From a bacterium (lineage in GTDB: Bacteria > Patescibacteriota > Minisyncoccia > Phycocordibacterales > Phycocordibacteraceae): a stretch of 64,000 nt of DNA. A program made the translations under genes and the position numbers. The stretch spans positions 433,992 through 497,991 of the forward strand of contig JBBCGK010000001.1 in assembly GCA_037200965.1 (NCBI GenBank). Direction: 5' to 3'. The notes under the pieces are model-generated. The model made no database searches, was not told the origin of the DNA, and saw nothing but the letters and a program-made list of their open reading frames with translations. Below are positions 1 through 64,000 of the stretch, one piece after another (the first letter of the stretch is position 1; the number at the start of each line of letters is the position of its first letter).

Positions 1-404
1 TGCAGCCCAGGGTATCAAGGGACATGCTGATCTGGCGTCATCCCCACCTTCCTCTCCCGTGAGGGAGCAGTCTCGCCTGACATATATAACAGGCAACGGG
101 GGTTGCGTTCGTTACCCCACTGAAGGGAACAGTTCAAACCACGAACTGACGACGACCATGCATCACCTGTCCAGCACCCTCGAAGGCTCCGTCCCTTTCG
201 GGTCGGATGCAGCTGGATTTCTAACCCTGGTAAGGTTCTTCGCTTGCCGACGAATTAAGCCACATGTTCCACCACTTGTGCGAGTCCCCGTCTATTCCTT
301 TGAGTTTTAAGCTTGCGCTCGTACTACCCAGGCGGCTCGCTTATCGCGTTAGCTTAGCCCCACAGAGGGTCGATACTCCGTAGAGCGAGCGAGCAACGTT
401 TAGG

Positions 405-436
<32 letters not shown>

Positions 437-698
437 ATCCCCTGGCTTTCGTGTGTGAGCGTCAGGAACGTACCAGTCTATTGCCTTCGCCTTTGGTGTT
501 CCCCATGATATCAACGGATTTCACCCCTACACCATGAGTTCCATAGACCTCTTACGCCCTCGAGCCGTACCGTTTCCCGTGCGGACCGGAAGTTGAGCTC
601 CCGGATTTTACGCGAGACTAATACGGCCGCCTTGACACCCTTTACGCCCAGTGATTCCGGATAATGCTCGGGGCCTCTGTATTACCGCTCCTGCTGGC

Positions 699-1633
699 CA
701 TCGTGTGTGGCATGCCGCACGGGCATGCCGCTCATATCGCTATGAGGATCGGACTATATCATCACCCACCAATACTGATGGGGCTCGGCGTGTAGTCTCT
801 GAGGGGTCAAAGTATATATTCCGATGATCAGAAGGAAGCTTGTACCTGAAACAGGGCAGGATGTAAGGGGCGACGGTTCTTGTAAACGCGTCGCGTCCTT
901 CTTTCCCGATATACAGTTTCGGATACCGCTTCCCGCGGCACAGCGACAAATAGGTTTTTGCCGCGATGCCGAATCTCTCTAATAACAGCGCTTGCAGTCG
1001 CTTCACCTCCGATTCCGTGAAAGAATCAGTACTGATGTGGTACGCATAATGGGATTTTGCTCGATAATCGAGCCTCCCATCATCCATGAACCACACCGCG
1101 AGCGTGAGCGGCGACCGGAACAATTCGGTGATATTTCCAGGAACGACCTTCTCGCGTCCCGCGTAGAAGATTTTGCGCATGTCTTCGAGGTTCTCGAAGA
1201 AACGCGTTCCGAAATACCACTGTTTCGTATCCGGTCTTTGCTTCGGAGGAGTTTTGACGAGATGCGCGAAGTGACTATAAAGCCACACTACATACTCCTT
1301 TCGTTCCTCCGATTGCTTTACCTGCAATCGGGTGCCTCGATAGCCGTTAAACTCGAGATTTCCATCTCCGAGCATGAGGCCTACGAGCACATCCCGTTGT
1401 TGCTTCGAGAGCGCACAGATCATCTTCACAATTATACTCGACTTCCCTGCTGATTGTCTCTTGGGATCTGATTTTGATTTCAAAGAAATCTAAACCAGAC
1501 GCAGTCCACAAGAGAGTTCCAGCATATAGCCAAGTTTTCGATCTCGATTTCTCGAGAAAGCTGCACGCGGTAACGAACGGTTCGTGAGAACCGTTCGATT
1601 TGCTCCAATGCGCAGAGCCACCTGCGCACGTGT
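699..1633 (-). mobile_element. Group I intron in the 16S rRNA gene (about 935 bp), carrying a homing endonuclease ORF
   Basis: The insertion lies between exon blocks GTATTACCGCTCCTGCTGGC (ends 698) and ACAGAGTTAGGAGCC (starts 1634), i.e. within the conserved 515-530 region. The minus-strand RNA has group I core-like CAGAGACTACACGCCG (786-805 rc) and GATATAGTCCGATC (747-760 rc), resembling the Tetrahymena P7/P9.0 strands. Boundaries are good to about 5 nt. Confidence 0.8.
740..1483 (-). CDS. LAGLIDADG homing endonuclease (double-motif), intron-encoded
   Basis: The ORF lies wholly inside the 16S insertion. It has two LAGLIDADG-type motifs, LVGLMLGDGNLEF and AVWFMDDGRLDY. The C-terminal codons overlap the intron RNA core, and the true start may be the internal Met (MICALSK). 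Confidence 0.85.
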   Translation of the reverse strand: MKSKSDPKRQSAGKSSIIVKMICALSKQQRDVLVGLMLGDGNLEFNGYRGTRLQVKQSEERKEYVVWLYSHFAHLVKTPPKQRPDTKQWYFGTRFFENLEDMRKIFYAGREKVVPGNITELFRSPLTLAVWFMDDGRLDYRAKSHYAYHISTDSFTESEVKRLQALLLERFGIAAKTYLSLCRGKRYPKLYIGKEGRDAFTRTVAPYILPCFRYKLPSDHRNIYFDPSETTRRAPSVLVGDDIVRSS

Positions 1634-2221
1634 ACAGAGTTAGGAGCCCCTTATTCCCCGGGTACCGTCAATTACTTCGTCCCCGGGAAAAGCTGTTTAC
1701 GTACCTAAGCACTTCGTCCAGCACGCGGCGTCGCTCCGTCAGGCTTGCGCCCATTGCGGAATATTCTCGTCTGCGGCCTCCCGTAGGAGTATGGGCCGTA
1801 TCTCAGTCCCATCGGTGGGGGTCAGCCTCTCAGCTCCCCTAAACGTCGTAGCCTTGGTGAGCCATTACCTCACCAACTAGCTGATATTACGCAGGTGACT
1901 CCCGGAGCAATAAATCTTTACTCTCGCGAGACCATCGGGAATTACCCAACCTTTCGGCTGGCTATGCCCGACTCCGGGGGATCTCCCTGCGCGTTACTAC
2001 CTCGTTCGCCACTGCCCTTGCGGGCCGTTCGACTTGCATGACTTATCCACGCCGCCAGCATTCATCCTGAGCTAGGATCAAACTCTCATTAAGAATAGGC
2101 GGAACAAAACAAAACATAACTTACAGGTTTTCTTGCACCCCCAAGACCGTGCCGGTCCTGGGGACTTTATTCGTATGTCAGAGAGCAAATAAAACCGGCC
2201 CCCTGTGGGGCAGGTAAAGCC

Positions 2222-2250
2222 ATACTATAGGAGGGCGGGAGGGGCGTCAA
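2222..2250 (-). promoter_or_regulatory. Candidate sigma70-type promoter for the 16S rRNA gene
   Basis: The minus strand reads TTGACG (2245-2250 rc), a 17-nt C-rich spacer, then TAGTAT (2222-2227 rc), about 130 nt upstream of the 16S 5' end. The 23S gene has the same architecture upstream. Confidence 0.5.
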
Positions 2251-2347
2251 GAGGCGTTTTGATGGGCGTCGTAACGAACCGGAGACCCTTTGGACAGGCC
2301 TTAGCGCTTATGGTATATCTGGCCCAGATCCAACGGAGATTACGCAC

Positions 2348-2833
2348 ATGGGAACTCGGGTAGCCGACATGGCCAAGGCCATGGGAATGTCCTATATAGA
2401 CCTGAACCGCCGACTCTTTCCAGTCAACGCTCCCGCCAGGCTGGTGCCGACCATTGAAGAACTCGAGGAGGAACTGGAAGAATCTGAGACGATGGGCGAG
2501 GTCGCGTACGTCATAAACGAAACGAAGCCCGGAAGCCCCCTCAGGCACCGGGCAACCCAGAAACACTATGCGCTCTGGATCAAAGCCCGTGACGAAGCGC
2601 GCACGATTGCTGAGTGGTACGAAGTGCATCGCTTCGCGCGATTCGACAAGCAACGCGACGCTGCCAGGGCCAAGATCGACAATATCTTCGAGTCGAAATT
2701 CAATGCGGCAGACACTCTCCCGAAACTCATGGAACTTTGGGAAGCGTTGCCGCGGAAGAGCAGGACTTTCGGCTATCTGCGGACACGCATGCTCTTCAAG
2801 ATCGCCGAATACTACCAAGATGAAGGGGGATGA
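2348..2833 (+). CDS. Hypothetical protein
   Basis: 161-aa ORF with a balanced, non-repetitive composition. The competing antisense ORF 2225-2818 looks less protein-like. No motif recognised. Confidence 0.45.
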   Translation: MGTRVADMAKAMGMSYIDLNRRLFPVNAPARLVPTIEELEEELEESETMGEVAYVINETKPGSPLRHRATQKHYALWIKARDEARTIAEWYEVHRFARFDKQRDAARAKIDNIFESKFNAADTLPKLMELWEALPRKSRTFGYLRTRMLFKIAEYYQDEGG

Positions 2834-2958
2834 ATCTTTGAAAGGGCCTGCGGAAACGCGGGCCCTTCACTGTTTCCCTTATAAAACGATTCTTACCTCC
2901 GACAAGTTGCATGCGGCGTTGAAAAGCGTATGCTGGTTGAAGCCGTCAAACCTTACCT

Positions 2959-3651
2959 ATGAGCGCATCACCGCGGGAGCGTGTTGTCGTGTCTGTCGGA
3001 GGGTCTCTTATCGTCCCTGAGGGGATCGATGCTTCATTTCTCGCGCGCTTCCGCGAGCTTATTCTCAAAAAGATTTCCGAGGGCTTTTCTTTTTATATCA
3101 TCACGGGCGGCGGGAAGACCGCGCGCAGCTATCAGGAAGCCGCGCATCTTGTTCGCGGCGATCTCCCGCGCGAAGACCTCGATTGGCTCGGCATCCACTC
3201 GACCAGACTCAACGCGCACCTCATGCGCACGCTTTTTCGCGAGCAGGGGCACGCGAAGATCGTAAAGGATCCGACAATGGTCCCTGAGGAAAGCCCGGTT
3301 ATCATCGGTGCCGGATGGAAGCCCGGCTGGTCGACCGACTATTGCGCCGTGCTTGCGGCAAAGGCGCTCGGCGCGAAGCGCCTCGTGAACCTGTCGAATA
3401 TCGACTACGTATACGACAAAGACCCGAGGAAATTCGAGGGTGCGAAGAAGCTTGAAAAACTATCCTGGAGCGAGTTCCGAAGCCTTATCCCTGCCGAGTG
3501 GGATCCGGGGCTCTCTTCCCCGTTCGATCCGGTAGCGGCCAAGGAAGCGGAGGCGCTTGGTCTTGAAATCGCCATCATGAACGGCGCGCGTCTTGATGAA
3601 TTTGAAAACTATTTAGAAAATAGGAACTTCGAGGGAACGGTCATTTCATAA
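2959..3651 (+). CDS. pyrH: UMP kinase (short, archaeal-like type), amino-acid kinase family
   Basis: VVVSVGGSLIVPEG at the N-terminus and ITGGGKTARSY are typical of uridylate kinase / amino-acid kinase fold proteins. Length is 230 aa. Confidence 0.75.
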   Translation: MSASPRERVVVSVGGSLIVPEGIDASFLARFRELILKKISEGFSFYIITGGGKTARSYQEAAHLVRGDLPREDLDWLGIHSTRLNAHLMRTLFREQGHAKIVKDPTMVPEESPVIIGAGWKPGWSTDYCAVLAAKALGAKRLVNLSNIDYVYDKDPRKFEGAKKLEKLSWSEFRSLIPAEWDPGLSSPFDPVAAKEAEALGLEIAIMNGARLDEFENYLENRNFEGTVIS

Positions 3652-3657
3652 CGAAAC

Positions 3658-3675
3658 GGGCCGCTTTCGCGGCCC
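3658..3675. terminator. Short GC hairpin between convergent genes
   Basis: GGGCCGC-TTTC-GCGGCCC lies between pyrH (+) and the minus-strand membrane protein gene. The T-tract is weak. Confidence 0.35.
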
Positions 3676-3692
3676 GCAAGTTGGGGAAGACC

Positions 3693-4589
3693 TTAGTGAT
3701 ATAGGAATGAGGAATCCGACATCACGACCTGTCCGAGCGACAGGTCTTTGACCCATCCCGGCATTTCAGTCCGATGCTCATGCACGAGCGCGGCGAGGCG
3801 CAACTGCATGCTCGCCTCGGAACCTGTGATTTTCTTCTCTTCGATCTCACGCAGCACTCGGGCGATCTTGTCGGCAAGATACGGCGCAAGCGCTCCGGTA
3901 AACACGTTGAGCTGCATACCGGACCTGTCTCTGGTCTCTTGCGGGCCCAATGCCTGATAGTGCGTCGCAAGAAGTCCCTGGAGCGATGCGTTCGGCTTGA
4001 GCCTGAAGTCGACTGAAACGAGAGCATGGATGGTATAGCCCCCGTACCAGGCAACTGTGACCGGTACAATAGCGGAACGGCGCCAGACCGGCACCGGGAC
4101 GCTACGTACTTCCAGGCGTTCGGCCTGCACGATCTGCCCCGGCAAGAGCATCCGGCCATCGTCGGTTATCCGCACATACCCAGGAGCGGTACCGAGCAGA
4201 TGTCCGCCTTGGTTTATGTAGAGCGCCGCCGCAGTCGGCATGAGGGCGAGCAGCGTGAAGACGCTCAGCGTGATCGGGATAGCTTCGTCGGTCGCTTCGT
4301 AGAACCAGTACAGCGGACCGAAGTATTTGCGCGTCTTTCCTGTCCAATCATCTGTCCACACGAGAATAAGCGCGTAGGCACTGAGACAGATAACGCCGCC
4401 CGCCGACACCCAGATCGGCGTCCATTCCCAGAACGCGGCATTGTCTTCCATGGCGCTCACCCCATAGGCGTCCAATAGATACAGGGACGAAAAAAGAAAA
4501 GCGGCGACACTCACGGCGAAACCGGCAGCAATAAAGGCGGTCCGGCCCAGCCAGTGTGGGAGCTCGAAGCTCCGCGTTGTTGCAGTCAT
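3693..4589 (-). CDS. Hypothetical membrane protein
   Basis: 298-aa ORF with several hydrophobic segments in the N-terminal half (e.g. TAFIAAGFAVSVAAFLFSSLYLL, WVSAGGVICLSAYALILVW). No family recognised. Confidence 0.6.
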   Translation of the reverse strand: MTATTRSFELPHWLGRTAFIAAGFAVSVAAFLFSSLYLLDAYGVSAMEDNAAFWEWTPIWVSAGGVICLSAYALILVWTDDWTGKTRKYFGPLYWFYEATDEAIPITLSVFTLLALMPTAAALYINQGGHLLGTAPGYVRITDDGRMLLPGQIVQAERLEVRSVPVPVWRRSAIVPVTVAWYGGYTIHALVSVDFRLKPNASLQGLLATHYQALGPQETRDRSGMQLNVFTGALAPYLADKIARVLREIEEKKITGSEASMQLRLAALVHEHRTEMPGWVKDLSLGQVVMSDSSFLYH

Positions 4590-4675
4590 TGGATTATCCT
4601 CCGTAACGAGCTTGGTTGCCTAAGGCATTATAGCAGATAAACGTGGCACTGTAAAACGACGACGTCCACTGATCG

Positions 4676-5227
4676 TTATCTTGAAACTTCCGAGAGGATC
4701 CGGTCTATCTGCTTATGAAGCTCTTCGAGCGTGCCGTCGTTGGTGATTGTAAAGTCAGCCGAATCAATGACGGCACGGATATTGTGCTTTGCCGGATCGT
4801 TCGATGCTATTTCCCGCTCGTTGTCCTCGACAAACTTCTCAAAAGAAACCTGATCGGTCTCGGTTCCCCGCTTCCGTATACGTTCGTAGCGCGCTCTGAC
4901 ATCCGCGTCCACGCCCAGGATTATGGCCCCGTGCTCCCGGAGGAAATTCGCCTCTCCGAGCGTATGCAATGACTCGATGATAACATCGGCTCCGTACGAT
5001 TGCGCGCGCTTCAGAAGCTCTCCCGTGATATATCCGGCTCCATGTTTCGCGCGTAAATCGTTCGCGACGATGCTCAGATTATCGCGAACGCGCGGAAGGC
5101 CCCGGCGATCCACTTCTTCCCAGAGAAAGTTACGAACCGAGAAATGTGTAAATCCTTGTTCTTCGACCAAGTACTCGACCACCGTTCCCTTCCCCGCCCC
5201 GAGCGTCCCGGCGATACCGAGAATCAT
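4676..5227 (-). CDS. P-loop nucleotide kinase (dephospho-CoA kinase / dNMP kinase-like)
   Basis: N-terminal Walker A ILGIAGTLGAGKGT, 183 aa, and an overall layout like the CoaE / small nucleotide kinase family. Confidence 0.6.
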   Translation of the reverse strand: MILGIAGTLGAGKGTVVEYLVEEQGFTHFSVRNFLWEEVDRRGLPRVRDNLSIVANDLRAKHGAGYITGELLKRAQSYGADVIIESLHTLGEANFLREHGAIILGVDADVRARYERIRKRGTETDQVSFEKFVEDNEREIASNDPAKHNIRAVIDSADFTITNDGTLEELHKQIDRILSEVSR

Positions 5228-5230
5228 GGG

Positions 5231-6139
5231 CTATTTCTTCGCGAACCGGTGCGCGAGCGGGATAAGGAGCGGGGCGGAGCGGCAGATGGAAGAGAACGTT
5301 CCGGCGACGACGCCGACGAGCATCACGAGCGCGAAGTTGACGGTCACGGGCGCGCCGAAGAAAACGAGTGCGAGGAGTGCGAGCGCGACCGTGAGCCCGG
5401 TATTGATGGAGCGCGTCATGGTCTCGTCGATCGACTTGCCGATCGTCGTCTCGAACGATTCCTTAAGCCCGGTCTTCTCGTTCTTCGCAAGGTGCTCGCG
5501 GACGCGGTCGAAAATGACGATAACGTCGTTCACGCAGTACCCGAGAAGGGCAAGAAGGGCGACCACGAAGAGCGAATCGACTTGAGCGCCCGTGAAATGG
5601 CACAGCGCCGCGAAGAAGCCGGTCGGCACGATGATGTCGATCGCGAGCATGGCGACGACGGTAAGACCGTAGGTCCAGCCGGGGACCGGAGGCGGGACTT
5701 TCCGGAACGCCCAGGCGATATAGAGCACGATGGCGAGGACGACCGCGAGGATGGCCCAGATCGCTTTCTTGCCAAGCTCGGTGCCGAGAGCAGGCCCGAC
5801 GCTCGTGAATTTGTCTTCGGTGAACTCCGCCGTGCCGCCAAGGGTAAGCGCGGAAAGGACTGCCTCGTGTTCCGCGGGAGTGAGCGTCCGGGTACGAAGC
5901 GTTACGCCCGTCTCTCCCGACTGGCGGAGCGATATTTCCCCGAGCGCGACCCGGTCGGTAACGCTCTTCTTAAGCACGTCGAGCGAAGGCTCGGACGTGG
6001 TGTACGTGGCCTCAAGGAGCGACCCGCCCGTGAAATCGATGCCGAGCGGAAGACCGAAGAAGACGATGGCGCCGAGCGCGGCGGCAAGGATGACTCCGGT
6101 GATCCAGAAGAACAGCGTGCGATGGTTGACGATATACAT
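5231..6139 (-). CDS. secF: Protein translocase subunit SecF
   Basis: GIDFTGGSLLE, the GYCVNDVIVIFDRVRE motif and six predicted TM segments. It sits immediately downstream of secD. Confidence 0.9.
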   Translation of the reverse strand: MYIVNHRTLFFWITGVILAAALGAIVFFGLPLGIDFTGGSLLEATYTTSEPSLDVLKKSVTDRVALGEISLRQSGETGVTLRTRTLTPAEHEAVLSALTLGGTAEFTEDKFTSVGPALGTELGKKAIWAILAVVLAIVLYIAWAFRKVPPPVPGWTYGLTVVAMLAIDIIVPTGFFAALCHFTGAQVDSLFVVALLALLGYCVNDVIVIFDRVREHLAKNEKTGLKESFETTIGKSIDETMTRSINTGLTVALALLALVFFGAPVTVNFALVMLVGVVAGTFSSICRSAPLLIPLAHRFAKK

Positions 6140-6142
6140 ACG

Positions 6143-7444
6143 TTATTTGCGAAGCCCGCTACCAGTAAGAAAACGCCATGCCCCCGTGTTTGCTTCGGGC
6201 AGTATCGCAAGCAGGAAGATGCGCGAGACGGTGACGGCGGAGACGAGCGAAGCGATGACGCCGAGCGCGAAAACGAGCGCGAAGCCCTGGATGAGGCTCG
6301 TTCCGAGCCAGAAGAGAATCACCGCGGAAATAAGCATCGTAAGGTGGCCGTCCCTGATCGCGGGCCACGCGCGGCTGAAGCCGATGTGCGCGGCTTCGCG
6401 GGGCCCCTTCCCTTCGCGAAGCTCTTCCTTGATGCGCTCGAAGATGAGCACGTTCGCGTCGACCGCCATACCGACCGATATGATAAGCCCCGCGATGCCG
6501 GAGGCGGTAAACGTGACCGGAATGAATTTCATCACGGAAAGGACGAGCGCGAGATAGCCGACGAGGGCAACGTCCGCGACCAGGCCCGGAAGACGGTACC
6601 AAAGAAGCATGAAAACCGCGACCAGGAGGAATCCGACGATGCCGGCAAGCACTCCGGCGGTAATGGCGTTCGCGCCAAGAGTCGGCCCCGCGGTGTTCGA
6701 ACCGATAAGTTCGATCGGGACCGGAAGCGCGCCGAAGTTAAGGTTCTGCACCAGGCTCTTCGCTTCGGTCGCGTTGAACTTACCGGTAATGGTTGCGGTG
6801 CCGCCCGGAATCGCCTCCTGAATGACGGGCGTCGAAATCGGCGAGCCGTCGAGGAAGATGCCGAGTATGTCGCCGACGTGCTCGCTCGTGATTTTCTCGA
6901 AAAGCTTCGCGCCTTCGTCGTTGAACTTGAGAAGGACAATAGGGCTTCCAAGCACGTTGCTTGCGCCGCCGTTCCCGAATTCAAGCGACGCATTCGCAAG
7001 ATACTGGCCGGTGAGTCCGGTCGAGACGAACTCGGTCGTCGTGCCGACCGTCTTCTGGAGCCGGAATTCGAGCACCGGCGTCTTGCCGATCGCGTCGACC
7101 GCGGCCTTCACGTTCGTGACGCCCGGGAGATCGACGATAAGGCGGTCTTCCGCCTGGCCGTTGAGGGTGCTCGCCCGCTCGGTCTGGACGAGGGGTTCCG
7201 CGACGCCGAAGAGGTTCACGCGGCGCTCGATAACCTGATGAAGCGACGCGAGGGCGCCCGGGCGGCTTGCCTCAGCGATCGAGGCAGTATCCGCCTTATA
7301 GGTGAGTTCGGTACCTCCCGCAAGGTCGAGGCCGAGCTTGAAGCGCCACGGGGACTCGGGATTGGCCTGGGTCGACCAGACGAACCATATAAGCGCGGCT
7401 CCTATGATAAGGAGCCCGATGGCGGCAAGCCGATGATGCTTCAT
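6143..7444 (-). CDS. secD: Protein translocase subunit SecD
   Basis: GLDLAGGTELTY, a periplasmic domain, and a C-terminal TM bundle with MAVDANVLIFERIKEE. It forms an operon with secF. Confidence 0.9.
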   Translation of the reverse strand: MKHHRLAAIGLLIIGAALIWFVWSTQANPESPWRFKLGLDLAGGTELTYKADTASIAEASRPGALASLHQVIERRVNLFGVAEPLVQTERASTLNGQAEDRLIVDLPGVTNVKAAVDAIGKTPVLEFRLQKTVGTTTEFVSTGLTGQYLANASLEFGNGGASNVLGSPIVLLKFNDEGAKLFEKITSEHVGDILGIFLDGSPISTPVIQEAIPGGTATITGKFNATEAKSLVQNLNFGALPVPIELIGSNTAGPTLGANAITAGVLAGIVGFLLVAVFMLLWYRLPGLVADVALVGYLALVLSVMKFIPVTFTASGIAGLIISVGMAVDANVLIFERIKEELREGKGPREAAHIGFSRAWPAIRDGHLTMLISAVILFWLGTSLIQGFALVFALGVIASLVSAVTVSRIFLLAILPEANTGAWRFLTGSGLRK

Positions 7445-7504
7445 GATGGGCCTAGTATAAGGAATTAGGGGCCGGATGCAACCGCATCCGAACCAGGTGG
7501 AATC

Positions 7505-7774
7505 TTATTCAAAAAGATCGGCATGGGTGCCGGTGCGGTGGAGGATAATACTGGATTCCGTGACGGCATAGACGAGGAGCCAGTCGGGTTCGATATGGCA
7601 TTCGTCGGTTCCTTTCCACTCCCCTTGAAGGGGGTGAGGCTTGTAGTCCGGGGGAAGGCTGCCTTGAGCCGCAAGCAAGCGCGTGACGGCCACCATCTTC
7701 TCTCGATCTTTCCCCCGTTTTAACTGACGCCGGATATCTTTCTTGAACCGGCTTGTTTGAAGAAGAATCCTCAT
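7505..7774 (-). CDS. yafQ: Type II toxin, YafQ/RelE-family mRNA interferase
   Basis: HPLQGEWKGTDECHIEPDWLLVY...LHRTGTHADLF is the YafQ signature. The start is taken at MRILLQ, overlapping the antitoxin stop by 4 nt. Confidence 0.8.
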   Translation of the reverse strand: MRILLQTSRFKKDIRRQLKRGKDREKMVAVTRLLAAQGSLPPDYKPHPLQGEWKGTDECHIEPDWLLVYAVTESSIILHRTGTHADLFE

Positions 7775-8040
7775 GCGCGCATAGCGCGCAACTCCTTCTC
7801 CCATGCATCGAACGATTTCGGCTTCAGCAGCCCGCGGCCCTTACGGGCATCGCGGATGACTTTTGCGGTTTCGGCGTTGGGGATATTGGTACTGAACGGG
7901 AGTCCTTGGTTGAGGGTTACTTGCGTATAGAAGAGCGTAACGGCATCCGTCGGGGAGAGGCCGATTCTCGAAAGCACCGCCTCTCCCCTGCGCTTGAGCG
8001 AGGGTTCCATGCGGGCTCGTACCGTTGCGGTTTTTGCCAT
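7771..8040 (-). CDS. dinJ: Type II antitoxin, DinJ/RelB family
   Basis: MAKTATVRARMEPSLKRRGEAVLSRIGLSPTDAVTLFYTQV matches the DinJ/RelB ribbon-helix-helix N-terminus. It lies directly upstream of the toxin. Confidence 0.75.
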   Translation of the reverse strand: MAKTATVRARMEPSLKRRGEAVLSRIGLSPTDAVTLFYTQVTLNQGLPFSTNIPNAETAKVIRDARKGRGLLKPKSFDAWEKELRAMRA

Positions 8041-8078
8041 ATGCGCAGTGTAGCCCATTTGGGCTACACTTGCAAATC

Positions 8079-8891
8079 CTAAGAGTATTCGGCGAGCTCG
8101 ATAACGTTCTCAAACAGTTTCGCAACGGCGACCGGACCCACTCCTCCCGGGACGGGCGTAAAAAGAGAACATTTTTCGGCACCCGCCGGATCGGCATCTC
8201 CCCTTATAACGCCGCCGGACTCGGAGGTGCCCGCATCGATAAGGATGACTCCCTCCTTGATTATCTCAGGCTTCACAAGCCCCGCGGAACCCGCGCCCGC
8301 GACGATAATGTCCGCGCCGGAAAGCATGCGCGCGAGCTCTTCCGGAGCCGTTTCGATGGTCGCTATGGAAACGTCCGCACCTTGGCGGTTAAGCCATGTC
8401 GCAACCGGAGCGCCGACCAGCCAGCCATTCCCTATGACTACAGCCTTCTTCCCCGCTATCGATACGCCCCTCACTATTTCCGCGACCGCGCCGACGACCG
8501 GCGGCAGGAGCGCGCCGTCTTCTCCTCTTTCAAACCGCGCCCGGGCCGCGGACGAAAGCACGTCAGCGTCTTTTTCCACAGGAATCGCGTCGAGTACCGC
8601 CTGCGTATCGACCGTGGCCGGAAGCGGAAGCTGTACGATGAGCGCGTCTTCCGTAGCGGCCGTGACCGCGGCGATGAGCTCGGTTGTGGTCGCGGTCTCC
8701 GGGAGCGTCTGCACGATCATCCCGATACCGGCCTCCGCGGCGCGCTTTTCTTTGATCTTAAGATACGACGCCGTCGCGGCATTGCCCCCGCAGGCAACCA
8801 CGCGAAGCGTCGGCATGCGTCCGAGCTGTTCGGAACGCGCTCTGGCGCGCGAGAGTATATCCGCTGCGAGTCTCTTTCCGTCGAGAATCAT
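8079..8891 (-). CDS. folD: Bifunctional methylene-THF dehydrogenase / methenyl-THF cyclohydrolase
   Basis: MILDGKRLA..., LIVQLPLP, VVIGNGWLVGAPVA and TPVPGGVGPVAVA. The 401-aa track ORF has a spurious N-terminal extension, so the start is placed at the ATG at 8891. Confidence 0.88.
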   Translation of the reverse strand: MILDGKRLAADILSRARARSEQLGRMPTLRVVACGGNAATASYLKIKEKRAAEAGIGMIVQTLPETATTTELIAAVTAATEDALIVQLPLPATVDTQAVLDAIPVEKDADVLSSAARARFERGEDGALLPPVVGAVAEIVRGVSIAGKKAVVIGNGWLVGAPVATWLNRQGADVSIATIETAPEELARMLSGADIIVAGAGSAGLVKPEIIKEGVILIDAGTSESGGVIRGDADPAGAEKCSLFTPVPGGVGPVAVAKLFENVIELAEYS

Positions 8892-9952
8892 TTGTGGCGG
8901 CGCGCGCTTTCGGGCACGAACGACTCGTACGCGCCGTTGGTGTAATAGAAGGCGTCGAAGCTCGGGTAAGCATATGCATATCCGAGTTCCCTCGTAACTT
9001 TCGAGCCGTCGACCGCGATGGGATACGAATAGCTTTTCCAGGCCCCCTTGCCGGTCGGAATCTTCCCGCGCGAAAGATGCCAAAATACGAAAAACGGGAA
9101 GCGCACCATCCACGGATATACGGGAAGCAGCCGCTTCCCCACCGCCTTCGCCATATCGGGCCCGAGAACAACCGGACCCGGAGGGCAGATATTGAAGACC
9201 TCGTATCCCTTGACCGGTTCGCCAAACGCGAGACGCTCGACGATACCGACGACGTCGTCCTCGTGTATGAACTGCCGGAGCCACTTAGGCGTGACCGGAA
9301 CAAAGGAAACCATGCCGGAGACGAGACGATAGGCGAAGGAATCCTTGAGCTGCCCCGAAAGCGCGGCCTGAAGCCCGAACCGGATACGCATGAACCGCCC
9401 GCGGGGGCCCGTGATGGCCGCGGGGCGCACGACGGCGACGTTCACCCGCTTATCGCTTTTCGCATATTTCTCTTCGAGATGCTCCTCGGCAATCCTCTTC
9501 TCTTCCGCATATAGATAGTCCATTTTTCGGAACGGCTCGTCTTCCGCATACCGGTGTCCGGTCGAGTTGTCGGGATACGCGCCATAGGAAGCGACGGTGG
9601 AGAAATGGATCAGGCGCTCGACCGAAGGTTCGCCGAGCGCGAAATCGAATACCGCGTCGGATCCGTCGATATTCCACTTCCACGTAAGCGCATGATCGCC
9701 GTACACCTCCCGTATCTGCCACGCGGTGTGGATCACGATATCCGGCCTTTCCGCCCGCGCCCGCTCCTGCCAGGTCCCGTCGGAAGTATTGGCCTCTATA
9801 TAGAGAAGCTTCGGTTCCTTGGCGAGCAGTTCCGGAAGCGGTTCTTTATCGACGCCGATGATGCGTCCGATGTCCTCGCGCTTCGCGAAGCGTTCGACGA
9901 GCATGGCGCCTACATACCCTGCCGCCCCGGTGATGAGTATCGTGCGCTTCAT
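8888..9952 (-). CDS. NAD-dependent epimerase/dehydratase family protein
   Basis: Rossmann motif ILITGAAGYVGAMLV at the N-terminus, 354 aa. The stop overlaps the folD start (ATGA). Confidence 0.8.
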   Translation of the reverse strand: MKRTILITGAAGYVGAMLVERFAKREDIGRIIGVDKEPLPELLAKEPKLLYIEANTSDGTWQERARAERPDIVIHTAWQIREVYGDHALTWKWNIDGSDAVFDFALGEPSVERLIHFSTVASYGAYPDNSTGHRYAEDEPFRKMDYLYAEEKRIAEEHLEEKYAKSDKRVNVAVVRPAAITGPRGRFMRIRFGLQAALSGQLKDSFAYRLVSGMVSFVPVTPKWLRQFIHEDDVVGIVERLAFGEPVKGYEVFNICPPGPVVLGPDMAKAVGKRLLPVYPWMVRFPFFVFWHLSRGKIPTGKGAWKSYSYPIAVDGSKVTRELGYAYAYPSFDAFYYTNGAYESFVPESARRHK

Positions 9953-9953
9953 A

Positions 9954-11324
9954 TCACCATGAGCTTACGCGAAACAGCATCCTTTTGATAGTCTTGAGCG
10001 CGATAACGATGTCGAGCCCGAGCGAGCGGTATTTGAGGTAGTAGAAGTCGTAAGCGAGGCGGGTTTTGGTCTCTTCTATGGATTGCGGGCTGATGCTTCC
10101 CTGCTCGTACTGCTGGTTGATCTGCGCCCAGCCCGTGATGCCGGGCTTCACGATATAGCGGGCGTCGTAGTACGGAATAGCTTCGGAGAGACGCTTGCCG
10201 AGCCCTTCGATATCGCTTCGGGGGCCGATGAGCGAGATTTCGCCCCGAAGGACGTTGAGCCATTGCGGAAACTCGTCAAGCGACGTCACGCGAAGGAAGC
10301 TGCCGACGCGTGTGACCCGGTTCTCCCCTTCCGTCGTCCATTCGCCGGAACTTGCGAGATTCTTGGTCATGCTCCGGAACTTGCGCGCGGCGACCGGCCT
10401 TCCGCACTCCCCTATGCGGACCTGTTCGATGAATACGGGACCGGGACCTTCGAGTTTCTGCGCGAAATACACGAAGGGCGTAGCGAGCGCGGTTACGAGG
10501 CCCATCACGAGGCCCCCGATGATATCGATTGCGCGCTTGGCGGCCATATACGCAAGCGACGGATTCGCGGAAACGTGCTTGAGGAACCATTCGTGCTTCA
10601 TAAGCGAGAGCGGGATGCGGTCGAAGACCTCTTCGTATACCTGCGTGAATTCGGCAAACTGGTAGGTGCGCCTGAAGCAGGACAGGTGATAGATGAGCGG
10701 CAGGAGGCCCTTGGCAACGGGGTGCTCGGTATCGACGACGAGCATCCCCACGTTCGCTTTCTCGAACTCCGCTTCAAGCGCTGCGGCATCAAGGTCCGCG
10801 AACTCCTCCGGGGTGCGGACAAGCGCGAATTCGAGATGATAGCGGGAATTCCCGTTGACTTCCCGCACAAGCTCGTCCGCTTCCGCGCCGCTTGCGATGA
10901 GCGCCGCGCGAAAACGAACGCGGCGGCTGGTCAGTTTCGGATAGAGCGCAAGGCGCCAGAGGAAGATAAGCCCGAGCGAGATGACGAGATACAGAACGAG
11001 ATTGGTTTTCGGGGCGATGCCGACGCCGGGCACGAGAAAGAAGAAGAGTGCGGCGAGCACGATGTTGAATACCTGCGTCTTGAGGAGCGCATCAGCCAGC
11101 CGGCTCTTGAAGAGGATTACCCGCTTGCCATAGAGGCCCGAGAGATAGAAAACGAGGATCCATAGCGCGAACAGGAGCGCGAATACCGGGAAGTGAGCGC
11201 CGAACGTCTCGCGGCTCGGGAGTTCCCCGTAGCGAAGGAGAAGGGTAAGCCAAAGCGCCGCCACGAAGGCGGCAATATCGCCGAGAAACAGGAGCGCGGC
11301 TCCCCTTTTGCCACCGTGAGTCAT
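9954..11324 (-). CDS. Polyprenyl-phosphate sugar phosphotransferase (WbaP/bacterial sugar transferase family)
   Basis: N-terminal TM segments and a C-terminal catalytic domain with SLDEFPQWLNVLRGEISLIGPRS and KPGITGWAQIN. Confidence 0.85.
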   Translation of the reverse strand: MTHGGKRGAALLFLGDIAAFVAALWLTLLLRYGELPSRETFGAHFPVFALLFALWILVFYLSGLYGKRVILFKSRLADALLKTQVFNIVLAALFFFLVPGVGIAPKTNLVLYLVISLGLIFLWRLALYPKLTSRRVRFRAALIASGAEADELVREVNGNSRYHLEFALVRTPEEFADLDAAALEAEFEKANVGMLVVDTEHPVAKGLLPLIYHLSCFRRTYQFAEFTQVYEEVFDRIPLSLMKHEWFLKHVSANPSLAYMAAKRAIDIIGGLVMGLVTALATPFVYFAQKLEGPGPVFIEQVRIGECGRPVAARKFRSMTKNLASSGEWTTEGENRVTRVGSFLRVTSLDEFPQWLNVLRGEISLIGPRSDIEGLGKRLSEAIPYYDARYIVKPGITGWAQINQQYEQGSISPQSIEETKTRLAYDFYYLKYRSLGLDIVIALKTIKRMLFRVSSW

Positions 11325-11359
11325 CGGATACGGTTATACTATAGAACATCTACAGCCGC

Positions 11360-12490
11360 ATGGAAGTTACGCCCCCGCACAAGATTCTCTACGTCATCAC
11401 CAAGGCAAACTGGGGCGGCGCGCAGAAATACGTCTTCGACCTCGCGCTTGAGGCGAAAAAACGCGGGTACGATGCGGCGGTCGCGTACGGCGAGGAGGGG
11501 CTCCTGGCAAAAAAACTCGCGGAGGCGGGCGTGCGGACGATGCGCGTCGCGGCGCTTCGCCGCGACGTATTGGGGCTCGGGGAGTTCAAGGCGGCGGCGG
11601 AGCTGTGGCGTTTGTTTCGGGAGGAACGTCCGGACATCGTGCACCTTAACAGCTCGAAAGCGGGGTTTATAGGCACGCTCGCGGCGCGGATGGCCCGCGT
11701 GCCGCGCATAGTCTTCACGGCGCACGGATGGGCCTTCAACGAACCGCGCCGGAAGTTCGAGAAGAACCTTTTCGGCATCCTCCACCACCTCACCATTCTC
11801 GGGACGCACCGGACGATCTGCAATTCGGAAGCCACGTACCGGGACGTTGCGTGCATGCCGGGCGCCCGGGGAAGGCTTGTCGTGATATATAACGGGGTCG
11901 AACCGGTGGAACTGCACGGGCGGGCGGCGGCGCGCGCGAAGCTTGCCCCCGGTCTTAAGGCTACATTCTGGCTCGGTACGCTTGCGGAACTCCATCGCGT
12001 GAAGGGCCTTGATGTCGCGCTCAGGGCGTTCTCGAAGATCGCGGAGCGCTTCCCCGACATGGCGCTTGTGCTTATGGGAAGCGGCGAGGAACGCGCGCAT
12101 CTCACCGCCCTTGCGCACTGGCTTGGCATCGAGAAGCGCGTCTTTTTTTGCGGACATGTGGAAAACGCGGCGGGCTATCTCCCGGCGTTCGATCTGTTTC
12201 TCCTTCCGTCGCGCTCCGAAAGCTTCGGGTACGTGGTGGCCGAAGCGGGGCTTGCGAGGGTGCCCGTGATCGCAAGCAGCGTGGGCGGCGTGCCGGAGCT
12301 TATCGAACACAAGGTGACAGGGCTGTTGGTACCTCCGGACGATGCCGATGCGCTCGCGCAGGCGATAGCAGACCTGCGGGAAGATCCCGCGCTTGCCGCC
12401 GGACTTGCCGGGAAGTTCTTCGAGCGCGTGCACAGGGATTTCTCAAAACAGAAATCGCTTGACGAGACATTCGCGCTTTACGGCCTTTAG
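11360..12490 (+). CDS. Glycosyltransferase family 4 (GT-B)
   Basis: KILYVITKANWGGAQKYVFDLA at the N-terminus and the C-terminal PSRSESFGYVVAEAGLARVPVIAS (EX7E region). Confidence 0.85.
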   Translation: MEVTPPHKILYVITKANWGGAQKYVFDLALEAKKRGYDAAVAYGEEGLLAKKLAEAGVRTMRVAALRRDVLGLGEFKAAAELWRLFREERPDIVHLNSSKAGFIGTLAARMARVPRIVFTAHGWAFNEPRRKFEKNLFGILHHLTILGTHRTICNSEATYRDVACMPGARGRLVVIYNGVEPVELHGRAAARAKLAPGLKATFWLGTLAELHRVKGLDVALRAFSKIAERFPDMALVLMGSGEERAHLTALAHWLGIEKRVFFCGHVENAAGYLPAFDLFLLPSRSESFGYVVAEAGLARVPVIASSVGGVPELIEHKVTGLLVPPDDADALAQAIADLREDPALAAGLAGKFFERVHRDFSKQKSLDETFALYGL

Positions 12491-13623
12491 CCTATATATT
12501 CCTGGCCCGCGAGCGAACGCGAGACGCTCCTGCCGTGCCGGGCAAGCGATGAGACGATGCCAAGCGCCGCGAATTCCATAAGGAGATGCGACCCGCCGGA
12601 GCTCATGAACGGTATCGTCGTGCCGGTAACCGGCAGGAGTCCCAGGTTGATCCCCGCGTGTATGAAAAGGTGCGCCATAAGGACGAGGGCGACGCCAAGC
12701 GTGAAGAACGCGTCGAAATTGGTCGCCGCGCGCTTCGCGATATCGATGAGGCGGGCGAGCAGGAGGCCGTAGAGAAGCAGGAGAAGGAGAACGCCGACGA
12801 AGCCCCACTCTTCGGCGAACGCGGCGAACACGAAGTCCGTCTCGTATTCCGGAAGGAACCGGAGCTTCGACTGCGTGCCGTATCCGATTCCCTTCCCGAG
12901 CCACTCCCCGGAGCCCACGGCGACCGTCGCCTGATAGGCGTTATAGCCCGCGCCGCGGATGTCGGCCGCGGGATTGAGGAAGGCGACAATGCGCGTCCGC
13001 TGATAGTCGTGAAGGCCAAGGGACCAGAACCCCGCCGCGGCGACGATGCCCGCAAGCGCGACGAGCGCCAGATGCTTTTTCGAGATGCCGGAAACGAGCA
13101 TCATGCCAAGCCATACGGCGGAAAGTATCACGGCGGTCCCGAGATCGGGCTGCACGAGGACCAGAAGAATCAGGGCGGCCGCATAGAGGCCGGAAATGAT
13201 GACGTGCTTCAGCTGCGCGATGTCGACGTGCCGGCGAGAGAGGTATTTCGACAAAAGCATTACGAGCGCGAGCTTCGCGAAATCGGCGGGCTGGAACGAA
13301 AAGCCGCCAAGAAGAAACCAGCTTTTCGCCCCCATTACCTTATGCGCGACAAGGAGGAGGAGCGCGAGGAGCGCGACCGCAAGCGCGTACGCCGCGAACA
13401 CGACCTCCTTGCGCCTCAGGAACCGCAAATCAAGCGAGGAAAGGGCGAAATACGCGAATACCGCGAGGACGAGCCACTCAAGCTGGCGCGGCGCGAGGCT
13501 TGCGCCCACGCCGAACGTATTCATGGTAAGGACGCCAAGCAGCGTGAGCGTTATGGCCGGAAGGATGAGGAGCCAGTCGAACCGGCGGGGGAAGCCCTCG
13601 GCCTTCGAAAACAGTTCCCTCAT
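12487..13623 (-). CDS. ftsW: FtsW/RodA/SpoVE family peptidoglycan glycosyltransferase
   Basis: Ten-TM SEDS layout with PADFAKLALVMLLSKYL, GTAVILSAVWLGMM and GTTIPFMSSGGSHLL. Confidence 0.85.
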   Translation of the reverse strand: MRELFSKAEGFPRRFDWLLILPAITLTLLGVLTMNTFGVGASLAPRQLEWLVLAVFAYFALSSLDLRFLRRKEVVFAAYALAVALLALLLLVAHKVMGAKSWFLLGGFSFQPADFAKLALVMLLSKYLSRRHVDIAQLKHVIISGLYAAALILLVLVQPDLGTAVILSAVWLGMMLVSGISKKHLALVALAGIVAAAGFWSLGLHDYQRTRIVAFLNPAADIRGAGYNAYQATVAVGSGEWLGKGIGYGTQSKLRFLPEYETDFVFAAFAEEWGFVGVLLLLLLYGLLLARLIDIAKRAATNFDAFFTLGVALVLMAHLFIHAGINLGLLPVTGTTIPFMSSGGSHLLMEFAALGIVSSLARHGRSVSRSLAGQEYIG

Positions 13624-14411
13624 CGCGGGAGCATAATGACGGGCTTGACCTCAATGCGGGCTACCGGGGCCGGGAAGGCCGCGTTCCAGGTGAAGATCGC
13701 AGAAGCGCTACCCTGCGGCTGGATCGCTTCGAGCACGGTCTGCGAGGCGCCGACCGCGTTTCCGGATGCGTCGAATACCGTCGCGACGACTTTCGTATTG
13801 TAAAGCGGCTCAACGTCGTCGTTTTGGAGAACGGCAGTGATGCGGGGCGCATCCGGCGTGCCGCCAAGCTCCGCGCTCCTTGCTTTCGGAAGTACGCGCG
13901 TCTCCCGATAGCTTTCCCACAGGACGGAATCCTGATCGAACGTAAGAAACACCCGAACGACCTGCTGGTTGCCGGAAAAGAAATTCGGCACGTAGACCGG
14001 GACGACCGACTTCGGCGGGAGGTCAACCGTACCGTTCGAGCTCGCGATGATCACATTCCCCGCTCCGTAGAGATCGATGCGATACGGGGCGCTGCGGGCG
14101 GCAGCGGATGGATTCTGATTCTCGACGTACGCGATCACATCGGTACGGCCCGCGCGAGGCGAGAGCGCCCTGACGAATTGCACCACCGGAGCTTCGGTCT
14201 TGACCGCACAAAGGTACGGACAGGGTCCGCCGCAGTCCACGCCTTCTTCGCCCTGGTTCTGCTTCGTGTCGGTACATGAAGGCGCCCTATACACCGCGGC
14301 AAACAGAATGGCCGCCGCGAGCACAGCCGCAAGGGCGATAAGCCCCCCGAGTATCCAGAATCTTCGTCGCGCTGCCCAGGACATATCTCTAGTATAAACG
14401 AATGCAGCCAA
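13620..14411 (-). CDS. Hypothetical membrane-anchored protein
   Basis: 263-aa ORF with one N-terminal TM segment (RFWILGGLIALAAVLAAAILFAAV), a Cys cluster and a beta-rich remainder. It overlaps the ftsW start by 4 nt. Confidence 0.6.
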   Translation of the reverse strand: MAAFVYTRDMSWAARRRFWILGGLIALAAVLAAAILFAAVYRAPSCTDTKQNQGEEGVDCGGPCPYLCAVKTEAPVVQFVRALSPRAGRTDVIAYVENQNPSAAARSAPYRIDLYGAGNVIIASSNGTVDLPPKSVVPVYVPNFFSGNQQVVRVFLTFDQDSVLWESYRETRVLPKARSAELGGTPDAPRITAVLQNDDVEPLYNTKVVATVFDASGNAVGASQTVLEAIQPQGSASAIFTWNAAFPAPVARIEVKPVIMLPR

Positions 14412-14447
14412 CTCAACGAGTCGGCCGCAAACTCACCTTATGATCTC

Positions 14448-14690
14448 TTATCGTCTGAAAAGCACGCGGTCGACCGAAGCTTGGAATCGGCGTTTGCAGA
14501 AAGCGCATCCGCTTCCCGCGAACATATGTTCGTAGATAGCAGCAAGCGATGCATGCGGGTCCGCCGACGCTCCTAAACAGGTAGCGTAGGTGCCCACAAA
14601 AGGAACTTCCCATTCATCAATTGCCGCGATGTGCGGATATTTGTTCGCTAACGCCAAAACTTCTGCCGATTCTTGTCCCGAAGTTCTCAT
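14448..14690 (-). CDS. Hypothetical small protein (uncertain)
   Basis: 80-aa ORF between the 5S rRNA gene and the next gene. No motif recognised. Confidence 0.3.
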   Translation of the reverse strand: MRTSGQESAEVLALANKYPHIAAIDEWEVPFVGTYATCLGASADPHASLAAIYEHMFAGSGCAFCKRRFQASVDRVLFRR

Positions 14691-14760
14691 GGGCCTTACT
14701 CCTTCTCTCCTTTACCGGGAACTCGTAAATACGGTGCAAGGTTACGAAAACACGCCCGCA

Positions 14761-14871
14761 GTGCTGGCGACTACCTACTCTCCCCCTTGCGGAGTACCAT
14801 CGGTTCAAGAGGGCTTGACTGCCGAGTTCGGAATGAGATCGGGTATGACCCCTCCGACAAATCACCAGCAC
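14761..14871 (-). rRNA. rrf: 5S rRNA
   Basis: Plus strand GTGCTGGCGACTACCTACTCTCCC...CCGAGTTCGGAATGAGATCGGGTATGACC...CACCAGCAC parallels the reverse complement of E. coli 5S (GCCTGGCAGTTCCCTACTCTCGC...GAGTTCGGCATGGGGTCAGGTGGGACC...). It lies about 90 nt downstream of the 23S 3' end. Confidence 0.85.
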
Positions 14872-15259
14872 CGCGGGCGCGTTTTATAAAACGGCACGCA
14901 CGATGCAAACGAGATACGTATAGATGGAAAATGCGAGCGCGCGCAGATTGTGGCACGCAGAGTTCCGCACAGTAGACTCGGCATATTAGTATTCCTCCGC
15001 TCCGGCAATTGCTTGCCTTCCACGTAGAACCTATCAACCTGGTAATCTCCCAGGTGCCTGATAACGATTTCTAATCTTGGAGCACGCTTCCCGCTTATAT
15101 GCTTTCAGCGGTTATCGCAACCCGACATAGCTACCCAGCGGTGCCCTTGGCAGGACAGCTGGCAGACCAGAGGTCAGTTCATCCCGGTCCTCTCGTACTA
15201 GGGACGACCCTCCTCAAAAATCAACGCCTGTAGTAGATAGGAGACCAACCTGTCTCACG

Positions 15260-15934
15260 CATGTTCTCACGCATTACTGCGTGCATCGGACTGTAACTTC
15301 ATCGGTTCTCGATGTTCAACGTTCAGTCTCTACGGGCGATATACCTCCGTATCCGCTTCTTGGAGTAGTTCAGTTCTCCGAAAGCGTTTACGAGTTCGAG
15401 CAATTTCTTGAATGCTGCCTGATTCTGTTCGCGCTTCTTGCAGTCCAGGACCTTCTTCAGGAGAGCGATCTGTTTCTTCTTCAACCGAACGAAAGGTTCG
15501 ACGAGTCGGATCATCTCTTCTAAGTCGTCAAGACGCTGCACCGTGTACTCGCACACGCCATCCTTGCGTTCCCGAAGGGAACCGAACGGCATAAGCGTAC
15601 ACATCTTCTCGAAAGAATCCTTCGACTTGGCGGACTGGAAGAACACTATCGCTGGTGCAATCTGGTATCCGAACCGATAGGTTGAATTAGGTTTTGCACG
15701 AACGTAGATGCTTCCATCCCCATCGAGGAATCCTGCGAGATAAGCCCTGTCAGTGTCAGATAGGCGAATTTGCTTCATATCTTCCCTCGGTATTATCCTA
15801 CCATATGACAGGTTAGGACTTCACCGATATAAGTTGAATTGTCGTACTGCATTCCTGCAATACGCCGCCGTGATCATGTCTTCTGCCTCGGGGCTCAGAC
15901 CGTTCAGTGGCCGATGCTTTCATCTAGCCGCTGA
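15260..15934 (-). mobile_element. Group I intron in 23S (675 bp) at the I-CreI-type site
   Basis: The exon sequence ...CTGTCTCACG (ends 15259) resumes at ACGGTCTGAACCCAAC (15935). RNA sense reads ...GGTTCAGACCGT|intron|CGTGAGACAG..., the conserved site occupied by the Chlamydomonas I-CreI intron. Core-like GTAGAGACTGAACG...GTTACAGTCCGATGC is present. Confidence 0.8.
15323..15778 (-). CDS. LAGLIDADG homing endonuclease (single-motif, I-CreI-like size)
   Basis: [14 protein letters not shown] motif, 151 aa, located entirely inside the 23S intron. Confidence 0.85.
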
Positions 15935-16268
15935 ACGGTCTGAACCCAACTCACGTAACATTTTAATTGGCGAACAGCCAAACGCTTGGGACCTTCTCCA
16001 GCCCCGCGCTATGTTGAGTCGACATCGAGGTGCCGAACTCCGCCGTCGCTATGGACGCTTGGGCGGAACTAGCCTGTTATCCCCAGAGTAACTTTTATCC
16101 GTTGAGCTCTGGCCGCATCTAAGGCGTACCATCGGATCACTATGCTCTGCTTTCGCATCTGCTCGGGATGTACCCCTTGCAGTTAAGCTCTCTTATGCCA
16201 TTACACTATCGGCACGGTTTCCATTCGCGCCTAGAGAACCTTAATAGACTCCTCCGTTACTTTTTAGG

Positions 16269-16563
16269 CGTGTGGTACTCAATCGCTTGAGCGCGCGATC
16301 ACGGAATCGCACCTCTATGTCGCCATAGAGATCGGACTATATCTTCATCACCTTGCGGTGAGATCGGCGTGTAGTCTCTGAGGGTTCTCTTACGAGTCTT
16401 CCCTGCTGATTGTCCGCACCGGACGGATTTTCACTCTTTCGAGTACCGCCGGATACCCGGATGTTCCAGCATTTGGCCGATTTGCTTGTACCGGTTGCCC
16501 GGCACAGTCCCCCTTTTTTATATTTATCGGTTTTCGGATGATGGTCGAACGGGCGCCGCTTTC
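16269..16563 (-). mobile_element. ORF-less group I intron in 23S (about 295 bp)
   Basis: The insertion lies between CCTCCGTTACTTTTTAGG (ends about 16268) and AGGATAGCGCCCCACC (starts about 16564). It carries GATCGGACTATATC (16330-16343) and CGGCGTGTAGTCTCTGAGGG (16365-16384), near-identical to the 16S intron core. No LAGLIDADG ORF is present. Confidence 0.7.
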
Positions 16564-16891
16564 GAGGATAGCGCCCCACCAAAACTGCCTACCACGCACG
16601 GTCCCGAGGAGGATCCCTCCTCGGTTAGGAACTGCACAATTCAAGAGTGGTATTTCACTGACGAGTCCACGGGAGCCGAAACCCCCGCTTCAACCTCTCC
16701 CACCTATGCTACGCAGGAATCACGCAGCCCCAATACGAAGCTGCAGTAAAGCTTCTGGGGTCTTTTCGTCTAACTACAGGTAACCGGCATCTTCACCGGT
16801 AATGCATTTTCACCGAGCGAGTCCTCGAGACAGTTCCCCAGTCATTACGCCATTCGTGCACGTCGGAATTTACCCGACAAGGAATTGCGCT

Positions 16892-17850
16892 CTTCTATTC
16901 CTCTACGAAGGACCATTTCTTCACCCCCGAAGGGGTGCGCGGCGTATGGCCTCTCTTGTGAGCCGCGGATCTGCTATGCGTTGCCGCATAACGAGGTAGC
17001 TTGTCATGACGTAATCTTTCGAACTGTTTACGGTCTCCTACAATCGTCCCAATCCGTTCCGCGCTCGATCGCTCGAACGCGGAACCTTAGGCATATCTCC
17101 TTCCTGTCGCCAGGAGGTTGGACTTTATCATCTCGCGTCTCAAGCGAGTCCGACGTAAAGTCTCTGAGGATTCATGTGTTCAATTACTAATCCGGGAGCG
17201 TCGCGAGCATCTCTTGTAGAGCGTGCTTGCGGCCCTTTCCTTGTTGATTCATCGAGTATGCGAGTGTTGCTATCCTCACAAACCCTTCCTTCGTCCAGTG
17301 CTCCCGCTTCTCCATTGCCGCGACGATCTCCTTGAAGATCACGAATGTCTCGGCTTTGACGAGAAGCGGGTATCGCTCGAAGAACGGTATAACCCGCTCG
17401 ACGATTGAACGTCTCGAATCGATGCTGAAGTTGAGGACGGGATGAGTTCCGGATTTTCGATATATCGACCCTGTCCCGAAGGTTTCCTTCATGAGTTCAA
17501 GCACCTCGCGGTGCTTCTCATGCTGGTATACCTGGAAACAAGGATTGATCATCCATCCGAACTTTTGGGTCGGATGCTTGATGATCGATACCGAGAAGCT
17601 TCCCTCTCCGTCCACGAATCCTGCTACATAGTAGTTGCGCTGATGTCGCTTGCCACGGAAGTAGCTCATGACATCAGCCGAGTTATTCAGTCTCATGGCT
17701 AAGTTTGTTAGTTGTGAGACGAACACATGTCTTTCCTGCTGATTGACTGCACCGCGCGCATTGTTACCTGCTCGGTAGCGGCGGATACACCAGTTATTCC
17801 AGCATTTGGTCGGATTTTATAATCGCCCGACTTTTGACCTACTTGCGCAG
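16892..17850 (-). mobile_element. Group I intron in 23S (about 960 bp) at the I-CeuI/I-PpoI-type site
   Basis: The exon GACAAGGAATTGCGCT ends at 16891 and resumes near 17851 (GTTTGTAGGGTCCACGATTATAGTTATCGCC, corresponding to E. coli ...AGGACCGTTATAGTTACGGCC). Core-like AGTCCGACGTAAAGTCTCTGAGG lies at about 17148-17170. Boundaries are good to about 10 nt. Confidence 0.7.
17187..17726 (-). CDS. LAGLIDADG homing endonuclease (single-motif)
   Basis: YVAGFVDGEGSFSV motif, 179 aa, inside the 23S intron. Confidence 0.85.
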   Translation of the reverse strand: MFVSQLTNLAMRLNNSADVMSYFRGKRHQRNYYVAGFVDGEGSFSVSIIKHPTQKFGWMINPCFQVYQHEKHREVLELMKETFGTGSIYRKSGTHPVLNFSIDSRRSIVERVIPFFERYPLLVKAETFVIFKEIVAAMEKREHWTKEGFVRIATLAYSMNQQGKGRKHALQEMLATLPD

Positions 17851-18056
17851 GTTTGTAGGGTCCACGATTATAGTTATCGCCGACATTCACCAGGGCATAT
17901 ACAGCCCAGCACTATATCCGAAGACATAGCACCCTCCGTACTTAACCTTCTGGCATCGGTCAGGCGTCACCCCCTATACATCCTCTTACGAGTTCGCAGG
18001 GAGCTGTGTTTTTGGTAAACAGTTGCCAGGGAATCTTTCGCTGCGGCCCGCGCACC

Positions 18057-18398
18057 ACTTTAGCCTCAACTCTTTTGGAAGGAGCGGAAACTAAAGTACT
18101 CGACGATCAAGACATGTTGTGAATCCGGATATCCGTTCCGATCTTCGTGGAATTATCCACAAAGAAAAGTCGGGGGCGTCTCCGTTCTACAACGTCATCC
18201 ATCAGCTGGCCCAGGTCTTCCGGGCCGCAGATGTATTTCTGATCATCGTTCACGAACTCTAACGTGCACTCGGAAGCACTCGGATAACGATACTTGAACG
18301 ACCTCAACTCTCTGGTCGTGAGCATCGTATACAGTACTTCGAGGTCAAGTTTTGTTCTTTGCTGCGTCATTTTGCTCTCCATATGTTGAGGACAAAGT
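18057..18398 (-). other. 342-bp insertion at the apex of a 23S helix (variable-helix / expansion-type insertion)
   Basis: GCCCGCGCACC (18046-18056) pairs with GGTGCGCGGGC (18399-18409). The intervening sequence has no counterpart in E. coli 23S, where a short variable hairpin sits. No group I core motif was seen. Confidence 0.6.
18107..18370 (-). CDS. Hypothetical 87-aa protein encoded inside the 23S insertion
   Basis: The ORF MTQQRTKLDLEVLYT...IHNMS is preceded by GGAGAGCAAA-ATG (SD-like). The longer track ORF (to 18529) would run into the rRNA exon and is disfavoured. No LAGLIDADG, GIY-YIG or HNH motif is present. Confidence 0.4.
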   Translation of the reverse strand: MTQQRTKLDLEVLYTMLTTRELRSFKYRYPSASECTLEFVNDDQKYICGPEDLGQLMDDVVERRRPRLFFVDNSTKIGTDIRIHNMS

Positions 18399-19651
18399 GG
18401 TGCGCGGGCAGGCCTTATCGCTAACTTACGGCCGCTTTTTTGCCGAGTTCCTTGAGGACCTCTCACTCGTTCGTCTTGGTCTTCTCGACCTGACCACCTG
18501 TGTCGGTTTACGGTACGGTCGTCGCACATTAAGCTTAGAAGTTTTTCTTGGAACCGCGCTCTCTACTCTCCGCTCCCCCGTGGGAGAACGTTGCGGCTAC
18601 GCTCGGAATAGCGCATGGCGGATTTACCTACCACACTTCCTCGCGCAACCGACCCAAATCCAATTATGGGCGGTAGATACAGCAGTCCGTCGCTCCATCG
18701 CATATGCGAACGGTCACGGAATATTAACCGTGTGTCCATCGGGTTCGGCTCTCGCCTACCCCTTAGGCCCGACTAACCCAGAGTTGATCATCATGGCTCT
18801 GGAAACCTTGGTCTTTCGACGTGCGGGGTTCTCACCCGCATTGTGGTTACTTGTACCGGCATCCTCACTTCCGTACGCTCCACGACGGGTTACCCCTTAC
18901 GCTTCAGCGCATACGGAACGCTCTCCTACCGCATACCTTTCCCGAAGGAAAGGTACACCCGCAGTTTCGGCACTACGCTTAACCCCGATCATCTTCGGCG
19001 CAGGAACCCTCGATGAGTGAGCTGTTACGCTTTCTTTAAATGGTGGCTGCTTCTAAGCCAACATCCTCATTGTCGAAGGATTCCCACTTCCTTAAGTCGT
19101 ACTGAGCGTAGATTTTGGGGCCTTAACTTGCGATCTGGGCTCTTCCCCTCTCGACCAGTGGAGCTTCGCCCCCACGGTCTAACTGCCATATTCTTGACCC
19201 TTGGTATTCGGAGGTTGATAGGGTCAACGAGATTTCTCCCTGTTTGACCCTTCCAGTGCTCTACCCCCAAGGGGAACATATGACGCCAACCCAAAAGCTG
19301 TTTCGGAGAGAACCAGCTATTACTAGATTCGATTAGCTTTTCACTCCTTACCACAAGTCATCCGAAGACGTTGTACGATCTACCGGTTCGGGCCTCCATC
19401 CGTCTTTCGACGAACTTCACCCTGCTCATGGCAAGCTCATCTAGCTTCGGGTCGTATGCATACTACAGGCGCGCTATTAACACTCGGTTTCCCTGAAGCT
19501 CCATCCGGTAAAGGATTTAGCTACGCAGCATGCATACACTCGCCGGCTCATTCTTCAATAGGCACGCTGTCACGGATACGGCTTGCGCCGTTCCGCTCCA
19601 ACCCCTTGTAAGTGCACGGTTTCAGTTCTATTTCACTCCCCTCTCGGGGTG

Positions 19652-19691
<40 letters not shown>

Positions 19692-20470
19692 CTGCGTGAT
19701 ATTTAGCCTTACCGGTTAGTTCCGGCAGATTCATTCGAGCTATTCGTGTCTCGAACTACTCAGGAACGGAAGCACAAGAGAGATCTCTATTTCGCGTACG
19801 GGGCCATTACCCTCTGGGGCGCTGCTTCCCAGCAGCTTCCGCTATAGAGACCTTTTGTAACTCCTGCCGTATAAATACGGCGCTTCCGCCCTACAACCCC
19901 GAAGATCGAAACCTTCGGTTTGGGCTCTTCCCGTTTCGCTCGCCGCTACTAAGGGAATCGCGAGAGACGTGTTCCACCCCCTCGACGAATCGAGGAGCCG
20001 GAACACGGCTCGCTGTTGTTTTCTATTCCTCCGGGTACTGAGATGTTTCACTTCCCCGGGTACGCTTCCATCCTCTGTCGAGGCGGATTCCCGATATACG
20101 GGAGGGTTTCCCCATTCGGAAATCTTCGGATCAAAGGCTATAAGCCGCCTCCCCGAAGCATATCGCTGGCTGATCGCGTCCTTCATCGCTCACGCAAGCC
20201 TAGGCATCCACCGTGCACCCTTATGTCTCCTGTGCGGAGATCTGTTCACCACAATCTGATAGCACTTGCATTTTGCTGACCGCACGGGCTTAGCCCATAC
20301 GGTTTTGCTTACCATCTATACGTATTCGTATGTCAAAGGGCGCACTATCCACGCGATTTTTCCGACTAAAAAACCGCTCAGAGGAGCGGTCGCATTTGCA
20401 TGCAAGGCCTTCCGGCCTTTATCCGCTACTCGTTGTTAGGGTTTTTCGGGTCGGTATCACGTGTAGGGAG

Positions 20471-20499
20471 AGTATAGGGGAGGGGGCAAAGGCTGTCAA
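20471..20499 (-). promoter_or_regulatory. Candidate sigma70-type promoter for the 23S-5S rRNA unit
   Basis: The minus strand reads TTGACA (20494-20499 rc), a 17-nt C-rich spacer, then TATACT (20471-20476 rc), about 230 nt upstream of the 23S 5' end. Confidence 0.55.
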
Positions 20500-20582
20500 C
20501 AAGGGCATGAGTGGGTGGTTTATAAGGTCCGCCCGCAGATTTGACAAGAATATAGAACTAGTCCATAGTTATATACGAAACA

Positions 20583-20777
20583 GTGGAGAGTCGGCCTAAA
20601 GGCCGATATGCTCATATGAAGCCAGGAGTTACGCCTCAGATGAAGGAAACAACCAGGACTGCTAAGGAGCGGCGCGAGCGGTCAAGAATTGCCATGTTGA
20701 TTGTCGGCATTCCTGTTATTTCGATCGTTCTGGCACTGATCGGGTTAGGGGTTCTTCTCTTGCATGGGCCCTTTTGA
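20583..20777 (+). CDS. Hypothetical small membrane protein (uncertain)
   Basis: 64-aa ORF with a basic N-terminus and one TM segment (IAMLIVGIPVISIVLALIGLGVLLL). An alternative start is at 20616 (MKPGV). Confidence 0.3.
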   Translation: MESRPKGRYAHMKPGVTPQMKETTRTAKERRERSRIAMLIVGIPVISIVLALIGLGVLLLHGPF

Positions 20778-20853
20778 CGGACTGATGTGTTGGGAGTGCG
20801 AAGCGAGCAATCGCTTCCCTCCCTGCCCATCGGTTTTTGTTTTTATAGACTAA

Positions 20854-20891
20854 AAACAAACACGCCGCGCTTCTGCGCGGCGTGTTTGTTT
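20854..20891. terminator. Rho-independent terminator hairpin (bidirectional form)
   Basis: AAACAAACACGCCGCGC-TTCT-GCGCGGCGTGTTTGTTT, flanked by A/T runs on both sides and just downstream of the minus-strand gene ending at 20908. Confidence 0.75.
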
Positions 20892-20907
20892 TAAAACCCG
20901 AGAAACC

Positions 20908-21588
20908 TTATCCGACCTGCTCGCGAACCTTGTCGATGTAGCGGGCAGCCGCTGCCTGGCCGCCAAGGCCGAAGGCAAGGCCCACCGCCAGGGAAACCGC
21001 GATGACGACGCCCGTGAAGAGGGTCTGCACGAAGGCGGTCGCGACCTGAAGCTGCGCGAGCGCCGCGAGGATCGCGAAGATCCAGATCGCCCATCTTGCG
21101 ACGGAGCCGAGGAAGTTCGCCGACGGCATGTTCGCCGCGCGCGCTGCGCCCGCGACGAGGTTCTGCACCACGTCCGCGATCACCGCTGCGACGAGAAGGA
21201 TAAGGACGGCCACGATAACCTGCGGGAGATACCCGAGCACTACTTCGCGAAGGAAGATCGTCACGTCGGAGAGCCCGAGTACGTCGAGGGACGCGATGAG
21301 GAACACGACGATGAAGAACCACTTGACCAGGGCGCCAAGGAACGCGCCGGAGTTAAGGGTGAATCCTGCGCGGGTGAGGACGCGCTCTACGCCCGCCGAA
21401 CGGAGCGCCTGATCGACGCGGATCGAGTTAATGATCTGCGCGACCACGCGGCCGACGCCTGCGCCGATAAGCCAACCGATGACGAAGATGATGATCGCGA
21501 CGACGAGCGTCGGGATGAACTGCACGAGGCCGTAGAAGAGACCCAAAAACGACTGGCTGAGCACGTCTGACCAAGTAGTGAGAAACAT
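20908..21588 (-). CDS. Conserved TM-helix-repeat membrane protein (mechanosensitive-channel-associated type)
   Basis: 226 aa made of repeated hydrophobic helices with short linkers. It resembles 'conserved TM helix repeat' proteins, but the assignment is tentative. Confidence 0.6.
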   Translation of the reverse strand: MFLTTWSDVLSQSFLGLFYGLVQFIPTLVVAIIIFVIGWLIGAGVGRVVAQIINSIRVDQALRSAGVERVLTRAGFTLNSGAFLGALVKWFFIVVFLIASLDVLGLSDVTIFLREVVLGYLPQVIVAVLILLVAAVIADVVQNLVAGAARAANMPSANFLGSVARWAIWIFAILAALAQLQVATAFVQTLFTGVVIAVSLAVGLAFGLGGQAAAARYIDKVREQVG

Positions 21589-21735
21589 AGTGTGGGTAGT
21601 TTTTATAATTGTCCCTCGAGGCTGCCTCTCTTGGAACGGTTATCCGGTAAAGCCGGCCCGGGTCTCCCCGTGTGGCCTGCTGTCTATAAGTGTAGCAGGG
21701 ATGGGCAAAAACAGCCTTTCGGGTGTGGATAGTTT

Positions 21736-22347
21736 TTAGGAAGGTTTGAGCCCTATTTTATCGAAAATGGCCCGGTGCGGATAGTCGAGAACGTTCCGTA
21801 TGAGGCGGTCGTAGACGCCCAGACGGTAGCGGAAGTCTTCCGTGGAGAACGAGGCGTAGCGTATCTCGCGCCCGAGCTCGGCTTCGATGCCGTGAACCGC
21901 TGCCTTAAGCGCCCGCTCGACAAGCTTGTCGCCTACGATAAGCAAGTCGATCTCGGATTCGGCGACGCCCGTGAAGAGCCCTGAAGTAACGACAAGGCGA
22001 AGAGTTCCTCCTTTTCTAAGTGCGGCCAGAACTTCGGCATTCTCCACGTTCGTCGTCGTGCGCACGAAGTCGGCAAGCGCGTCGTAATACGGGAAACGCT
22101 TCTCGGCGGCATACCCGCTTCCCCGCTTCTTGATAACGCCCGCGGCGGCAAGGGTGCTTATCTCCTTGCGCGCCGCGGCTTTTGAAAGCTTCGTCCGGAA
22201 TGCCGCGTCGGAAACGGAGAACGCGGATGCGGGGTTGAAAATGAAAAGACGAAGGAGCTTGAGGCGGGCGTTCGAGCCGAAGAGTTTCGCGAGCGGATCC
22301 ATATTCGATTCCGCGCATTCTACCGCGCTTCGAAGTCCCGTGTCCAA
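21736..22347 (-). CDS. Hypothetical protein with an N-terminal winged-helix-like domain
   Basis: ARLKLLRLFIFNP...ISTLAAAGVIKKRG resembles a wHTH. The start is probably at MDPLAKL (22302). No further assignment. Confidence 0.55.
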   Translation of the reverse strand: MDTGLRSAVECAESNMDPLAKLFGSNARLKLLRLFIFNPASAFSVSDAAFRTKLSKAAARKEISTLAAAGVIKKRGSGYAAEKRFPYYDALADFVRTTTNVENAEVLAALRKGGTLRLVVTSGLFTGVAESEIDLLIVGDKLVERALKAAVHGIEAELGREIRYASFSTEDFRYRLGVYDRLIRNVLDYPHRAIFDKIGLKPS

Positions 22348-22356
22348 GCCTTGACG

Positions 22357-22399
22357 AAAACAACAAAAAACGCCCTGTGGGGGCGTTTTTTGTTGTTTT
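22357..22399 (-). terminator. Rho-independent terminator downstream of rplL
   Basis: AAAACAACAAAAAACGCCC-loop-GGGCGTTTTTTGTTGTTTT forms a long perfect stem with a T-run, 10 nt beyond the rplL stop. Confidence 0.8.
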
Positions 22400-22409
22400 C
22401 GCTTTCGGA

Positions 22410-22883
22410 TTATTTGAGCGTAACCTTCGCTCCTGCCTCCTCGAGCTTCTTCTTGAGTTCATCGGCTTCCTCCTTCTTCATGTCGGCCTTCACGACCGAC
22501 GGAGCCGCGTCGACGAGATCCTTCGCCTCCTTGAGACCAAGGCCGAGCGCCTCCTTCACCACCTTGATGACGGCGATCTTCGATGCGCCGGAGTCGGTAA
22601 GTTCGACGGTTGCGGTCGACTTCCCTTCCTCGGCGGGACCCGCGGCTGCGGGACCCGCGACCGCGACTGCCGCAGCCGAGACGCCGAACTTCTTCTCGAG
22701 CACCTTCACGAGTTCTGAGAGCTCAAGAACAGTCATGTTCTCAACTTCCTCGACAAGCTTCTTGAACTTTGCCGGTACCTCCACCTTCTCCTCTTCTTTC
22801 GGGGCTGCCGCAGGAGCCGGAGCCGCCTCCGGCGCAGCTGCCTCGGGGGCCGCCGCTTCCTCTACCTTCTTTTCTTCGTCCAT
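22410..22883 (-). CDS. rplL: 50S ribosomal protein L7/L12
   Basis: Ala/Pro-rich hinge and C-terminal domain [24 protein letters not shown]...[10 protein letters not shown]. Confidence 0.92.
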
Positions 22884-22908
22884 AGTAATGAGTTAAATGG
22901 GAATAAAG

Positions 22909-23403
22909 TTATGCCGCTTTCTTTTCCGCGATCTTGTTGAGCGCGACCACGAATCCCTGGATAGGGCTATTGATCACGTTCACGAACATGCCGCGAAGCA
23001 CCGGTACCGGCGGGATGGTGGCGATGGCCGTCATCTGGCCCGCATCCGCGAATGCGTTCTCGAACACGCCGCCGACAATCGCGAGCGCTTCCTTGAGCTT
23101 CTTCGCGTGCTCGTAGATCGAGCGGGCGGGAAGCGTCGCGTCTCCCTTGCCCCAGGCGATCGCGATTTCTCCGGCAAGCTCCGGAACGTCTCCGGTATAG
23201 CCTCGCTCGGCGAGCGCGCGACGGATAAGCGTCTTCTTCGCGACATAGAACCCGACGCCCTCGGCGCGAAGCGCCTTGCGCATTTTGGTCGTGTCCGCGA
23301 CCGAAAGCTTGTGGAAGCGCACGAATACGACCGAAGCCGCTTCGCCAAGCGCGCCCTTGAGCTTTTCAACGATGTCTACTTTCTTTTGTTTGGTGATTGC
23401 CAT
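22909..23403 (-). CDS. rplJ: 50S ribosomal protein L10
   Basis: MAITKQKKVDIVEKLKGAL...VFVRFHKLSVADTTKMRKALR. The start is set at ATG 23403, since the upstream extension in the track ORF is implausible. It forms an operon with rplL. Confidence 0.88.
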   Translation of the reverse strand: MAITKQKKVDIVEKLKGALGEAASVVFVRFHKLSVADTTKMRKALRAEGVGFYVAKKTLIRRALAERGYTGDVPELAGEIAIAWGKGDATLPARSIYEHAKKLKEALAIVGGVFENAFADAGQMTAIATIPPVPVLRGMFVNVINSPIQGFVVALNKIAEKKAA

Positions 23404-23600
23404 GTGATTTGTTAGTACGAAACGACACTGGTCCCGGAAGCTTTCGCTTCCGGGACCGAAGGAGGGCTCGACCTCTTTCACCCCGCATGAGGGGATCAAG
23501 ATGTGCCTCGGCAGGGTTTACGGCCTTTCGGGCCACCTGCTGTCTTCGGTCCGTACCCGGCCACCATACTAAATGGTGGCCGATAAGGCAAGCGCCGCTT
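23404..23600 (-). promoter_or_regulatory. Structured 5' leader of rplJ (possible L10 autoregulatory leader)
   Basis: About 200 nt of untranslated sequence containing strong hairpins (GGTCCCGGAAGC-TTTC-GCTTCCGGGACC; GGCCACCAT..ATGGTGGCC). L10 leaders are known in many bacteria, but homology was not verified. Confidence 0.3.
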
Positions 23601-23681
23601 CATGAAGGTTCTTCATGAAATCTTCGTAATCCGTAGGTTCTACTGATTGCGTTCCCCTTAGAAACCGTTACCCTCTACACT

Positions 23682-24359
23682 ATGCGCATCCTTATCGTGG
23701 AAGACGAGCCGCAGCTCGCCGAAAACCTCAAGAAGGGCCTTGAAATGAAGGGGTTCGCCGTCGACTGGGTCGCCGAGAGCGAGAAGGCGCGGACCCGGAT
23801 CATGCTCTATAAGAACGAGTACGACCTCATACTCCTTGACCTCATGCTTCCGGGCCTCGGAGGCGACGCCATCTGCCGGGAAGCCAGGGAAGCGGGGGTG
23901 AAGACGCCGATCATTATCCTCACCGCCAAGGCCGAAGCCGAAGAGAAGGTGTCGCTCCTCAACTCGGGAGCGGACGACTACGTCGTAAAGCCGTTCTCGT
24001 TCGACGAGCTTGTCGCCCGCATAAACGCCGTGCTGCGGCGCCCCGAAAGCGCGCTTCCCGCCGCGCTTACCGTCCGCGATATCATTCTTGACCCGGCAAC
24101 GAGACAAGTCACCAAAGCCGGCGAGAAAATCGCGCTTACACTCAAGGAATACTCTCTCCTCGAATACTTCATGCGCCGGCCGGGCGAAGCGCTTACCCGG
24201 GAAGACGTGCTCGATCATGTCTGGAATTTCGACTTCTCCGGGTTCAGTAACGTGCTTGACGTGCATATGAAGAATCTCCGCAAGAAGCTCGACGATTACG
24301 CGGGCGGCACTCCCCTCTTCGAGACGGTGCGGGGCGTAGGGTACCGCCTGAATCCGTAA
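23682..24359 (+). CDS. OmpR/PhoB-family response regulator
   Basis: Receiver domain (MRILIVEDE..., DLILLDLMLPG, KPF) plus a winged-helix output domain (LTLKEYSLLEYFMRRPGEALTRE...VRGVGYRL). Confidence 0.9.
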   Translation: MRILIVEDEPQLAENLKKGLEMKGFAVDWVAESEKARTRIMLYKNEYDLILLDLMLPGLGGDAICREAREAGVKTPIIILTAKAEAEEKVSLLNSGADDYVVKPFSFDELVARINAVLRRPESALPAALTVRDIILDPATRQVTKAGEKIALTLKEYSLLEYFMRRPGEALTREDVLDHVWNFDFSGFSNVLDVHMKNLRKKLDDYAGGTPLFETVRGVGYRLNP

Positions 24360-24360
24360 C

Positions 24361-24528
24361 ATGGCCGATATCCCCCACGACATCCGCAGTTCCCTCGCGA
24401 TCATCAAGAGCGGTACCGAACTCGCGCTCATGAATCCCGGGCTTGATCCTGAGTCGAAAAAGATATTCGATTCCACGCTTCGCGAAATCGACCGCATACA
24501 CGAACTTCTGAAACAGCTTCCGAAATAA
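24361..24528 (+). pseudogene. 55-aa HisKA-like remnant of a sensor histidine kinase
   Basis: ATG at 24361, 1 nt after the regulator stop. MADIPHDIRSSLAIIKSGTELAL...REIDRIHELLKQL matches the H-box/dimerisation helix pattern (xSHELRTPLxxI...). A stop follows, and there are no sensor or ATPase domains. Confidence 0.55.
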
Positions 24529-24541
24529 AATCCGGGTAAAT

Positions 24542-24569
24542 CAAAACCGCCCCGTACGGGGCGGTTTTG
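24542..24569. terminator. Bidirectional rho-independent terminator
   Basis: CAAAACCGCCCC-GTAC-GGGGCGGTTTTG between convergent genes. Confidence 0.8.
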
Positions 24570-24586
24570 ATTTCTAGCGTGAGAAT

Positions 24587-26143
24587 TTACTTAATCCACG
24601 CACGGGTCTTCGGACCGAAGTAGCCAGCAGCAGGCGTGATGCCGACCGATGCCTGGTACTTTGCGAGCGCGGCCTGGGTAAGGGCCCCGAAGAGGTCGGT
24701 TTCCATACCAGCCGACCCTGGTCCCGTCGCGGCGACCATGAAGCCATGTGCGTTGAGCCACATCTGGAGAGCCTTCACGTCGGCTCCGCTTGAACCGATG
24801 GTGAGGTCGCGGGTGAAGGAAGCCGAAACTCCTCCCATCGCGTTTGCCTGCGCCATAAGTGCTGCGAGCTGCGCGTTGAGGGCTGCAAGCTGCGCTTCTA
24901 CGCTCGTCGAGGTGGTAGTCGTGGTGGTGGTAGAACCGGAAGTGCTCGAGCTCGAAGAAGACGAGCCGCCGGAGCTGTGGTGATGGCTTCCGCCACCGCC
25001 ACCGTTTGTGCTTCCCGCGCCCGCTCCCACTTCAACGTCGGTGCTGTAAGTGAAGGCGGTTCCTGCGACAGCGGCCGTACAGGTAACCATGACATCGTCT
25101 TCGGTACAGGTGACATCCGTATTCGAAGCAAGCTGCCCGTTCAGTGCTTCAACGACCTGCTGGGCAGTAACATCGGTTCCGGAGCTGTAACTATAATCAG
25201 TATCGTTGATCGTTACCGTGTACTTCGCGCGAATGACGCTTCCCGGAGTAAAGGTAACTACCTGTGCGGTCGTGCCGTAGTTAGAATCGCCAAGGACGAT
25301 TGACCCGTTCGCTCCGTTCGCCCGCGTGAAGGTCAGGTTGGCCGCGCTCGGGTTCGTTACAACGTATGCGCCCGTCGAGCCGTAGCTGGTACCGCCGGTG
25401 TACGTAGCAGCAGCGAGAGCCGCAGCAACTTGATTCGCGGTGAGCACGGACGTGCCGAGGTTGATGACGACACCGTCAACCGTCACCGAATGGTCGCCAG
25501 CGTTTGCCGGGAGACCAGCGGGAATGACGACGGTCGTCGTTGCCGGGATGGCGTTTGCGCCCCCGGCAAGCGCGGTGAGCGTAAATCCTGCGTTCGTCAC
25601 GCCTTCGGCCCAATAGCCAGAGTTGACGGCAATATTTCCTGCTGCGCCAGCCGTGTCGTTTGTCAGGACCAGGATTCCCCCGCCGCTGTTAGAGGACGTA
25701 ATGGTGAGTGCGGAGGTGACTCCATTGATTGCCGTGTTGATAAGTGCGGCAACGCTTGCGGCGTCGGTCGCGGCGCTAACTGCGATCTCGATGCCTCCTG
25801 CTACGCCGTTGGCATCTTTACAAGCCTGGGCCGTACCCGCATCGCTTGAAAGCGAGTTATCCACGTCGAAGTAGAAACAGACCGCGGTCGCGGCGACTCC
25901 GGTGTGCGAGAGGATGAAGTAATCGTTGTTCGCGAGGTTCGCTTTCGCGACGGCCGTCAGGGTTGACGTTGCCGCGATTGCTACGGTACCGCCGGTAAGG
26001 GCGATAGCCGGGATCGAAGCGGTCTCGGTATTGGCCACAGTTTCCTGTGCGGTCAGGGTCGGCGTGACCGCTGCAAGCCCGACCGAAGGAAGGACAAGAA
26101 GCGCGAGCGCCAGGACCGGGGTTAATAGGGCAAGCTTTTTCAT
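24587..26143 (-). CDS. Secreted surface protein with a C-terminal peptidoglycan-binding domain
   Basis: Signal peptide MKKLALLTPVLALALLVLPSVGLAA (start set at 26143), a Thr/Ala/Gly-rich beta region, a Ser/Thr/Gly/His linker, the coiled segment AQLAALNAQLAALMAQ, and a PG_binding_1-like FTRDLTIGSSGADVKALQMWLNAHGF...GYFGPKTRAWI. Confidence 0.75.
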   Translation of the reverse strand: MKKLALLTPVLALALLVLPSVGLAAVTPTLTAQETVANTETASIPAIALTGGTVAIAATSTLTAVAKANLANNDYFILSHTGVAATAVCFYFDVDNSLSSDAGTAQACKDANGVAGGIEIAVSAATDAASVAALINTAINGVTSALTITSSNSGGGILVLTNDTAGAAGNIAVNSGYWAEGVTNAGFTLTALAGGANAIPATTTVVIPAGLPANAGDHSVTVDGVVINLGTSVLTANQVAAALAAATYTGGTSYGSTGAYVVTNPSAANLTFTRANGANGSIVLGDSNYGTTAQVVTFTPGSVIRAKYTVTINDTDYSYSSGTDVTAQQVVEALNGQLASNTDVTCTEDDVMVTCTAAVAGTAFTYSTDVEVGAGAGSTNGGGGGSHHHSSGGSSSSSSSTSGSTTTTTTTSTSVEAQLAALNAQLAALMAQANAMGGVSASFTRDLTIGSSGADVKALQMWLNAHGFMVAATGPGSAGMETDLFGALTQAALAKYQASVGITPAAGYFGPKTRAWIK

Positions 26144-26242
26144 CGTTAAATTAAAGTTGAGACTAATAAATACTTCTTCAGTATACCTACGCACTCCGCA
26201 TGAAGATAAGTTATCCCCCATTGGTTCTTCCCTCCCTCAAAC

Positions 26243-26272
26243 GCAAAACCCCCGCTTTCGCGGGGGTTTTGC
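26243..26272 (-). terminator. Rho-independent terminator downstream of the 26326-28302 gene
   Basis: GCAAAACCCCCGC-TTTC-GCGGGGGTTTTGC. Confidence 0.7.
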
Positions 26273-26325
26273 TGCCTGACAACTCGTCTGGCTAACGTGT
26301 TCCGGAACGAATCCCGGAAAGCTCG

Positions 26326-28302
26326 TTAGTCAGCCGTGATGTACACAGCGTCGGTCTCGTAGTCCGCATTGTCGAGGTCGACATTGAACTTCGAGAGCGG
26401 CGTGAGGTCATTCTCTACAGAGTAGTTGACCTCAGCGAGCTGGATCGCGTACTGACCGGTGCCGGTCAAGGTGAGCGGATCAAGAGTGACGGTGAGCGTG
26501 AACGTTTCCGTCGCGCCTGCGTCAACCTTGAAGTTTCCGTTCTTCGTGTGCGCCGTCGAAGAAAGCGTTGCCGTCTTCGAGTCGAACGCGACCGAGGTGG
26601 TTGCACCGTTCTTGATGATGTCGTAGACCGCACCGGCAGTGTCGTTGCCAAGCGTCGAGCTTGCAGCCGTCTTACCGATGAAGATCGGATCATCCTCGTC
26701 AGCCGTCACATCGAACTTGATGATGAAGGTACCGTACGCATCGGAGTTGTCGGTCGAAGCCGTTACCGATTGCGAGGTGCTCTTCGGCGCGACATCGAAG
26801 CCGGTCTCCGAGACCATGTGGTCTTCAGAGGTTGCCGAGCCGGAGATGTCGGTCGATTCGACTTCGTCACCGCTTTCGACGCCCTCAGCCTCTACGCTCG
26901 AGTGATCGATCGCGAAGGTGATGGTGTTCGGAAGGTCGGAAGCGTATCCGCTGTCCGAAGCGAACTCGACGGAGAGGGTGAAGGTCTTGGTGCTGTCACC
27001 GTCAACCTGCGCCTCAATGTCGTCAAAGTCGATGGTTCCGTCATCGTTGATGTCGCCATCGTACTCATCATCGCCGTCGGAGACGGTCGCCTTCCGGATG
27101 ATATCCGATACATCGGCGGTGTTGAAGAGATCAGAGCTCGTCGCGACCGTGATGGTGAAGTCGGTGATGAGCGTATCCGCGTTGTCCTTGTTGCGGACAT
27201 CCCATGCGAATACGTCATATGCGTCCGAGGACTGGTCGTTCTCGACCTTAAGGGTCGTGGCATCCGGATTCTCGTCGCTTTCGCGGATCGAGAGGTCACC
27301 GTTCTCCTCGGCCTGGAAGTCGAAGCCAACCTTGTCGCTCGTCTTACCCGTGTACTGCTGGATGCCAGCGGCATCGATTGCGCGGATACCCTGGTCGGTC
27401 TCTACGGAGAGATCGAAGGATCCGTCATCGACATCGTCGTCGTCCATGTTGTCCGCGATGTCCGCTGCGAAGGTGAGCTCGGCAGTGCTGCCGTCCCTCA
27501 CCATGTAATCGAAGCCGGAAACCGAGATAGTGTAGACGCCGTCATCCTGGTCATCCCAATCGGCACGGCTGTCGGCATTGACATCGGCAAGCTTCTTGCC
27601 GTTGCCCCATACCGAGATCGTGTCGAAGTAGTCCCAAGGGCGCTCGCTTGCGGAACCCGAACCGGTGAATTCCACCGTGAGTTCTGCGCGCTGCACGTTC
27701 ACGTCACCGCCGTCAACGTCGAACTTCGCCGTTGCAAGCTTGACGTCCTGCTCGCCTTCCGCGCCGTCTCCGTCCTCCGAGCGGAGGTCGAAGTCAGTGA
27801 GGTCCGCCTCGCCGCCCTTAAGGGTCGTCGTGGTGGTCGTGGTCGAGCCGCCAGTCGTGGTGGTCGTGGTGGTCGTAGCGGACATCGAAGCGACCTTGGC
27901 GCGAGTGATCGGACCGAAGTAGCCTGCTGCCGGGCTTACGCCGTTTGCAGCCTGCCATGCGGCGAGAGCCGCCTTGGTCTGAGCACCGAAGTAGCCGGTT
28001 GCGCCAGCTGGGATCGCGAAGCCTTTCGCGATGAGCCAGGTCTGGAGCGCGGTTACGTCTGCGCCGGTCGAACCGATGGTGAGGTCACGAGTGAACGTGG
28101 TGCTCGTCGTGGTGGTCGTAGAGCCGTTCACCTGCGCCTGAAGCGCTGCGATGGTCTGCATGAGCGTCGCGATCTGCGCCTGGAGATCCGCCTGGCTCTG
28201 TGCGTGTGCCGGAGCAACTGCCGCAACAAAGGAAAGCGAAGCCGCCATAGCGAGACCGGCCGCAACTGCAGCGATCTTGGAGATCGAAGTTGCTTTAGTC
28301 AT
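26326..28302 (-). CDS. Secreted acidic surface protein with an N-terminal peptidoglycan-binding domain
   Basis: Signal peptide ...AVAPAHAQ, the coiled segment QADLQAQIATLMQTIAALQAQ, poly-Thr linkers, the PG-binding motif FTRDLTIGSTGADVTALQTWLIAKGF...GYFGPITRAKV, then about 480 aa of Asp/Thr-rich beta repeats. Confidence 0.75.
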   Translation of the reverse strand: MTKATSISKIAAVAAGLAMAASLSFVAAVAPAHAQSQADLQAQIATLMQTIAALQAQVNGSTTTTTSTTFTRDLTIGSTGADVTALQTWLIAKGFAIPAGATGYFGAQTKAALAAWQAANGVSPAAGYFGPITRAKVASMSATTTTTTTTGGSTTTTTTTLKGGEADLTDFDLRSEDGDGAEGEQDVKLATAKFDVDGGDVNVQRAELTVEFTGSGSASERPWDYFDTISVWGNGKKLADVNADSRADWDDQDDGVYTISVSGFDYMVRDGSTAELTFAADIADNMDDDDVDDGSFDLSVETDQGIRAIDAAGIQQYTGKTSDKVGFDFQAEENGDLSIRESDENPDATTLKVENDQSSDAYDVFAWDVRNKDNADTLITDFTITVATSSDLFNTADVSDIIRKATVSDGDDEYDGDINDDGTIDFDDIEAQVDGDSTKTFTLSVEFASDSGYASDLPNTITFAIDHSSVEAEGVESGDEVESTDISGSATSEDHMVSETGFDVAPKSTSQSVTASTDNSDAYGTFIIKFDVTADEDDPIFIGKTAASSTLGNDTAGAVYDIIKNGATTSVAFDSKTATLSSTAHTKNGNFKVDAGATETFTLTVTLDPLTLTGTGQYAIQLAEVNYSVENDLTPLSKFNVDLDNADYETDAVYITAD

Positions 28303-28840
28303 AACTTGGTGTGCTTGTTTAATTTGGAACGCATGCGTCCGCGGCGTAACTGATAAGGTGCCGCGGCGCGCATGCGCGTTTTAAGTAATGTGAGTTCGCA
28401 CAAGAACTTCGCACTTTCAAACTACCCCGCGAAACGCGGTATCGACCTGCGCTCCCCGGGTTAGTTGGCAAGGTTTGGCGGAATTCGGCGGTTCTTTCGT
28501 AGAGGTAAAGCGGTCGTTCGGTACTCCGTTTTAGCAAACGGGCAAACACGCGGATGCTCCCGCGATTTTCTATGTACGCGCTTTCACGCGTTATTTCATT
28601 TTCAAAGTCCGGTCACTTCTGCCTGCTGCCCCGTATACAGTGACTGGATCAAAGTATACGGGATAGCCGCGGCGTTCTATACCGCAAGAAGCCTGTATGA
28701 ATGTGGATAACCGACTCCGCCTGGAAAACACAAAGAGGCCGTTTCCGGCCGCAGTCGTGATTACCGGTAGGTCGTCACCACATATAGAAGATACCTCCTG
28801 CGGCGGCCTAAGTCAATCTACCTCTAACTACCCAAAGAAA

Positions 28841-29626
28841 TTATGAAGGCTGCCCGGCAAGGCGATATGAGGTCCACCTGCGTTCCCCCGCTTTAATCAC
28901 AACTCCTTCATCGACAAGGGCCTGGAGCTCCCGCTGGATAGTCTTCTCGCTTACGTCTCGTATTACCATCGAAACATCCTTTATATAGAGGGGGCCTTTC
29001 CCGCGCAGTACGGCAAGTACGGCATCGCGGCGTCCTGATTTGCGCGGTTTGTCCGATATTTGTCCTATATGTCCTATATGCTCCGGGCGGTTCGCCGGTG
29101 TCCCCGGACGCGATTGCGGAATGGGTTTTACAAGCGTCTGAATGTTTCTTTGCGTCAGGATCTTGGCGAGTTCGGCAAGGGTCGGCGTGTTCTCAAGCAT
29201 GACGCGCGGCTCCTCATAGGCAGCAACTTCCTGGAGAAGTTCCCGGGCCTCATGCGCGATTAGGTCGGCATTCATGGAAGAGAGGAGGCCTCCGGTACGG
29301 GCGATCGCCAAAACACTTGAGAGCGCAAGAAGCTCGCGGGAAAGAGCCTCGCGCGCTTCTCGCGGTGCGAGTATCGCGCCGTCTATGAGGCCGACGGCGA
29401 CCGCGTCGATCTTGTCTCTTAGAGAGGGCGCGCGGGAAAATGCCGGACTTACTAAATGCACGGCTTTCGCGAGGCGCTCCGCTTTCTTGTAAATGAATAC
29501 GCGACGTATGTCCTTATCGAATATGTTGGAGAATATGCTCTTCTCTAGGACAAAGTCAGACAAGTCGGGGTTATAAGGACGCTGTGCGCTTGACTGGATT
29601 TCTGGATGTTGTCCTTTTTCCGCCAT
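28841..29626 (-). CDS. Hypothetical protein with a C-terminal winged-helix DNA-binding domain
   Basis: 261 aa. The C-terminus LYIKDVSMVIRDVSEKTIQRELQALVDEGVVIKAGERRWTSYRL is wHTH-like. Confidence 0.6.
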   Translation of the reverse strand: MAEKGQHPEIQSSAQRPYNPDLSDFVLEKSIFSNIFDKDIRRVFIYKKAERLAKAVHLVSPAFSRAPSLRDKIDAVAVGLIDGAILAPREAREALSRELLALSSVLAIARTGGLLSSMNADLIAHEARELLQEVAAYEEPRVMLENTPTLAELAKILTQRNIQTLVKPIPQSRPGTPANRPEHIGHIGQISDKPRKSGRRDAVLAVLRGKGPLYIKDVSMVIRDVSEKTIQRELQALVDEGVVIKAGERRWTSYRLAGQPS

Positions 29627-29731
29627 AAAGTCTTTTATGTAGTTCGTCCTTGAGAAGGAGTATATGTCTTATATACCGCTCGCGCAAATGTGTATAACAC
29701 CGCCAGAAAACCTAAGTGGTACAATGCTTAA

Positions 29732-31969
29732 ATGAAGAAAGCCAAGAAGAAAAATGTCGAGACGTACGAAACGCTGTTGCGGATCGCTGCGGCCATAGTA
29801 CTTCTCGCCCTTGGCGCGCTTATGGGACTTGCGGCGTTCGCGGACCTTGGCGGATCTCCTCTTGCGGGTCCAGTCGGCTCTACGATATTCGGGTTTGCGT
29901 ATCTTCTCGTCGGTATCGGCGCATTTCTTCTGCCGCTCCTTATGATTTGGCTTGGAATCTATGCGGGTTTCAGGCGTCCGCGCATCGCGCCCCTTACCGC
30001 AGCCGGTACCGCGCTCATCCTCGCTGCGGTGCTCGCTTTCGCCGGGCTGTTTTCCAAAACCGTCGGAGGCCTTGCAGGTGCTTCCCTTGGAGACGAACTT
30101 CAACAGTTCTTCGGATTTTGGGGGGCGCTTGTCCTGGTACTTGCGATAGCAGCTGCGGGGATCGTTATCGTAAGCGATGTGGCGGCCATAGTACGTGTAC
30201 TGGTAAACGCGCTCGCCGCGCTTGGCCGGGCAATCGGGAACGCGTGGCTTGCGGCGATTGCGCGCAGGCGCGAACGAAGGCTTGAGCGACAGGCGCAGGA
30301 GCTTGAAGACAACATTGCTACAGAATCTTCGGAAACGGAGGCCGAAGTGGCACCACAGGAAGTATCGGATGAGCTCGTCGAGCGAGACCCGCTCGTCACG
30401 ATGTTTAACGAAAGCCCGTCCCAAGCCCGTGCGGCGTCCCCCGGCGGCATCCCGAGCTTTGATGCCGAGTACGACGCCCCTCCCCTCTCACTCCTTGGGG
30501 GCGACAAGGGCAAGCCTGACGTAGGCGACATAAAGGCGAACGCCAATATCATCAAGCGCACGTTCCAAAATTTCGGCATTAACGTGGAGATGGACGAAGT
30601 ATCGGTTGGCCCTACCGTCACGCGCTACGCGATAAAACCGGCGGAAGGAGTGCGACTTTCAAAAATAATATCGCTCCAAAACAACCTTGAGCTTGCACTC
30701 GCCGCGCATCCCGTGCGCATCGAGGCGCCGATCCCAGGCAAGTCGCTTGTCGGTATCGAGGTCCCGAACGCCTCAAAAGCGACCGTGGGCCTCGGCGGCG
30801 TTATGGGCGCGCCGGAGTGGACCAAGAGCGCGAAGCCGCTTCTCGCGGCGCTTGGCCGTGATATCACCGGCACGCCGCACTACGTGAACATCGCGAAGAT
30901 GCCGCACGGACTTGTCGCGGGCGCGACCGGTTCCGGAAAGTCGGTTGCCATGCACGCAATCATCACTTCCCTGCTCTATCGGAACGGCCCGAACCAGCTG
31001 CGGTTCATCATGGTCGACCCGAAGCGCGTCGAGCTCACCCTCTATAACGGCATCCCCCACCTTCTCACGCCCGTCATCACCGACTCGAAGAAGGCGATCC
31101 TTGCGCTTAAGTGGGCGGCGAAGGAAATGGAACGCCGCTACAACATCCTCGAGGCCGAGACCGTGCGCGATATTGATTCCTATCACGCGACCGTCTTTGA
31201 GCCCGCAAAGAAACTTAAGGGCGAGGCGCGCCCGGAAGCGATGCCGTTCATTGTCATCGTCATCGACGAGCTCGCCGATATTATGCAGACCTATCCGCGG
31301 GAACTCGAAGCGGCTATCGTGCGCCTTGCGCAGATGAGCCGCGCCGTGGGCATCCACCTGGTCCTTTCGACACAGCGCCCTTCGGTGAATGTCATCACCG
31401 GCCTCATCAAGGCGAACGTGCCAACGCGTATGGCGCTTCAGGTGGCCTCGCAGATCGATTCGCGCACCATTCTCGACTCGGGCGGCGCCGAAATGCTTCT
31501 TGGCGCCGGGGACATGCTCTATCTCTCGGCCGATATGCAAAAGCCGGTACGCATCCAGACCGCCTATATAGGAGAGGGTGAAGTGAAGAAGGTGGTGCAG
31601 TATATAAAAAAGAACAATGCGGGCGATCTTTCTTCGCTTGACCTTGGAGGTACAGGCGGCGCATCTGAAGGCCCGAATGACGCGATCCTCATGGCGGGAG
31701 AAGATGACGACGTGGACGACGACCTCTACACACAGGCAAAGGCAGCGGTCGAAGAAGCGGGCCGGGCTTCCACGTCGTACCTGCAGCGCAAGCTCCGCAT
31801 CGGATATTCCCGCGCGGCCCGCCTCATGGATCTCCTTGAGGCCAAGGGGGTCATCGGCACTGCCGATGGCAGTAAGCCCCGAGAGGTGCTCACGGCAGCG
31901 GGAGCCGCGGCAGCCGCGTCTTCCGCCGATCTCTCCCCTTCCGAAGATGAAGAACCGTCAGTCTTCTAG
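29732..31969 (+). CDS. ftsK: DNA translocase FtsK/SpoIIIE
   Basis: N-terminal TM segments, the motor domain with Walker A GATGSGKSV and Walker B IVIVIDELADIM, and a C-terminal gamma wHTH (ASTSYLQRKLRIGYSRAARLMDLLE). Confidence 0.92.
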   Translation: MKKAKKKNVETYETLLRIAAAIVLLALGALMGLAAFADLGGSPLAGPVGSTIFGFAYLLVGIGAFLLPLLMIWLGIYAGFRRPRIAPLTAAGTALILAAVLAFAGLFSKTVGGLAGASLGDELQQFFGFWGALVLVLAIAAAGIVIVSDVAAIVRVLVNALAALGRAIGNAWLAAIARRRERRLERQAQELEDNIATESSETEAEVAPQEVSDELVERDPLVTMFNESPSQARAASPGGIPSFDAEYDAPPLSLLGGDKGKPDVGDIKANANIIKRTFQNFGINVEMDEVSVGPTVTRYAIKPAEGVRLSKIISLQNNLELALAAHPVRIEAPIPGKSLVGIEVPNASKATVGLGGVMGAPEWTKSAKPLLAALGRDITGTPHYVNIAKMPHGLVAGATGSGKSVAMHAIITSLLYRNGPNQLRFIMVDPKRVELTLYNGIPHLLTPVITDSKKAILALKWAAKEMERRYNILEAETVRDIDSYHATVFEPAKKLKGEARPEAMPFIVIVIDELADIMQTYPRELEAAIVRLAQMSRAVGIHLVLSTQRPSVNVITGLIKANVPTRMALQVASQIDSRTILDSGGAEMLLGAGDMLYLSADMQKPVRIQTAYIGEGEVKKVVQYIKKNNAGDLSSLDLGGTGGASEGPNDAILMAGEDDDVDDDLYTQAKAAVEEAGRASTSYLQRKLRIGYSRAARLMDLLEAKGVIGTADGSKPREVLTAAGAAAAASSADLSPSEDEEPSVF

Positions 31970-31984
31970 GGCGCCGAAGACGCC

Positions 31985-32311
31985 ATGCTAGTCCGTATAG
32001 CTATCCCCCTGGTACTTCTCGCCATTCTTGGCTTCGGGGTCGTGAAAGGACTGCCGCTTGTCCTCGGGCCCCGCATCGTCCTTTCTTCCCCCGCAGACGG
32101 GGCCGTTATTCCCGACGGATTCCTCGTGGTCTCCGGCACCGCGTACCGGATCGACTCGCTCACCCTCAACGGCGCAAAGATTCTCCCGGAGGCCAGCGGG
32201 CACTTCGAGAAGCTCCTGGTACTCCCTTCGGGGCATACTATACTGTCCCTGACCGCCGCCGACCGCTTCGGGAGGTCCACGATCCTTCGCCGCACGGTCG
32301 TCGTTCCGTAG
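31985..32311 (+). CDS. Hypothetical membrane-anchored protein
   Basis: 108 aa with an N-terminal TM segment (LVRIAIPLVLLAILGFGVV) and a beta-rich remainder. Confidence 0.5.
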   Translation: MLVRIAIPLVLLAILGFGVVKGLPLVLGPRIVLSSPADGAVIPDGFLVVSGTAYRIDSLTLNGAKILPEASGHFEKLLVLPSGHTILSLTAADRFGRSTILRRTVVVP

Positions 32312-32361
32312 TCCTTTGTTTCAGATTTATTTCATAACTTACCCGTTAGCCTTACGAAACC

Positions 32362-33411
32362 ATGGCCGCCAAGAAATCCGCAAAGACCGCAGAAAAAGAA
32401 AATCAGGCCGAAGGGGCCGCGCCTCAGTCCGACAAGCAGAAGTCTATCGACCGTGCGATCAAGGAAATCCAGACCAAGTTCGGCGATGAGGCCATCATGA
32501 CGTATGGCTCCACTTCCCCGGCAAAAATCGCATTCGTTCCGACGGGCTCGATCGGGCTCGACGCGGCGCTCGGGATCGGCGGGCTTCCCCGCGGCCGCAT
32601 CATCGAAATATACGGGCCAGAATCCTCAGGCAAGACGACGCTTGCGCTCCATGTGATAAGCGAAGCACAGAAGCTTGGCGGCATCTGCGCGTTCGTCGAC
32701 GCCGAACATGCGCTTGATCCGGAATACGCACGCAGGATCGGCGTACGGCTCCAAGAGCTTTTGATATCGCAGCCGGATACCGGCGAACAGGCGCTCGAGA
32801 TCGTCGAGAGCCTCGTGCGCGCCGGCTCGGTCGACGTGATCGTGGTCGACTCGGTCGCCGCGCTTACCCCGAAAGACGAGATCGAGGGCGACATGGGACA
32901 GGCCCAGATGGGCAAGCAGGCCAGACTCATGTCCCAGGCGCTCAGGAAGCTCACGGCCATCACCGCGAAGTCGAAGACCATCATCATTTTCATCAACCAG
33001 ATCCGCATGCAGCTCGGCGTGATGTTCGGGAATCCCGAGACGACGACCGGCGGCAAAGCCCTCAAGTTCTATACTTCCGTGCGCCTCGACATCAGGCGCA
33101 TCGCATCCATCAAGAAGGGCGAAGAAGTTGTCGGCGGGAGGGTGCGGGTGAAGGTGGTGAAGAACAAGGTGGCGGCGCCCTTTAAGACCACCGAGTTCGA
33201 TCTCCTCTATAACGAAGGCATCAGCCGCGAAGGCGAGCTTATCGCGCTTGGTGAGAAGTATGAGCTCGTGCAGAAATCAGGCAATACGTACAAATTCGGC
33301 GAACAGAAGCTTGCCGTCGGGTACGATGCTTCGCGCACCTTCCTCAGGGAGAACAAGGCTATCGCGAACGATCTTCTGAAGCAGATCAGAGCGAAGCTTG
33401 CGGAGGGGTAA
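32362..33411 (+). CDS. recA: Recombinase RecA
   Basis: [39 protein letters not shown] and [22 protein letters not shown]. Confidence 0.95.
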
Positions 33412-33417
33412 ATTCTT

Positions 33418-34158
33418 ATGAGGGAAGGATACGTCGCTCCGAAGCAATCAGGTGAGACATCGCCTGAAATGCGGATTACCGCTTGTATCGGAGCAAAGGC
33501 GGATTTCGACCCGTACACACGAGCAGATATACACGATTTGGACGCCATCCCCGTCGACTATTACGGGAACACAAAAAAATGGAACCGCTTCAATCAACTT
33601 AATGGAGGCGAGGGTACCTATGTAATTTCGGCCATCGATGCAAGCAATAAGGAATCGAAAGATTATCTCGACTGTACCGGTCTTGCCGCCGTAGGCACGG
33701 ATAAGAGATCTGGTGAAACTGTTTCGCTTTTGACTCATCAAGACCCCAAACAGATCGTACAAGAACACCGCGATCGGTACATTGTCGATATGACATCGCG
33801 TTTAATGGAATTGCATGACAACTGCTCCCCTCATTCAATCGATGTGATGCTTTTTGGTGGAGCGGCAAGGAATTCCGAAGATATGAAAGGGTACCGAGAA
33901 TCAATTATGCTTCTAAGGAAACTGTGCGAAAAGACCCTAGGCATCGATCCGCATGTCGTAGTAGGACCGAACAATCCTGATTTTAATCAATGGGATTGGG
34001 AGGTTGGAGCGGTACTCGATACCAAGCATCGGCGACTTTATATTACTCGAGCGCCACAAGATACAGTTCGTGATGCCGAAACTAGTTTTGGATTCAAAGC
34101 TTCTGAACTCGAAAACGTCGAGAGGCGGTGGCGAAACCCTTCCAACGGAAAAACTTAA
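33418..34158 (+). CDS. Hypothetical protein
   Basis: 246-aa ORF starting 6 nt after recA. Codon usage is visibly more AT-rich than in neighbouring genes. No motif recognised. Confidence 0.55.
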   Translation: MREGYVAPKQSGETSPEMRITACIGAKADFDPYTRADIHDLDAIPVDYYGNTKKWNRFNQLNGGEGTYVISAIDASNKESKDYLDCTGLAAVGTDKRSGETVSLLTHQDPKQIVQEHRDRYIVDMTSRLMELHDNCSPHSIDVMLFGGAARNSEDMKGYRESIMLLRKLCEKTLGIDPHVVVGPNNPDFNQWDWEVGAVLDTKHRRLYITRAPQDTVRDAETSFGFKASELENVERRWRNPSNGKT

Positions 34159-34177
34159 TGGGTATCGTTTAGAATTT

Positions 34178-34513
34178 CTAGGCTTGTACTGAAATAGCAG
34201 CAGAAAAAACAAACGCCCGCGCGGTCTCGCGCGCAAGATAGACAACCGCCACGAGCACGACGAGCGAAAGCAGCTGTACCGGCAGGCGTGTGTCAAGAAA
34301 TGCAGAGACCCAGAAGTGCATAAAGGCGTTTATATGCGCGAGCGACGGCGCGTTCGCAAATACCTTCGCCACCCACACTTCCCTGCCGATGCCGTAGAGC
34401 GCGAATGCGGCAAGAATAAGTGCCCCGGTCTCGAGGCTCAGGGCCATGCGCGAAGCGCGTATGATGCGCACCCGGCGCATCACGGTTTTCTGGATCGCAG
34501 AGGTTGGTTCCAT
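34178..34513 (-). CDS. Putative membrane anti-sigma factor
   Basis: 111 aa with two TM segments, directly downstream of the ECF sigma gene (13-nt gap). The assignment is by position only. Confidence 0.45.
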   Translation of the reverse strand: MEPTSAIQKTVMRRVRIIRASRMALSLETGALILAAFALYGIGREVWVAKVFANAPSLAHINAFMHFWVSAFLDTRLPVQLLSLVVLVAVVYLARETARAFVFSAAISVQA

Positions 34514-34526
34514 ACGGAAAAGATAA

Positions 34527-35111
34527 CTAGCGCTGCTTGTTAAAAGTTTCCCTGAAAAGCTTCTTCGCCCGGTGTACCCGCGTCTTCACGGCCGAGACGC
34601 TCGCGCCTTCTATTCGCGCCATTTCCTCTTGGTTTTTTCCTTCAAGGAATTGGAGTCTCAAAAGCCTTGCGGCGGACTCCGGAAGCTTCGCGAGCGCCTG
34701 GAGCACCTCGTCCCTAGCGGTAAGGTCAGCAACGAAATCCTCGCGGTCGGCGATGCGCTCGAAGCTTTCGGGCTCTAACTCGGTGCGCACGCCCCGCTCG
34801 GCTTTCAGTTTCTGATACTTGGTATAGGCGACCCGGTTGAGGATGGCATACGCCCAGGAAGAGAAGCTCGCGCCCTCCTGGGCCTCATAGCGGTCGGCGT
34901 AGAGGTATATGCGGGTGAAGGCGTCCTGCACCGCCTCTTCCGCGTCCTCGTCGCTCCGGAGTATCGCTTTGGCCCGCCGGAGCAGGGGTGCCTCGTAGCG
35001 GGCGACGAGGATGGCGAAATGCTCGGGAGAACTTCGGGAAAGGACGAGTATCTCGGCGTCGGGAAGCTCGGGGGCCGCCTCTCTTGAAAAGCTCATAATA
35101 GCCTGTATCAT
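34527..35111 (-). CDS. ECF-type RNA polymerase sigma factor (sigma-70 family)
   Basis: Region 2 (AEEAVQDAFTRIYLYADRY...FSSWAYAILNRV) and region 4 HTH (QEEMARIEGASVSAVKTRVHRAKKLF). Confidence 0.88.
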   Translation of the reverse strand: MIQAIMSFSREAAPELPDAEILVLSRSSPEHFAILVARYEAPLLRRAKAILRSDEDAEEAVQDAFTRIYLYADRYEAQEGASFSSWAYAILNRVAYTKYQKLKAERGVRTELEPESFERIADREDFVADLTARDEVLQALAKLPESAARLLRLQFLEGKNQEEMARIEGASVSAVKTRVHRAKKLFRETFNKQR

Positions 35112-35186
35112 ACGCTACATCCGCGGGTCGGACATTTTTTATAACCGCCCTTCCCCGCCGTTAGTTTCAAGCACTAATCAATCCCT

Positions 35187-35762
35187 ATGGCAGTACTCAG
35201 CTACAACGAGATAGTCCCGAAGGTCGTGATCGAATACGAAGGCGCTCCGTACGAGGTGCTCTCCTCGCACGTGTTCCGCATGCAGATGAGGAAGCCCGTG
35301 AACCAGACCAAGCTCCGAAGCATGCTCACGGGCAAGGTCACCGAGATATCCTTTCACCAGAGCGAAACGGTCAAGGAAGCCGATATCTCGACTATGGAAG
35401 CGAACTATCTCTATACCAACCGCGGCCAGTCGTGGTTTGCCGAAACCGGCAACGCGAAGAACCGTTTCTTTTTCGAGGAGGACGCCGTATCTGACAAGGT
35501 GAAATACCTGGTCCCAAATTCGGAAGTCGAGATATTCCAATACGAGGGCAAGCAGGTCTCCGTGAAGATTCCGGTCAAGATCGATCTTAAAGTCACCGAC
35601 GCTCCCCCGGCCGTCAAAGGAAACACCGCCCAGGGCGGCAGCAAGCTCGTCACGCTTGAGAGCGGGGCGACCGTAAACGTTCCGCTCTTCATAAACGAGG
35701 GGGATATCCTCCGCCTCAACACGGACACGGGCGAATACGTGGAACGGGTCGAGAAAGCGTAA
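35187..35762 (+). CDS. efp: Elongation factor P
   Basis: 191 aa. VIEYEGAPYEVLSSHVFRMQMRKPVNQTKLRSMLTGKV and the three-domain EF-P length. Confidence 0.9.
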   Translation: MAVLSYNEIVPKVVIEYEGAPYEVLSSHVFRMQMRKPVNQTKLRSMLTGKVTEISFHQSETVKEADISTMEANYLYTNRGQSWFAETGNAKNRFFFEEDAVSDKVKYLVPNSEVEIFQYEGKQVSVKIPVKIDLKVTDAPPAVKGNTAQGGSKLVTLESGATVNVPLFINEGDILRLNTDTGEYVERVEKA

Positions 35763-35766
35763 AGCG

Positions 35767-35796
35767 AAATGGCGGGACCCCGGGGTCCCGCCATTT
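35767..35796. terminator. Rho-independent terminator after efp
   Basis: AAATGGCGGGACC-CCGG-GGTCCCGCCATTT. Confidence 0.75.
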
Positions 35797-35817
35797 ACTG
35801 CAGCTCCGTTTCTTCGA

Positions 35818-36369
35818 TCATCGTGACCTCCGGCCGGTCCGAACGGTCACGGAAGAGTCCGAAGCGACGAACGTCAGTCCGTCAGGCGTAAGCGCGTAGG
35901 GAAGGAGGAAATATGATTTTCCCTGCGGTACGCCATATTCGCCTTCCCGTCCGAACCATTGCGAGCGAATACCAAAGACGGTGAAAACCCGCGCGACCGC
36001 GATTACGCGGCACGCTCCCGCGCCGGAGATCGCGACAAATCGCGCTCTTGCTACGCGTAGCGATACCGCATGCTCGAGCCTCTGCGTCATGTCGTGCCGA
36101 GCTACCGCTTGAACGACTGGTTCCGGCCATTTCAAACATTCAGCCGCTTTCACGCTTGCCGCCCGAATCTCGGCTACAGTCAATCGCCCGCCGACCGCTG
36201 ACGGGCGATCATACAGGTCGACAGACCAATCAAGCGCCATGATGAACATCATCCCGAGCGTGAATATGATGCTCGACCTCGGGATTGCCGCCTCTACTTC
36301 GGCAAGCAGTCTTTGCAACGTTTTGAGCCCAAGCACCGCAGCGCGCCGAGGCCAGGTTTGAATCCGCAT
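35818..36369 (-). CDS. Hypothetical protein (uncertain)
   Basis: 183-aa ORF with no recognisable motif. It is Arg/Ala-rich, so it could be a GC-driven spurious ORF. Confidence 0.35.
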   Translation of the reverse strand: MRIQTWPRRAAVLGLKTLQRLLAEVEAAIPRSSIIFTLGMMFIMALDWSVDLYDRPSAVGGRLTVAEIRAASVKAAECLKWPEPVVQAVARHDMTQRLEHAVSLRVARARFVAISGAGACRVIAVARVFTVFGIRSQWFGREGEYGVPQGKSYFLLPYALTPDGLTFVASDSSVTVRTGRRSR

Positions 36370-36455
36370 CGCTTTCGGGCCTCGTTAAGGTACGGGCGGC
36401 ACCCCGTGTGCCGCCGCTTCCTGAAGCGGAGAGTGCCACAGCAAAAATGTAAACG

Positions 36456-36483
36456 CAAGAAGGCGGTAAAAACCGCCTTCTTG
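36456..36483 (-). terminator. Rho-independent terminator after rpsR
   Basis: CAAGAAGGCGG-TAAAAA-CCGCCTTCTTG, 19 nt beyond the rpsR stop. Confidence 0.75.
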
Positions 36484-36501
36484 TAGTTTGCCTAACGAGA
36501 A

Positions 36502-36708
36502 TTACGCCGCGAGGTACGGCATGAGGGCCATGTAGCGGGCGCGCTTTATCGCCTGCGTGATATCGCGCTGCTTTCCGGCCGGAAGTCCGGTGCGCTTTCT
36601 GGGGAGCATCTTCGCGTGCGGGCTCGTGAACTGGCGAAGATATTCCACATCCTTGTAATCGATGTGCTTCTTAAGCTCTACCTCTTCCCGTTCGGATTGA
36701 TATGCCAT
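36502..36708 (-). CDS. rpsR: 30S ribosomal protein S18
   Basis: IDYKDVEYLRQFTSPHAKMLPRKRTGLPAGKQRDITQAIKRARYMALMPY. Confidence 0.92.
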   Translation of the reverse strand: MAYQSEREEVELKKHIDYKDVEYLRQFTSPHAKMLPRKRTGLPAGKQRDITQAIKRARYMALMPYLAA

Positions 36709-36718
36709 AGGTGATTAT

Positions 36719-37168
36719 TTAAAACGGAATGTCTTCCGGGTTGATGTCTTCGTCCGGGTACTGGATCTCGTCGGCGGGCGCGCCCTTGTCCTGGCTTCCC
36801 TCTCCCGCGCCCTCCTGGCCGCGGGTACCTCCGCCCATTCCGGCACCCGCAGGACCGAACTGGAAGTTCTCGACGACGATCTCGGAGCGGTACTTCTTCT
36901 GCCCTTCGCTCTCCCAGGAACGGGTCTGCATGCGGCCTTCGACGAAGATCGCCTTGCCTTTCTTCATGTACTGGCCGATAACTTCCGCCTGGCGGCCGAA
37001 CGCCACGATGTTATGGAACTCGGTCGACTCCTGCTTCGCCCCCTCCTTGTTCTTGTATGTACGGTTGGTCGCGATCGAAAACGACGCGACTTGCTGGCCC
37101 GAAGGGAGCGCGCGGAGTTCCGGATCGCGGGTGAGGTTGCCGTAGACGAAAGCTTTGTTGAGATACAT
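36719..37168 (-). CDS. ssb: Single-stranded DNA-binding protein
   Basis: OB fold MYLNKAFVYGNLTRDPELR...FHNIVAFGRQAE...VEGRMQTRSWE, a Gly-rich tail and the acidic tip DIPF. Confidence 0.92.
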   Translation of the reverse strand: MYLNKAFVYGNLTRDPELRALPSGQQVASFSIATNRTYKNKEGAKQESTEFHNIVAFGRQAEVIGQYMKKGKAIFVEGRMQTRSWESEGQKKYRSEIVVENFQFGPAGAGMGGGTRGQEGAGEGSQDKGAPADEIQYPDEDINPEDIPF

Positions 37169-37180
37169 CTGGGTAAGGTA

Positions 37181-37669
37181 TTAGACGGTCGTAGCCGTTT
37201 CAAGCGCCGCGTCGAGCTCGACTTCGGAGATGCCCTCCTCCTTTTGCGGAACCTGCATGCGGATAGAGCGCAGATCGGCCGCATGACGAGCGGCCTCACG
37301 GTCAGTCTTCACATCGATAAAGCGAATGATGCGCTTCTCTTCCCCCGCTTTCGAGATAACTGCAGCATGTCCTTCGCCTTTCGCTTCATATGCGATCCAT
37401 GCGAAGAACGCGCTGTTGAAGTCGCGGCGTCCGCCTACATCGCTTCTTGAGATGGTGTACGCGAGCGGGATACTTTCCGGCTCTCCCTCGGCAACGATCT
37501 CGCCTGCGGCTTCTGCCGCATCGCGGATGCCCTGATAGACCTTCTTCACTTCCTCGCTTGGAAGCTCGGGGTCGATATGGAAACCAAGCTCGTATACGCG
37601 GGCCTCGCCATCATCGATGTCGGCGTCGAATTCCGCGCTCTCCGCTGCCTGATCCTTCTTCTTGGCCAT
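37181..37669 (-). CDS. rpsF: 30S ribosomal protein S6 (with acidic N-terminal extension)
   Basis: RVYELGFHIDPELPSEEV...PLAYTISR core, in the conserved rpsF-ssb-rpsR order. Confidence 0.8.
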   Translation of the reverse strand: MAKKKDQAAESAEFDADIDDGEARVYELGFHIDPELPSEEVKKVYQGIRDAAEAAGEIVAEGEPESIPLAYTISRSDVGGRRDFNSAFFAWIAYEAKGEGHAAVISKAGEEKRIIRFIDVKTDREAARHAADLRSIRMQVPQKEEGISEVELDAALETATTV

Positions 37670-37726
37670 AATAGGGGCATCCTAGCACGCTGCCCTACCC
37701 CTCGCAAGGCAGCTTTAAAGCGTAAA

Positions 37727-38542
37727 TCAGGCGAGCTTAAAGATCCGCCTGGCGTTTATAAGAAGCGCTTCGCGGACAGTTTCGACTTCCTCCCCGCGGA
37801 TGCGGGCGATGGCGGAGACGACATCCATGACGGCCAAAGGATCGTTCCTCTTCCCCCTGCGGGATGAGGGAGCGACGTAGGGAGAATCGGTTTCGGAGAG
37901 AAGGTGCGTAAGGGGCGCGGCGCGTACCACCTCGTCATAGTCGTGGGTAAAAGTGAGCACGGCCGTATAGGACGTAGTGAAATCAAGCGCGAAGAGCTTG
38001 CGCGCCTCTTCGATGCCGCCTACGAAGAAATGTACATTTCCGGTAAGGCGGTCTCCGTGCTCGCGCTTCGCGCTTTCGAGAATATCGATGAGATCGCTAT
38101 ATGCGTCGACCGTTCCCTTGGAAGGCCGCGCATGAATCATCAGGGGCTTCCCGGTCTCGGCTGCAAGCACGACATGGCTCTCGAATACCGCTCGCTGTTT
38201 TTTCTTCGCTTCGTCGCTTGTATCAACGGGGCGGAAATAGTCTAGCCCGCACTCCCCTATCGAAACTACCTTCGGGTGCGCGGCAAGCGAGCGGAAGGCC
38301 GTCTCGTCGAATCTTTCTTCGGGCGTGTCGTTCGGATGGAGTCCGACAGAGGCGTAGAAGTCGGGACGGCTCTCCACGAGGACTATCGCCTGCTCGGAAG
38401 ACTTCCGGTCGACGCCGACAACGATGCCGCCGACCTCATTCTCCGCAAGATTCTCGAAGAGCCTTCCTCGGTCCTCGTCGAACAGGTCGAACTGGACGTG
38501 GCAATGCGCATCGAAATACTTCATGCGGTTGAACGATAGCAT
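37727..38542 (-). CDS. tatD: TatD-family metal-dependent hydrolase/DNase
   Basis: KYFDAHCHVQF (HxH), ASVGLHP, IGECGLDY, MIHAR, HFFVG and ETDSPYV motifs. The start may be the second Met (38524). Confidence 0.88.
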   Translation of the reverse strand: MLSFNRMKYFDAHCHVQFDLFDEDRGRLFENLAENEVGGIVVGVDRKSSEQAIVLVESRPDFYASVGLHPNDTPEERFDETAFRSLAAHPKVVSIGECGLDYFRPVDTSDEAKKKQRAVFESHVVLAAETGKPLMIHARPSKGTVDAYSDLIDILESAKREHGDRLTGNVHFFVGGIEEARKLFALDFTTSYTAVLTFTHDYDEVVRAAPLTHLLSETDSPYVAPSSRRGKRNDPLAVMDVVSAIARIRGEEVETVREALLINARRIFKLA

Positions 38543-38558
38543 AAAAAGGTCTGAGTGA

Positions 38559-38594
38559 GTTGCACAACCTCCTTTTTACGAACGATCCTGCAGG
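38559..38594 (+). repeat. Array repeat R1
   Basis: Exact 36-mer, 16 bp from the annotated tatD start codon. Confidence 0.98.
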
Positions 38595-38603
38595 TTAAAA
38601 GCC

Positions 38604-38912
38604 GTGACTGATTTTCATCGAAAGCACGGCTACGACGTGGGGACCGGGAACATGGCGGTCATGTCGCTCAGAATTGGACTACTCATAGAAGAACTGGGTG
38701 AACTCCACGCCGTGGTTTCAAAGGGTGTTGGCGACATTTCAGAGGAACACGCAGACCTCTTGTATCTACTTCTTGGAAACTGCGTCACGCTTGGTATTGA
38801 TATAGAAACTGCTTTCTTTGCAAAACATGCCATTAACATGCGGAGGGAAGCCAAGGTAGTGAGGGGGAACCGCCGTGTATCGGATTGGTCCCATGAAAAA
38901 TCTCAGGAATGA
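38604..38912 (+). CDS. MazG-like all-alpha nucleoside triphosphate pyrophosphohydrolase (probably 5'-truncated at R1)
   Basis: LLIEELGELHAVV and EEHADLLYLLLGNCVTLGIDIE are the paired acidic helices of MazG/HisE-type NTP-PPases. The frame is open back through R1, and the only start available is a GTG 9 nt after the repeat. Confidence 0.7.
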   Translation: MTDFHRKHGYDVGTGNMAVMSLRIGLLIEELGELHAVVSKGVGDISEEHADLLYLLLGNCVTLGIDIETAFFAKHAINMRREAKVVRGNRRVSDWSHEKSQE

Positions 38913-39940
38913 AAGCTACAGTCATCATCGGTGCGCAGTATGGCAGCGAAGGAAAAGGTAAGATTGCAGCTTATCTTTCAGATGAGTTCGCTCGTGCAGT
39001 TCGAACTGGCGGGCCAAACTCGGGGCATACCGTCGAGCGCAATGGCACGTTCTATCAAGTTCGAGCGGTCCCTAGTGCCTTCGTGAACCAACAATGTCGC
39101 CTCGCGATTGGTGCCGGGGCCATAATAAACACTGCCGTACTATTAGGAGAATTAACGGCATGTGGTATTGTCGAGGGGCGTTTGATAGTTGACCCTCAGG
39201 CTGTCATAATTGATGAAGAATATCAAAATTCGGAACTAGATTTAATCAGTTCGATTTCGTCCACCGGACAAGGCGTTGGTGCAGCAATCGCAGCTAAGGT
39301 CTTACGTCGGAAAGTAACTCTCGCAAGAGACGTGCCCGAGTTGCGGCCACTGCTTGCCGATGTTGCTGGCACGATCAATTCCGAACTCCAACAAGGCCTA
39401 GCTGTAATGATTGAGGGGTCGCAAGGATTTTTCTTGAGTTTGCATCATGGTTACTATCCGTTTGTAACAGGCAGGGAAACGACCGCAAGTTCATTTTGCG
39501 CCGAAGTAGGAATCGGTCCCAAAGATGTGGGTCAAGTGATTGGAGTTCTCCGCACCCACCCGATTAGAGTTGGCGGCCCTTCGGGACCTCTTCAAGACGA
39601 AATCGATTGGCAGACCGTCACCGCCGAGTCGGGCTACCCAACACCGCTGTTAGAGATAACTACCGTTACCAAACGAATTCGACGCGTCGGGAGGTTCTCA
39701 ATGGCCGAAGCTAAACGATCTTTGATGATCAATTCGGCGACCCAAATTGCTTTAAACTTCGTCGACTACTTGGACCATGCAAACTTTGGACTTAGAAGCT
39801 ACACCGCACTGACTGCTTCAACAAAAAAATTCATCGACGCACTAGAGACACAAACGGGAGTTCCCGTTTCGCTGGTGGGCACGGGGCCCCGTAACAGCGA
39901 TATGATAGACTTACGACGCGAAAAGAACCTCCCCCATTAG
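38909..39940 (+). CDS. Short adenylosuccinate-synthetase-family enzyme (PurA/PurZ-like)
   Basis: P-loop GAQYGSEGKGKI (PurA has GDEGKGK), GPNSGHTV, STGQGVGAA, IEGSQGFFLSLHHGYYPFVT, TTVTKRIRRVG and GTGPRNSD all parallel PurA motifs. At 343 aa it is like the archaeal/phage short forms. Its start overlaps the MazG-like stop (ATGA). Confidence 0.8.
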   Translation: MKATVIIGAQYGSEGKGKIAAYLSDEFARAVRTGGPNSGHTVERNGTFYQVRAVPSAFVNQQCRLAIGAGAIINTAVLLGELTACGIVEGRLIVDPQAVIIDEEYQNSELDLISSISSTGQGVGAAIAAKVLRRKVTLARDVPELRPLLADVAGTINSELQQGLAVMIEGSQGFFLSLHHGYYPFVTGRETTASSFCAEVGIGPKDVGQVIGVLRTHPIRVGGPSGPLQDEIDWQTVTAESGYPTPLLEITTVTKRIRRVGRFSMAEAKRSLMINSATQIALNFVDYLDHANFGLRSYTALTASTKKFIDALETQTGVPVSLVGTGPRNSDMIDLRREKNLPH

Positions 39941-39948
39941 ATACCAGC

Positions 39949-40701
39949 ATGAAAAACCAATACTTTGGCGACTTGAGCGACTATAAGAAGTACGGTTTGC
40001 TGCGCACACTTTCGATTGAGGGTGAGTGCTCGCTCACTGTGTGTTGGATGCTGACGCGAGATGATCAAAGTACCGACGGGCGGCATACAACTTATTTGGC
40101 GGACGTAAGAGAATGGCGCAACCATGAGCCGTTGGTATTTGATCTACTCGCGGACGCAGTCTTCAAAAATTCCCGTAATCTCGAAATAGTTGAAAAGTCC
40201 GGACTAATACCGAACTCAAACTACTTTCGTGAGGAAATCGGCGATGCTCCCTCCCAACGGGAAGCTTTTTTTGCCCGATTGGCAGATGAAGCCCGCAATT
40301 CTGATATTGTGTTCTTGGACCCCGACAACGGCCTTGAAGTGAAGTCAGTCCCCTATGGCTCCAAGGGAGCACATAAGTACATTTATCGGTCTGAAATCGA
40401 AAAGTTATCTCGGAATGGACTTTCAATCTTGCTGTATCAACATTTTGGTCGGAAAGAACGGTCTGAGTTTATCCGAGCTATTGCATTGAAACTCATCGAT
40501 TGGCTGAATGTGGAGGAAGTATTTTCACTTCGGACGACGCATACCGTATTTTTTCTTGTGCCGAAAGCTGCCCACAGGTCGCGAATAGATCGATCCCTCC
40601 AGGCAGTAAATAGACAATGGGGAGATAAGATCTTTATCGAGATACACTCTAAGGAGTCTGTATCAACGGTTACAACGAAAAATCAGTTAGACCTACTCTA
40701 A
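39949..40701 (+). CDS. Hypothetical protein
   Basis: 250-aa ORF with N-terminal FGDLSDYKKYGLLR and central FLDPDNGLE. I do not recognise the family. Confidence 0.6.
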   Translation: MKNQYFGDLSDYKKYGLLRTLSIEGECSLTVCWMLTRDDQSTDGRHTTYLADVREWRNHEPLVFDLLADAVFKNSRNLEIVEKSGLIPNSNYFREEIGDAPSQREAFFARLADEARNSDIVFLDPDNGLEVKSVPYGSKGAHKYIYRSEIEKLSRNGLSILLYQHFGRKERSEFIRAIALKLIDWLNVEEVFSLRTTHTVFFLVPKAAHRSRIDRSLQAVNRQWGDKIFIEIHSKESVSTVTTKNQLDLL

Positions 40702-40714
40702 GTAAGTGAGCAAC

Positions 40715-40774
40715 ATGGATATTGGAAAGGAGCCTGACTTCGCCTCGGATGCCTACTTTGATAATCCGCAACAA
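40715..40774 (+). pseudogene. 5' fragment (20 codons) of an unknown gene, cut by R2
   Basis: ATG at 40715 opens MDIGKEPDFASDAYFDNPQQ, which runs straight into the repeat. Confidence 0.35.
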
Positions 40775-40810
40775 GTTGCACAACCTCCTTTTTACGAACG
40801 ATCCTGCAGG
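40775..40810 (+). repeat. Array repeat R2
   Basis: Exact 36-mer. Confidence 0.98.
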
Positions 40811-40812
40811 AC

Positions 40813-41427
40813 GATATCCACAAATCACTGCTGCGCAGCGCGGGCCTCGCGCATCTCTCGGCGGATGAGATTGGGGACTTGAGGGACTTGGCAGCGCATG
40901 AGCTACGGAATGAGACCGCGGACCGCGGTGGTCTCATGGCGGGATTGCGACTGCGCCTGCAACAATGCGACACACGGCTATCACGCCTTACAGACGCGCT
41001 CCTCGACCACCTCATCGAAAAGCAGGAATACGAAGCCAAGAAGGCCGCGCTCCTGGGCGAGCGGCGCGAACTGCTAGACAAACTGGAAAGCCCGGAGGCT
41101 TCGCGTCAACCCGCCGACGGCGTGCTGCAAGCATTGGAACTGCCAGATGTCGTGGAAACACGCTACGAAATGGCTTTGCCGGACCAACGGCGCCGCATTG
41201 CGTCTGCAATCGCTTGGAACCTAACTGGTAGCGGAAAAGAGGCCGTACCTGAGCTGAAATCTCCGTACCGGGAGATCGTACAGTGGCGTCTTTCCAATCC
41301 GGTGCGCCGTAACGGGGAGCGATCGGAACCTGACATAAAGCTGCTATACGAAGCGCTCAAAGAAGTCTGCCGGCGAGAAGACAAGCCGCCGCAACGTCCC
41401 CAACGTCCTGATGTCTCCGGCATATAA
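40813..41427 (+). pseudogene. Large serine recombinase, C-terminal fragment (5'-truncated at R2)
   Basis: The frame is open from the first base after R2. The coiled-coil segment LRLRLQQCDTRLSRLTDALLDHLIEKQEYEAKKAALLGERRELLDKLE is typical of the C-terminal domain of large serine recombinases. No catalytic N-terminal resolvase domain is present. Confidence 0.65.
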
Positions 41428-41494
41428 GGCGACATACTTTTTCGAGAATTGTCGCGCCTTATGCCGCGTGAATGTCAGGCAGATGCTGTTCTGC

Positions 41495-42724
41495 ATGGAT
41501 GCGAGCATCAGCTACTTCGCCCGCACCAACTTCCGCAACCGAAACCAGCTCTTCGGTGTGAGGCAAGCCGACCGTCTTTCGCACCTGTACGTCATCGGCA
41601 AGACTGGCACGGGCAAGTCCACCCTCCTTGAAACCCTCGCCCGGCAAGACCTTCGGGCCGGGCGCGGCTTCGCCCTCATAGACCCGCACGGCGATCTCGT
41701 GGAACGGATCGCGAGGGACGCGCCGGAAGCCGTCTATCTGAACGCCCCCGATCCCTCCCAGCCCTTCGGCTATAATCCGCTCCGGAGGGTCAGGGACGAC
41801 AAGATACCGCTTGCCGTCTCGGGCTTCCTCGAAACCCTCAAGAAGCTCTGGCCCGACGCGTGGGGCGTGCGCATGGAGCACGTCCTTAGGAATACGCTGT
41901 ATGCGCTATTCGAGCAGGAGGATGCGCGGCTTCCCGATATCCTCCGCCTCTATGCCGACGAGACATACCGGAAGGCGCTCGCCAAGGGGATTAGGAACGA
42001 TACCGTCCGCCGCTTCTGGCTCCATGAGTTCGAGCACTTCCACTTTCGCCAGAGGGCGGACGCCGTGGCTCCGATACAAAACAAGATCGGGGCGCTCCTT
42101 GCCGACCCCACGCTCTATCGCATCCTCGTCGAGCCAAAGGAGGATATCCGCTTCCGTGCCCTCATGGACGGCGGCGGGGTTCTTCTGGTCAATCTCTCGA
42201 AGGGCAAACTTGGCGAGGACAGCTCGCACATCCTCGGCGCGCTCATCGTCTCGACCCTGGGCCTTGCTGCCTTTAGTCGGGCCGACAGTCCCCCAACCTC
42301 CCGCCGCCCTTTCTTCGTCTATATCGACGAATTCCAGTCCTTCACGACCCTTATGCTCGCCGACATGATGTCGGAGCTGCGGAAGTACGGCGTGGGCCTT
42401 ACCTTGGCGCACCAATATATGCACCAGCTTGAACCCGAGATACGGCATGCGGTTCTGGGGAACGCTGGGACGCTCATATCATTCCGTGTTGGCCCCGAGG
42501 ATGCGTCAATCCTGGCGAAGGAGTTTCAGCCGACGTTTGACACACACGATCTCCTGAACCTGCCTAACCACCATATCTATCTGAAGCTGATGATTGATGG
42601 GGTGCCGGGCGGGGCGTTTAGTGCAAATACAGTCGATCATTCGACGCGGGGAGAGACAAAGCTCGCACCGCTACGAAGGACTTCAGACTTGAATGCGGGC
42701 GAAAGCGCGTCTGACTATGTGTGA
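41495..42724 (+). CDS. P-loop ATPase, type IV secretion coupling-protein-like (TraD/VirD4-type DNA-binding domain)
   Basis: Walker A VIGKTGTGKST, Walker B FFVYIDEFQSF and LAHQYMHQL. The start is taken at MDASISYF, because the track ORF start at 41411 overlaps the recombinase fragment. Confidence 0.7.
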   Translation: MDASISYFARTNFRNRNQLFGVRQADRLSHLYVIGKTGTGKSTLLETLARQDLRAGRGFALIDPHGDLVERIARDAPEAVYLNAPDPSQPFGYNPLRRVRDDKIPLAVSGFLETLKKLWPDAWGVRMEHVLRNTLYALFEQEDARLPDILRLYADETYRKALAKGIRNDTVRRFWLHEFEHFHFRQRADAVAPIQNKIGALLADPTLYRILVEPKEDIRFRALMDGGGVLLVNLSKGKLGEDSSHILGALIVSTLGLAAFSRADSPPTSRRPFFVYIDEFQSFTTLMLADMMSELRKYGVGLTLAHQYMHQLEPEIRHAVLGNAGTLISFRVGPEDASILAKEFQPTFDTHDLLNLPNHHIYLKLMIDGVPGGAFSANTVDHSTRGETKLAPLRRTSDLNAGESASDYV

Positions 42725-42859
42725 GCGGGATCACGTTTTTTTGCAGATGGCACGCCCGCGTGGGCTGTTTTGGTAATTGCCATAGCGTCTTGGCAACAAC
42801 TGGGCGTCAGTACCTGGCTTCCCTCACAGGTTGAATATATTACAGTATAGCTCAACCAT

Positions 42860-43864
42860 ATGTTGAGTCGCCGCATGCCCGGTATTACCGAATTACTTTT
42901 GAAAATCGCGCCCAAGATCGGCGCAAAAGTGCTGATCGAGCCTGAGTGGGGCTACGTCGGGCAAATCGCCTTCCGAAGCGGTCGCAAGCGGTACTTCCGG
43001 TTCTCCAGCGTTGACGTGAATACGCTGGGCGCATCGGAAGTCGCGAAGGACAAAGATTTTGCGAACTTCTTCATGAAGCACATGGGTTATCCCATCGTGA
43101 AAGGAAAAACGTTCTTCCGGGACGACTGGGCAGAGACAATCCGCTCCAAGCGAAAGATCACGGCCGCCTATCGATACGCGCGACGGCTGGGATTTCCGGT
43201 GATTGTGAAGCCTAACAGCGGCAGTCAGGGGAAAGCAGTATGCTTGGCTCGCACGAAGCGTCAATTCTATCGCGGAATGCGGGCGACCTTTGAGGTGGAC
43301 AAAGTCGCGCTTGTCCAAATACCTGTTTCAGGAAAAGACTACCGCATCGTGGTCTTGGACCGAGAAATCATTTCGGCGTACTACAGGGTTCCGCTAAGCG
43401 TCGTCGGCAATGGAAAAGCTTCCGTAGCGGCGTTGCTCAAGTCGAAGCAGAAAGAGTTTCGGCGCGCCGGGCGCGACACGGCGATCAGGGCCGACGATCC
43501 GCGCATAGCGGAAAAGCTCGAGCATCAGGGACTGAGCTTCGCTTCCGTTCTCCGAAAGGATCAAAAGGTTTTTCTTTTGGATAACGCCAACCTTTCGACG
43601 GGCGGCGAATCGGAAGACGTAACGGAAAGCGTGCACAAGGAGTTCAGGAAAATCGCGGTGTCGCTTACGAGGGATATGGGACTGCGCCTGTGCGGCGTCG
43701 ATCTCATGATAGACGGGGATATCTCGGAGCCGCCCAAAACGTATTGGGTGCTTGAAGTCAATTCGGCCCCGGGGCTCGATCATTATGCGAAAAGCGGCGC
43801 GGCACAAAACAAAATCGTCGAAAAGATGTATACGACGGTGCTTAAGAGCTTGGATCGTGACTAG
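42860..43864 (+). CDS. ATP-grasp enzyme (cyanophycin-synthetase / RimK-like ligase domain)
   Basis: FPVIVKPNSGSQGKAV, DYRIVVLD, ANLSTGGESEDVTESVH and VLEVNSAPGL match ATP-grasp ligase motifs. Confidence 0.7.
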   Translation: MLSRRMPGITELLLKIAPKIGAKVLIEPEWGYVGQIAFRSGRKRYFRFSSVDVNTLGASEVAKDKDFANFFMKHMGYPIVKGKTFFRDDWAETIRSKRKITAAYRYARRLGFPVIVKPNSGSQGKAVCLARTKRQFYRGMRATFEVDKVALVQIPVSGKDYRIVVLDREIISAYYRVPLSVVGNGKASVAALLKSKQKEFRRAGRDTAIRADDPRIAEKLEHQGLSFASVLRKDQKVFLLDNANLSTGGESEDVTESVHKEFRKIAVSLTRDMGLRLCGVDLMIDGDISEPPKTYWVLEVNSAPGLDHYAKSGAAQNKIVEKMYTTVLKSLDRD

Positions 43865-43956
43865 CTCGTGTATAGTCCATACGACCGATCTTCCTGACAC
43901 CAATAGGCATCGGCCAAATCGTGATTGCTGACCAACGTTTTGCGCCGAGCGACCGC

Positions 43957-44262
43957 CTAGTCGGGATCGTAGGGATTATTGGTATCCGTGCCATTGCGCG
44001 AGGAACCAGACGGCGAACTATACGGATCGACGCGCTTGTGACCTTGCTCGCCCGTATAGGGGTTCACGTTTGGATACGTCGAGTAATTGTTATAGGGATT
44101 GCTGTCAGGCGATGAGCGATGGTGTGGCGGAACATACGTGCCGTCCTTCCGCACATAGCCTCTGACACTGACGTCCTTCGCTGCCGCCTCAGCGCCAGTG
44201 GCCAGCAGGGTCGTGAAGACCAAAAGGGCGGCAAAAATCTTGCGCATATTAACTCCGATCAA
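43957..44262 (-). CDS. Small secreted Pro/Asn/Tyr-rich protein
   Basis: Signal peptide MRKIFAALLVFTTLLATGAEA followed by a low-complexity mature part. Confidence 0.5.
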   Translation of the reverse strand: MIGVNMRKIFAALLVFTTLLATGAEAAAKDVSVRGYVRKDGTYVPPHHRSSPDSNPYNNYSTYPNVNPYTGEQGHKRVDPYSSPSGSSRNGTDTNNPYDPD

Positions 44263-44357
44263 AAATGCGGCTCGATGCTAGTTTAGTGGCTGGCGCAGGG
44301 CCAGAGGAATAATCTTCGCAAGCGTGCGTCAGGCCACGCCCTACGGTAACGCGTCGA

Positions 44358-45341
44358 TCAGTTCGCCTCGTCGAAAATCCCATTCAGGATCGCCCCAAGC
44401 CGCACCCCTGCCGCCTGCAAGCGCTCTTCCACGATGGCGGCGCGGTCTTCCTTGTAGTTGCCGTCGGGCGCGAAGACGCGAACGGCGCCACCGGTATACG
44501 TCTCGCTGTCTTCGGAATAGCGGCAGGTGGTGCCGGAGAGCGTACAGTATCCGGTGTCGGGCGCGCGGGAGACGGTGAGCGATTCGTTGGCCCATACCAT
44601 CGGATCGAGCGACGCCTTCCACGTTGCCCGCTGCTCGTCCGTGATTTCCTTTTGAAGAACATTGCCAAACGCCTCGCGCCCAGGGCCTGCTGGCTTCGTC
44701 TGCGCGATGTGGAGATCACGCATGACTTGTTCGGGAATGCAGGTGTCCCACACGGTATGGAGCGCGGTTTTGCCGTCATAGGCGCAGCCCGAGACGCCCT
44801 TCACGCCGACGCTGTTGCCGCCGCGATCATCGGCATACGAAATGTGGAGCGGCTGGTGTATGTCGCCGAGCCAGTGCCCGAGGAATTTGAGGGCCGTGCG
44901 CTTCTTGTCGGTTGAGGCATTCGGGTCTTTGAGGATGGCGATATCGGCGGGGATGGCCGTGAAAAGGCACGTCGCCGCATTCACGCACTTGGCCTCGGGG
45001 AAGCTCGTCCAATCGCGCGGCATATTGATGAAGTGCTCCGCCCTCCGGCTGCTTTGCACATCGCCCTTCTCGTCCGGCCAGGTGCAGGCCCCGTGGAAGG
45101 TTCTCGGTATCTCCTTGCCGTCAGCGTCCTTAAGCGGGGTTTCTGAGCGGATAAGCTTGTTGACCGCCTTGCGGGCCGTCGGCGTGAGCTCCTTGTATGC
45201 GATCTCGCAGACCGCCTCGTGGCCGGTGCCGCCGAAGGCGAGGGCACCGCTCGTTGTGAGACAAAGACTGACGAAGCCACCAGCTCCAAACAGCGCAAGA
45301 AGAACCCGCCGACGTCCACCCATGTACCCGCTCCCCCTCAC
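44358..45341 (-). CDS. Secreted S1/P1-family zinc nuclease
   Basis: Signal-like N-terminus, FGGTGHEAVCEIA (WG..GH equivalent), HFINMP, and LKFLGHWLGDIHQPLH (the H..GD.HQPLH zinc motif). Confidence 0.8.
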   Translation of the reverse strand: MRGSGYMGGRRRVLLALFGAGGFVSLCLTTSGALAFGGTGHEAVCEIAYKELTPTARKAVNKLIRSETPLKDADGKEIPRTFHGACTWPDEKGDVQSSRRAEHFINMPRDWTSFPEAKCVNAATCLFTAIPADIAILKDPNASTDKKRTALKFLGHWLGDIHQPLHISYADDRGGNSVGVKGVSGCAYDGKTALHTVWDTCIPEQVMRDLHIAQTKPAGPGREAFGNVLQKEITDEQRATWKASLDPMVWANESLTVSRAPDTGYCTLSGTTCRYSEDSETYTGGAVRVFAPDGNYKEDRAAIVEERLQAAGVRLGAILNGIFDEAN

Positions 45342-45453
45342 TATTCGTGCCCAGGATGCGAGGACTCGCCCTAGCCGAAGAACGGATGATGCCCGGATGA
45401 TTTCACCCGTCCAAGAGGAATGTGCGCCTTAGACTTCGTATCGGGCCGGGCCT

Positions 45454-46359
45454 ATGCTGCTTCTATTGGTGGGGTGTTTCTCAGGGGGTATTGGCATGAC
45501 TAGCGGCACGCGAGTTTTTCCGACGCGTTCGTATCGGGCATCATTTCCCATTCATGCGCTTCTTGCCGTCTTCGCGCTTCTCGTCGCGGGTGCGTATGGC
45601 CCGGCCGGTTCGGCCTTGGCCGCGACCAGCGCGGCGTCCTTCTGCCTTGACGCATGCCCCGAGGGCGCGCCGGCAAAGAACAAGACGGTCGTGCACCATG
45701 TCTATGCGCTCAGCTCGAACCCCGACACGAAATTCGCCGATTGGGTCGCGTACAAGATCTCCAAAGCGACCATCGGGTCGAACTGTTCGCGCAAGTGGGC
45801 GAAGGACCCGGACCTAGCGGCCGGCACCACGCTCAAGCCCGCCGATTACAAGGACATCAGTGCGGCGCTCCAGTCCGACCGGGGCCATCAAGCGCCCTTG
45901 GCAAGCCTATGCGGCTCGAAGTTCAATGCCGAGGCGAACTATCTCTCGAACATCACCCCACAAAAGTCCGACCTCAATCAGGGCGCATGGGTGCGGCTCG
46001 AAACCGCCGAACGCAAGCTCATTACGGGCGGCACCGCGAAGACCGTGTATACCGTCACCGGGACGCTCTACGAAAAGAAGATGCCGCCGCTTCCCAAGGC
46101 GAGCGTCAAGCACAAAGTCCCTTCGGGCTATTGGAAGATCGTCGCCGTCGAGACGGACGACGGGATCGACGCCGTGGCGTTCGTCATGCCGCAGGATACA
46201 CCCAAAGCCGCCGATTATTGCGAAACGCGCACCACCATCGGCGACGTTGAGACGCGCTCGGGCCTCAAGTTCTTCCTCGATCTCAACGAGACCGACCGCA
46301 CGCAGCTTGAGGAGAGCGAGGCGAAGACCGGCCTCTATGAGGATTTGGGCTGCGAGTAG
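45454..46359 (+). CDS. Secreted DNA/RNA non-specific endonuclease (NucA/Serratia nuclease family)
   Basis: Signal/TM segment, the catalytic SDRGHQAPLASL (DRGH motif) and downstream NITPQKSDLNQGAW. Confidence 0.8.
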   Translation: MLLLLVGCFSGGIGMTSGTRVFPTRSYRASFPIHALLAVFALLVAGAYGPAGSALAATSAASFCLDACPEGAPAKNKTVVHHVYALSSNPDTKFADWVAYKISKATIGSNCSRKWAKDPDLAAGTTLKPADYKDISAALQSDRGHQAPLASLCGSKFNAEANYLSNITPQKSDLNQGAWVRLETAERKLITGGTAKTVYTVTGTLYEKKMPPLPKASVKHKVPSGYWKIVAVETDDGIDAVAFVMPQDTPKAADYCETRTTIGDVETRSGLKFFLDLNETDRTQLEESEAKTGLYEDLGCE

Positions 46360-46381
46360 CACGAGCGCGGGAAGATACGGC

Positions 46382-46669
46382 ATGCGCAAGGCATTCATAC
46401 TGACGCTGGTGGCGTTCTCCGCACTTGCGGCAACCCCACTCATCGCGCGGACCACGGATGCGGAAGTCCGGGGACAAATGATCCGCGAGTCCATCGCAAG
46501 CTATCCCGGCAACTGCCCGTGTCCGTACAGCACGATGCGAAACGGGCGCTCCTGCGGCGGGCGAAGCGCGTACAGTCGGCCCGGCGGATATGCTCCGCTG
46601 TGCTACCCGTCTGACGTTTCGGACGATATGGTGCGCGGCTATCGAAGCACGCATGGGCTCGGGAACTGA
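46382..46669 (+). CDS. Small secreted Cys-rich protein
   Basis: MRKAFILTLVAFSALAATPLIA signal followed by a Cys-rich mature region. It uses an internal start within the longer, implausible track ORF 45860-46669. Confidence 0.5.
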   Translation: MRKAFILTLVAFSALAATPLIARTTDAEVRGQMIRESIASYPGNCPCPYSTMRNGRSCGGRSAYSRPGGYAPLCYPSDVSDDMVRGYRSTHGLGN

Positions 46670-46865
46670 TCGATCCGATTGATATCTGGCGAAGCGCGCA
46701 AACGCTCATCTCGCTCTATGGCGATGAGGCGGAACAGTTCGCGCTTCGCCGCGCCGCTACCCTGCTCGGCGAAGGAGACCGGGAGGGCCATGCGGCAATG
46801 GCAAGCGTTGCGGAAGCGGTGAAGAAGCTGCGGCAGGAGCGGCCCGAAAGCGGCGATGCCGTCCA

Positions 46866-47339
46866 CTAGTCGGCGTCCGGCAGCTTATCGGAAGCCTCGG
46901 CAAACTCCCGCACCAGCGCGACGATGTGCTTGCGCCGGGCGGGCGACTTGACCTGCGCGAACGCTCTCGCAAGCGCCCGCCCGTCGGCGCTCGAAAGCAG
47001 CGGCATTTCTTCCGCGAACAGTGCCGAACGGGCTTTGTCGTATGCCTCGGAAACGAAGTATTCCCAGGGCAGATCAAGCACCACCATCATCCGCAACAGC
47101 GCTTCAAGCGGCAGCCGGTTGGTTCCCTTTTCATACTTCTGCATCTGTTGGAAACTAACGCCGAGGCGCTTTCCGAGAGCGAGTTGCGACAGGCCGCGCA
47201 GCGTCCGTGCGGCAAATATCTTTTGGCCGATAATCTTATTGATCTCTGACGAACTGTGCTTGCGCGGGGCCATTCTCAATCCCGTTATACTATCGATCTC
47301 GCAAATTCTATGGCGCGAAAACCCCATTGTCGCGCGCAA
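46866..47339 (-). CDS. XRE-family helix-turn-helix transcriptional regulator
   Basis: IGQKIFAARTLRGLSQLALGKRLGVSFQQMQKYEKGTNR is a canonical XRE HTH. The likely start is at MAPRKH (47273). Confidence 0.75.
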   Translation of the reverse strand: MRATMGFSRHRICEIDSITGLRMAPRKHSSSEINKIIGQKIFAARTLRGLSQLALGKRLGVSFQQMQKYEKGTNRLPLEALLRMMVVLDLPWEYFVSEAYDKARSALFAEEMPLLSSADGRALARAFAQVKSPARRKHIVALVREFAEASDKLPDAD

Positions 47340-47349
47340 TCTCAGCCTG

Positions 47350-48393
47350 TTACGCCTCCTTCATCCACTCCCGGTGCATGCGCTCCCATTCCGGGCGCGG
47401 CGCTTCGAACTCTTCCCGGAACCACGGCATATGCTCTGGCACGAAGACCGTCTCGCGCAGGAACGCGAGCGTCGATTTGACGGCGGGTTTTGCGGCATGC
47501 ACGCGGTTATATGAGATGTAGAGCTTGCCGGGAAGGCGAAACGCAAGCGGAAGGGCGACGAGGTCCGGGTCGCCAAGCGCGTGGTAGGTAGGTGCGAGCG
47601 CGATGCCCGCGCCAAAATGCAGGCACCGCTCGAAGAAGCTCGTCTGGTTGGTGAGGATCGACACGTTCTTGACGACGTTTCCGCCCGACCATGCGGCCCA
47701 GGATGCCGTGCGCGTCTGATACTGGGCGAGATCGAGCAACCGGTGCTCGCTAAGCGCTTCGCTCGTCTGCGGCGTCCCGTGTTTTTGCAGATAGGACTTC
47801 GACGCGAACAGGGCGTAATGGACGGTCGCGAGCGGCCTCGACACCTGATCCGAATTTCCCGGATCGTAGAAGTGGATGCGGATGTCGAAGCTGTCGCTTC
47901 GGGGCGCGGTGATGTCCTGATCGGGCGATACCTTGAGCTCAATGTTCGGATGCCGTTCGAGGAAGCTCGGCATGAACTGCGCCAGCCAGAGGCTCGCAAC
48001 CCCGTCCGCGACCAGGATGCGGCAGTCGCCTTGAACGCTGCCTCCGCTGTCCTTCGCGTCCCTGCGAAGGAGCGCAATGCATTTGCGCGCCTCAAACGCG
48101 TTCGGAAGCAGACGTTCGCCGAGGTCGGTGAGCGCGCAGCCGTCGGTGCCGCGTATGAATACGCGCCCGCCGATCCACTGTTCGAAGCTGCGCAGCCGCT
48201 TGCTCACGGTTGCCTGCGTTGATCCGAGCATCGCCGCGGCCCGCTTGATGCTGCCGCCCTCGGCGATTGCGAGAAAATAGCGGAGATCGTTCCACTGCTC
48301 GGGCGAGGGGTCATCACTATTGGAAAGTACCATCTTCCGTCCCTTGGCTTCCGGGCGGCGATAATCGAATGGCAATTTAAGCTCCGGCAACAA
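47350..48393 (-). CDS. LysR-family transcriptional regulator
   Basis: LRYFLAIAEGGSIKRAAAMLGSTQATVSKRLRSFEQWIG HTH plus a LysR substrate-binding domain. It is divergent from the GNAT gene. An alternative start is at 48333. Confidence 0.85.
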   Translation of the reverse strand: MLPELKLPFDYRRPEAKGRKMVLSNSDDPSPEQWNDLRYFLAIAEGGSIKRAAAMLGSTQATVSKRLRSFEQWIGGRVFIRGTDGCALTDLGERLLPNAFEARKCIALLRRDAKDSGGSVQGDCRILVADGVASLWLAQFMPSFLERHPNIELKVSPDQDITAPRSDSFDIRIHFYDPGNSDQVSRPLATVHYALFASKSYLQKHGTPQTSEALSEHRLLDLAQYQTRTASWAAWSGGNVVKNVSILTNQTSFFERCLHFGAGIALAPTYHALGDPDLVALPLAFRLPGKLYISYNRVHAAKPAVKSTLAFLRETVFVPEHMPWFREEFEAPRPEWERMHREWMKEA

Positions 48394-48434
48394 AAAAATG
48401 CATAAGGCGCCAGGCGGCGCCGTGGAGTAATTCC

Positions 48435-49601
48435 TTGGAAAAGAACGATTTTAGCGCGATACGAAGCGGTACCTACGGGCCCGAACATGCCGCAGCGCAT
48501 CCCGATGGGGGAAGCGTATGGCTGCGTCCGGCCGGGGTCGGGGATATTCCGTTTGTGCATAGCCTGACCGTCTCGGACATCTCCGCCGAAACGGCACCGG
48601 AGGAGGTTATTCGGGCTGTTCACGCCCGCAATCCCGATGCCCTGTGGCTTATCGAGCGCCAAAGAGGCGGGGAGCCACCGGCCCCTATCGGCTATTTCGG
48701 CTTCCTGCCGCTCACCGATCCCGGTCTCGACGCGCTCAAGGAAGGCGCGCTCGACCGCAAGAGCCCGCCGCTTGAGCTTGTGGCCGAGGGCGGCACGCGT
48801 CCGGCGGCGGTGTACGTGTGGGGCGTCGTGGCGCATCGCCTAGTGCGGGTCACCGCGCCGCTCCTCACCCTCGCGCTTTCGCCTTACATCGACGTTCCCT
48901 TCTACACCGTCTCCCAGACCGAAGAGGGGCTGCGCTCGGCCCGTAGGCGCGGCTTCGTGCCGGTCGATGCGCGGATCGGCGACCGGGGCGGGCTCGTGCT
49001 GCTGCCGCTTGGCAGCCTTCTTGCGCCGCCGCCAAGCAAAGTCGCGCAGCTCGACGTGATCGTGGCCTCGAACGCCGAGCACCTCATGATGTGCGCCTAT
49101 GTTCGCGGCGTGGTGTTCGGCGCGGAGCAGCTCGCCCCCTACCGCGAGGAATTCGACGGCAACGACTTCTGCGGCATCCAGCTTCTGGGGTTCGTGAACA
49201 ACGAGCCTGCGGCAGTGCTTCGCATCCGTCACTTCGCGTCATTCGCGAAATTCGAGCGGTATGCCGTGCTCGAGCGCTTCCGCAAAACGCGGATCAAGTA
49301 CGAAATCCTGGAGTTCGGAATCGAGCTGTGCCGCCGCAAGGGATACACGAAGCTCTACGCGCACTCGCAGGTGCGCCTCGTCCGCTTCTATGAGCGGTTC
49401 GGCTTTCGTCTGTGCGCCGCGCAGCGTCCGCTCGTCTTCGCGGATCACGAATACGTCGAGATCGAAGCCGACCTCGCGCCGCATCCCGAGGCGATCACGA
49501 CCGCCACCGATCCCTACGTGATCATCCGACCCGAAGGGGCGTGGGACAGGCGCGGCGTTCTTGACCAGTCAGCGGCACGGCCCGCGACTAATCCCGTCTA
49601 G
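48435..49601 (+). CDS. GNAT-family N-acetyltransferase (two-domain)
   Basis: C-terminal LERFRKTRIKYEILEFGIELCRRKGYTKLYAHSQVRLVRFYERFGF is the GNAT acetyl-CoA-binding core. Confidence 0.7.
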   Translation: MEKNDFSAIRSGTYGPEHAAAHPDGGSVWLRPAGVGDIPFVHSLTVSDISAETAPEEVIRAVHARNPDALWLIERQRGGEPPAPIGYFGFLPLTDPGLDALKEGALDRKSPPLELVAEGGTRPAAVYVWGVVAHRLVRVTAPLLTLALSPYIDVPFYTVSQTEEGLRSARRRGFVPVDARIGDRGGLVLLPLGSLLAPPPSKVAQLDVIVASNAEHLMMCAYVRGVVFGAEQLAPYREEFDGNDFCGIQLLGFVNNEPAAVLRIRHFASFAKFERYAVLERFRKTRIKYEILEFGIELCRRKGYTKLYAHSQVRLVRFYERFGFRLCAAQRPLVFADHEYVEIEADLAPHPEAITTATDPYVIIRPEGAWDRRGVLDQSAARPATNPV

Positions 49602-49603
49602 GA

Positions 49604-49840
49604 GTGCTCGACATGGCCGGAACGCTCGATTGCTTTGTCCGCCTTGTTGAACTCGACACCTGCGTGCGTGAGTTGGCACAGCGCAAGCGCGCGAATAATA
49701 GGATCAGCATATCCGATCTTGATGACGTTCTCCTGGCGCTTGCTGAAGCTCGGGAAACGATCCAGGACGACGCGTATGACGAGATGGCGAGGCGGCGAGC
49801 GATAACAACGGCGGACATAATGCAGTTCGCAAAAGATTAG
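49604..49840 (+). CDS. Hypothetical small protein
   Basis: 78-aa ORF starting 2 nt after the GNAT stop. No motif recognised. Confidence 0.35.
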   Translation: MLDMAGTLDCFVRLVELDTCVRELAQRKRANNRISISDLDDVLLALAEARETIQDDAYDEMARRRAITTADIMQFAKD

Positions 49841-50107
49841 CGAAAGCGCGCGGCTCTATTCAAAACGCGGCCTACGACAAGTTCGCAACTATTCGTCCGA
49901 CAACACTCGCCCGATAACGGATCATTCGGCAACCAGAGGATAATGAGTATATCGCGGGAGCGAAGCATAGGAGACGATGCAGTGCATAGTCCGTCATAAA
50001 TTCAACGGCGGCATCCTGATGGTAGCTGTATAACAGCGTGGTGCCGGAACTTCCCCTTGTAGCCAATACCGGGCTTCGTTACAAAGCTTCAAGGGGAGGC
50101 TATATGC

Positions 50108-51743
50108 ATGCTTAATCACACCTTTGGAGTGATCTCGCTGGGTCGTTTCCTCACTGCTATACGTCCTGCGCGTTATGCGGTCCGCTCTGCCAATCGAACA
50201 CGCTTCGGCCAAGGGCTGGTCTCGGTCCGCACCCTAGTCGTCGCTGCGTGCGTTGCAATGAGTTGGCTAGCCGCATTGCCGCAAGCCGCCATCGCGAGCA
50301 GCGTCTTGATGAGCGTGCCAGGCGAAAGCGACGTAAACTCGGCGGGTGCCTTCACATATTCACTTCCTATTGCAGTTCCGCCCGGGACTGCCCGCATCGT
50401 ACCGCGACTGTCGCTTGATTATTCCAGTCAAAGCGGCAATGGCCTCCAAGGCCTCGGCTGGTCGCTTTCCGGATTGCCGGCAATAGGAAGATGCGCGCGC
50501 ACGGTGGCGCAAGACGGCGTGCATGGCAGTGTCAATTACGACGGCAGCGACAAATTCTGCTTGGAAGGCCAGCGCCTAGTCGCCCTAAGCGGCGTCTATG
50601 GCGCGAACAATACGGAATATCGTACCGAAATAGAGAGTTTCACCAAAATTATTTCATACGGAACGGCGGGTAACGGGCCAGCCTCGTTCAAAGCGTGGAC
50701 CAAGTCCGGTCAAATCCTGGAATTCGGAAACACGGCGGATTCCCGTATCGAAGCGGTCGGCAAGACAACGGTGCGCGCGTGGGCCGTCAATAAGGTTTCC
50801 GATGCCAAAGGAAACTACGTCACGGTCGAATACACCGACGACCAAACTAACGGAGAGGCGTATCCGGTTCGGATTGATTATACCGGCAATCCCAACGCAA
50901 CGCCGGTGGTTATGCCGTACAATTCCGTGCAGTTCACATACACAACGCGCGCAGATATCACGATTGCCTATCAGGCCGGTTCGCAGCAGAAGATCACAAA
51001 ACTTCTCACCAATATTAAGACTTATCAAGCCGCGAATTTGGTTTCCGACTATCGCCTTGCCTATCAAGCCGGCTCATCGCTCGCACATTCGCGTCTAACG
51101 TCCATCACGTTATGTGATGGGTCGGGTACGCCGGTATGCCTTGCCCCCACGACCTTTGGCTGGCAGGGTGGCAGCGGTAGCCTGCCGACAATGACCGGGA
51201 CCGCATCCACTATCATTCCGACGCAAAGCGGTGATTTCAACGTTGACGGATTAACAGACCCCTTTGTCAAAGCCCCGTATTTTGGAACTCAGAGCGGAAC
51301 GTTCGTCGCGAGCGGCATGACTATAAGCTATACCGACCCCATATCGGGATTGCCGTGGTCGGGTCTAACGGCTTTCCCCAACACAATGGTCGGGTTTGTA
51401 TTGGGTGATACCGACGGAGACGGGTATAGCGACGTCACCGCGATGCGGGGTATCGCACATGGCGCTTATGCCAGGTTGGTGGTTACGCGCAACGACCAGC
51501 TCGGAAATCTTGGTCAGATCGGCCTGATCGATCCGCTGCATGCTGGCGCCATATTCAGCGGCGACTTCAATGGAGACGCGCGCACGGACGTTTTCGTGAC
51601 GGGTGTAGCTTCTTATAACAGTACGACGTATCTGAGCCTGGGGACCGGATCGTTCACCGCCATCAACATGAGTTCGGTATATGAACCCATCACGACCGCC
51701 GATTTTGATGGTGACGGATGCACCGATTTCTTGGGATCGACTA
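50108..51743 (+). pseudogene. SpvB/TcdB-type toxin-complex protein, N-terminal part with FG-GAP/VCBS repeats (3'-truncated at R3)
   Basis: AGAFTYSLPIAVPPGTARIVPRLSLDYSSQSGNGLQGLGWSLSGLPAIGRC is the SpvB N-terminal signature. Later GDFNVDGLTD, GDTDGDGYSD, GDFNGDARTD and ADFDGDGCTDF are FG-GAP/VCBS repeats. The protein sense ends at the repeat, and the track ORF beyond 51743 is read-through into unrelated DNA. Confidence 0.75.
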
Positions 51744-51779
51744 GTTGCACAACCTCCTTTTTACGAACGATCCTGCAGG
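51744..51779 (+). repeat. Array repeat R3
   Basis: Exact 36-mer. Confidence 0.98.
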
Positions 51780-51793
51780 TTTCCGTTAATCTT

Positions 51794-53134
51794 CTAAGTC
51801 TCTTGTTGAGACGCAACACAGCCCCACGCCGCTTTTACCGAGTCATAGATAAAGCCTACCGTCAGAACCTTGGATATAACCGTCGTGGTTGGCAACGCCG
51901 TGCCTTCTGCCACGAACGACGCCCCCCAGGTAATCGCCCGGGCCGTACCGTCGTCTTTGATCCTGAAGATGAGCGTCTGGAAGTTCGTGGGTGTACCGGA
52001 GAGATTTGTCGTCATCGACGTGATCGCGGTCGCAAGAGCAGTAATCGTCACGGCGTCGCACCCATCGCTATTCACTGTAGGGGTTGCCGAAGAAACAATC
52101 GTCGTTATGCGTGGAGTATTTCTCTTATTTGCAAGAGTCTGTGTACCATTGTTAGTCACGACACTGTCAGCGTTTGTGCCTGCAACCGAGATTCTCAAAT
52201 CTCCTGTTCCAACGGTAAGCACTCCTGAGGTGTGCGTTGCAACCCAGTTACCGTTACTAATGTTCCAGGTAAAACCAGTAGCACTAAAGAGATCGGCCCA
52301 TCCAAGCGCGGTCGTCCCAAGAGCGGCAATATCATTCGTGACCGGGGAAAGAGCGGAGGAGGTAAGTTGTATCGTTCCTGTTCCGTTGATAGCCAGACCA
52401 AGCGTATTGGTTGTAGGAAGGTAGAGGCGATTACCGGTAGCAGTTGAAGAGGTAGGAGCAAAGCCAGCCGCAGTTGCCAGCGATGCCAACGTCAAAGCTC
52501 CGGCGTCGGTCAAGGTTGCATTGGTGGATGTTGCTTGTGCGCCGCGCGAAGTACCATCGGACCGAAGTATAGATTCATCTGTGGCAAAAGTGGCGGCAGC
52601 GGTGACTACATTACTCGGTATATCGCTTGTAAGAGCGACGGTACCCGTGGACGCCGGAAGGGTAATGGTGTTAGTTCCAGCGATTGCCGTAGGGACGAGG
52701 GCGATGGTACCGGAAGTTGAACCCGAGAAGGTTACACCCTGGGTACCGGAAATGATGCCAGTGGTGTCAGCAATAAGCACTGCCGAGTTCTGGATCAGCT
52801 TACCAGTGGTAGTGTCGAAGCGGGCCACGGCGTTATCAGTTGCTGAAGCCGGGCCTACAACATAGGTAGCAAGGGAAGCAGTCGTAGGAATAACATAGCC
52901 GCTTTGGAGCGCTATAGCGATCGTTCCGGAAGTAGTGATCGGTACGCCGGATACCGTAAGTCCTGTCGGTACCGTAGCGTCAACGGATGTAACCGTACCT
53001 CCTCCTCCGGGGAGGTCTATAAGAAGCCTGTGCGTCGTCGGGTCTGCATATAGACGCACAGGCGTCTTGCCGTCAGCGCTTGAAGCTGCTATCAGCGTTG
53101 GAACATCGTTCTGGTCTCGGTAAGCATCAGCCAT
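51794..53134 (-). CDS. Phage tail-fibre-like protein
   Basis: 446 aa, Thr/Gly/Ala/Ser-rich beta-repeat sequence with AVARFDTTTGKLIQNSAVLIAD and similar segments typical of phage fibres. Its stop is 14 nt from R3. Confidence 0.6.
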   Translation of the reverse strand: MADAYRDQNDVPTLIAASSADGKTPVRLYADPTTHRLLIDLPGGGGTVTSVDATVPTGLTVSGVPITTSGTIAIALQSGYVIPTTASLATYVVGPASATDNAVARFDTTTGKLIQNSAVLIADTTGIISGTQGVTFSGSTSGTIALVPTAIAGTNTITLPASTGTVALTSDIPSNVVTAAATFATDESILRSDGTSRGAQATSTNATLTDAGALTLASLATAAGFAPTSSTATGNRLYLPTTNTLGLAINGTGTIQLTSSALSPVTNDIAALGTTALGWADLFSATGFTWNISNGNWVATHTSGVLTVGTGDLRISVAGTNADSVVTNNGTQTLANKRNTPRITTIVSSATPTVNSDGCDAVTITALATAITSMTTNLSGTPTNFQTLIFRIKDDGTARAITWGASFVAEGTALPTTTVISKVLTVGFIYDSVKAAWGCVASQQET

Positions 53135-53136
53135 AA

Positions 53137-53327
53137 TCAGGTACTTTGTACGAGTAATTCCCCGGCACTATTGGCGTAGAGCACCACAGGCGTCTTGCCG
53201 TCAGCGCTTGAGACAGCCATGAGTGCAGGAACAAAGTTTGCGTCCCGCAGATCGTCTACCGGCCCAAAGTCCGACCCGGTAGTGTCGTCGTCCGCCATAA
53301 GCGCATGTGTTGAAGGGTCAGCAACGA
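53137..53327 (-). pseudogene. 3' fragment of a second tail-fibre-related gene (5'-truncated at R4)
   Basis: ...ADPSTHALMADDD...LMAVSSADGKTPVVLYANSAGELLV parallels the N-terminus of the downstream fibre protein (LIAASSADGKTPVRLYADPTTHRLL). The frame is open into R4, and the apparent GTG start lies inside the repeat. Confidence 0.55.
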
Positions 53328-53363
53328 GTTGCACAACCTCCTTTTTACGAACGATCCTGCAGG
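53328..53363 (+). repeat. Array repeat R4
   Basis: Exact 36-mer. Confidence 0.98.
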
Positions 53364-53460
53364 AGTATGAGTACTGATACCGTCCAATCTGCCATTGAAT
53401 ATGCGCGACACTCGCCGTCGTGACGACGTTGAGTTAAGTCAATGGCGATTTATGTTACTG

Positions 53461-53982
53461 TCACCGGACCGGCACGAACCCTTCGGGAAGAAACTGCGTC
53501 GGGTCCTTCCACGGTTCAATAGCAACTGCTTTGGGGTATTTGCTTATCATGTAAGCATCGGTGCAATACACCAAACTTTCGGGATCATCGTCCGAAGGCT
53601 CAAGGCCTGAAAATTCAACCATCACAGATTTCTGGTTGGTAATTTTTCCAAAGGTGTCAATGAACCGCTTGATTTTGTCAAACTCACGCACAAAATCGTC
53701 GGGCTCAAATAGATAGGAATACACTACTACTGTATTCTCGCCGACGATCCGTTCGGAACCGTCCTCATTTTTCACGCGGAAACGCCCAGCGGCGAGCGGC
53801 AATTGGGTTACACCGCCATTGATCCGCACCATAATTTCCATGGCGCTATCGACCCATTTGTCAAAATTTTCAACAGGCTTCTGATCGCGATCTTGGTTAG
53901 GCAAATAAACTGCAAACCGTTGTACCGATTCAGATGTATCGGCACCTAGCGCGGTCTTGAGGTCAAAATCTACGAGCGCCAT
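53461..53982 (-). CDS. Hypothetical protein
   Basis: 173-aa ORF with normal composition. No motif recognised. Confidence 0.5.
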   Translation of the reverse strand: MALVDFDLKTALGADTSESVQRFAVYLPNQDRDQKPVENFDKWVDSAMEIMVRINGGVTQLPLAAGRFRVKNEDGSERIVGENTVVVYSYLFEPDDFVREFDKIKRFIDTFGKITNQKSVMVEFSGLEPSDDDPESLVYCTDAYMISKYPKAVAIEPWKDPTQFLPEGFVPVR

Positions 53983-54068
53983 GATCGCTTCCTATTAGCC
54001 ATCAATGAAAAGGCCCCATAGCCGGGGCCTTAAAGTAGGCAAAATGCCAAATTGCAACGCTGATGCCG

Positions 54069-54738
54069 CTACCGCGGTCTTGAAGGTCTCCGAATTCCGA
54101 GCACCGTTTTAGGGTCCCGCTTGATCTTTAGAAACCGTCCAAATCCCGAACGAGCGTCTTCAGGTTTCTCCGCTTGTTGGGAAGCTGAACGAATCGCTGT
54201 CACTATCTCGTTAGCAGCTTCTGATATGGGCGGCAAATTTTGCCGGTTATAGTCGCCTGGCGGGATTCCCGCGTGCTTCTTTTTCATATGATTTTCTCCT
54301 GTTTCTTCACAGGGTTGCGACCCATCGGTCTCAGCCCCGTGTTGATCGGGAGAAAGCCCTTCAAGAATCGGGCCGCGTACGTCGGTTTCCCAGGTTAAGG
54401 CTTCGACGCGAATATCCTGGCCACGGTCCGTCCTTATGCTTTCGCGATGGGGACCATACCCACATAGTACCACAGCGGCATGCGTAGTCGCGCCCGAAAT
54501 CTCGTGGACTATATCCGCAGCAGCGCCAATACCAGCGCCCGTTACTATCAAGTCATAGACCATCAAGATGCGATCACCGGAAAGCGGTTTGTCTGCCGTT
54601 ATTGCTACGCCCTTCGCCCAACGCGTCTCGCGATAGATGCAGGCGGGCAATCCGGTTTCGGCGACGAGGGACGAGAGCATCGAAATCGCGCCGACCGGCC
54701 CCATCTCTTTTTCGATAAAGCACAATCGCGTAATGCCG
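54069..54738 (-). pseudogene. Phosphoribosyltransferase-domain protein (probably 5'-truncated at R5)
   Basis: GDRILMVYDLIVTGAGIGAAA is the PRPP-binding loop of type I PRTases. The frame is open back into R5, with only a TTG start at 54725. The usual 40 or so N-terminal residues of the PRT fold appear to be missing. Confidence 0.55.
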
Positions 54739-54774
54739 GTTGCACAACCTCCTTTTTACGAACGATCCTGCAGG
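54739..54774 (+). repeat. Array repeat R5
   Basis: Exact 36-mer. Confidence 0.98.
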
Positions 54775-55372
54775 AAACCATGAGAGAACCCGAGTTGATC
54801 TCGGTGGCCACGATCTTCAAAGGCGACAACTCGTTAAATTCCTCATAGTTCAGGTCAGCGAACCGAATTCGATCAGGCACTCCATCGTGATCACGACCAT
54901 TTGCGGCATATAATTCCCGCATACGTTCTCGAAGAACTGTGTTGATGAATTCACGAATGGGCGTTGTGGTGAAAAAGCCTAAGTGCCGCCATATGCGCAG
55001 CATTCCAAACGTAACTAGGGGAGCTGTTAAAAAAGACAATAATACACCCCCCAACGCCGTAGCGGACAATGCCCATCGAAGTCCCTGGCGGAGGCGAACA
55101 AATCTACGCCAATCATCAGCCCCCAATAACGTTACGGGGGTCAAGTTATGTAGGCTGAGAATATTTTGATCCCTAATGTCGGGATTCATCAAAGTCGAAG
55201 CACTGTATCCCGCCGCGACTAGCGTTGCCACGATCGCGCCAGCTGACGCCCCGGCTACACCTACGAAGGCGAGCCCATTCTTCGCGGCACCCTCCAAAGC
55301 ACCAATATGCGCTATGCCCTTAGCACCGCCACCTTCGAATATGCCAAAGGCTGGCCTCTTAGCGTCCATCAC
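54775..55372 (-). pseudogene. Patatin-like phospholipase, N-terminal part (3'-truncated at R5)
   Basis: FEGGGAKGIAHIGAL (oxyanion GGGxxG) and GASAGAIVA (GxSxG nucleophile). The catalytic Asp (DGG/DGA) region is absent because the sequence runs into R5. The track ORF 54605-55372 continues as unrelated read-through. Confidence 0.75.
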
Positions 55373-55505
55373 TGTATGTATCCTTTCGCAAATCAGGTCG
55401 GGGCCTGCACAAACGACAGAACATCGGACAGGCTGGTGAAATAATGAGATACCAGCCTTCGCACATTGCTGTTCCGCATACAGATACAGCAGTTGCTAGT
55501 TCAAA

Positions 55506-57077
55506 TCAGTTCAGTTGCTCCCGCACCAACGAAAGATCGTTGAACAACGTTCTCGTAAGATTCGGGATTTTTTCCAGTTTGTCTGCTTGTATTAACTTCG
55601 CCATAAAACGAATGCTTCCCTCCACTCGCTCGTCATAGAATATTTCGTGCAGAAACTTCCGCCCCTGCCGCAAATCCGTAGCATCAAACAGAAATTCCAG
55701 CTTGGCTTCGTTATCGACCATAGCAACTGCACGCCAAAAGAATCGAGGAAAATTCGCTGTCAGGAGGCTCTTGCGGACTATCTTGCTTAGGGAGGAGCGC
55801 GAAACAATCTCGCGTTTCAGATCGCTTGGGCCATTCAAAAATATGTCCCACTCGAAACGAGCCATATCACTATTGCTCGATAATTTTTTAAGCATCTCTA
55901 AAATATGATCAAATGCCAGGATAGCATCGTACACGTCGTCAAATCGGACGCGAATTTTGCTATAGAGCGGCACGAGACACAAATCCGCGCGAGCACGGGT
56001 TATCTTCGTCCCACGCTTTCGAGACCAAGTTGTCGTTATGATGTTAGATGGGCCGCTCAGCTTGATCTCAGAGTATGGGCCGATGCCGTCGTCATGCGCA
56101 TACAGTTTGGTTATGCGCGTCGCCCGTAGAAGAAAACCCGTGCGAGGTTCGGGTACTATGGGACCAGTTGTGGGCCCAAGGCCGCTGAGTGCGACCGCGT
56201 GAAATGCTCGTTTGCTTTTCTTGGAGCGTTCTAAGTTGAAGTCAAAACTCAGAATGATCGGAATATTGCCCCTCAAGAATGCATTTGCTGCGGCTTGGAT
56301 ATTGGCTCGCTCGGGCGTCATAAACAAATCCGCTTCGAGACCGACATTGCGCAAAACGCCAGCCATTTGATCGATATCCAAGCCGTCGTTCGGGAGAGCT
56401 AGGCCAGCTGTTGGCAGCGAAGCAAACGCTCGTTTGGTTATTTCAATAGGTGATAAGATTGGATTGTCATACAAATTCGCCGTGCCATGCAGTGTAGTCC
56501 ACAGAGCGCTGGTAGCGCATGCGCCAACCTCTCGGTCTTGTTCTTGAAAAGGCAGCGCACGTACAGGCAGATCTATGCCGAAAAGATTTGGTACATATCC
56601 GCGCTCAGTGAGGAAGCGACTCGATGGATTACTCCCAACCGGCGCCAAACACGTTCGCCCAATGATGGTTTCGGGAAGAGGTTTGACAACTACAAAGCCG
56701 TGATATCCCAAGACGTCGAACCTACACTCACCGCGGCCCGAAACGAAAAGCGCTTCGACCATATCTTTATCGAACGGTTGCCGAAAAAAGTGAATTCGTG
56801 AACATTCTTTCGGATAGTTCGCGTGGCATCTCGCGTAGTATCCTGTATGATCTTCGGCGAAATGCTTGTCGATGTAGTCGCGCTCAAATACAAGAGTTTC
56901 GATTTTCGCGGCTTCACAGTAACGAGCTAGAAAAATGACCTGGGGCTTTTGTGCAATTTGCTCCAGTCTAGGTTTAAATGCTCCGGCAACAAAAAGCGCT
57001 ACCAAGTTCTCTCGATTGTACTTGAGTACTTGGTAGCGCTCGCCCATGTGATCTAACTGAATATCCGCGTACGTCAC
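55506..57077 (-). CDS. Hypothetical protein with a putative papain-like cysteine peptidase core
   Basis: 523 aa. QEQDREVGACATSALWTTL (Gln...Cys), RAFHAVALSGL (His) and YAHDDGIG (Asp) occur in the order expected for a papain-fold / C39-like peptidase. The assignment is by motif pattern only. Confidence 0.5.
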   Translation of the reverse strand: MTYADIQLDHMGERYQVLKYNRENLVALFVAGAFKPRLEQIAQKPQVIFLARYCEAAKIETLVFERDYIDKHFAEDHTGYYARCHANYPKECSRIHFFRQPFDKDMVEALFVSGRGECRFDVLGYHGFVVVKPLPETIIGRTCLAPVGSNPSSRFLTERGYVPNLFGIDLPVRALPFQEQDREVGACATSALWTTLHGTANLYDNPILSPIEITKRAFASLPTAGLALPNDGLDIDQMAGVLRNVGLEADLFMTPERANIQAAANAFLRGNIPIILSFDFNLERSKKSKRAFHAVALSGLGPTTGPIVPEPRTGFLLRATRITKLYAHDDGIGPYSEIKLSGPSNIITTTWSRKRGTKITRARADLCLVPLYSKIRVRFDDVYDAILAFDHILEMLKKLSSNSDMARFEWDIFLNGPSDLKREIVSRSSLSKIVRKSLLTANFPRFFWRAVAMVDNEAKLEFLFDATDLRQGRKFLHEIFYDERVEGSIRFMAKLIQADKLEKIPNLTRTLFNDLSLVREQLN

Positions 57078-57538
57078 ACTGTGAACGGGATACGCCGACG
57101 GTCAGGAGAAATCTGGTTGGCTTGTTCTCGACTTTCAATTGCCTTGAGCATTGGCGAAAGACGCTTAGCGACTTGCGCAGTAAGATCAGTTCTGGAGGCC
57201 GTCGCCTTGGACTTGGGCCGTGCAGAACTCTTCGTCTTTTTGTGACGCATAGCGCAACCTCCAATTTCGGTGAGCAGGATGTTGCCCTCAGTTCCAGCCC
57301 GGCGGGTATAAACTCCAACACGGGGATCAAAATCAAGCTCATGGACTTGACTTCCTGGAACGGGGCCGCCTAGGGCTCCCCTGTAACGAATCAGCCCTGT
57401 TCTTAACGTACCACGAGCGCCTTCGTATCCCCAATATTTTGTATGTGGATAATCCACCAACACAAGTTCTTTGAATGGTGAGGCTGGCCGTTGCCTTTCC
57501 TCAGTGGCGTCGCCGTCCGTTGACCCAATCGCCTGCAT
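57074..57538 (-). CDS. Hypothetical protein (first gene of the S5 operon)
   Basis: 154-aa ORF overlapping the next gene's start by 4 nt. It has a basic C-terminal half and no recognised motif. Confidence 0.45.
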   Translation of the reverse strand: MQAIGSTDGDATEERQRPASPFKELVLVDYPHTKYWGYEGARGTLRTGLIRYRGALGGPVPGSQVHELDFDPRVGVYTRRAGTEGNILLTEIGGCAMRHKKTKSSARPKSKATASRTDLTAQVAKRLSPMLKAIESREQANQISPDRRRIPFTV

Positions 57539-57677
57539 AACAATTTAATGCCTTCCTTCTGGCAGCAGACCACTAGGAGCGGCAGACGGCCGTTCATTAT
57601 CAGCGTGGATCATTGGCTGGACCGAGCCCCAATCGGTGACTGATTCGTACGGCTAAAGACCGCTCGGGTCAACTAAG

Positions 57678-57713
57678 GTTGCACAACCTCCTTTTTACGA
57701 ACGATCCTGCAGG
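57678..57713 (+). repeat. Array repeat R6 (cas-proximal)
   Basis: Exact 36-mer, 32 bp from the cas2 stop codon (57746). Confidence 0.98.
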
Positions 57714-57745
57714 AGTCCGTGTATATTGAGCGGTAACGCGAATTA

Positions 57746-58042
57746 CTAGACAATCTCAAAGGACTTGATCTTATAATACTCCCCGATAACGGCATCGGCA
57801 GTTGAATTAAGTGCGCATGATTTGCAGGAAGAAAATAGATGCAGCCGATCCCGTTTTCCCGTGAATAGCGATCGCATCTTCATTTCAAATTCCCGGCGCT
57901 CCTTAAAGGAAAGGCGTCCGACGTAGAGAGTCTGTTGAAGTGCGGATAAACCATAGTCCTTTGATAACTTTTCCGCGCGGATCTGGCGCTGCCGATTGGC
58001 GGTTCTCCAGGCGACTATTGCAAGGAAGCATGGATCATTCAT
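57746..58042 (-). CDS. cas2: Cas2-like protein (atypical)
   Basis: 98 aa, overlapping the cas1 stop by 4 nt. The pattern FLAIVAW-R..RQRQIRAEKLSKDYGL-SALQQTLYVGRL-SFKERREFEMKM...DRLHLF follows the Cas2 ferredoxin fold (beta-alpha-beta-beta-alpha-beta). The usual Y-D at the end of strand 1 reads W-R here. Confidence 0.6.
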   Translation of the reverse strand: MNDPCFLAIVAWRTANRQRQIRAEKLSKDYGLSALQQTLYVGRLSFKERREFEMKMRSLFTGKRDRLHLFSSCKSCALNSTADAVIGEYYKIKSFEIV

Positions 58043-59094
58043 GGTGCCGCATATTCAAACGGCACATATAAGGGCGCTTTTTCAAGAAATACCCGGCTTA
58101 AGAGCTCGCTCTGTTCCGTAATGGTATTGCGGAGCGTACGGCGTTTCCCGTGATGGAGGACTTTCGACTCGAGGCGCTTAAGCACCGCCTCAACCACCTT
58201 GCTCTTTCCTTGCGCAGAAAGCCGATATTCGATCTTGCTTACCTGCTCGAAATCGCCGCGCTTGCCAAGTTCCTGAGAAATGAAGAGCGGCATGACTGCA
58301 GCGTCGACGACGGGGACCCGAAACTCTTCGACCAGATCGAGGACGAGCGCGGGCTTGCCGTAACGCTCGGAATGATAAAGTCCGAGATACGGGTCGAGAC
58401 CGATATAAAGGCACGCCCGCTCGACTTCGTTATAGAGGATGCCGTATCCGTAATTAAGAGCGCTGTTGAACTTGTCCCTGCCTTGCGGTATCCGGCCCGG
58501 GAACTTAAAAAGCGATTTCATGCCTTGCCAATAGCGCTCTGCAATGGATCCTTCAAGGCCAAGCAGTTCCTCGTTCACCCGGTTGCTCGGAAGCAGCTTC
58601 GCTATCGACTCAAAAACCGCCTCCGCCTGCATCCGCTCCTTCGCATTCTCCGCACCGTATCGGTCGGCAAGATGGCGCATAAAGCGGATTTGGTTGCGGC
58701 ACTTACCGACAACGAAGGTACGCGCAAGTTCGAAGGATTTAGCCGGATCGGAGGAAGTCGTAAGCTGTGCGCGGCGCAATGTCGCGAGCCCCTTCGGGTC
58801 GCTTGAGAAAATGCGCCCGACGGGTTTCCCAAATGCGCCGAGATAGACGATATCGACTTCGTGCTCGAGCGCGAGTTGCACCGCATGCATGGAAATGGAG
58901 GACGGACGGAGTATGACGATCTTAGCAAGCCGCCGGACCGGATACTCCTTCTTAACCCGGAGAAGCTTTACCGCAGTTCCCCGCTTGCGACGCCTGCCAC
59001 CCCCAAGCGGCTTTCGCGGAACCGGGAGACTGACCGTAATACGCTCGCCCGTCGCGCCGATGAAGCTGCCATAGGTATCTATCAGCAAATCCAT
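58039..59094 (-). CDS. cas1: CRISPR-associated integrase Cas1
   Basis: 351 aa. N-terminal beta domain (LLIDTYGSFIG...), LGLEGSIAERYW (catalytic Glu), NSALNYGYGILY, and GLYHSERYGKPALVLDLVEEFR (catalytic His and Asp/Glu) all match Cas1 motifs. Confidence 0.88.
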   Translation of the reverse strand: MDLLIDTYGSFIGATGERITVSLPVPRKPLGGGRRRKRGTAVKLLRVKKEYPVRRLAKIVILRPSSISMHAVQLALEHEVDIVYLGAFGKPVGRIFSSDPKGLATLRRAQLTTSSDPAKSFELARTFVVGKCRNQIRFMRHLADRYGAENAKERMQAEAVFESIAKLLPSNRVNEELLGLEGSIAERYWQGMKSLFKFPGRIPQGRDKFNSALNYGYGILYNEVERACLYIGLDPYLGLYHSERYGKPALVLDLVEEFRVPVVDAAVMPLFISQELGKRGDFEQVSKIEYRLSAQGKSKVVEAVLKRLESKVLHHGKRRTLRNTITEQSELLSRVFLEKAPLYVPFEYAAP

Positions 59095-59149
59095 GGGGCG
59101 TATATACTACCGCCTTGACCTAGTGTCAAGGATCACGCAACGCCCTCGC

Positions 59150-60580
59150 TTACCCAAGCCTCGGAAACAGATTCTCCGGTTTCTTATTTTCCGTAACCGC
59201 CTCTTTTATTTTCTCGCTCGTCGACGGCATGAAAGGACTGAGGAAACGGGCAATCCAATAGAGCTCGGCGGCGAGCCCGGCAATGATCGCTCTTCCCTTT
59301 TCCGGATCGTTCTTCACGAGCTTGAACGGCTCTTCGGCCGTGATGCGTTCGTCGGCAGCTTGTATGCGCGCGAATATGTAATCGAGCGCCTGATCGAAAC
59401 GGAAAGCTGCGAACGCATCAATATATTCTTTCGGAAACGCTTCCGACGGGGCAGGACGCGCGACCGGCTCCGGAAGGTGCGTCTCGGCAAGCTTCATCAC
59501 ACGCGCGACGAGGTTCCCGAGGCCGTTCGTAAGATTCGCGGTATACCACTCATCAAGCCGCTCCCACGTGACATCGGAATCTTCAACCGGATGCACGTGC
59601 CGAAGCAGCATGTAGCGGGTGGCGTCCGTACCGTATTTCGCAACAAGCTCGCCCGGGCTTATGACATTCCCGAGACTCTTGCTCATCCGCTGCCCGCCGG
59701 AATTTATGAATCCGTGATAGAAGACCTGATCGGTGTTCTTAATGCCGGCCGAAAAGAGCATCGCCTGCCACATAAGCGACTGGAATCGCACCTGATCCTT
59801 CCCTGCCGTCTGGAGCGTTTGTCCTTCCTCCCAGAACTTCTTGAAATTGCCGTCCGCGTCTCCGGGCCATCCGAGCGCCGAGATGTAGTTCGTAAGAGCG
59901 TCGAACCAGACGTACATAACCTGCGTATCGTCTCCCGGAACCGGAACCCCCCACGAAAGCCGCGCTTTCTCGCGCGAGATACTGAAATCCTCGAGCCCTC
60001 CTTTCACGAAGCTGAGCGCCTCCTCCCTCCTCCACTCAGGAATTACGACATCCGGACGGGCGAGGTACTCGATCAGGCGGTCCTGATACTTTGAATATCT
60101 AAAGAAATGATTTTCTTCCGAAATCTCCTGGAGCTCGAGATTTGGGTGGAGCACGCAATGCCCGTCGGCCAGCTCCTTTTCCGTCTTGTACGCTTCGCAT
60201 CCGACGCAATACCAGCCAACATAGGCCTTCTTATATATATCCCCCGCTGCCTCGCACCGCTTCCACATCTCCTCGGCAGCCCTGATATGCTCGGGGCTCG
60301 TCGTCCGCATGAACCCGTCGTTAGTGAGTGCGAGCGTCTCCCTAAGCGAGCGTACCCGTCCCGCATAGTCGTCGACGTAGGCCTGCACATCCTGTCCTAC
60401 TTTTTCGGCTGACTGGAATATCTTTTGCCCGTGCTCGTCGGTTCCAGTCGAGAAAAATACTTCTTCGCCAGAAAGCCGCCAGAAACGCGCAAGCGCGTCG
60501 GCCTGCACAAGCTCGAGCGCGAAGCCGATATGCTGATCGGCATTCACGTACGGAATCGTTGTCGTTACGTATCTCGCCAT
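59150..60580 (-). CDS. metG: Methionine--tRNA ligase
   Basis: TTTIPYVNADQHIGFA (HIGH-type), FSTGTDEHGQKI, CVGCEAYK zinc knuckle and GQRMSKSLGN (KMSKS). Confidence 0.92.
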   Translation of the reverse strand: MARYVTTTIPYVNADQHIGFALELVQADALARFWRLSGEEVFFSTGTDEHGQKIFQSAEKVGQDVQAYVDDYAGRVRSLRETLALTNDGFMRTTSPEHIRAAEEMWKRCEAAGDIYKKAYVGWYCVGCEAYKTEKELADGHCVLHPNLELQEISEENHFFRYSKYQDRLIEYLARPDVVIPEWRREEALSFVKGGLEDFSISREKARLSWGVPVPGDDTQVMYVWFDALTNYISALGWPGDADGNFKKFWEEGQTLQTAGKDQVRFQSLMWQAMLFSAGIKNTDQVFYHGFINSGGQRMSKSLGNVISPGELVAKYGTDATRYMLLRHVHPVEDSDVTWERLDEWYTANLTNGLGNLVARVMKLAETHLPEPVARPAPSEAFPKEYIDAFAAFRFDQALDYIFARIQAADERITAEEPFKLVKNDPEKGRAIIAGLAAELYWIARFLSPFMPSTSEKIKEAVTENKKPENLFPRLG

Positions 60581-61630
60581 TTATGCCGCAAGGCGCGCGC
60601 GCTCCCTGCGCGCCTTGTCAATGTCGCTCACGAACTCCTGGAGAATCGCCGCGAGCGGGACCGAGAGGAAAACCCCGAGGAACCCGGCGAGTTCCCCGCC
60701 CGCGATAAGGGCGACGATGACGAGGAGCGGCGGCACGCCGATGATCTTCTTCACCACGAGCGGGTAGATGAGGTTCGCCTCGAACTGGTTCACGACGACG
60801 AAGAGCCCGGCGACAATGAACGCAAGGGGCGTCCCGCCGAATGTCCAGGCGACGACGATCGCCGGAACCGCCGCGATGAAGGAGCCGAAGACCGGGATGA
60901 TTTCGCACATCGCCGTGAAGATGCCAAGAAGCAGAGCATAGGGAACGCCGAGAATGAGGAGGCCGAGATAGACGAGAATGCCTGCGAGAAGCGACATGAG
61001 AAGCTGTCCCTGCATCCAGAGGCCGATCTTCTGCTGCGAACGCCGCCAGAGGCCGACGACATACTGCTCCTTCGAGACCGGCGTGATGAGGCGTATGAAA
61101 TCCTCGACGCCCGACTCCTGCACGGAGAAATAAAACGAGAGGACGATAACGAGGAAGAGCGAGAACGCGCCGCCGAAGAACGCGGCAAGAAGATTGATCG
61201 CGCCTTGGGAACCGGCCGCAAGCCCGTCGCGAAGCGCGAGCAGCTCGCCAAGCACGTTGCCTCCCCCGCCCTGGTCGGTGAGCGAAGCGGGAAGATTCAC
61301 GCTCTCAAGATAGTGCGGGACGCTTGAGAAGAAGCCGCCCGCCTCGTCGAGTATCGGCGGGAAGAAGAAAAACAGCACGATGAACACCGCGCCGAACACG
61401 ATGAGATACATGGCAAGGACCGCCAACACGCGCGGGAAGCGGTACCGCATAAAGAAATGCACGCCGGGGCGTATCGCCGAGGCGAGGACGACGGCGGTAA
61501 TGAGGAGAAGCACGAGGCCCTTGAGCGTCCAGAGGGCATAGGCGCCCGCGGCGATAACGAGCGCCATGAGCATCGTTCCCGGGGTGATGGTGATCGAGAA
61601 CTGCTTATCCATGGCGGAATAGTAACACAA
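60581..61630 (-). CDS. AI-2E family transporter (PerM/TqsA-like permease)
   Basis: 349 aa, about eight TM segments. EIIPVFGSFIAAVPAIVVA and the C-terminal LSVPLAAILQEF are typical of the family. Confidence 0.8.
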   Translation of the reverse strand: MCYYSAMDKQFSITITPGTMLMALVIAAGAYALWTLKGLVLLLITAVVLASAIRPGVHFFMRYRFPRVLAVLAMYLIVFGAVFIVLFFFFPPILDEAGGFFSSVPHYLESVNLPASLTDQGGGGNVLGELLALRDGLAAGSQGAINLLAAFFGGAFSLFLVIVLSFYFSVQESGVEDFIRLITPVSKEQYVVGLWRRSQQKIGLWMQGQLLMSLLAGILVYLGLLILGVPYALLLGIFTAMCEIIPVFGSFIAAVPAIVVAWTFGGTPLAFIVAGLFVVVNQFEANLIYPLVVKKIIGVPPLLVIVALIAGGELAGFLGVFLSVPLAAILQEFVSDIDKARRERARLAA

Positions 61631-61677
61631 AGGGCGCTCCGAATGGAGCGCCCTGAGTTTCCGTTTCCGGCACTCCT

Positions 61678-62199
61678 TCAGCGTGCCGCAGCGCCAAGCT
61701 GCTCGTCGGGGAGCCTGTCGTCGGGCGACATGAAGAGCGCAACCACCCCAAGGACGACAGACAGAAATCCGAATCCCGGATTAGCTCCGAGGCCTGCGGA
61801 GAGGAGCACGAGCGCGGGCATGGTGAGCGAAATCGTCGTCGCCCCCAAGTGGAGGACCGGGTGTTCGATCGCGTTCACGCTGCGCGGATAGCCGAAGTCC
61901 GAGACGTAAAGCAGAAGAAGCAGTGTGGCTGCGGTACTCGCGACGCCGATCACCCAAGAACCGCCGAGGAAAAGCATGACGGTGCCCGCGGCCGCAAAGA
62001 CTGCCGAAGGCGCCGCAATGGTTGCCTGCATTTTATTCATCTTTTGCAGGATGCCCATGCCGACCGCAAGCAAGAATACAATACCCATCACCCTATTCTG
62101 CTGGGCGAGCACATTGACATGAAACAGGGAGCTGGTGACGTAAAAGTACAAAGGACCGGTTGCCATGAGGGCAGCCGCGAATATCTTGTTCATGAGCAA
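61678..62199 (-). CDS. Hypothetical integral membrane protein
   Basis: 173 aa, five or six hydrophobic segments. Confidence 0.55.
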   Translation of the reverse strand: MLMNKIFAAALMATGPLYFYVTSSLFHVNVLAQQNRVMGIVFLLAVGMGILQKMNKMQATIAAPSAVFAAAGTVMLFLGGSWVIGVASTAATLLLLLYVSDFGYPRSVNAIEHPVLHLGATTISLTMPALVLLSAGLGANPGFGFLSVVLGVVALFMSPDDRLPDEQLGAAAR

Positions 62200-62285
62200 T
62201 CTCCCGATTTGGCACGCAGGATGCGGGCCGAGCCTCTGAGCAGCAGAGTAGCGCTGCTTGTAGAAAGTGCAAGAGGTTCTTCTGC

Positions 62286-63683
62286 TTATGAAAGCGTTGC
62301 CCTTAGTCTCTCGGCAACCTGCCCGACCGTAAGGCGCTCCTGCGCTCCGGTATCCCGGTCGCGAAGCGTCACGGTGTCCTTAAGTTCCGGCATCTCCCCG
62401 AGCGTATCGAAGTCGATTGTCACGCACCAGGGCGTTCCGATCTCGTCCTGCCTCCGGTAGCGCTTGCCGATGTTGCCGTTATCGTCCCAGGCGATTGCCG
62501 GATGGATCTTCTTAAGGGCCGCGCGCACTTCCCTCGCCTTTTCGACGAGTTCCGGCTTGTTTTTGAGGAGCGGAAAGACCGCCGCTTTCACCGGCGCGAC
62601 CTTCGGCGAGAGCGCGAGACGTATCCGCTTTTCTCCGCCAAGTTCGTCCTCCTGATACGCATCGAGAAGAATCGCGAAGAACAGGCGCCCGACACCTCCC
62701 GAGGATTCTATGATGTGCGGGATGAAGCGGGTGCCGCTTTCTTCGTCGAAGTAATCGAGCGACTTCCCGCTTCCTTTCGAGTGCTGCGTAAGGTCGTAAT
62801 CGCCGCGCGCGTGAATACCCTCGAGCTCGTCGAACCCCCACGGGAAACGATATTCGATATCCCACGCGTCTTTCGCATAGAACACGAGATTCTCATGCCG
62901 TTTCCAGCGAAGATTGTCCGCGTCAAATCCCAGTTCGAGGATCGCATTCCATCGGTACTCCCTGAGTTTCTCGTACTCGGACATCTCCTGCTCCGGACGC
63001 GTAAAATACTGCATTTCCATCTGTTCGAACTCGCGCCCGCGAAAGAGAAACTGCCGCGGCGATATTTCGTTCCGGAACGCCTTGCCGATCTGCGCGATGC
63101 CAAACGGCAATTTCATGGGGTTCGAGTCGAGCACGTTCTTGTAGTCCACGTAAATGCCCTGGCATGTCTCTCCGCGAAGATATGCCGGGGCGCTGCCCTG
63201 TTCGGTGAAGTCGCCGAGATTCGACTTCACGAGCAGATTGAACTTTCGCGCCAGAGAGAAATCGTGGCTCCCGCACTTCTCGCACGCGATTTCCGCCCGG
63301 TGCGCGTCGAAGAGCTTGTTTATCTCGTCCTCGCTCATCTTCTCGTCAGCCACGATTCCTATCGATTCGAGCGCCTTATCAACCCGTATGCGCGTATTGC
63401 ACACCTTGCACTCCGCCATCGGGTCTGAGAAGCCTTTCGTATGGCCGCTCGCTTCCCAGACGCGCGGATTCATGAAGATCGCCGCATCGAGGCCGACGAT
63501 ATCGTCCCGATCGTATACCATCTTTCTCCACCACTGCGCTTTCAGGTTGTTTTCGAGTTCGACGCCGAGAGGGCCGAAATCGTAGACCCCGGCGAAACCG
63601 CCGTAGATTTCGGAGCTCGGATACACGAACCCCCGGCGCTTCGCGAGCGACACGATCTTCTCCATCTTGTCCGCAGCCTCCAT
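62286..63683 (-). CDS. glyQS: Glycine--tRNA ligase (dimeric class II type)
   Basis: MEKIVSLAKRRGFVYPSSEIYGGFAGVYDFGPLG, FRNEISPR, GIAQIGKAFRNE and an anticodon-binding C-terminus. The start is probably at MEKIVSL (63665). Confidence 0.92.
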   Translation of the reverse strand: MEAADKMEKIVSLAKRRGFVYPSSEIYGGFAGVYDFGPLGVELENNLKAQWWRKMVYDRDDIVGLDAAIFMNPRVWEASGHTKGFSDPMAECKVCNTRIRVDKALESIGIVADEKMSEDEINKLFDAHRAEIACEKCGSHDFSLARKFNLLVKSNLGDFTEQGSAPAYLRGETCQGIYVDYKNVLDSNPMKLPFGIAQIGKAFRNEISPRQFLFRGREFEQMEMQYFTRPEQEMSEYEKLREYRWNAILELGFDADNLRWKRHENLVFYAKDAWDIEYRFPWGFDELEGIHARGDYDLTQHSKGSGKSLDYFDEESGTRFIPHIIESSGGVGRLFFAILLDAYQEDELGGEKRIRLALSPKVAPVKAAVFPLLKNKPELVEKAREVRAALKKIHPAIAWDDNGNIGKRYRRQDEIGTPWCVTIDFDTLGEMPELKDTVTLRDRDTGAQERLTVGQVAERLRATLS

Positions 63684-63711
63684 ATCGAATCCGTTATAGC
63701 AAAGCCGCGGA

Positions 63712-64000
63712 TTATTGCACGTCCGACGTGTCCGGACGGTACGCCGGATCGCGGTCCATTTGCGTCGTGACGACGCTTCCCTGTCCCGTGACCGTCACCT
63801 GCGCGAAACGGTCGACGCCCGTGATCGTCGGCGCGTTTACCAAGACCGGACTTCCCCCGCGCTGGTTGACGCTTGGCGTGAAGCCGATCTGGAACATCGC
63901 CTGAGCCGAGGCGCCTGCGGCTATGTCGCCCGCGCTCCAGGTAACGGTGCGGGACGACGGGTTATAGGAAACGGAACCGTCGGCGGGAGAGGTCGCGCCG
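63712..64000 (-). CDS. C-terminal part of a beta-rich surface/repeat protein (5' end outside the window)
   Basis: The frame is open to the window edge: ...SYNPSSRTVTWSAGDIAAGASAQAMFQIGFTPSVNQRGG...VTVTGQG resembles DUF11-type conserved-repeat domains. Confidence 0.45.
   Translation of the reverse strand, partial: GATSPADGSVSYNPSSRTVTWSAGDIAAGASAQAMFQIGFTPSVNQRGGSPVLVNAPTITGVDRFAQVTVTGQGSVVTTQMDRDPAYRPDTSDVQ

Follow-up and report, generated by a model that had tools for sequence, protein, structure and literature searches.

Five kilobase-sized inserts form a single array in the window (the whole 64-kb stretch of DNA that was analysed), where they alternate with six perfect copies of a 36-nt direct repeat, immediately downstream of an adjoining cas2-cas1 gene pair. 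We interpret this locus as a CRISPR-derived array on a stand-alone cas1-cas2 module, in which the "spacers" are kilobase fragments of foreign double-stranded DNA captured by Cas1-Cas2, and we assign this reading a probability of roughly 0.7. The host genome (~0.96 Mb) belongs to the CPR and is Paceibacteria/Kaiserbacteria-like. The module lies between the host genes tatD and metG, with cas2-cas1-metG on one side of the array and tatD-rpsF-ssb on the other (Table 1).

Table 1 Features of the array and its borders, with coordinates in the window.
Feature	Coordinates	Strand	Description
tatD	37727..38542	-	Host gene, left border of the module
Repeat 1	38559..38594	-	Copy most distant from cas2; tatD start codon 16 nt away
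S1	38595..40774		2180 bp, GC 0.485
Repeat 2	40775..40810	-	Identical copy
S2	40811..51743		10,933 bp, GC 0.596
Repeat 3	51744..51779	-	Identical copy; unitig L051 corresponds to window 51752-53355
S3	51780..53327		1548 bp, GC 0.541
Repeat 4	53328..53363	-	Identical copy; covered by unitigs L051 and L055
S4	53364..54738		1375 bp, GC 0.516
Repeat 5	54739..54774	-	Identical copy; unitig L055 contains all of S4 between two 28-nt stretches of repeat
S5	54775..57677		2903 bp, GC 0.506
Repeat 6	57678..57713	-	cas2-proximal copy; in cas orientation CCTGCAGGATCGTTCGTAAAAAGGAGGTTGTGCAAC
Short-leader position	57714..57745	-	32 nt, from the cas2 stop codon to repeat 6
cas2-like	57746..58042	-	98 aa, overlaps the end of cas1
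cas1	58039..59094	-	351 aa; Pfam Cas_Cas1, 1e-63
metG	59150..60580	-	Host gene, right border of the module

Architecture of the array and its cas module

All six copies of the repeat, GTTGCACAACCTCCTTTTTACGAACGATCCTGCAGG, are identical and in direct orientation, and their length of 36 nt is within the range of CRISPR-type repeats (~23-50 nt). Within the 64 kb the repeat is confined to the array next to cas1-cas2, and its exact sequence was not found in viral (2.9 million contigs), genome or metagenome collections. It can fold into a hairpin with G-U pairs, for which covariation is modest. S1 starts at the first base past repeat 1, S5 ends at the last base ahead of repeat 6, and no normal-sized spacer or spacer remnant separates repeat from insert in any of the five. 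The junctions and the order of the inserts are reproduced in short-read unitigs of two runs and in a 2020 MAG, at 99.96-99.98% identity. Among the unitigs, L001 (independent short-read) carries metG-cas1-cas2 and ends within repeat 6, and L049, from the second run (SRR10968228), links 28 nt of repeat 1 to S1. The array is unchanged between the 2020 MAG and the present genome, and therefore no acquisition was observed.

Cas1 scores 221 bits against TIGR00287 (cut-off 71.7), matches none of the subtype-specific models and aligns with solved Cas1 structures. Its catalytic set (E181, H241, D253 and E256) is invariant in 28 sequences, and the enzyme is predicted to be catalytically intact. The neighboring cas2-like ORF gives a weak match to Pfam Cas2 (18 bits, below the cut-off of 23.8) and no NCBIfam match; when its family profile was compared with the PDB, five of the six matches listed were Cas2 (E = 0.06-0.55). 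The ORF is kept beside cas1 in about 28 loci. In most relatives the leader carries a GGCT motif and an A-rich stretch ahead of the first repeat; the 32 nt at this position in the window lack the full GGCT motif, and here, as in the closest relative (L002), the sequence departs from that of the others. A search of the 64-kb window gave no effector cas gene, Cas6 and Cas10/Csm included, and no crRNA-processing enzyme. In the loci of 24 relatives the 5 kb upstream of cas1 contain no conserved gene. No recombinase gene adjoins the array here, and none is conserved in relatives.

Kilobase-spaced repeats were found with relatives of this Cas1 at no fewer than 25 loci. Such spacing is seen at 15 of the genome loci located with the Cas1 profile and on 11 metagenome contigs, and the loci stem from many studies and assemblers. 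The homologous repeats in relatives are 37 nt long, and the arrays are short (1-8 inserts). Together the clade holds 52 distinct inserts of 140-10,933 bp (median about 1.5 kb), none of them spacer-sized (25-60 bp) and none with conserved or inverted termini or a shared end motif. The 69 insert ORFs of the relatives match 68 different Pfam families, and outer-membrane beta-barrels and a truncated cas1 are among the matches. An IS200-type transposase lies within one relative's insert. The canonical relatives of this Cas1 belong to type III-A loci with normal arrays (Methanospirillum, Methanocalculus).

Content and origin of the inserts

S1 begins with a truncated gene, of which the C-terminal, PRA-PH/MazG-like part is present, and also carries a PurA/PurZ-like synthetase (343 aa, with a GSEGKG motif), an uncharacterised 250-aa ORF and 60 nt from the start of a P450 gene. 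Over 2180 of 2180 positions it is identical to L047 9687-11866, on contig JBBCBH010010880.1 (4.0 Mb), which belongs to a different genome of the same assembly and sample. The donor site is an integrated conjugative-type element with genes for a recombinase, an integrase, TrwB, Replic_Relax and AlpA. ORFs of the donor read continuously through both S1 cut points, and no sequence similar to the repeat is present in the donor flanks at either border. We tentatively suggest that the donor may be an alphaproteobacterium, because the named matches of one glycosyltransferase are to Rhizomicrobium (70-72% identity). This is the one known donor, and for S1 only. From its distance to cas2, S1 is expected to be the oldest insert; it is this most distant insert that has a perfect donor, and for S5, next to cas2, none is on record.

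S2 starts at about residue 313 of a large serine recombinase, of which the catalytic N-terminal 312 residues are missing. This 3' fragment is followed in order by a TrwB/HerA-type ATPase, an ATP-grasp protein, an S1/P1 nuclease, an NS endonuclease, an XRE-type HTH protein, LysR and GNAT. Last comes an SpvB/FG-GAP toxin-type gene as a 5' fragment of 545 aa, the insert ending after the N-terminal quarter of this ~2000-aa protein. The first two genes are 63-75% identical, at the protein level, to the element family of the S1 donor. An earlier note on this DNA had listed LysR, XRE, GNAT, coupling-protein-like ATPase and SpvB/FG-GAP genes, all of which we find. Its secreted nucleases are likewise present as the S1/P1 nuclease and NS endonuclease, both with signal-peptide-like N-termini.

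S3 encodes a 446-aa protein on the minus strand (51794-53134), together with a short ORF left open by the right boundary. Phage fibre proteins had been proposed here, and the proposal holds as far as phage is concerned: relatives of the protein are encoded on 379 IMG/VR contigs. The fibre function is not borne out; the protein matches no Pfam family. One homologue sits among weak tail and tail-fibre-assembly matches, and the C-terminal 125 aa resemble a phage tape-measure protein and mycobacteriophage proteins. S4 consists of a 173-aa ORF and a 222-aa ORF, the latter truncated by the boundary at its 5' end. Both are without a family match, and no source is assignable. S5 contains a patatin-like gene, probably 3'-truncated because it is open at the left boundary, together with a 154-aa ORF and a 523-aa ORF. 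The 523-aa protein has no CPR-named relatives, and one of its homologues adjoins the conjugation genes TrwB and Replic_Relax on another contig. Overall, genes are cut at six or more of the ten insert boundaries, and the five inserts have no conserved ends.

Composition was compared with a host reference of GC 0.587-0.589, from which the rRNA-gene stretches of the window were excluded. The low-GC stretches of the window at 1-2.1 kb and 14.7-20.3 kb are such rRNA genes, with introns, and not islands. S1, S4 and S5 are AT-rich against this reference, as the earlier note had stated: S1 and S5 fall below all host segments sampled at equal size, and S4 is near the bottom of same-sized host segments (0.507-0.634). 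S3 is low, yet within the host range. Conversely, S2 had been described as richer in GC than the host flanks, a description that fails, since its GC of 0.596, compared with 0.579 and 0.588 in the flanks, falls inside the host range of 0.561-0.615, and in tetranucleotide distance it does not differ significantly from the host (p about 0.08). The proposed k-mer comparison set S1, S3 and S5 (0/300) and S4 (0.013) apart from the host as outliers, and not S2, whose tetranucleotide profile is 0.124 away from that of the 4-Mb contig and thus less distant from it than from the CPR host (0.171). Genes of S1, S3, S4 and S5 have GC3 values of 0.47-0.54 as compared to 0.60-0.82 for host genes; those of S2 have 0.62-0.79. 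S1, S4 and S5 are not separable from one another by composition.

A foreign origin is supported, and by stronger evidence than composition. The exact S1 donor, the cut genes and the mobile-element and phage relatives support the view of the inserts as foreign DNA acquired in independent events rather than as a native operon, and the reading of the array as a gene-resolution record of encounters with foreign DNA is supported as well. For S1, S2 and probably S5 the source is a single class of element, conjugative or integrative. The "different sources" of the earlier note are therefore to be understood as separate acquisition events, and not necessarily as different kinds of donor.

Proposed capture by Cas1-Cas2 and competing explanations

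In the mechanism we propose, Cas1-Cas2 would insert each fragment at the cas2-proximal repeat through the usual two transesterifications, and gap repair would then duplicate the repeat, like normal spacer acquisition. In contrast to normal acquisition, the length of the fragment would not be limited by a ruler or a trimming step. Known Cas1-Cas2 complexes measure prespacer length, which counts against the capture of long fragments. Also against the proposal are the shortness of the leader (32 nt) and its incomplete motif, the weak recognition of Cas2, the unchanged array in the two datasets, and a perfect donor for the presumably oldest insert but none for S5. The fragments would derive from conjugative elements and phage whose DNA invaded the cell or was imported, and capture of each by Cas1-Cas2 would make the five inserts five separate capture events. 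As to downstream use, we favor a transcribed record in the form of long repeat-flanked RNAs, because the repeat retains an RNA hairpin on the cas-sense strand; any usable genes gained now and then would be incidental.

The cas1-cas2-leader-repeat unit could instead be a mobile or selfish, casposon-like element that moves or duplicates and takes up adjacent DNA. The inserts would then tell of the element's past rather than serve the host. The MAG MFD05512.bin.1.167 speaks for such mobility, as its ~1.5-kb unit occurs in at least three near-identical copies (99.7-99.9% identity) with differing flanks and a sharp left edge about 100 nt upstream of cas1. Additionally, a truncated copy of the unit is itself an insert (L030), and relatives carry the module in differing genomic contexts. 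Nonetheless, the unit lacks PolB and terminal inverted repeats, and the repeat is its only target-site duplication; here the window contains one copy of the module, and two datasets show it unchanged. We consider this explanation unlikely. It is compatible with capture by Cas1-Cas2, which it does not replace; it alters the beneficiary and not the route of arrival.

A somewhat lower probability attaches to the repeats being recombination sites, at which homologous or site-specific recombination let in circular elements or other arrays that bear the repeat, in parallel with what is known of Campbell-type integration, integron-like cassettes and phage-array recombination. Identical 36-nt direct repeats around each insert are the leftover expected of such events, and the integrative or conjugative elements to which S1, S2 and S5 are related carry recombinase genes. 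However, the S1 donor has neither the repeat nor a similar sequence at its borders, and the inserts are gene-cutting fragments rather than whole elements. The sole recombinase gene, in S2, is the fragment without its catalytic residues, no array-adjoining or conserved recombinase is present, the insert ends share no motif, and the exact repeat is missing from the collections searched.

Two further explanations are very improbable. In the first, an ordinary CRISPR array with short spacers was interrupted by mobile-element insertion. IS elements and prophages do insert into CRISPR arrays of other organisms, and the IS200-type transposase in one relative's insert would fit. Against this, no normal spacer or remnant accompanies the five inserts here or the 52 distinct ones in relatives, no relative was seen to mix normal with interrupted spacers, and the inserts are gene fragments without a transposase or inverted ends. 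In the second, about equally improbable, the inserts are native CPR genes, the repeats are REP-like intergenic elements and the composition is ordinary gene variation. The host-like GC and GC3 of S2 agree with it, and nucleases are common in CPR genomes. The repeats, however, cut genes rather than separate them and within the 64 kb occur only here beside cas1-cas2, S1 is DNA of another organism, and S1, S3, S4 and S5 are compositional outliers.

Least credible is an assembly or binning chimera, with contigs joined via the common repeat or S1 misplaced in one genome: the assembly is metagenome-derived and S1 is common to a second contig of it, but the junctions recur in the same order in unitigs of two runs and an independent 2020 short-read MAG, kilobase-spaced repeats recur across many studies and assemblers, and the ORFs of the 4-Mb contig are continuous over both S1 borders.

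Comparison with known systems

We found no published description of a kilobase-insert array next to cas1-cas2. Tandem islands at an att site, or Campbell integration, were rejected as a candidate, given the repeat-free flanks of the S1 donor, the fragmentary inserts and the S2 recombinase without catalytic domains. Integrons resemble the array in that gene-sized inserts are separated by a recurring, hairpin-capable site beside an integrase gene, and in offering a route to foreign genes. The integrase here, however, is Cas1 and not an IntI-type tyrosine recombinase, of which none lies beside the array, and the repeats are identical whereas attC sites are variable. Integron cassettes are complete, mostly promoterless and in one orientation; the inserts here are random fragments with cut genes, in both orientations and, where they contain several genes, up to 10.9 kb, and the S1 donor has no recombination site. 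An integron was rejected on these grounds.

Casposons share a Cas1-family integrase with kilobase-scale insertion and target duplication, as well as the multi-copy module seen in some relatives. The locus differs in the absence of PolB and terminal inverted repeats, the presence of a cas2-like gene, an insert that is heterogeneous foreign DNA and not the element itself, and the duplication of a 36-37-nt CRISPR-type repeat. The lack of PolB, the cas2-like gene and the 52 inserts without conserved or inverted termini led us to reject a casposon.

CRISPR arrays recombine with phages and plasmids that bear repeats, as solitary repeat units or virus-borne mini-arrays, and for this the donor must carry the repeat. 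Such exchange can similarly leave large foreign DNA flanked by CRISPR repeats; here the S1 donor is repeat-free and the repeat is absent from the 2.9 million viral contigs.

A further close system is the CRISPR adaptation module, from which the locus differs in gene content and in its inserts. The window is without Cas6, Cas10/Csm or any other effector, and the inserts (140-10,933 bp in the clade, 1375-10,933 bp here) contain whole and truncated genes, as compared to spacers of about 36-40 bp. The likeness to a CRISPR adaptation module lies in the bona fide Cas1, its catalytic residues intact and a cas2-like gene adjacent, and in the succession of the cas2-like gene, a short putative leader and then the first repeat. 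The direct repeats, 36-37 nt here and in relatives, have the shape CYTGCA...AAAGGA..TGCAAC of Methanospirillum/Methanocalculus type III-A repeats. Like CRISPR spacers, the inserts are of foreign origin, with S1 an exact match to a mobile element and S2 and S3 having mobile-element or phage relatives.

Array layout and distribution of the module

Six perfect 36-nt direct repeats (GTTGCACAACCTCCTTTTTACGAACGATCCTGCAGG) structure the region, and the segment 38595-57677 runs precisely from the end of the first to the start of the last; a search of both strands of the 64 kb with up to eight mismatches allowed found no further copy. A Cas2-like ORF and cas1 adjoin the last repeat (see table), with tatD and metG bordering the module at opposite ends. 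Because the five inserts S1-S5 are of kilobase size, cas1 and the Cas2-like ORF lie alongside and no other cas gene was found within the window, this is a CRISPR-type array without any spacer-sized spacer. Counted over the five inserts together, at least six of the ten borders cut an ORF. A promoter and terminator scan of the array returned sites no more common than in shuffled sequence, and zero in the repeats. The AAGGAGG within the repeat was considered as a ribosome-binding site for insert ORFs and rejected, as suitably spaced start codons are lacking and the inserts are of mixed orientation.

The host record is a 960,259-bp contig (JBBCBH010010897.1, GCA_037975565.1) whose ends the window wraps. 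The low-GC, ORF-poor stretches of the window (1-2093 and 14762-20235) are explained by rRNA genes that carry CPR-style insertions; 16S and 23S are unlinked, at a distance of about 14 kb. Introns and LAGLIDADG ORFs in rRNA genes, like unlinked 16S and 23S genes, are typical CPR traits. Elsewhere, two adjacent ORFs with PG_binding_1 domains have 76%-identical 89-nt segments in common, together with GTGGTC-rich internal repeats (repeat families D3, D8 and D12), and probably encode paralogous surface or cell-wall proteins.

Features of the window, composition of the inserts, and the recurring unit in related loci
Feature	Position	Strand	Remarks
Repeats 1-6 (starts)	38559, 40775, 51744, 53328, 54739, 57678		exact 36-nt copies
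Host protein-coding flanks			GC 0.587-0.589; GC3 of genes 0.60-0.82; tetranucleotide reference
S1	38595-40774		2180 bp; GC 0.485; GC3 0.47-0.50; tetranucleotide distance to host: outlier (0/300)
S2	40811-51743		10,933 bp; GC 0.596; GC3 0.62-0.79; tetranucleotide distance not significant (p about 0.08)
S3	51780-53327		1548 bp; GC 0.541; GC3 0.51; tetranucleotide outlier (0/300)
S4	53364-54738		1375 bp; GC 0.516; GC3 0.52-0.54; tetranucleotide outlier (p = 0.013)
S5	54775-57677		2903 bp; GC 0.506; GC3 0.47-0.52; tetranucleotide outlier (0/300)
Cas2-like ORF, 98 aa	57746-58042	minus	32 bases right of repeat 6
cas1	58039-59094	minus	Pfam 1e-63; TIGR00287 221 bits
16S gene, two pieces	1-837, 1571-2093		around LAGLIDADG ORF 740-1483
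5S gene	14762-14869		
23S gene	15891-20235	minus	~1.4 kb longer than 2925-position Rfam model
Group I intron in 23S gene	16313-16529		
LAGLIDADG ORF in 23S gene	17187-17726		
Two adjacent ORFs, 544 and 658 aa	24587-26221, 26326-28302	minus	PG_binding_1 domain each
Recurring ~1.5-kb unit, related loci L017, L018, L020, L026, L027	9899-11402 (locus)		MAGs labelled FCPU426 or 'uncultured proteobacterium'

The named relatives of this Cas1 all belong to Patescibacteria or Paceibacterota, and the closest genomic relative is a Candidatus Kaiserbacteria MAG (85% identity). The exact repeat is absent from GTDB species representatives (one genome per species), IMG/VR and JGI metagenomes. A Cas1-profile scan of one genome per species yielded 45 loci. 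In CPR-type relatives (40-85% Cas1 identity) a homologous 37-nt repeat, with the consensus CCTGCA-N8-TCG-N3-AAAGG-N4-TGTGCAAC, lies 30-45 nt after cas2 and recurs at kilobase spacing, for example 1332, 1379, 1340 and 2377 bp in one such locus (L002) and 1038-2873 bp and 1081-2518 bp in two others (L025 and L030). Archaeal and Bacteroidales relatives (~30% Cas1 identity) carry ordinary arrays with a 72-76-bp period, and those of Methanospirillum stamsii belong to a type III-A locus. A degenerate form of the repeat pattern retrieved 91 more stretches from JGI metagenomes, 11 of them with at least two repeats at a spacing of 423-3995 bp. The 52 distinct inserts range from 140 to 10,933 bp (median about 1.5 kb), and none of the 52 is spacer-sized. 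The kilobase-insert architecture is a property of the clade. Conserved termini or a PAM were sought at the ends of these 52 inserts, for one of which a donor is known; they share no common motif and show mild base biases only. Sixty-nine ORFs in relatives' inserts match 68 different Pfam families, among them methyltransferases, outer-membrane beta-barrels, DNA polymerase III delta', IS200 transposase, NDK and integrase. A conserved gene partner upstream of cas1 was sought in the relatives and none was found; a GGCT motif and an A-rich stretch stand right before the first repeat in most of them.

The unit of cas1, cas2, leader and repeat may itself be mobile or re-captured. One MAG holds three copies of it that are >99.7% identical, differ in their flanks and begin at a sharp left edge. 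The whole unit, ~1.5 kb with 100 nt of upstream sequence, cas1, cas2, leader and first repeat, recurs at 97-100% identity between unrelated flanks, again with a sharp left edge (TGTCCACGACGGGGACCC...). In locus L030 (9966-11120), a copy of the unit whose cas1 lacks the first 111 codons forms an insert flanked by two repeats, and its end coincides precisely with the leader-repeat junction.

On the cas-sense strand, and only there, nearly the whole repeat folds into a hairpin (e.g. 57678-57713, minus; -10.4 kcal/mol, z = -2.5). In a set of 70 repeat variants, paired cells make up 88% and G-U pairs are frequent. Pairing reaches 95% in the outer helix (UGCAYA with UUGUGCA), and some compensatory changes occur in the inner one. 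Covariation is 0.157 as compared to 0.126 in the shuffled control (0/500 shuffles), a modest excess to be read against a search pattern that fixed many columns. The restriction of the hairpin to the cas-sense strand, combined with this covariation, suggests that the array is transcribed and that the structure of its RNA matters.

Origin of the inserts

An exact-protein look-up of the S1 synthetase led to a second site in the same assembly, on a 4,003,360-bp contig (JBBCBH010010880.1) that matches S1 at 2180 of 2180 bases. The site lies in an integrated element encoding a 516-aa serine recombinase, a phage-type integrase, a 695-aa TrwB-type coupling protein, Replic_Relax, AlpA and a P450. At its left border S1 starts 576 nt into the 297-aa kinase/PRA-PH gene of this element, and at its right border it stops 60 nt into the P450 gene. 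As both borders cut genes that are intact there, the large genome is the donor of S1 and the CPR array received it. The donor flanks (…gacctt/TTAAAAG… on the left and …GCAACAA/ttgcttt… on the right, with a slash at the cut) have no similarity to the repeat, which for S1 contradicts homologous or site-specific recombination via the repeat. An array built by recombination between repeat-bearing elements is thus contradicted by a donor without the repeat, and also by the truncation of genes at the borders. The same truncation, together with the match of S1 to another genome, contradicts a row of native genes separated by REP-like repeats. The donor contig also encodes a chromosomal-looking glycosyltransferase whose only named close relatives are Rhizomicrobium proteins (70-72% identity), on which ground we tentatively regard the donor as an alphaproteobacterium.

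Independent sequence data exclude an assembly chimera. Short-read unitigs (SRR28211700 and SRR10968228) reproduce the junctions cas2-repeat 6, repeat 1-S1, repeat-S3-repeat and repeat-S4-repeat, and the S1 unitig in SRR28211700 ends exactly at both S1 borders, as is expected if reads from both S1 contexts are present. A 2020 MAG (GCA_015655515.1) has the locus split over two contigs, cas1-cas2-S5-S4-S3-S2 and tatD-S1, which are 99.96-99.98% identical to the window. Between this MAG (L052 and L057) and window positions 38559-59094 the real SNPs number two in S1, one in S2, one in S5 and two in cas1, and there are zero in 13.5 kb of compared host flank. The S1 copy in the window is identical to the donor, and that of the 2020 MAG differs from it at two sites. 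Normal spacers interrupted by later insertions are likewise excluded, as zero spacer remnants are present.

The S1 synthetase has the P-loop variant GSEGKG, in which Ser replaces the catalytic Asp. It matches a PHROG named for PurZ (E = 6e-72); among solved structures, short archaeal PurA enzymes are closest to it and phage PurZ comes next. A phage Z-base (PurZ/MazZ) module was considered for S1 and dropped, given that the donor is an integrative, conjugative-type element and that the best solved relatives are archaeal PurA; we call the predicted enzyme PurA/PurZ-like only. In this bacterial, non-phage element (9111-11793 in L047, the retrieved stretch of the donor contig; window 38604-40701) its neighbours are a kinase/PRA-PH (MazG-like) fusion and the P450, and the three genes possibly form a nucleotide-modification module. 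Both S1 ends lie in AT-rich palindromes of the donor (L047 9677-9696 and 11858-11875), the left cut 2 nt from the centre of CTTTTAAAAG and the right at the centre of CAATTG; with one donor to judge from, these may be chance or a trace of the fragment-making nuclease.

Composition was compared with the protein-coding host flanks, rRNA excluded. The earlier note had seen, by eye, AT-rich S1, S4 and S5 and a GC-rich S2. The first part held (GC 0.485, 0.516 and 0.506), and the second did not, S2 standing at 0.596 vs 0.579 and 0.588 in the two flanks. By tetranucleotide profile S2, as well as each of its three sub-pieces, is nearer the 4-Mb contig (0.124) than the CPR host (0.171); 3-kb control pieces of either genome were always nearer their own reference, in which each piece was itself included. 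S1, S4 and S5 are more alike in composition than any is to S2 or S3 and are too short to be separated.

S2 starts with an ORF that is open at the border and 63% identical to residues ~313-514 of the donor-element serine recombinase; the gene after it codes for a 437-aa TrwB/HerA-type ATPase with 75% identity to the adjacent donor gene. At the other end repeat 3 interrupts an SpvB/FG-GAP ORF after 545 codons; the 2089-aa Rhizobium homologue of this ORF aligns by the N-terminal quarter only. Owing to these matches and to the ORFs cut at both borders, S2 is, as judged from its sequence, a 10.9-kb fragment of an element related to yet distinct from the S1 donor. The best matches of its LysR and toxin-type genes in the plasmid collection are alphaproteobacterial, at only about 30% identity. 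Two separate inserts of a Taylorbacteria array (L025, 13945-14895 and 16040-16591) hold fragments homologous to neighbouring genes of S2, one to the ATP-grasp gene (26% identity) and one to the TrwB/HerA-type ATPase in its C-terminal part (44%). Distant CPR lineages seem to have sampled elements of this kind repeatedly.

S3 had been read as encoding phage fibre proteins, of which the phage-like character stands and the fibre function is putative. Relatives of its 446-aa protein occur on 379 IMG/VR contigs (up to 60% identity over the N-terminal 153 residues); the C-terminus of the protein is similar to a phage tape-measure segment, and a homologue sits among weak tail and tail-fibre-assembly matches. 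An inner 74-nt direct repeat of 74% identity (53046-53119 and 53174-53247) codes in one copy for residues ~6-30 of this protein and lies in the other within a short upstream ORF cut by the S3 border, which suggests tandem paralogous genes in the phage donor. Besides ORFs of 523 and 154 aa, S5 contains a patatin-like gene that is open at the border. The 523-aa family (up to 49% identity) has named members in Phycisphaerae, Armatimonadota and Pseudomonas and zero in CPR, and one homologue has TrwB and Replic_Relax genes as neighbours, a setting of the same class as the S1 donor element. The S4 proteins have no Pfam, PHROG or PADLOC match and no IMG/VR relatives. PADLOC assigned no defence system to S1, S3, S4 or S5, its only matches being a weak phospholipase (the patatin fragment of S5) and mad8/HerA (the S2 ATPase). 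Exact-protein look-ups for S2, S3, S4 and S5 returned no donor, only copies from the same CPR strain, and the proposed search of phage and plasmid collections gave zero nucleotide matches for the whole array (megablast). The view of the inserts as independently acquired foreign DNA is supported by the S1 donor match, the S2 element fragment and the viral relatives of S3.

Proposed integration mechanism and comparison with known systems

The Cas1 catalytic residues E181, H241, D253 and E256 are invariant, and the partner is a divergent Cas2-like protein. From an intact Cas1, this partner, identical repeats, sequence-independent insert ends and a donor without a recombination site, we infer that the CRISPR integration reaction is the simplest route from a linear fragment to repeat-fragment-repeat. 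The 3'-OH ends of the fragment would attack both ends of the leader-proximal repeat, and gap filling would then duplicate it, with integration proceeding without a prespacer ruler or trimming. CRISPR adaptation is known to prefer invading DNA, and the mobile-element and phage bias of S1, S2, S3 and S5 fits this preference. The miscellany in relatives' inserts suggests that any imported DNA can be captured.

We give a probability of roughly 0.45, slightly short of even, to the following overall reading. An effector-less Cas1-Cas2 clade of CPR/Patescibacteria and a few uncultured lineages would have lost the spacer-length ruler and become a sequence-independent capture device for kilobase DNA, a CRISPR-derived counterpart of integrons. 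It would archive pieces of conjugative elements, of phages and of host-bacterium genomes, and perhaps express them as hairpin-flanked RNAs. If true, reduced episymbiont genomes would receive genes horizontally by a route not recognised before, and the arrays would be a legible record of the organisms touched. To our knowledge, almost no partner organisms of CPR bacteria have been named; such arrays would log, at sequence level, the organisms and mobile elements met by a CPR cell, here an integrative, conjugative-type element of the co-resident 4-Mb bacterium.

The main interest lies in the system to which the five inserts belong. Full-text literature searches returned no report of kilobase inserts in Cas1-Cas2 arrays, an absence of evidence only, given incomplete coverage; CRISPR finders assume short spacers and so miss such loci entirely. 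As compared with CRISPR systems, the adaptation machinery and repeats are present, the short spacers are not, and effectors are missing in the region examined. Were the function gene capture or a long-RNA memory, the system would be a new category. The prevailing view is that Cas1-Cas2 measures its substrate. A clade in nature that stores kilobase fragments would reveal a ruler-free integrase, a possible starting point for gene-sized DNA insertion tools and a mechanistic link between CRISPR adaptation and casposons.

Follow-up and report, generated by a model that had tools for sequence, protein, structure and literature searches.

A 10.9-kb insert in a CRISPR-type repeat array beside a stand-alone cas1-cas2 module of a patescibacterial genome

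In the small, Kaiserbacteria-like genome (~0.96 Mb) of a member of the Patescibacteriota, one block of DNA of 10,933 nt, S2 (40811–51743; GC 0.60), takes the place of a single 'spacer' in a CRISPR-type array beside cas1 and cas2, bounded on each side by an exact 36-nt repeat. Coordinates refer to the window, the 64,000-nt stretch analysed here (GenBank assembly GCA_037200965.1, contig JBBCGK010000001.1, positions 433,992–497,991). We consider it probable that S2 represents one insertion in the array of a stand-alone cas1-cas2 module, arising by capture of linear DNA without a length ruler.

Six exact 36-nt copies of GTTGCACAACCTCCTTTTTACGAACGATCCTGCAGG occur on the + strand (starts 38559, 40775, 51744, 53328, 54739 and 57678), with 100% identity among them and short terminal inverted motifs (TGCAC...GTGCA) at their ends; the repeat falls outside tRNA and tmRNA genes. 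In cas orientation, on the minus strand, where R2 reads CCTGCAGGATCGTTCGTAAAAAGGAGGTTGTGCAAC, they comprise R1 (38559–38594) at the leader-distal end, 16 nt from the start codon of TatD, R2 (40775–40810) and R3 (51744–51779), the exact left and right borders of S2, R4 (53328–53363), R5 (54739–54774) and the leader-proximal R6 (57678–57713), separating spacers of 1375–10,933 nt. No seventh copy with up to three mismatches was present in the window (chance expectation 0), so the limits of S2 are exactly 40811 and 51743. Within S2, the best ungapped match to the repeat on either strand was 19/36 (median maximum in shuffled S2, 20), and the longest words in blastn-short were 9 nt. A profile HMM of 27 repeat variants from the clade (nhmmer --max) gave 27 bits for each of the six repeats, and its top match inside S2 was 1.8 bits (E=3.6). 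The first-pass annotation had described S2 as a single 10.9-kb spacer with no degenerate repeat copy inside, and both points were borne out.

Between R6 and the cas2 stop codon lies a leader-like interval of 32 nt (57714–57745, minus strand), a layout shared by related loci. On the same strand, cas2 (57746–58042) encodes 98 aa (Pfam, E 0.003; PADLOC Cas2b, E 9e-7) and cas1 (58039–59094) encodes 351 aa (Pfam, E 1e-63; NCBIfam TIGR00287, 221 bits; PADLOC, E 3e-68), with the generic, I-B, I-D and I-C type models closest to Cas1. Acidic and histidine residues of the catalytic type are invariant throughout the Cas1 clade. Array and module are flanked in the window by housekeeping genes (MetRS, TatD). 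No effector gene was seen near the array within the window, and no recurrent Cas effector family appeared among 108 ORFs located up to 6 kb upstream of cas1 at 21 loci, 3 of these ORFs being tyrosine recombinases. The locus has the adjacent cas1 and cas2 and the near-identical, same-orientation direct repeats beside cas genes of a CRISPR-Cas adaptation locus, but not its short uniform spacers (about 25–70 nt) or, in the window and the 21 loci, linked effector or interference genes.

S2 begins and ends inside genes, both border frames being open for at least 150 codons. At the left, a 5′-truncated gene open from the repeat border (40813–41427, + strand; 204 codons) probably encodes the C-terminal ~200 aa of a large serine recombinase; its product had no match in Pfam, NCBIfam or PDB, and aligned pairwise with residues 339–496 of a 515-aa Sulfitobacter plasmid recombinase (25% identity, E 1e-6). 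The gene for this recombinase sits upstream of the plasmid-borne ATPase homologue closest to that of S2. R2 truncates the S2 gene, which accordingly lacks the catalytic domain. At the right, a 3′-truncated SpvB/TcaC-N and FG-GAP gene for a TcB-like toxin component (50108–51743, +; 545 codons) is cut by R3: SpvB plus FG-GAP homology ends at residue 542, which is the repeat, and the TcdB_toxin_midN domain of full-length homologues (~900–950 aa) is missing from the S2 copy.

Between the cut ends are ten apparently full-length genes, none with apparent truncation: a TrwB/T4CP-like (HerA/FtsK-type) ATPase (41411–42724, +; 437 aa, full length; phrog_5156, E 3e-46) that matches a 456-aa ORF of a viral-contig homologue; a RimK/cyanophycin-synthetase-like ATP-grasp ligase (42860–43864, +); a small protein with an N-terminal signal peptide and no family match (43957–44262, −); an S1/P1 nuclease with a complete domain (44358–45341, −; E 4e-48) and, divergent from it, a DNA/RNA non-specific endonuclease (Endonuclease_NS; 45454–46359, +; E 9e-40); a member of a ~66-aa protein family (46669–46866, +) without a standard start codon, reading CTG at the position where homologues start; an XRE-type HTH regulator (46866–47339, −); a LysR-family regulator (47350–48393, −); a 388-aa protein with a GNAT acetyltransferase domain (48435–49601, +); and a 78-aa ORF without a family match (49604–49840, +). 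If such arrays serve gene gain, S2 would bring in these ten genes, two secreted nucleases among them. Most of the gene list in the first-pass annotation stood (ATPase, ATP-grasp ligase, signal-peptide protein, nuclease pair, XRE, LysR, GNAT and SpvB/FG-GAP genes), and the recombinase label alone was weakly supported.

The length of S2, far above that of every other spacer, and its gene content, with a left part of plasmid, ICE or phage type and a right part resembling chromosomal island genes, could suggest a composite, in which a shorter spacer grew later through insertion of a mobile element that brought the recombinase and T4CP-like ATPase. We regard this as quite unlikely. Because R2 itself cuts the recombinase-like gene, the element cannot have integrated itself at that place, and inside S2 there are neither gene fragments nor IS ends, att-like repeats or inverted repeats. 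Its genes show alphaproteobacterial affinity at the left end, in the middle and at the right end (plasmid homologues of the XRE regulator are nearly all from Rhizobiales and other Alphaproteobacteria), and its two halves are alike in composition (GC-normalised tetranucleotide r = 0.83). The best reading of these sequences is that S2 is contiguous mobile-element or island DNA of alphaproteobacterial type; a donor sequence or syntenic relative was searched for and not found. The earlier suggestion of a single captured mobile-element or island fragment is supported by the lack of an internal repeat, the cut end genes, the apparently intact internal genes, the like halves and the alphaproteobacterial affinities.

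Composition also bears on whether S2 could be native chromosomal DNA lying between two arrays (R1–R2 and R3–R6) that were joined or split by rearrangement. The GC content, raw tetranucleotide composition and codon usage of S2 are near those of the host (r about 0.9), and in some related loci, e.g. L027 and L031, isolated repeats lie away from cas2, both as this explanation would have it. After GC normalisation, however, the composition of S2 is intermediate, at 0.72–0.82 to the host and 0.77 to proteobacterial contigs (host–host, 0.86–0.93), and thus no nearer to the host than to those contigs. Its genes are alphaproteobacterial in type, the R1–R2 part lacks a leader and cas genes of its own, and both junctions are precise, with a gene interrupted at each exactly by a complete repeat. 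Exact-protein look-ups in a non-exhaustive index placed the S2 ATPase, GNAT protein and endonuclease at one place per contig. We therefore consider native DNA a very unlikely source.

An assembly chimera, with DNA from another organism joined at the repeat, deserves attention because the circular 960,259-bp contig JBBCBH010010897.1 has its linearisation point, and hence its end and start, inside S2 (46708|46709). Short-read assembly, moreover, breaks exactly at S1|R2 and at about 47300, and GCA_015689235.1, which is the same short-read assembly, has the left part of S2 on a separate contig of 6.6 kb. Against this, the end-to-start join is real, because the conserved ~66-aa family aligns unbroken, in one stretch, across 46708|46709 and the gene spanning the join is intact. 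An independent Logan contig from run SRR28211700 equals window positions 42578–49173 at 100% identity and likewise spans the join, and JAATEX010000139.1, at 99.94–99.98% identity, runs from 47300 through R3–R6 and the cas genes, confirming the R3 side. On the R2 side, the 6,629-bp contig of GCA_015689235.1 carries the left S2 genes, the first of them preceded by 302 nt, and its gene coordinates suggest that it spans R2; it starts about 141 nt before the repeat, the length of a k-mer overlap with the contig whose end is at 40774. Since at least 17 independent loci of other projects also show this architecture, a chimera is highly improbable, and the proposal that S2 is one contiguous piece is upheld by the join alignment, the Logan contig and JAATEX010000139.1.

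Long spacers are a property of this Cas1 clade and no artefact. We compared 18 arrays adjoining Cas1 proteins 46–88% identical to that of the window, each locus taken with 10 kb of flank. Their related 37-nt repeats lie on the cas strand, begin ~30 nt after cas2 and share the consensus CCTGCA..GTCGCAAAAAGGA..TTGTGCAAC. The 50 spacers ranged from 140 to 10,933 nt (median 1478); the longest besides S2 was 4242 nt, which S2 exceeds 2.6-fold. The claim that S2 is the largest insert accordingly holds for its own array and for these 50 spacers within their 10-kb flanks, beyond which longer inserts would escape notice; one genome has a repeat-to-repeat interval of 12,050 nt. Relatives with Cas1 at 34% identity or below have ordinary spacing (64–80 nt), and a locus of the Aenigmatarchaeota with a 38% identical Cas1 has a spacer of 1544 nt.

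Contents of the spacers are diverse and largely foreign. S1 carries a phage PurZ gene (PHROG 1211, E 6e-72), S3 encodes a phage protein with 379 relatives among viral contigs, and spacers of other arrays include outer-membrane beta-barrel, MazF, IS200 and ArdC-like genes. Spacer borders are random relative to genes: 53% of 76 borders fell on open frames of at least 100 codons, vs 62% of random internal positions (p=0.17). In one array, related DNA (79–92% identical) recurs in several spacers and in both orientations. An exact protospacer was identified for none of the spacers. Contigs with 100% identical Cas1 diverge exactly after the first repeat, continuing either as chromosomal flank or as other DNA of >1.1 kb; beyond this variant insert a new repeat was not seen.

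These observations are consistent with a mechanism in which the integrase of this clade, free of a length ruler, would take up linear double-stranded DNA of phages and other bacteria in pieces between about 0.14 and 11 kb long, disregarding gene boundaries, and would link the two 3′ ends of the fragment to both borders of the leader-proximal repeat. Gap repair would then double the 36/37-nt repeat, so that every insert would come to be flanked by identical repeats. We infer that Cas1-Cas2 catalyses the insertions and that acquisition is polarised; the array may serve as a memory of invaders or as a means of gene gain, or may be a neutral by-product. Known Cas1-Cas2 complexes measure prespacers of ~30–40 bp, and kilobase substrates would therefore need another mode of action.

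The same end product would result if S2 had been gained by recombination of a repeat-bearing circle with an array repeat, either homologous or site-specific and independent of Cas1; the circle might be a spacer–repeat unit excised from another array or strain, in a manner resembling the insertion of integron cassettes. The 100% identical repeats offer 36 bp of homology, and the several cas modules per genome in the clade, together with partial cas1-cas2 copies inside arrays, indicate that repeat-associated rearrangements do occur. Yet this explanation merely shifts the question backwards, since the circle must come from an array already holding a repeat-flanked S2. Genes are cut at both ends of S2, which excludes as donor a natural plasmid or phage with an intergenic repeat, and no spacers common to arrays of different genomes were found. 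We judge recombination of this kind unlikely, and favour direct insertion by the cas1-cas2 module.

A wider reading, which we offer tentatively and with rather less than even confidence, is that stand-alone Cas1-Cas2 of ultra-small symbiotic prokaryotes, in the Patescibacteria and with the same layout in at least one DPANN archaeon, may constitute a natural kilobase-scale DNA capture system, ruler-less and effector-less, archiving random DNA of phages and neighbouring cells (0.1 to at least 11 kb) at a single chromosomal site that might be a platform for acquiring genes or might keep a memory of invaders in the form of long RNA. We found no published description of a long-spacer Cas1-Cas2 system, and one with spacers of hundreds to thousands of bases is apparently undescribed. 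A fixed short spacer length, set by a protein ruler, is the best-known property of CRISPR adaptation; if Cas1-Cas2 of this lineage inserts DNA of up to about 11 kb, that property does not hold universally. A concrete, testable activity would then be assigned to the effector-less cas1-cas2 loci of CPR bacteria, which are poorly understood, and a natural enzyme placing gene-sized DNA at a specific site would be a potential tool. Such arrays would also provide a direct record of the phages and neighbouring bacteria encountered by uncultured symbionts, in this case an alphaproteobacterial element together with a phage that carries genes for Z-base (2-aminoadenine) DNA.

Among known systems, tandem genomic islands or ICEs at one att site likewise place kilobase blocks of foreign genes between short direct repeats, and S2 holds genes typical of mobile elements. 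Unlike them, the blocks here are without an intact integrase, the repeat lies outside tRNA and tmRNA genes, and all that S2 has of a recombinase-like gene is a C-terminal part, truncated at a repeat; a self-integrating island or ICE was rejected, as the recombinase comprises ~200 C-terminal residues of weak similarity, without a catalytic domain. Casposons share a Cas1-family integrase associated with kilobase-scale DNA insertion, and at one related locus (L003) a duplication of 18–28 nt flanks the cas module as in casposons, but of 24 loci this was the only one with such a duplication. In contrast with casposons, which are defined self-mobilising elements, heterogeneous foreign fragments are stacked here between direct repeats at one site, cas2 is present, no family-B polymerase gene was detected near cas1, and the inserts have no terminal inverted repeats. 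A casposon was rejected on the polymerase, the direct repeats and the rarity of the duplication. Integrons resemble the array in its presumed one-sided growth, its kilobase-scale inserts, which can contain complete genes, and a recurring site by the integrase gene. They employ a tyrosine recombinase and variable attC sites that are imperfect palindromes, whereas here the presumed integrase is Cas1-Cas2, the sites are identical 36-nt repeats, and the inserts carry genes in both orientations with borders random relative to them. An integron was rejected given the neighbours (cas2, cas1, MetRS, TatD), the identical 36-mers and the random gene-cutting borders. From CRISPR arrays, with their fixed spacers of ~30–40 nt, the system differs in its very uneven inserts of 140 nt to 10.9 kb with whole genes within them, in having no linked effector or crRNA-processing genes, and in having almost no leader (32 nt after cas2). 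With CRISPR Cas1-Cas2 arrays it shares adjacent cas1 and cas2, an array that follows them immediately downstream on the cas strand, identical direct repeats of 36/37 nt bearing short inverted motifs at their ends, unique and mostly foreign inserts from phages, mobile elements and other bacteria, and differences between strains at the cas-proximal repeat.

The array consists of six mismatch-free copies of a 36-nt repeat, GTTGCACAACCTCCTTTTTACGAACGATCCTGCAGG, all on the plus strand and starting at 38559, 40775, 51744, 53328, 54739 and 57678 (R1, beside TatD, to R6, nearest the cas genes). A seventh copy at up to three mismatches is absent from the window, where chance would supply none, and no conservation between copies was found beyond the 36 nt. 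The five intervals between repeats (S1-S5) measure 2180, 10,933, 1548, 1375 and 2903 nt, the second being exactly 40811-51743 (S2), the insert considered here. Two minus-strand genes come directly past the last repeat: cas2 (57746-58042; Pfam E 0.003, PADLOC Cas2b E 9e-7) and cas1 (58039-59094; Pfam E 1e-63, NCBIfam cas1 221 bits, PADLOC E 3e-68), with 32 nt from the cas2 stop codon to the first repeat. The window is part of a circular contig of 960,259 bp, and the array is flanked by housekeeping genes, with TatD, S6, SSB, EF-P, RecA and FtsK on one side and MetRS, an AI-2E transporter and a class II tRNA synthetase on the other; no effector gene was found in the 64 kb. Exact 22-mers of the repeat had no match in the genome or metagenome contig sets searched, both of which lack the source genome. 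The repeat end contains an SbfI site (CCTGCAGG), which prompted us to consider a synthetic linker or adapter; this was rejected, since diverged forms of the repeat adjoin homologous cas genes in related genomes.

Elsewhere in the window, on the minus strand, the rRNA operon (1-2093 and 14762-20235) contains introns: an insertion encoding a LAGLIDADG_2 endonuclease (740-1483) interrupts the 16S gene, the 4.3-kb 23S gene holds a group I intron (16313-16529) and a LAGLIDADG_1 ORF (17187-17726), and a further LAGLIDADG ORF lies between the 5S and 23S genes (15323-15778); short repeats are common to the 16S and 23S insertions.

Kilobase spacers are a property of the Cas1 lineage to which the window belongs. 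Its named Cas1 relatives are all Patescibacteria, the closest being from a Candidatus Kaiserbacteria MAG; the host is thus very probably a CPR bacterium. On a 138-kb Kaiserbacteria contig an 88%-identical Cas1 is followed by cas2 and then by five related 37-nt repeats spaced 1369-2414 nt apart. Among 63 loci fetched by Cas1 profile, nearly all those with Cas1 46-88% identical to ours (hereafter the clade) have a related repeat ~30 nt past cas2 on the cas strand, with the consensus CCTGCA..GTCGCAAAAAGGA..TTGTGCAAC. In alignment, the clade repeats also show a conserved, Shine-Dalgarno-like AAAGGA(G) ~10 nt before the 3' end in the cas direction, and terminal inverted pentamers (TGCAC...GTGCA). 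The 18 arrays recovered, the window's included, hold 50 spacers with a median of 1478 nt and, apart from S2, a range of 140-4242 nt. Relatives at ≤34% Cas1 identity (Chloroflexota, cyanobacteria and others) have ordinary arrays with a spacing of 64-80 nt. The same layout as in the window recurs in an Aenigmatarchaeota MAG, a DPANN archaeon whose Cas1 is 38% identical to ours: its first repeat begins ~40 nt past the cas genes, and two 38-nt repeats (11310-11347 and 12892-12929 of the fetched locus) lie 1582 nt apart, enclosing a 1544-nt spacer. Such recurrence of long spacers within one Cas1 lineage excludes both an artefact and a synthetic linker. Active-site-type residues of Cas1 are invariant over the clade, and no conserved effector was found within 6 kb upstream of cas1 at 21 loci. 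This is CRISPR adaptation machinery without one of its defining features: we tested for short, uniform spacers, and the arrays do not have them. Full-text literature searches turned up no account of CRISPR spacers at kilobase scale, nor of a cas1-cas2 arrangement of this type in CPR bacteria.

The first-pass annotation had called S2 the largest insert and taken it to set the upper size of the integration process. It is indeed 2.6 times the next-largest of the 50 spacers, but ~11 kb is not a ceiling. The flank retrieved around related loci was limited to 10 kb, and contig CAVYRH010000003.1 contains a 12,050-nt repeat-to-repeat interval, so that ~11 kb is a lower bound on the upper size. That interval is followed by a 'spacer' (9966-11120 of locus L039, with L034) that is itself a partial cas copy, comprising cas1 residues 112-346, cas2 and leader, in a MAG with at least four Cas1 loci (L023, L027, L034 and L039).

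S2 had been judged by eye to contain no internal repeat, and three kinds of search bear this out. The best ungapped match to the repeat was 19/36, under the median maximum of shuffled sequence; a profile HMM built from 27 repeat variants of related genomes scored the six repeats at 27 bits each and its best match within S2 at 1.8 bits (E 3.6); and short-word BLAST found no shared word longer than 9 nt. The source contig was linearised at a point within S2, so that its two ends meet at 46708|46709, and this join needed checking. An assembly chimera, with DNA of another organism joined at the repeat, is considered less likely: the plus-strand frame over the join (46669-46866) belongs to a family of ~66-aa proteins with 186 homologues, and the best-scoring among the matches listed mostly align across it in one stretch. 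An independent Logan contig (run SRR28211700) equals window positions 42578-49173 with 0 mismatches. A second NCBI assembly matches from 47300 through R3-R6, cas2 and cas1 at 99.94-99.98% identity, and also supports TatD-R1-S1 as far as 40774. A further contig (GCA_015689235.1; 6,629 bp) has the left-hand genes of S2, the first of them preceded by 302 nt. Judged by coordinates, this contig begins ~141 nt before R2, which gives it an overlap, typical of k-mers, with the contig that ends at 40774, and we infer from these gene coordinates that it crosses R2. The gene over the join has a CTG at the start position of its homologues and no canonical start, which may mean that a captured gene has begun to decay. 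Breaks in the short-read assembly GCA_015655515.1 fall at 47300 and exactly at the S1|R2 border (40774), with a 3-nt difference at 47309-47311, and the 6.6 kb between the breaks forms a separate contig under GCA_015689235.1; heterogeneity in the population or uneven coverage of S2 may be the cause.

Pfam, NCBIfam and PHROGs confirm the genes previously proposed for S2, with the serine recombinase as a separate case: a TrwB/T4CP-like ATPase (phrog_5156, E 3e-46), a RimK-type ATP-grasp protein, a small signal-peptide protein, a divergent pair of S1/P1 and non-specific nucleases, XRE and LysR regulators, a GNAT enzyme and an SpvB+FG-GAP protein. The gene for the last of these, at the right-hand end of S2, is cut by R3: homology stops at residue 542, whereas homologues of ~900-950 aa go on into TcdB_toxin_midN, and in two homologue contigs RHS/YD-type genes come next. 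At the left-hand end, a 204-codon frame opens at the repeat border; it has no family match in Pfam, NCBIfam or PDB searches, but it aligns (25% identity, E 1e-6) with residues 339-496 of a serine recombinase of 515 aa from a Sulfitobacter plasmid. On that plasmid the S2 ATPase has its closest plasmid homologue (49% identity), with the recombinase gene 1.3 kb upstream; a truncated recombinase is therefore plausible, if weakly supported. Later enlargement of a spacer by a mobile element would account for the exceptional size of S2, yet we consider it less likely; none of the internal genes looks truncated, and the length of the ATPase agrees with that of a homologue. The pairing of ATP-grasp and T4CP-like ATPase recurs in an unrelated Taylorbacteria array (L032; 13945-14892 and 16040-16462), where the ATP-grasp gene precedes, in the next spacer, an ATPase fragment that begins directly after a repeat and is 44% identical to the S2 protein (residues 268-408).

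Homology shows alphaproteobacterial affinities along the whole length of S2: with the Sulfitobacter plasmid on the left; in the middle through the XRE gene, whose 638 plasmid matches come almost entirely from Rhizobium, Sinorhizobium, Agrobacterium and relatives; and on the right through named SpvB homologues of Rhizomicrobium and Bradyrhizobium (42-51% identity). Nucleotide alignment to plasmids in distant mode gave only three short, weak matches, and a search for a donor or syntenic relative found homologues without common neighbours (endonuclease in metagenome contigs, ATPase in viral contigs, SpvB contexts). The raw composition and codon usage of S2 resemble those of the host, which is likewise ~60% GC, as would be expected of native DNA lying between two arrays. 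After GC normalisation its composition is intermediate (S2 vs host 0.72-0.82, host vs host 0.86-0.93, S2 vs proteobacterial contigs 0.77), and its two halves are alike at 0.83, compatible with, though short of proof of, one high-GC foreign donor; native DNA is the less likely reading.

Foreign content extends to the other inserts. S1 (38595-40774), which would be the oldest spacer, encodes a MazG-like pyrophosphohydrolase followed by a PurZ homologue (PHROG 1211, E 6e-72), the two genes of phages whose DNA has 2-aminoadenine in place of adenine (Z-base DNA), and S3 encodes a phage protein with 379 viral relatives. Pattern scans of viral contigs found no relatives of PurZ or of a 523-aa S5 protein. 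Spacers of other arrays carry an outer-membrane beta-barrel, MazF, IS200, ArdC-like and metabolic genes. No spacers are common to arrays of different genomes. Within one array (L037), stretches 79-92% identical recur between spacers 1/3, 4/6 and 5/tail, some of them in reversed orientation, which points to a single kind of element having been sampled repeatedly. Borders fall at random relative to genes, 53% of 76 abutting an open frame of ≥100 codons vs 62% of random internal positions (p=0.17), and both S2 borders abut open frames of ≥150 codons; the inserts are thus fragments, and an integron-like reading as gene cassettes is rejected. No PAM-like or restriction-site-like motif was found at spacer ends, where base counts are flat.

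Where contigs from different samples have 100%-identical Cas1, the point at which they part is exactly the first repeat's distal border: after a single repeat, three (L003, L004 and L008) continue into chromosomal flank and three (L005, L006 and L007) into >1.1 kb of unrelated DNA. The two sets resemble a natural before and after of insertion at the cas-proximal repeat, consistent with a recent event in part of the population. In L003 (Cas1 82% identical to ours), the cas1-cas2-leader-single-repeat module lies between 18-nt exact direct repeats (28 nt at 86%; 9959-9986 and 11409-11436), which may be a target duplication, the module itself having inserted; L003 is alone in this among 24 loci. 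The most economical reading of the array is insertion of long linear DNA by Cas1-Cas2 at the leader-proximal repeat, which repair then duplicates, S2 being a single capture of a 10.9-kb fragment. Recombination of a repeat-carrying circle with an array repeat would likewise leave S2 between two identical repeats; we regard this as less likely than integration of linear DNA. A catalytic role for Cas1-Cas2, a polarity in acquisition and a biological use for the array are what we infer from these patterns. Integration as proposed would be the same process as CRISPR adaptation, minus the measurement of length, and in having no such measurement the action of Cas1-Cas2 would be like that of a casposase.

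What the first reader, a model, noticed from the sequence alone, without database searches (positions are those of the whole stretch)
54775..57677. Insert S5: three-gene operon of a small basic protein, a papain-like protein and a patatin phospholipase; candidate defence or toxin module
The minus-strand ORFs are tightly coupled (4-nt overlap between the first two). The 523-aa protein shows a Gln-Cys-His-Asp arrangement suggestive of a papain-fold peptidase. The patatin has intact GGGxxG and GxSxG motifs but is cut by R5. Patatin-like lipases are frequent effectors in bacterial immune systems (for example CBASS-type), and the combination with a putative protease is not one I recognise.
Basis: inference. 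Interest (0 to 1): 0.5.

Follow-up and report, generated by a model that had tools for sequence, protein, structure and literature searches.

The report
Peptidase cassette trapped between CRISPR repeats
The 2.9-kb stretch is foreign DNA held between two identical CRISPR-type repeats next to cas1-cas2; it carries an intact two-gene cassette (a 58-aa protein plus a papain-fold cysteine peptidase of a large unnamed family) and a dead, cut-off piece of an unrelated patatin lipase gene, so it is not a three-gene defence operon.

Summary
The ORFs and motifs are real, but the three-gene operon reading fails.

- **The insert.** S5 (54776-57677) lies between two exact copies of a 36-nt repeat, 31 nt from cas2-cas1. 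The host is a 960-kb genome that looks like a CPR bacterium. S5 is compositionally foreign, and a second assembly reproduces the arrangement.
- **Its family.** The family is large (about 4,900 clusters at 50% identity) and spans many phyla. It has no Pfam, NCBIfam, PHROG or PADLOC model.
- **Its partner.** The only conserved neighbour is a small upstream ORF of about 55-70 aa ending in P-x-T-[LVI]. In the window this is a 58-aa gene, not the 154-aa ORF.
- **The patatin.** It was near none of 83 homologous loci. It is cut by the repeat after 199 codons, before the catalytic Asp.
- **Context.** Neighbours of the two-gene cassette elsewhere are variable and often defence or mobile-element genes. 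I infer a protease-based conflict module; its function is untested.
- **Most unusual aspect.** Gene-sized inserts sit between CRISPR repeats.

The parts
57678..57714 (.). Repeat R6 (GTTGCACAACCTCCTTTTTACGAACGATCCTGCAGG+A), the copy next to cas2
   Evidence: Exact 36-nt copy, one of six in the window. It lies 31 nt from the cas2 stop codon.
54776..57677 (.). Insert S5: 2,902 bp of compositionally foreign DNA between R5 and R6
   Evidence: GC is 50.6% against 58.5% for the core (range 54.7-62.9). Tetranucleotide distance is 0.40 against 0.19 +/- 0.03 for core pieces of the same size. GC3 of its genes is about 51% against 65-77% in host genes. The Logan contig L009 spans exactly this interval and ends within the repeat on both sides.
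57074..57250 (-). Small partner gene, 58 aa (MRHKK...RRRIPFTV), basic, with the family's conserved C-terminal P-x-T-[LVI] tail
   Evidence: It aligns with the small ORFs upstream of the nearest homologues. It is the best of 1,212 six-frame ORFs against an HMM of 52 such partners, E=0.011, with the C-termini aligned. GGAGG lies 7 nt before the ATG. The annotation of GCA_015655515.1 calls it as 58 aa.
57251..57538 (-).
   Evidence: No homologues were found, no match in 83 related loci and no Pfam or other family.
55506..57077 (-). Large gene, 523 aa from GTG 57077 (or 513 aa from ATG 57047): unnamed three-domain protein
   Evidence: At least 508 homologues and 4,872 50%-identity clusters at E<=1e-3. 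AlphaFold model: pLDDT 89.5, pTM 0.90.
55962..56570 (-). Central papain-fold (clan CA) cysteine peptidase domain, about residues 170-372, with Gln180, Cys187, His293, Asp329/Asp330
56571..57077 (-). N-terminal alpha/beta domain (about residues 1-169) with invariant K44, D70, D76, Y81, Y88, R94, H96 and a KPLP motif; fold has no solved relative
54776..55372 (-). Patatin-like phospholipase gene fragment: the first 199 codons only, cut by R5
   Evidence: Pfam Patatin 3.7e-13, covering profile positions 2-118 of 191. The alignment with 313-335-aa relatives ends at ...KIVATEINSGSLMV, and the AS..P and DGG motifs are missing. The annotated 254-aa product reads on through the repeat into S4.
54739..54775 (.). 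Repeat R5
   Evidence: Exact 36-nt copy.
57746..58042 (-). cas2
   Evidence: PADLOC Cas2b 9.4e-07. Pfam CRISPR_Cas2 0.0034, below the gathering score.
58039..59094 (-). cas1
   Evidence: Pfam Cas_Cas1 1.1e-63, PADLOC Cas1 3e-68. The closest solved Cas1 is 7cr6, 1.8e-31.

Best explanation
S5 is a fragment of foreign DNA lodged between two copies of a CRISPR-type repeat beside cas1-cas2. It is not a resident three-gene operon. It holds two unrelated things.

(1) An intact two-gene cassette.
- A 58-aa protein ends in a conserved C-terminal Pro-Phe-Thr-Val tail.
- It is directly followed by a 513/523-aa cytoplasmic protein with three domains: a novel N-terminal domain, a central papain-fold cysteine peptidase with a complete Gln-Cys-His-Asp set, and a C-terminal domain.
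- This pair is the conserved unit of a large, unnamed, patchily distributed family. Elsewhere the family sits in variable neighbourhoods rich in defence and mobile-element genes.
- Most likely mechanism (inferred): a protease-based conflict module, either anti-phage defence or toxin-antitoxin-like. The small protein, through its invariant C-terminal tail, would regulate the peptidase or be processed by it.

(2) The 5' 60% of a patatin lipase gene from a different module.
- It is cut at the repeat before the catalytic Asp, so it is inactive.

How the fragment got there (inferred): it was inserted at the repeat, and the repeat was duplicated, as happens in spacer acquisition. The fragment is about a hundred times longer than a normal spacer.
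For: Shown:
- Exact repeats flank S5, with cas2-cas1 31 nt away.
- The composition is foreign.
- The junctions are reproduced in the Logan contig L009 and in a second GenBank assembly.
- The patatin is truncated before its AS..P and DGG motifs.
- Genes are also cut at other repeat junctions: a PRTase-like ORF lacking its N-terminus at R5, a tail-fibre-like ORF at R4, and an SpvB/FG-GAP ORF at R3.
- The peptidase fold and the invariant Q180/C187/H293/D329-D330.
- Family size and spread, with no model in four profile libraries.
- A small upstream ORF ending in P-x-T-[LVI] is the only conserved neighbour.
- No patatin lies near any of 83 homologous loci.
- The patatin's own relatives have a different conserved partner.

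Circumstantial evidence for a conflict role:
- Among the 139 nearest neighbour ORFs, PADLOC matches include mad2 (4), mad3 (3), PtuA (3), RmrA (3), capP (3), GajA, type I REase, DRT and AriA (2 each). Pfam matches include integrases and M78 peptidases.
- Individual loci sit next to PIN-TPR-GreABC/HetE-N, NACHT, RelA_SpoT and relaxase genes.
- In one viral contig the gene sits between the terminase and portal genes.
- It occurs on 4 plasmids.
Against: - No function has been measured for any member of the family.
- The defence-neighbour counts have no matched background control. PADLOC models overlap, so the counts are not independent.
- Similarity of the window's small protein to the main clade of partners is weak (E=0.011). 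It rests mainly on position, the C-terminal tail and four closer relatives.
- The start codon of the large gene is ambiguous.
- The donor of S5 is unknown: the nearest homologue is only 49% identical, and there is no DNA match in plasmids or phages.
- Nothing shows that the cassette is expressed or useful in this host.
- Insertion by Cas1-Cas2 is inferred from anatomy only. It conflicts with the known length-ruler behaviour of Cas1-Cas2 (established knowledge).
Confidence: 0.7

Rival explanations
1. One reading: a three-gene defence or toxin operon in which the patatin lipase is the effector and the papain-like protein a co-factor, CBASS-like.
For: The three ORFs are co-oriented and adjacent. 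Patatin N-terminal motifs are intact, with weak matches to anti-phage phospholipase models: PADLOC Effector 1.9e-4 and NCBIfam DS2_1 4e-4, both far below cut-off.
Against: No patatin lies next to any of 83 homologues of the large protein. The patatin relatives live elsewhere with another partner. The copy lacks its catalytic Asp. A 133-nt gap separates it from the large gene. No cyclase or sensor is present.
Confidence: 0.04
2. The two-gene cassette is a peptide-maturation pair. The small ORF would be a precursor peptide cleaved by a C39-like peptidase, as in bacteriocin or RiPP processing, rather than a conflict system.
Against: The conserved part of the small protein is its extreme C-terminus, not a leader with a Gly-Gly site. 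No ABC transporter or modifying enzyme is a conserved neighbour. Neither protein has an evident signal peptide (reading of the sequences).
Confidence: 0.1
3. The pair is an interbacterial toxin with its immunity protein, or a protease with its co-encoded inhibitor as in staphopain-staphostatin, with no role against phages.
Against: There are no secretion-associated domains or neighbouring secretion genes. The small protein is upstream and about 60 aa; by my own knowledge staphostatin is a larger beta-barrel protein. Many neighbours are phage-defence or mobile-element genes.
Confidence: 0.12
4. The arrangement of repeat, S5 and repeat is an assembly artefact.
For: Metagenome assemblies can mis-join at repeats. 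The window also crosses the start/end junction of its source record at 46708/46709.
Against: Two separately deposited assemblies agree base for base over R3-R6, with 7 SNPs elsewhere. A k=31 contig carries both S5 ends fused to 29-30 nt of repeat.
Confidence: 0.03

Closest known systems
Clan CA (papain-fold) cysteine peptidases: staphopains (family C47) and double-glycine C39 peptidase domains
   Different: No detectable sequence similarity. The domain is flanked by two further domains; the N-terminal one has no solved relative. It is always paired with a small upstream ORF. It looks cytoplasmic, and its substrate is unknown.
Patatin-like phospholipase effectors of bacterial immune systems (for example CBASS CapE-type, or NCBIfam 'anti-phage phospholipase' DS2_1)
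   Same: GGGxxG and GxSxG motifs, and a Pfam Patatin match.
   Different: The gene is truncated before its catalytic Asp. No cyclase or sensor partner is present. The matches to defence lipase models are far below cut-off.
CRISPR arrays filled by Cas1-Cas2 spacer acquisition
   Same: Identical 36-nt direct repeats flank each insert. cas1-cas2 are adjacent. The inserts are foreign and have arbitrary ends.
   Different: The inserts are 1.4-10.9 kb, whereas normal spacers are tens of bases (my own knowledge), and their sizes are irregular. No effector genes and no evident leader are in the window. There is no Rfam CRISPR-DR match.
Casposons (Cas1-dependent transposons)
   Same: A Cas1-family integrase could insert kilobase DNA and duplicate the target site (PMC5137440, PMC6977970).
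   Different: Here Cas2 is present. There are no terminal inverted repeats and no polymerase gene in S5. The inserts are unrelated fragments rather than copies of one element.
Integron cassette arrays, including sedentary chromosomal integrons that store defence systems (bioRxiv 10.1101/2024.07.02.601686)
   Same: Gene-sized units are separated by a short repeat. A related contig (L101) has complete small genes, including a MazEF-like pair, each followed by the repeat.
   Different: No tyrosine recombinase is in the window. The window's repeats are identical rather than diverse. Genes are cut at the junctions. No consistent hairpin was found across the repeat variants.

Membership tests
Patatin-like phospholipase (PF01734), active enzyme | Glycine-rich oxyanion motif GGGxxG | tested here: met
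   GGGAKG at residues 14-19.
Patatin-like phospholipase (PF01734), active enzyme | Nucleophile elbow GxSxG | tested here: met
   GASAG at residues 41-45.
Patatin-like phospholipase (PF01734), active enzyme | Catalytic Asp in a DG[AG] motif completing the Ser-Asp dyad | tested here: not met
   The homologues' ...YADGGLVSNLP block has no counterpart. The window sequence turns into repeat-derived residues after position 199. The Pfam match covers profile positions 2-118 of 191.
Clan CA papain-fold cysteine peptidase | Papain-like fold | tested here: met
Clan CA papain-fold cysteine peptidase | Catalytic Cys and His, a third Asp/Asn, and an oxyanion Gln, in that order | tested here: met
   Q180, C187, H293 and D329/D330 are invariant in 47 sequences and sit in the expected secondary-structure elements. 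Residue-level superposition was not available.
Clan CA papain-fold cysteine peptidase | Peptidase (or related acyl-transfer) activity | not testable with these tools
   Needs biochemistry.
Conserved three-gene operon (small protein, peptidase, patatin) | Co-occurrence of the three genes in other genomes | tested here: not met
   None of 83 loci has a patatin. Only the small ORF is conserved next to the peptidase gene.
CBASS-type system | A CD-NTase cyclase encoded beside the effector | tested here: not met
   No such gene is in S5 or beside it.
Known anti-phage defence systems (PADLOC-DB v2.0.0) | Match of the small or large protein to a system model | tested here: not met
   No family at E<=0.01.
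Canonical CRISPR array | Several near-identical direct repeats of about 23-55 nt | tested here: met
   Six exact 36-nt copies.
Canonical CRISPR array | Regular, short spacers (tens of bases) | tested here: not met
   The spacings are 2216, 10969, 1584, 1411 and 2939 nt.
Canonical CRISPR array | Adjacent adaptation genes cas1 and cas2 | tested here: met
Canonical CRISPR array | Effector cas genes and processed crRNAs | tested here: inconclusive
   No effector is in the 64-kb window. The rest of the genome and any RNA data were not available.
Integron | IntI tyrosine recombinase next to the array | tested here: not met
   No Phage_integrase-family gene among the called genes on either side of the array.
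Integron | attC-type folded recombination sites | tested here: inconclusive
   The minus-strand RNA fold is -10.4 kcal/mol, z=-2.8. DNA folds of the window repeat and the four L101 variants are weak and do not agree with one another.

The most novel reading that the evidence does not exclude
Cas1-Cas2 of this small-genome bacterium inserts kilobase-long pieces of foreign DNA at its repeat. S5 and its neighbours would then be giant spacers, or captured gene cassettes. The locus would be a living intermediate between casposon-type integration and CRISPR adaptation, or a Cas1-driven analogue of an integron that can bank whole functional modules such as the small-protein / peptidase pair.
Probability: 0.3. 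Interest if true: 0.9.

Novelty: new variant of a known kind. Interest (0 to 1): 0.55.

Why it matters
- The finding corrects an attractive but wrong reading. The protease-plus-patatin combination is an accident of where a fragment was cut.
- It defines a large unnamed two-gene family: a small protein with a tail, plus a three-domain papain-fold peptidase. The family has about 4,900 clusters at 50% identity across many phyla. Its genomic company makes it a testable candidate for a new protease-based conflict system.
- The setting is what a specialist would find surprising. Gene-sized foreign fragments sit between identical CRISPR repeats beside cas1-cas2, the arrangement is reproducible in two assemblies, and a related repeat family separates whole genes in another metagenome contig. 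If Cas1-Cas2 made these insertions, that bears directly on how CRISPR adaptation evolved from transposition. It would also bear on how reduced-genome bacteria acquire genes.

Tried and rejected
- **Profile libraries.** Pfam, NCBIfam, PHROGs and PADLOC gave nothing for the small and large proteins.
- **PDB by sequence.** A profile of the family found nothing meaningful.
- **The 154-aa ORF.** A homologue search found nothing, so the N-terminal extension is treated as non-coding.
- **S5 DNA against plasmids and phages.** Distant blastn found no match. The large protein found no match in phage genomes.
- **The repeat in JGI metagenomes.** The exact 36-nt repeat had no hit. A 22-nt half hit one contig, L101. 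An 18-nt piece in viral contigs gave one single-copy hit inside coding sequence, judged to be chance.
- **Rfam.** No family matched the repeats or anything in S5.
- **Promoter and terminator scans of S5.** Counts were at chance level.
- **Literature.** Searches for kilobase-long CRISPR spacers and for a papain-like defence family found nothing relevant.
- **Exact-protein look-ups.** Cas1 and the large protein were found only in this organism's assemblies. No donor and no variant arrays were found.
- **Repeats as simple insertions into a once-continuous region.** Rejected, because the sequences on the two sides of each repeat do not continue one another.
Full report
**What is at the coordinates**

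The interval 54776-57677 is bounded by two exact copies of a 36-nt direct repeat, GTTGCACAACCTCCTTTTTACGAACGATCCTGCAGG, at 54739 and 57678. Six identical copies lie in the window, at 38559, 40775, 51744, 53328, 54739 and 57678. No degenerate copies exist. Thirty-one bases beyond the last copy lie cas2 (57746-58042) and cas1 (58039-59094; Pfam 1.1e-63), on the minus strand. 'S5' is therefore the cas-proximal insert of a CRISPR-like array. Its inserts measure about 2.2, 10.9, 1.5, 1.4 and 2.9 kb.

**Is the arrangement real?**

- A k=31 contig from run SRR28211700 (L009, 2,961 nt) equals window 54746-57706. It is S5 with 29-30 nt of repeat fused to each end.
- A separately deposited assembly (GCA_015655515.1, contig JAATEX010000139.1) is 99.96% identical to window 47300-64000, with no gaps. 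It has the same repeats and inserts. The seven mismatches include one in S5 and two in cas1.
- An assembly artefact is therefore unlikely.

**The host**

- The window comes from JBBCBH010010897.1, a 960,259-bp record labelled only 'bacterium'. The window crosses the record's end/start junction at 46708/46709.
- The 23S rRNA gene is about 1.4 kb too long and holds a group I intron. The 16S gene is split by an insertion.
- Together with the genome size, this points to a CPR/Patescibacteria-type organism (inference).

**S5 is foreign**

- Its GC content is 50.6%, against 58.5% for core sequence (range 54.7-62.9 for pieces of the same size).
- Its tetranucleotide distance to the core is 0.40, against 0.19 +/- 0.03 (maximum 0.30).
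- GC3 of its genes is about 51%, against 65-77% in host genes.

**The large protein**

- Its family is very large. The word-indexed search gave at least 508 hits. Species-representative genomes gave 293 hits across Proteobacteria, Bacteroidota, Planctomycetota, Cyanobacteria, Nitrospirota and others. An exhaustive profile search gave 4,872 clusters at 50% identity with E<=1e-3, of which 2,379 had E<=1e-30.
- The nearest relatives are only 47-49% identical.
- No member carries a precomputed Pfam domain. The window protein matches nothing in Pfam, NCBIfam, PHROGs or PADLOC. Sources call the proteins 'hypothetical'.
- In a 47-sequence alignment, Gln180, Cys187 (ACATSALW), His293 (HAVA) and His328-Asp329-Asp330 (YAHDD) are invariant.
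- The AlphaFold model is confident (pLDDT 89.5, pTM 0.90). Cys187 lies at the N-terminus of a helix, and His293 and Asp329 lie on strands.

**The small protein**

- In most of the 78 loci with enough upstream sequence, a small ORF of about 55-70 aa ends at the start of the large gene. It typically finishes ...D-P-x-x-L-x-E-P-[FIV]-T-[LVI]. The same holds in viral-contig loci.
- Clustering of all flanking ORFs found this small ORF to be the only conserved neighbour: groups of 37, 10 and 4 loci, always on the same strand and directly upstream.
- The window's counterpart is the last 58 codons of the 154-aa ORF: MRHKK...ISPDRRRIPFTV, 57074-57250. GGAGG lies 7 nt before its ATG.
- It aligns with the small proteins of the closest relatives.
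- It is the best of 1,212 six-frame ORFs in the window against an HMM of 52 partners (E=0.011, C-termini aligned).
- The annotation of the second assembly calls it as 58 aa.
- The 98 codons upstream in the same frame have no homologues.

**The patatin**

- The ORF has GGGAKG and GASAG. It follows its closest full-length relatives (313-335 aa) only as far as ...PLKIVATEINSGSLMV.
- The next residues are translated repeat. The relatives' AS.A.P and YADGG blocks are missing. The copy lacks its catalytic Asp.
- GenBank's 254-aa 'patatin' is a chimeric read-through into the repeat and S4.
- None of 83 loci encoding a relative of the large protein has a patatin within about 4-5 kb. This was checked by tblastn, motif search, clustering and Pfam counts.
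- The patatin's own relatives sit in unrelated neighbourhoods. There they are followed, with a 4-nt overlap in one locus, by a conserved 200-250-aa partner (31-32% identity, E down to 1e-33).
- The patatin is thus the head of a different module that happened to lie next to the cassette in the donor. It is 133 nt from the large gene.

**Other junctions**

Other junctions of the array also cut genes.
- At R5, a PRTase-like ORF lacks its N-terminus.
- At R4, a tail-fibre-like ORF is cut; its intact paralogue matches phrog_3030 at 1e-22.
- At R3, an SpvB/FG-GAP ORF is cut.

The inserts therefore look like arbitrary fragments, not tidy cassettes.

**What the two-gene cassette probably does (inferred)**

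Its neighbours differ from genome to genome.
- Of the 139 nearest flanking ORFs, PADLOC matches at E<=1e-5 include mad2 (4), mad3 (3), PtuA (3), RmrA (3), capP (3), and GajA, type I REase, DRT and AriA (2 each).
- Pfam matches include phage integrases and M78 peptidases (3 each).
- Individual loci lie beside HetE-N/PIN-TPR-GreABC, NACHT, RelA_SpoT and relaxase genes.
- In one viral contig the gene sits between the lambda-type terminase and portal genes, with a HerA-like ATPase.
- Four plasmids carry a relative, and no phage genome record does.

This is the usual signature of a conflict system. I had no matched background, and PADLOC models overlap, so the enrichment is only indicative.

The invariant C-terminal tail of the small protein and its tight coupling to the peptidase gene suggest three possibilities: it plugs the active site, it regulates the enzyme, or it is processed by it. 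None of this is shown.

**How S5 came to lie there (inferred)**

- Identical repeats on both sides, cas1-cas2 next door, foreign composition and arbitrary ends are what spacer acquisition produces. The insert, however, is about a hundred times too long.
- I found no paper describing such arrays.
- A 22-nt half of the repeat hits one metagenome contig (L101). It has four related repeats, with conserved ends (CCTGCR...AAAAGGAGGTYGTGCAAC) and a variable middle, spaced 458-797 nt apart.
- Those repeats separate complete small genes, including an RHH + PemK/MazF-like pair. Gene-sized units between this repeat type therefore recur, and there they look more like integron cassettes.
- The window has no tyrosine recombinase.
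- Folding of the repeat variants gives no consistent hairpin.
- S2 (10.9 kb) is core-like in composition and spans the record junction, so its status as an insert is uncertain.

**Verdict**

The fold call is right. The operon and CBASS-like interpretation is wrong.
- What remains is an intact member of a large unnamed peptidase cassette family plus a dead patatin fragment, together forming one gene-sized insert of a very unusual CRISPR-like array.

Noticed in passing
window 38559-57714: The whole array: six exact 36-nt repeats with inserts of 2.2, 10.9, 1.5, 1.4 and 2.9 kb. It runs from the TatD gene to cas2-cas1. No effector cas genes and no leader are evident. A second assembly reproduces the cas-proximal part (R3-R6). 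I found no published precedent.
   Followed up: partly
L101 204-2251 (JGI contig Ga0105164_10033715): Four related repeats (CCTGCR...variable...AAAAGGAGGTYGTGCAAC) are spaced 458-797 nt apart. They separate complete small genes: a membrane protein, an RHH + PemK/MazF-like toxin-antitoxin pair, and a 119-aa secreted protein. Each repeat starts 4-10 nt after a stop codon, and the set lies next to a release-factor gene. It looks like an integron cassette array, but the contig is too short to show any integrase or cas gene.
   Followed up: partly
window 46708/46709: The window crosses the end/start junction of its 960,259-bp source record, inside insert S2. The second assembly's contig stops at window 47300. 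The continuity of S2, and so the link between R1-R2 and R3-R6, rests on the record being circular.
   Followed up: partly
window 54605-55372 (-): The 254-aa 'patatin' annotated in both GenBank assemblies is a chimeric ORF. It consists of 199 patatin codons followed by read-through of the repeat and of S4.
   Followed up: yes
window 38909-39940 (+), insert S1: A 343-aa short adenylosuccinate-synthetase-like gene. Its best solved relatives are two 339/340-aa adenylosuccinate synthetases (2d7u and 5k7x, 9e-69), followed by 363-aa chains (6fm1, 1e-42). A chain named PurZ (7odx) scores 1e-31. Its PHROG label is '2-aminooxy adenylosuccinate synthetase'. It is not resolved whether it is a PurA or a PurZ-type enzyme.
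   Followed up: partly
window 51794-53334 (-), insert S3: A 446-aa tail-fibre-like gene (phrog_3030, 1e-22) is followed by a second copy of its N-terminal region (74-nt repeat at 53046-53119 and 53174-53247). The ORF of that second copy starts inside repeat R4.
   Followed up: partly
window 54069-54725 (-) and 50108-51743 (+): More genes are cut at repeats. A PRTase-like ORF lacks about 65 N-terminal residues at R5. An SpvB/FG-GAP ORF loses its C-terminal part at R3.
   Followed up: partly
window 1-2093, 14762-14869 and 15891-20235 (-): The rRNA genes are interrupted. The 23S gene is about 1.4 kb over length and holds a group I intron at 16313-16529. The 16S gene is split by an insertion of about 730 nt. 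Short repeats shared between the two regions (for example 734-808 and 16317-16414) may belong to the inserted elements.
   Followed up: no
L097 192-11011 (IMGVR_UViG_3300011425_000201): A relative of the large gene, together with a HerA-like ATPase, sits between the lambda-type terminase gpA and the portal and capsid genes of a viral contig. My reading is that this is accessory cargo inserted among the packaging genes.
   Followed up: partly
L091 3300-5056; L093 6001-7588: The closest patatin relatives are each followed by a conserved partner of about 200-250 aa, overlapping by 4 nt in L091 (E down to 1e-33 between the loci). This suggests an unnamed two-gene patatin module. S5 retains only its first 60%.
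   Followed up: partly
L014 627-1529 and seven other loci: In 8 of about 80 loci a ThiF/E1-like gene lies about 2 kb upstream of the peptidase cassette, mostly on the opposite strand, and a few further ORFs recur in three of the loci. A possible link to ubiquitin-like conjugation systems was not examined.
   Followed up: no
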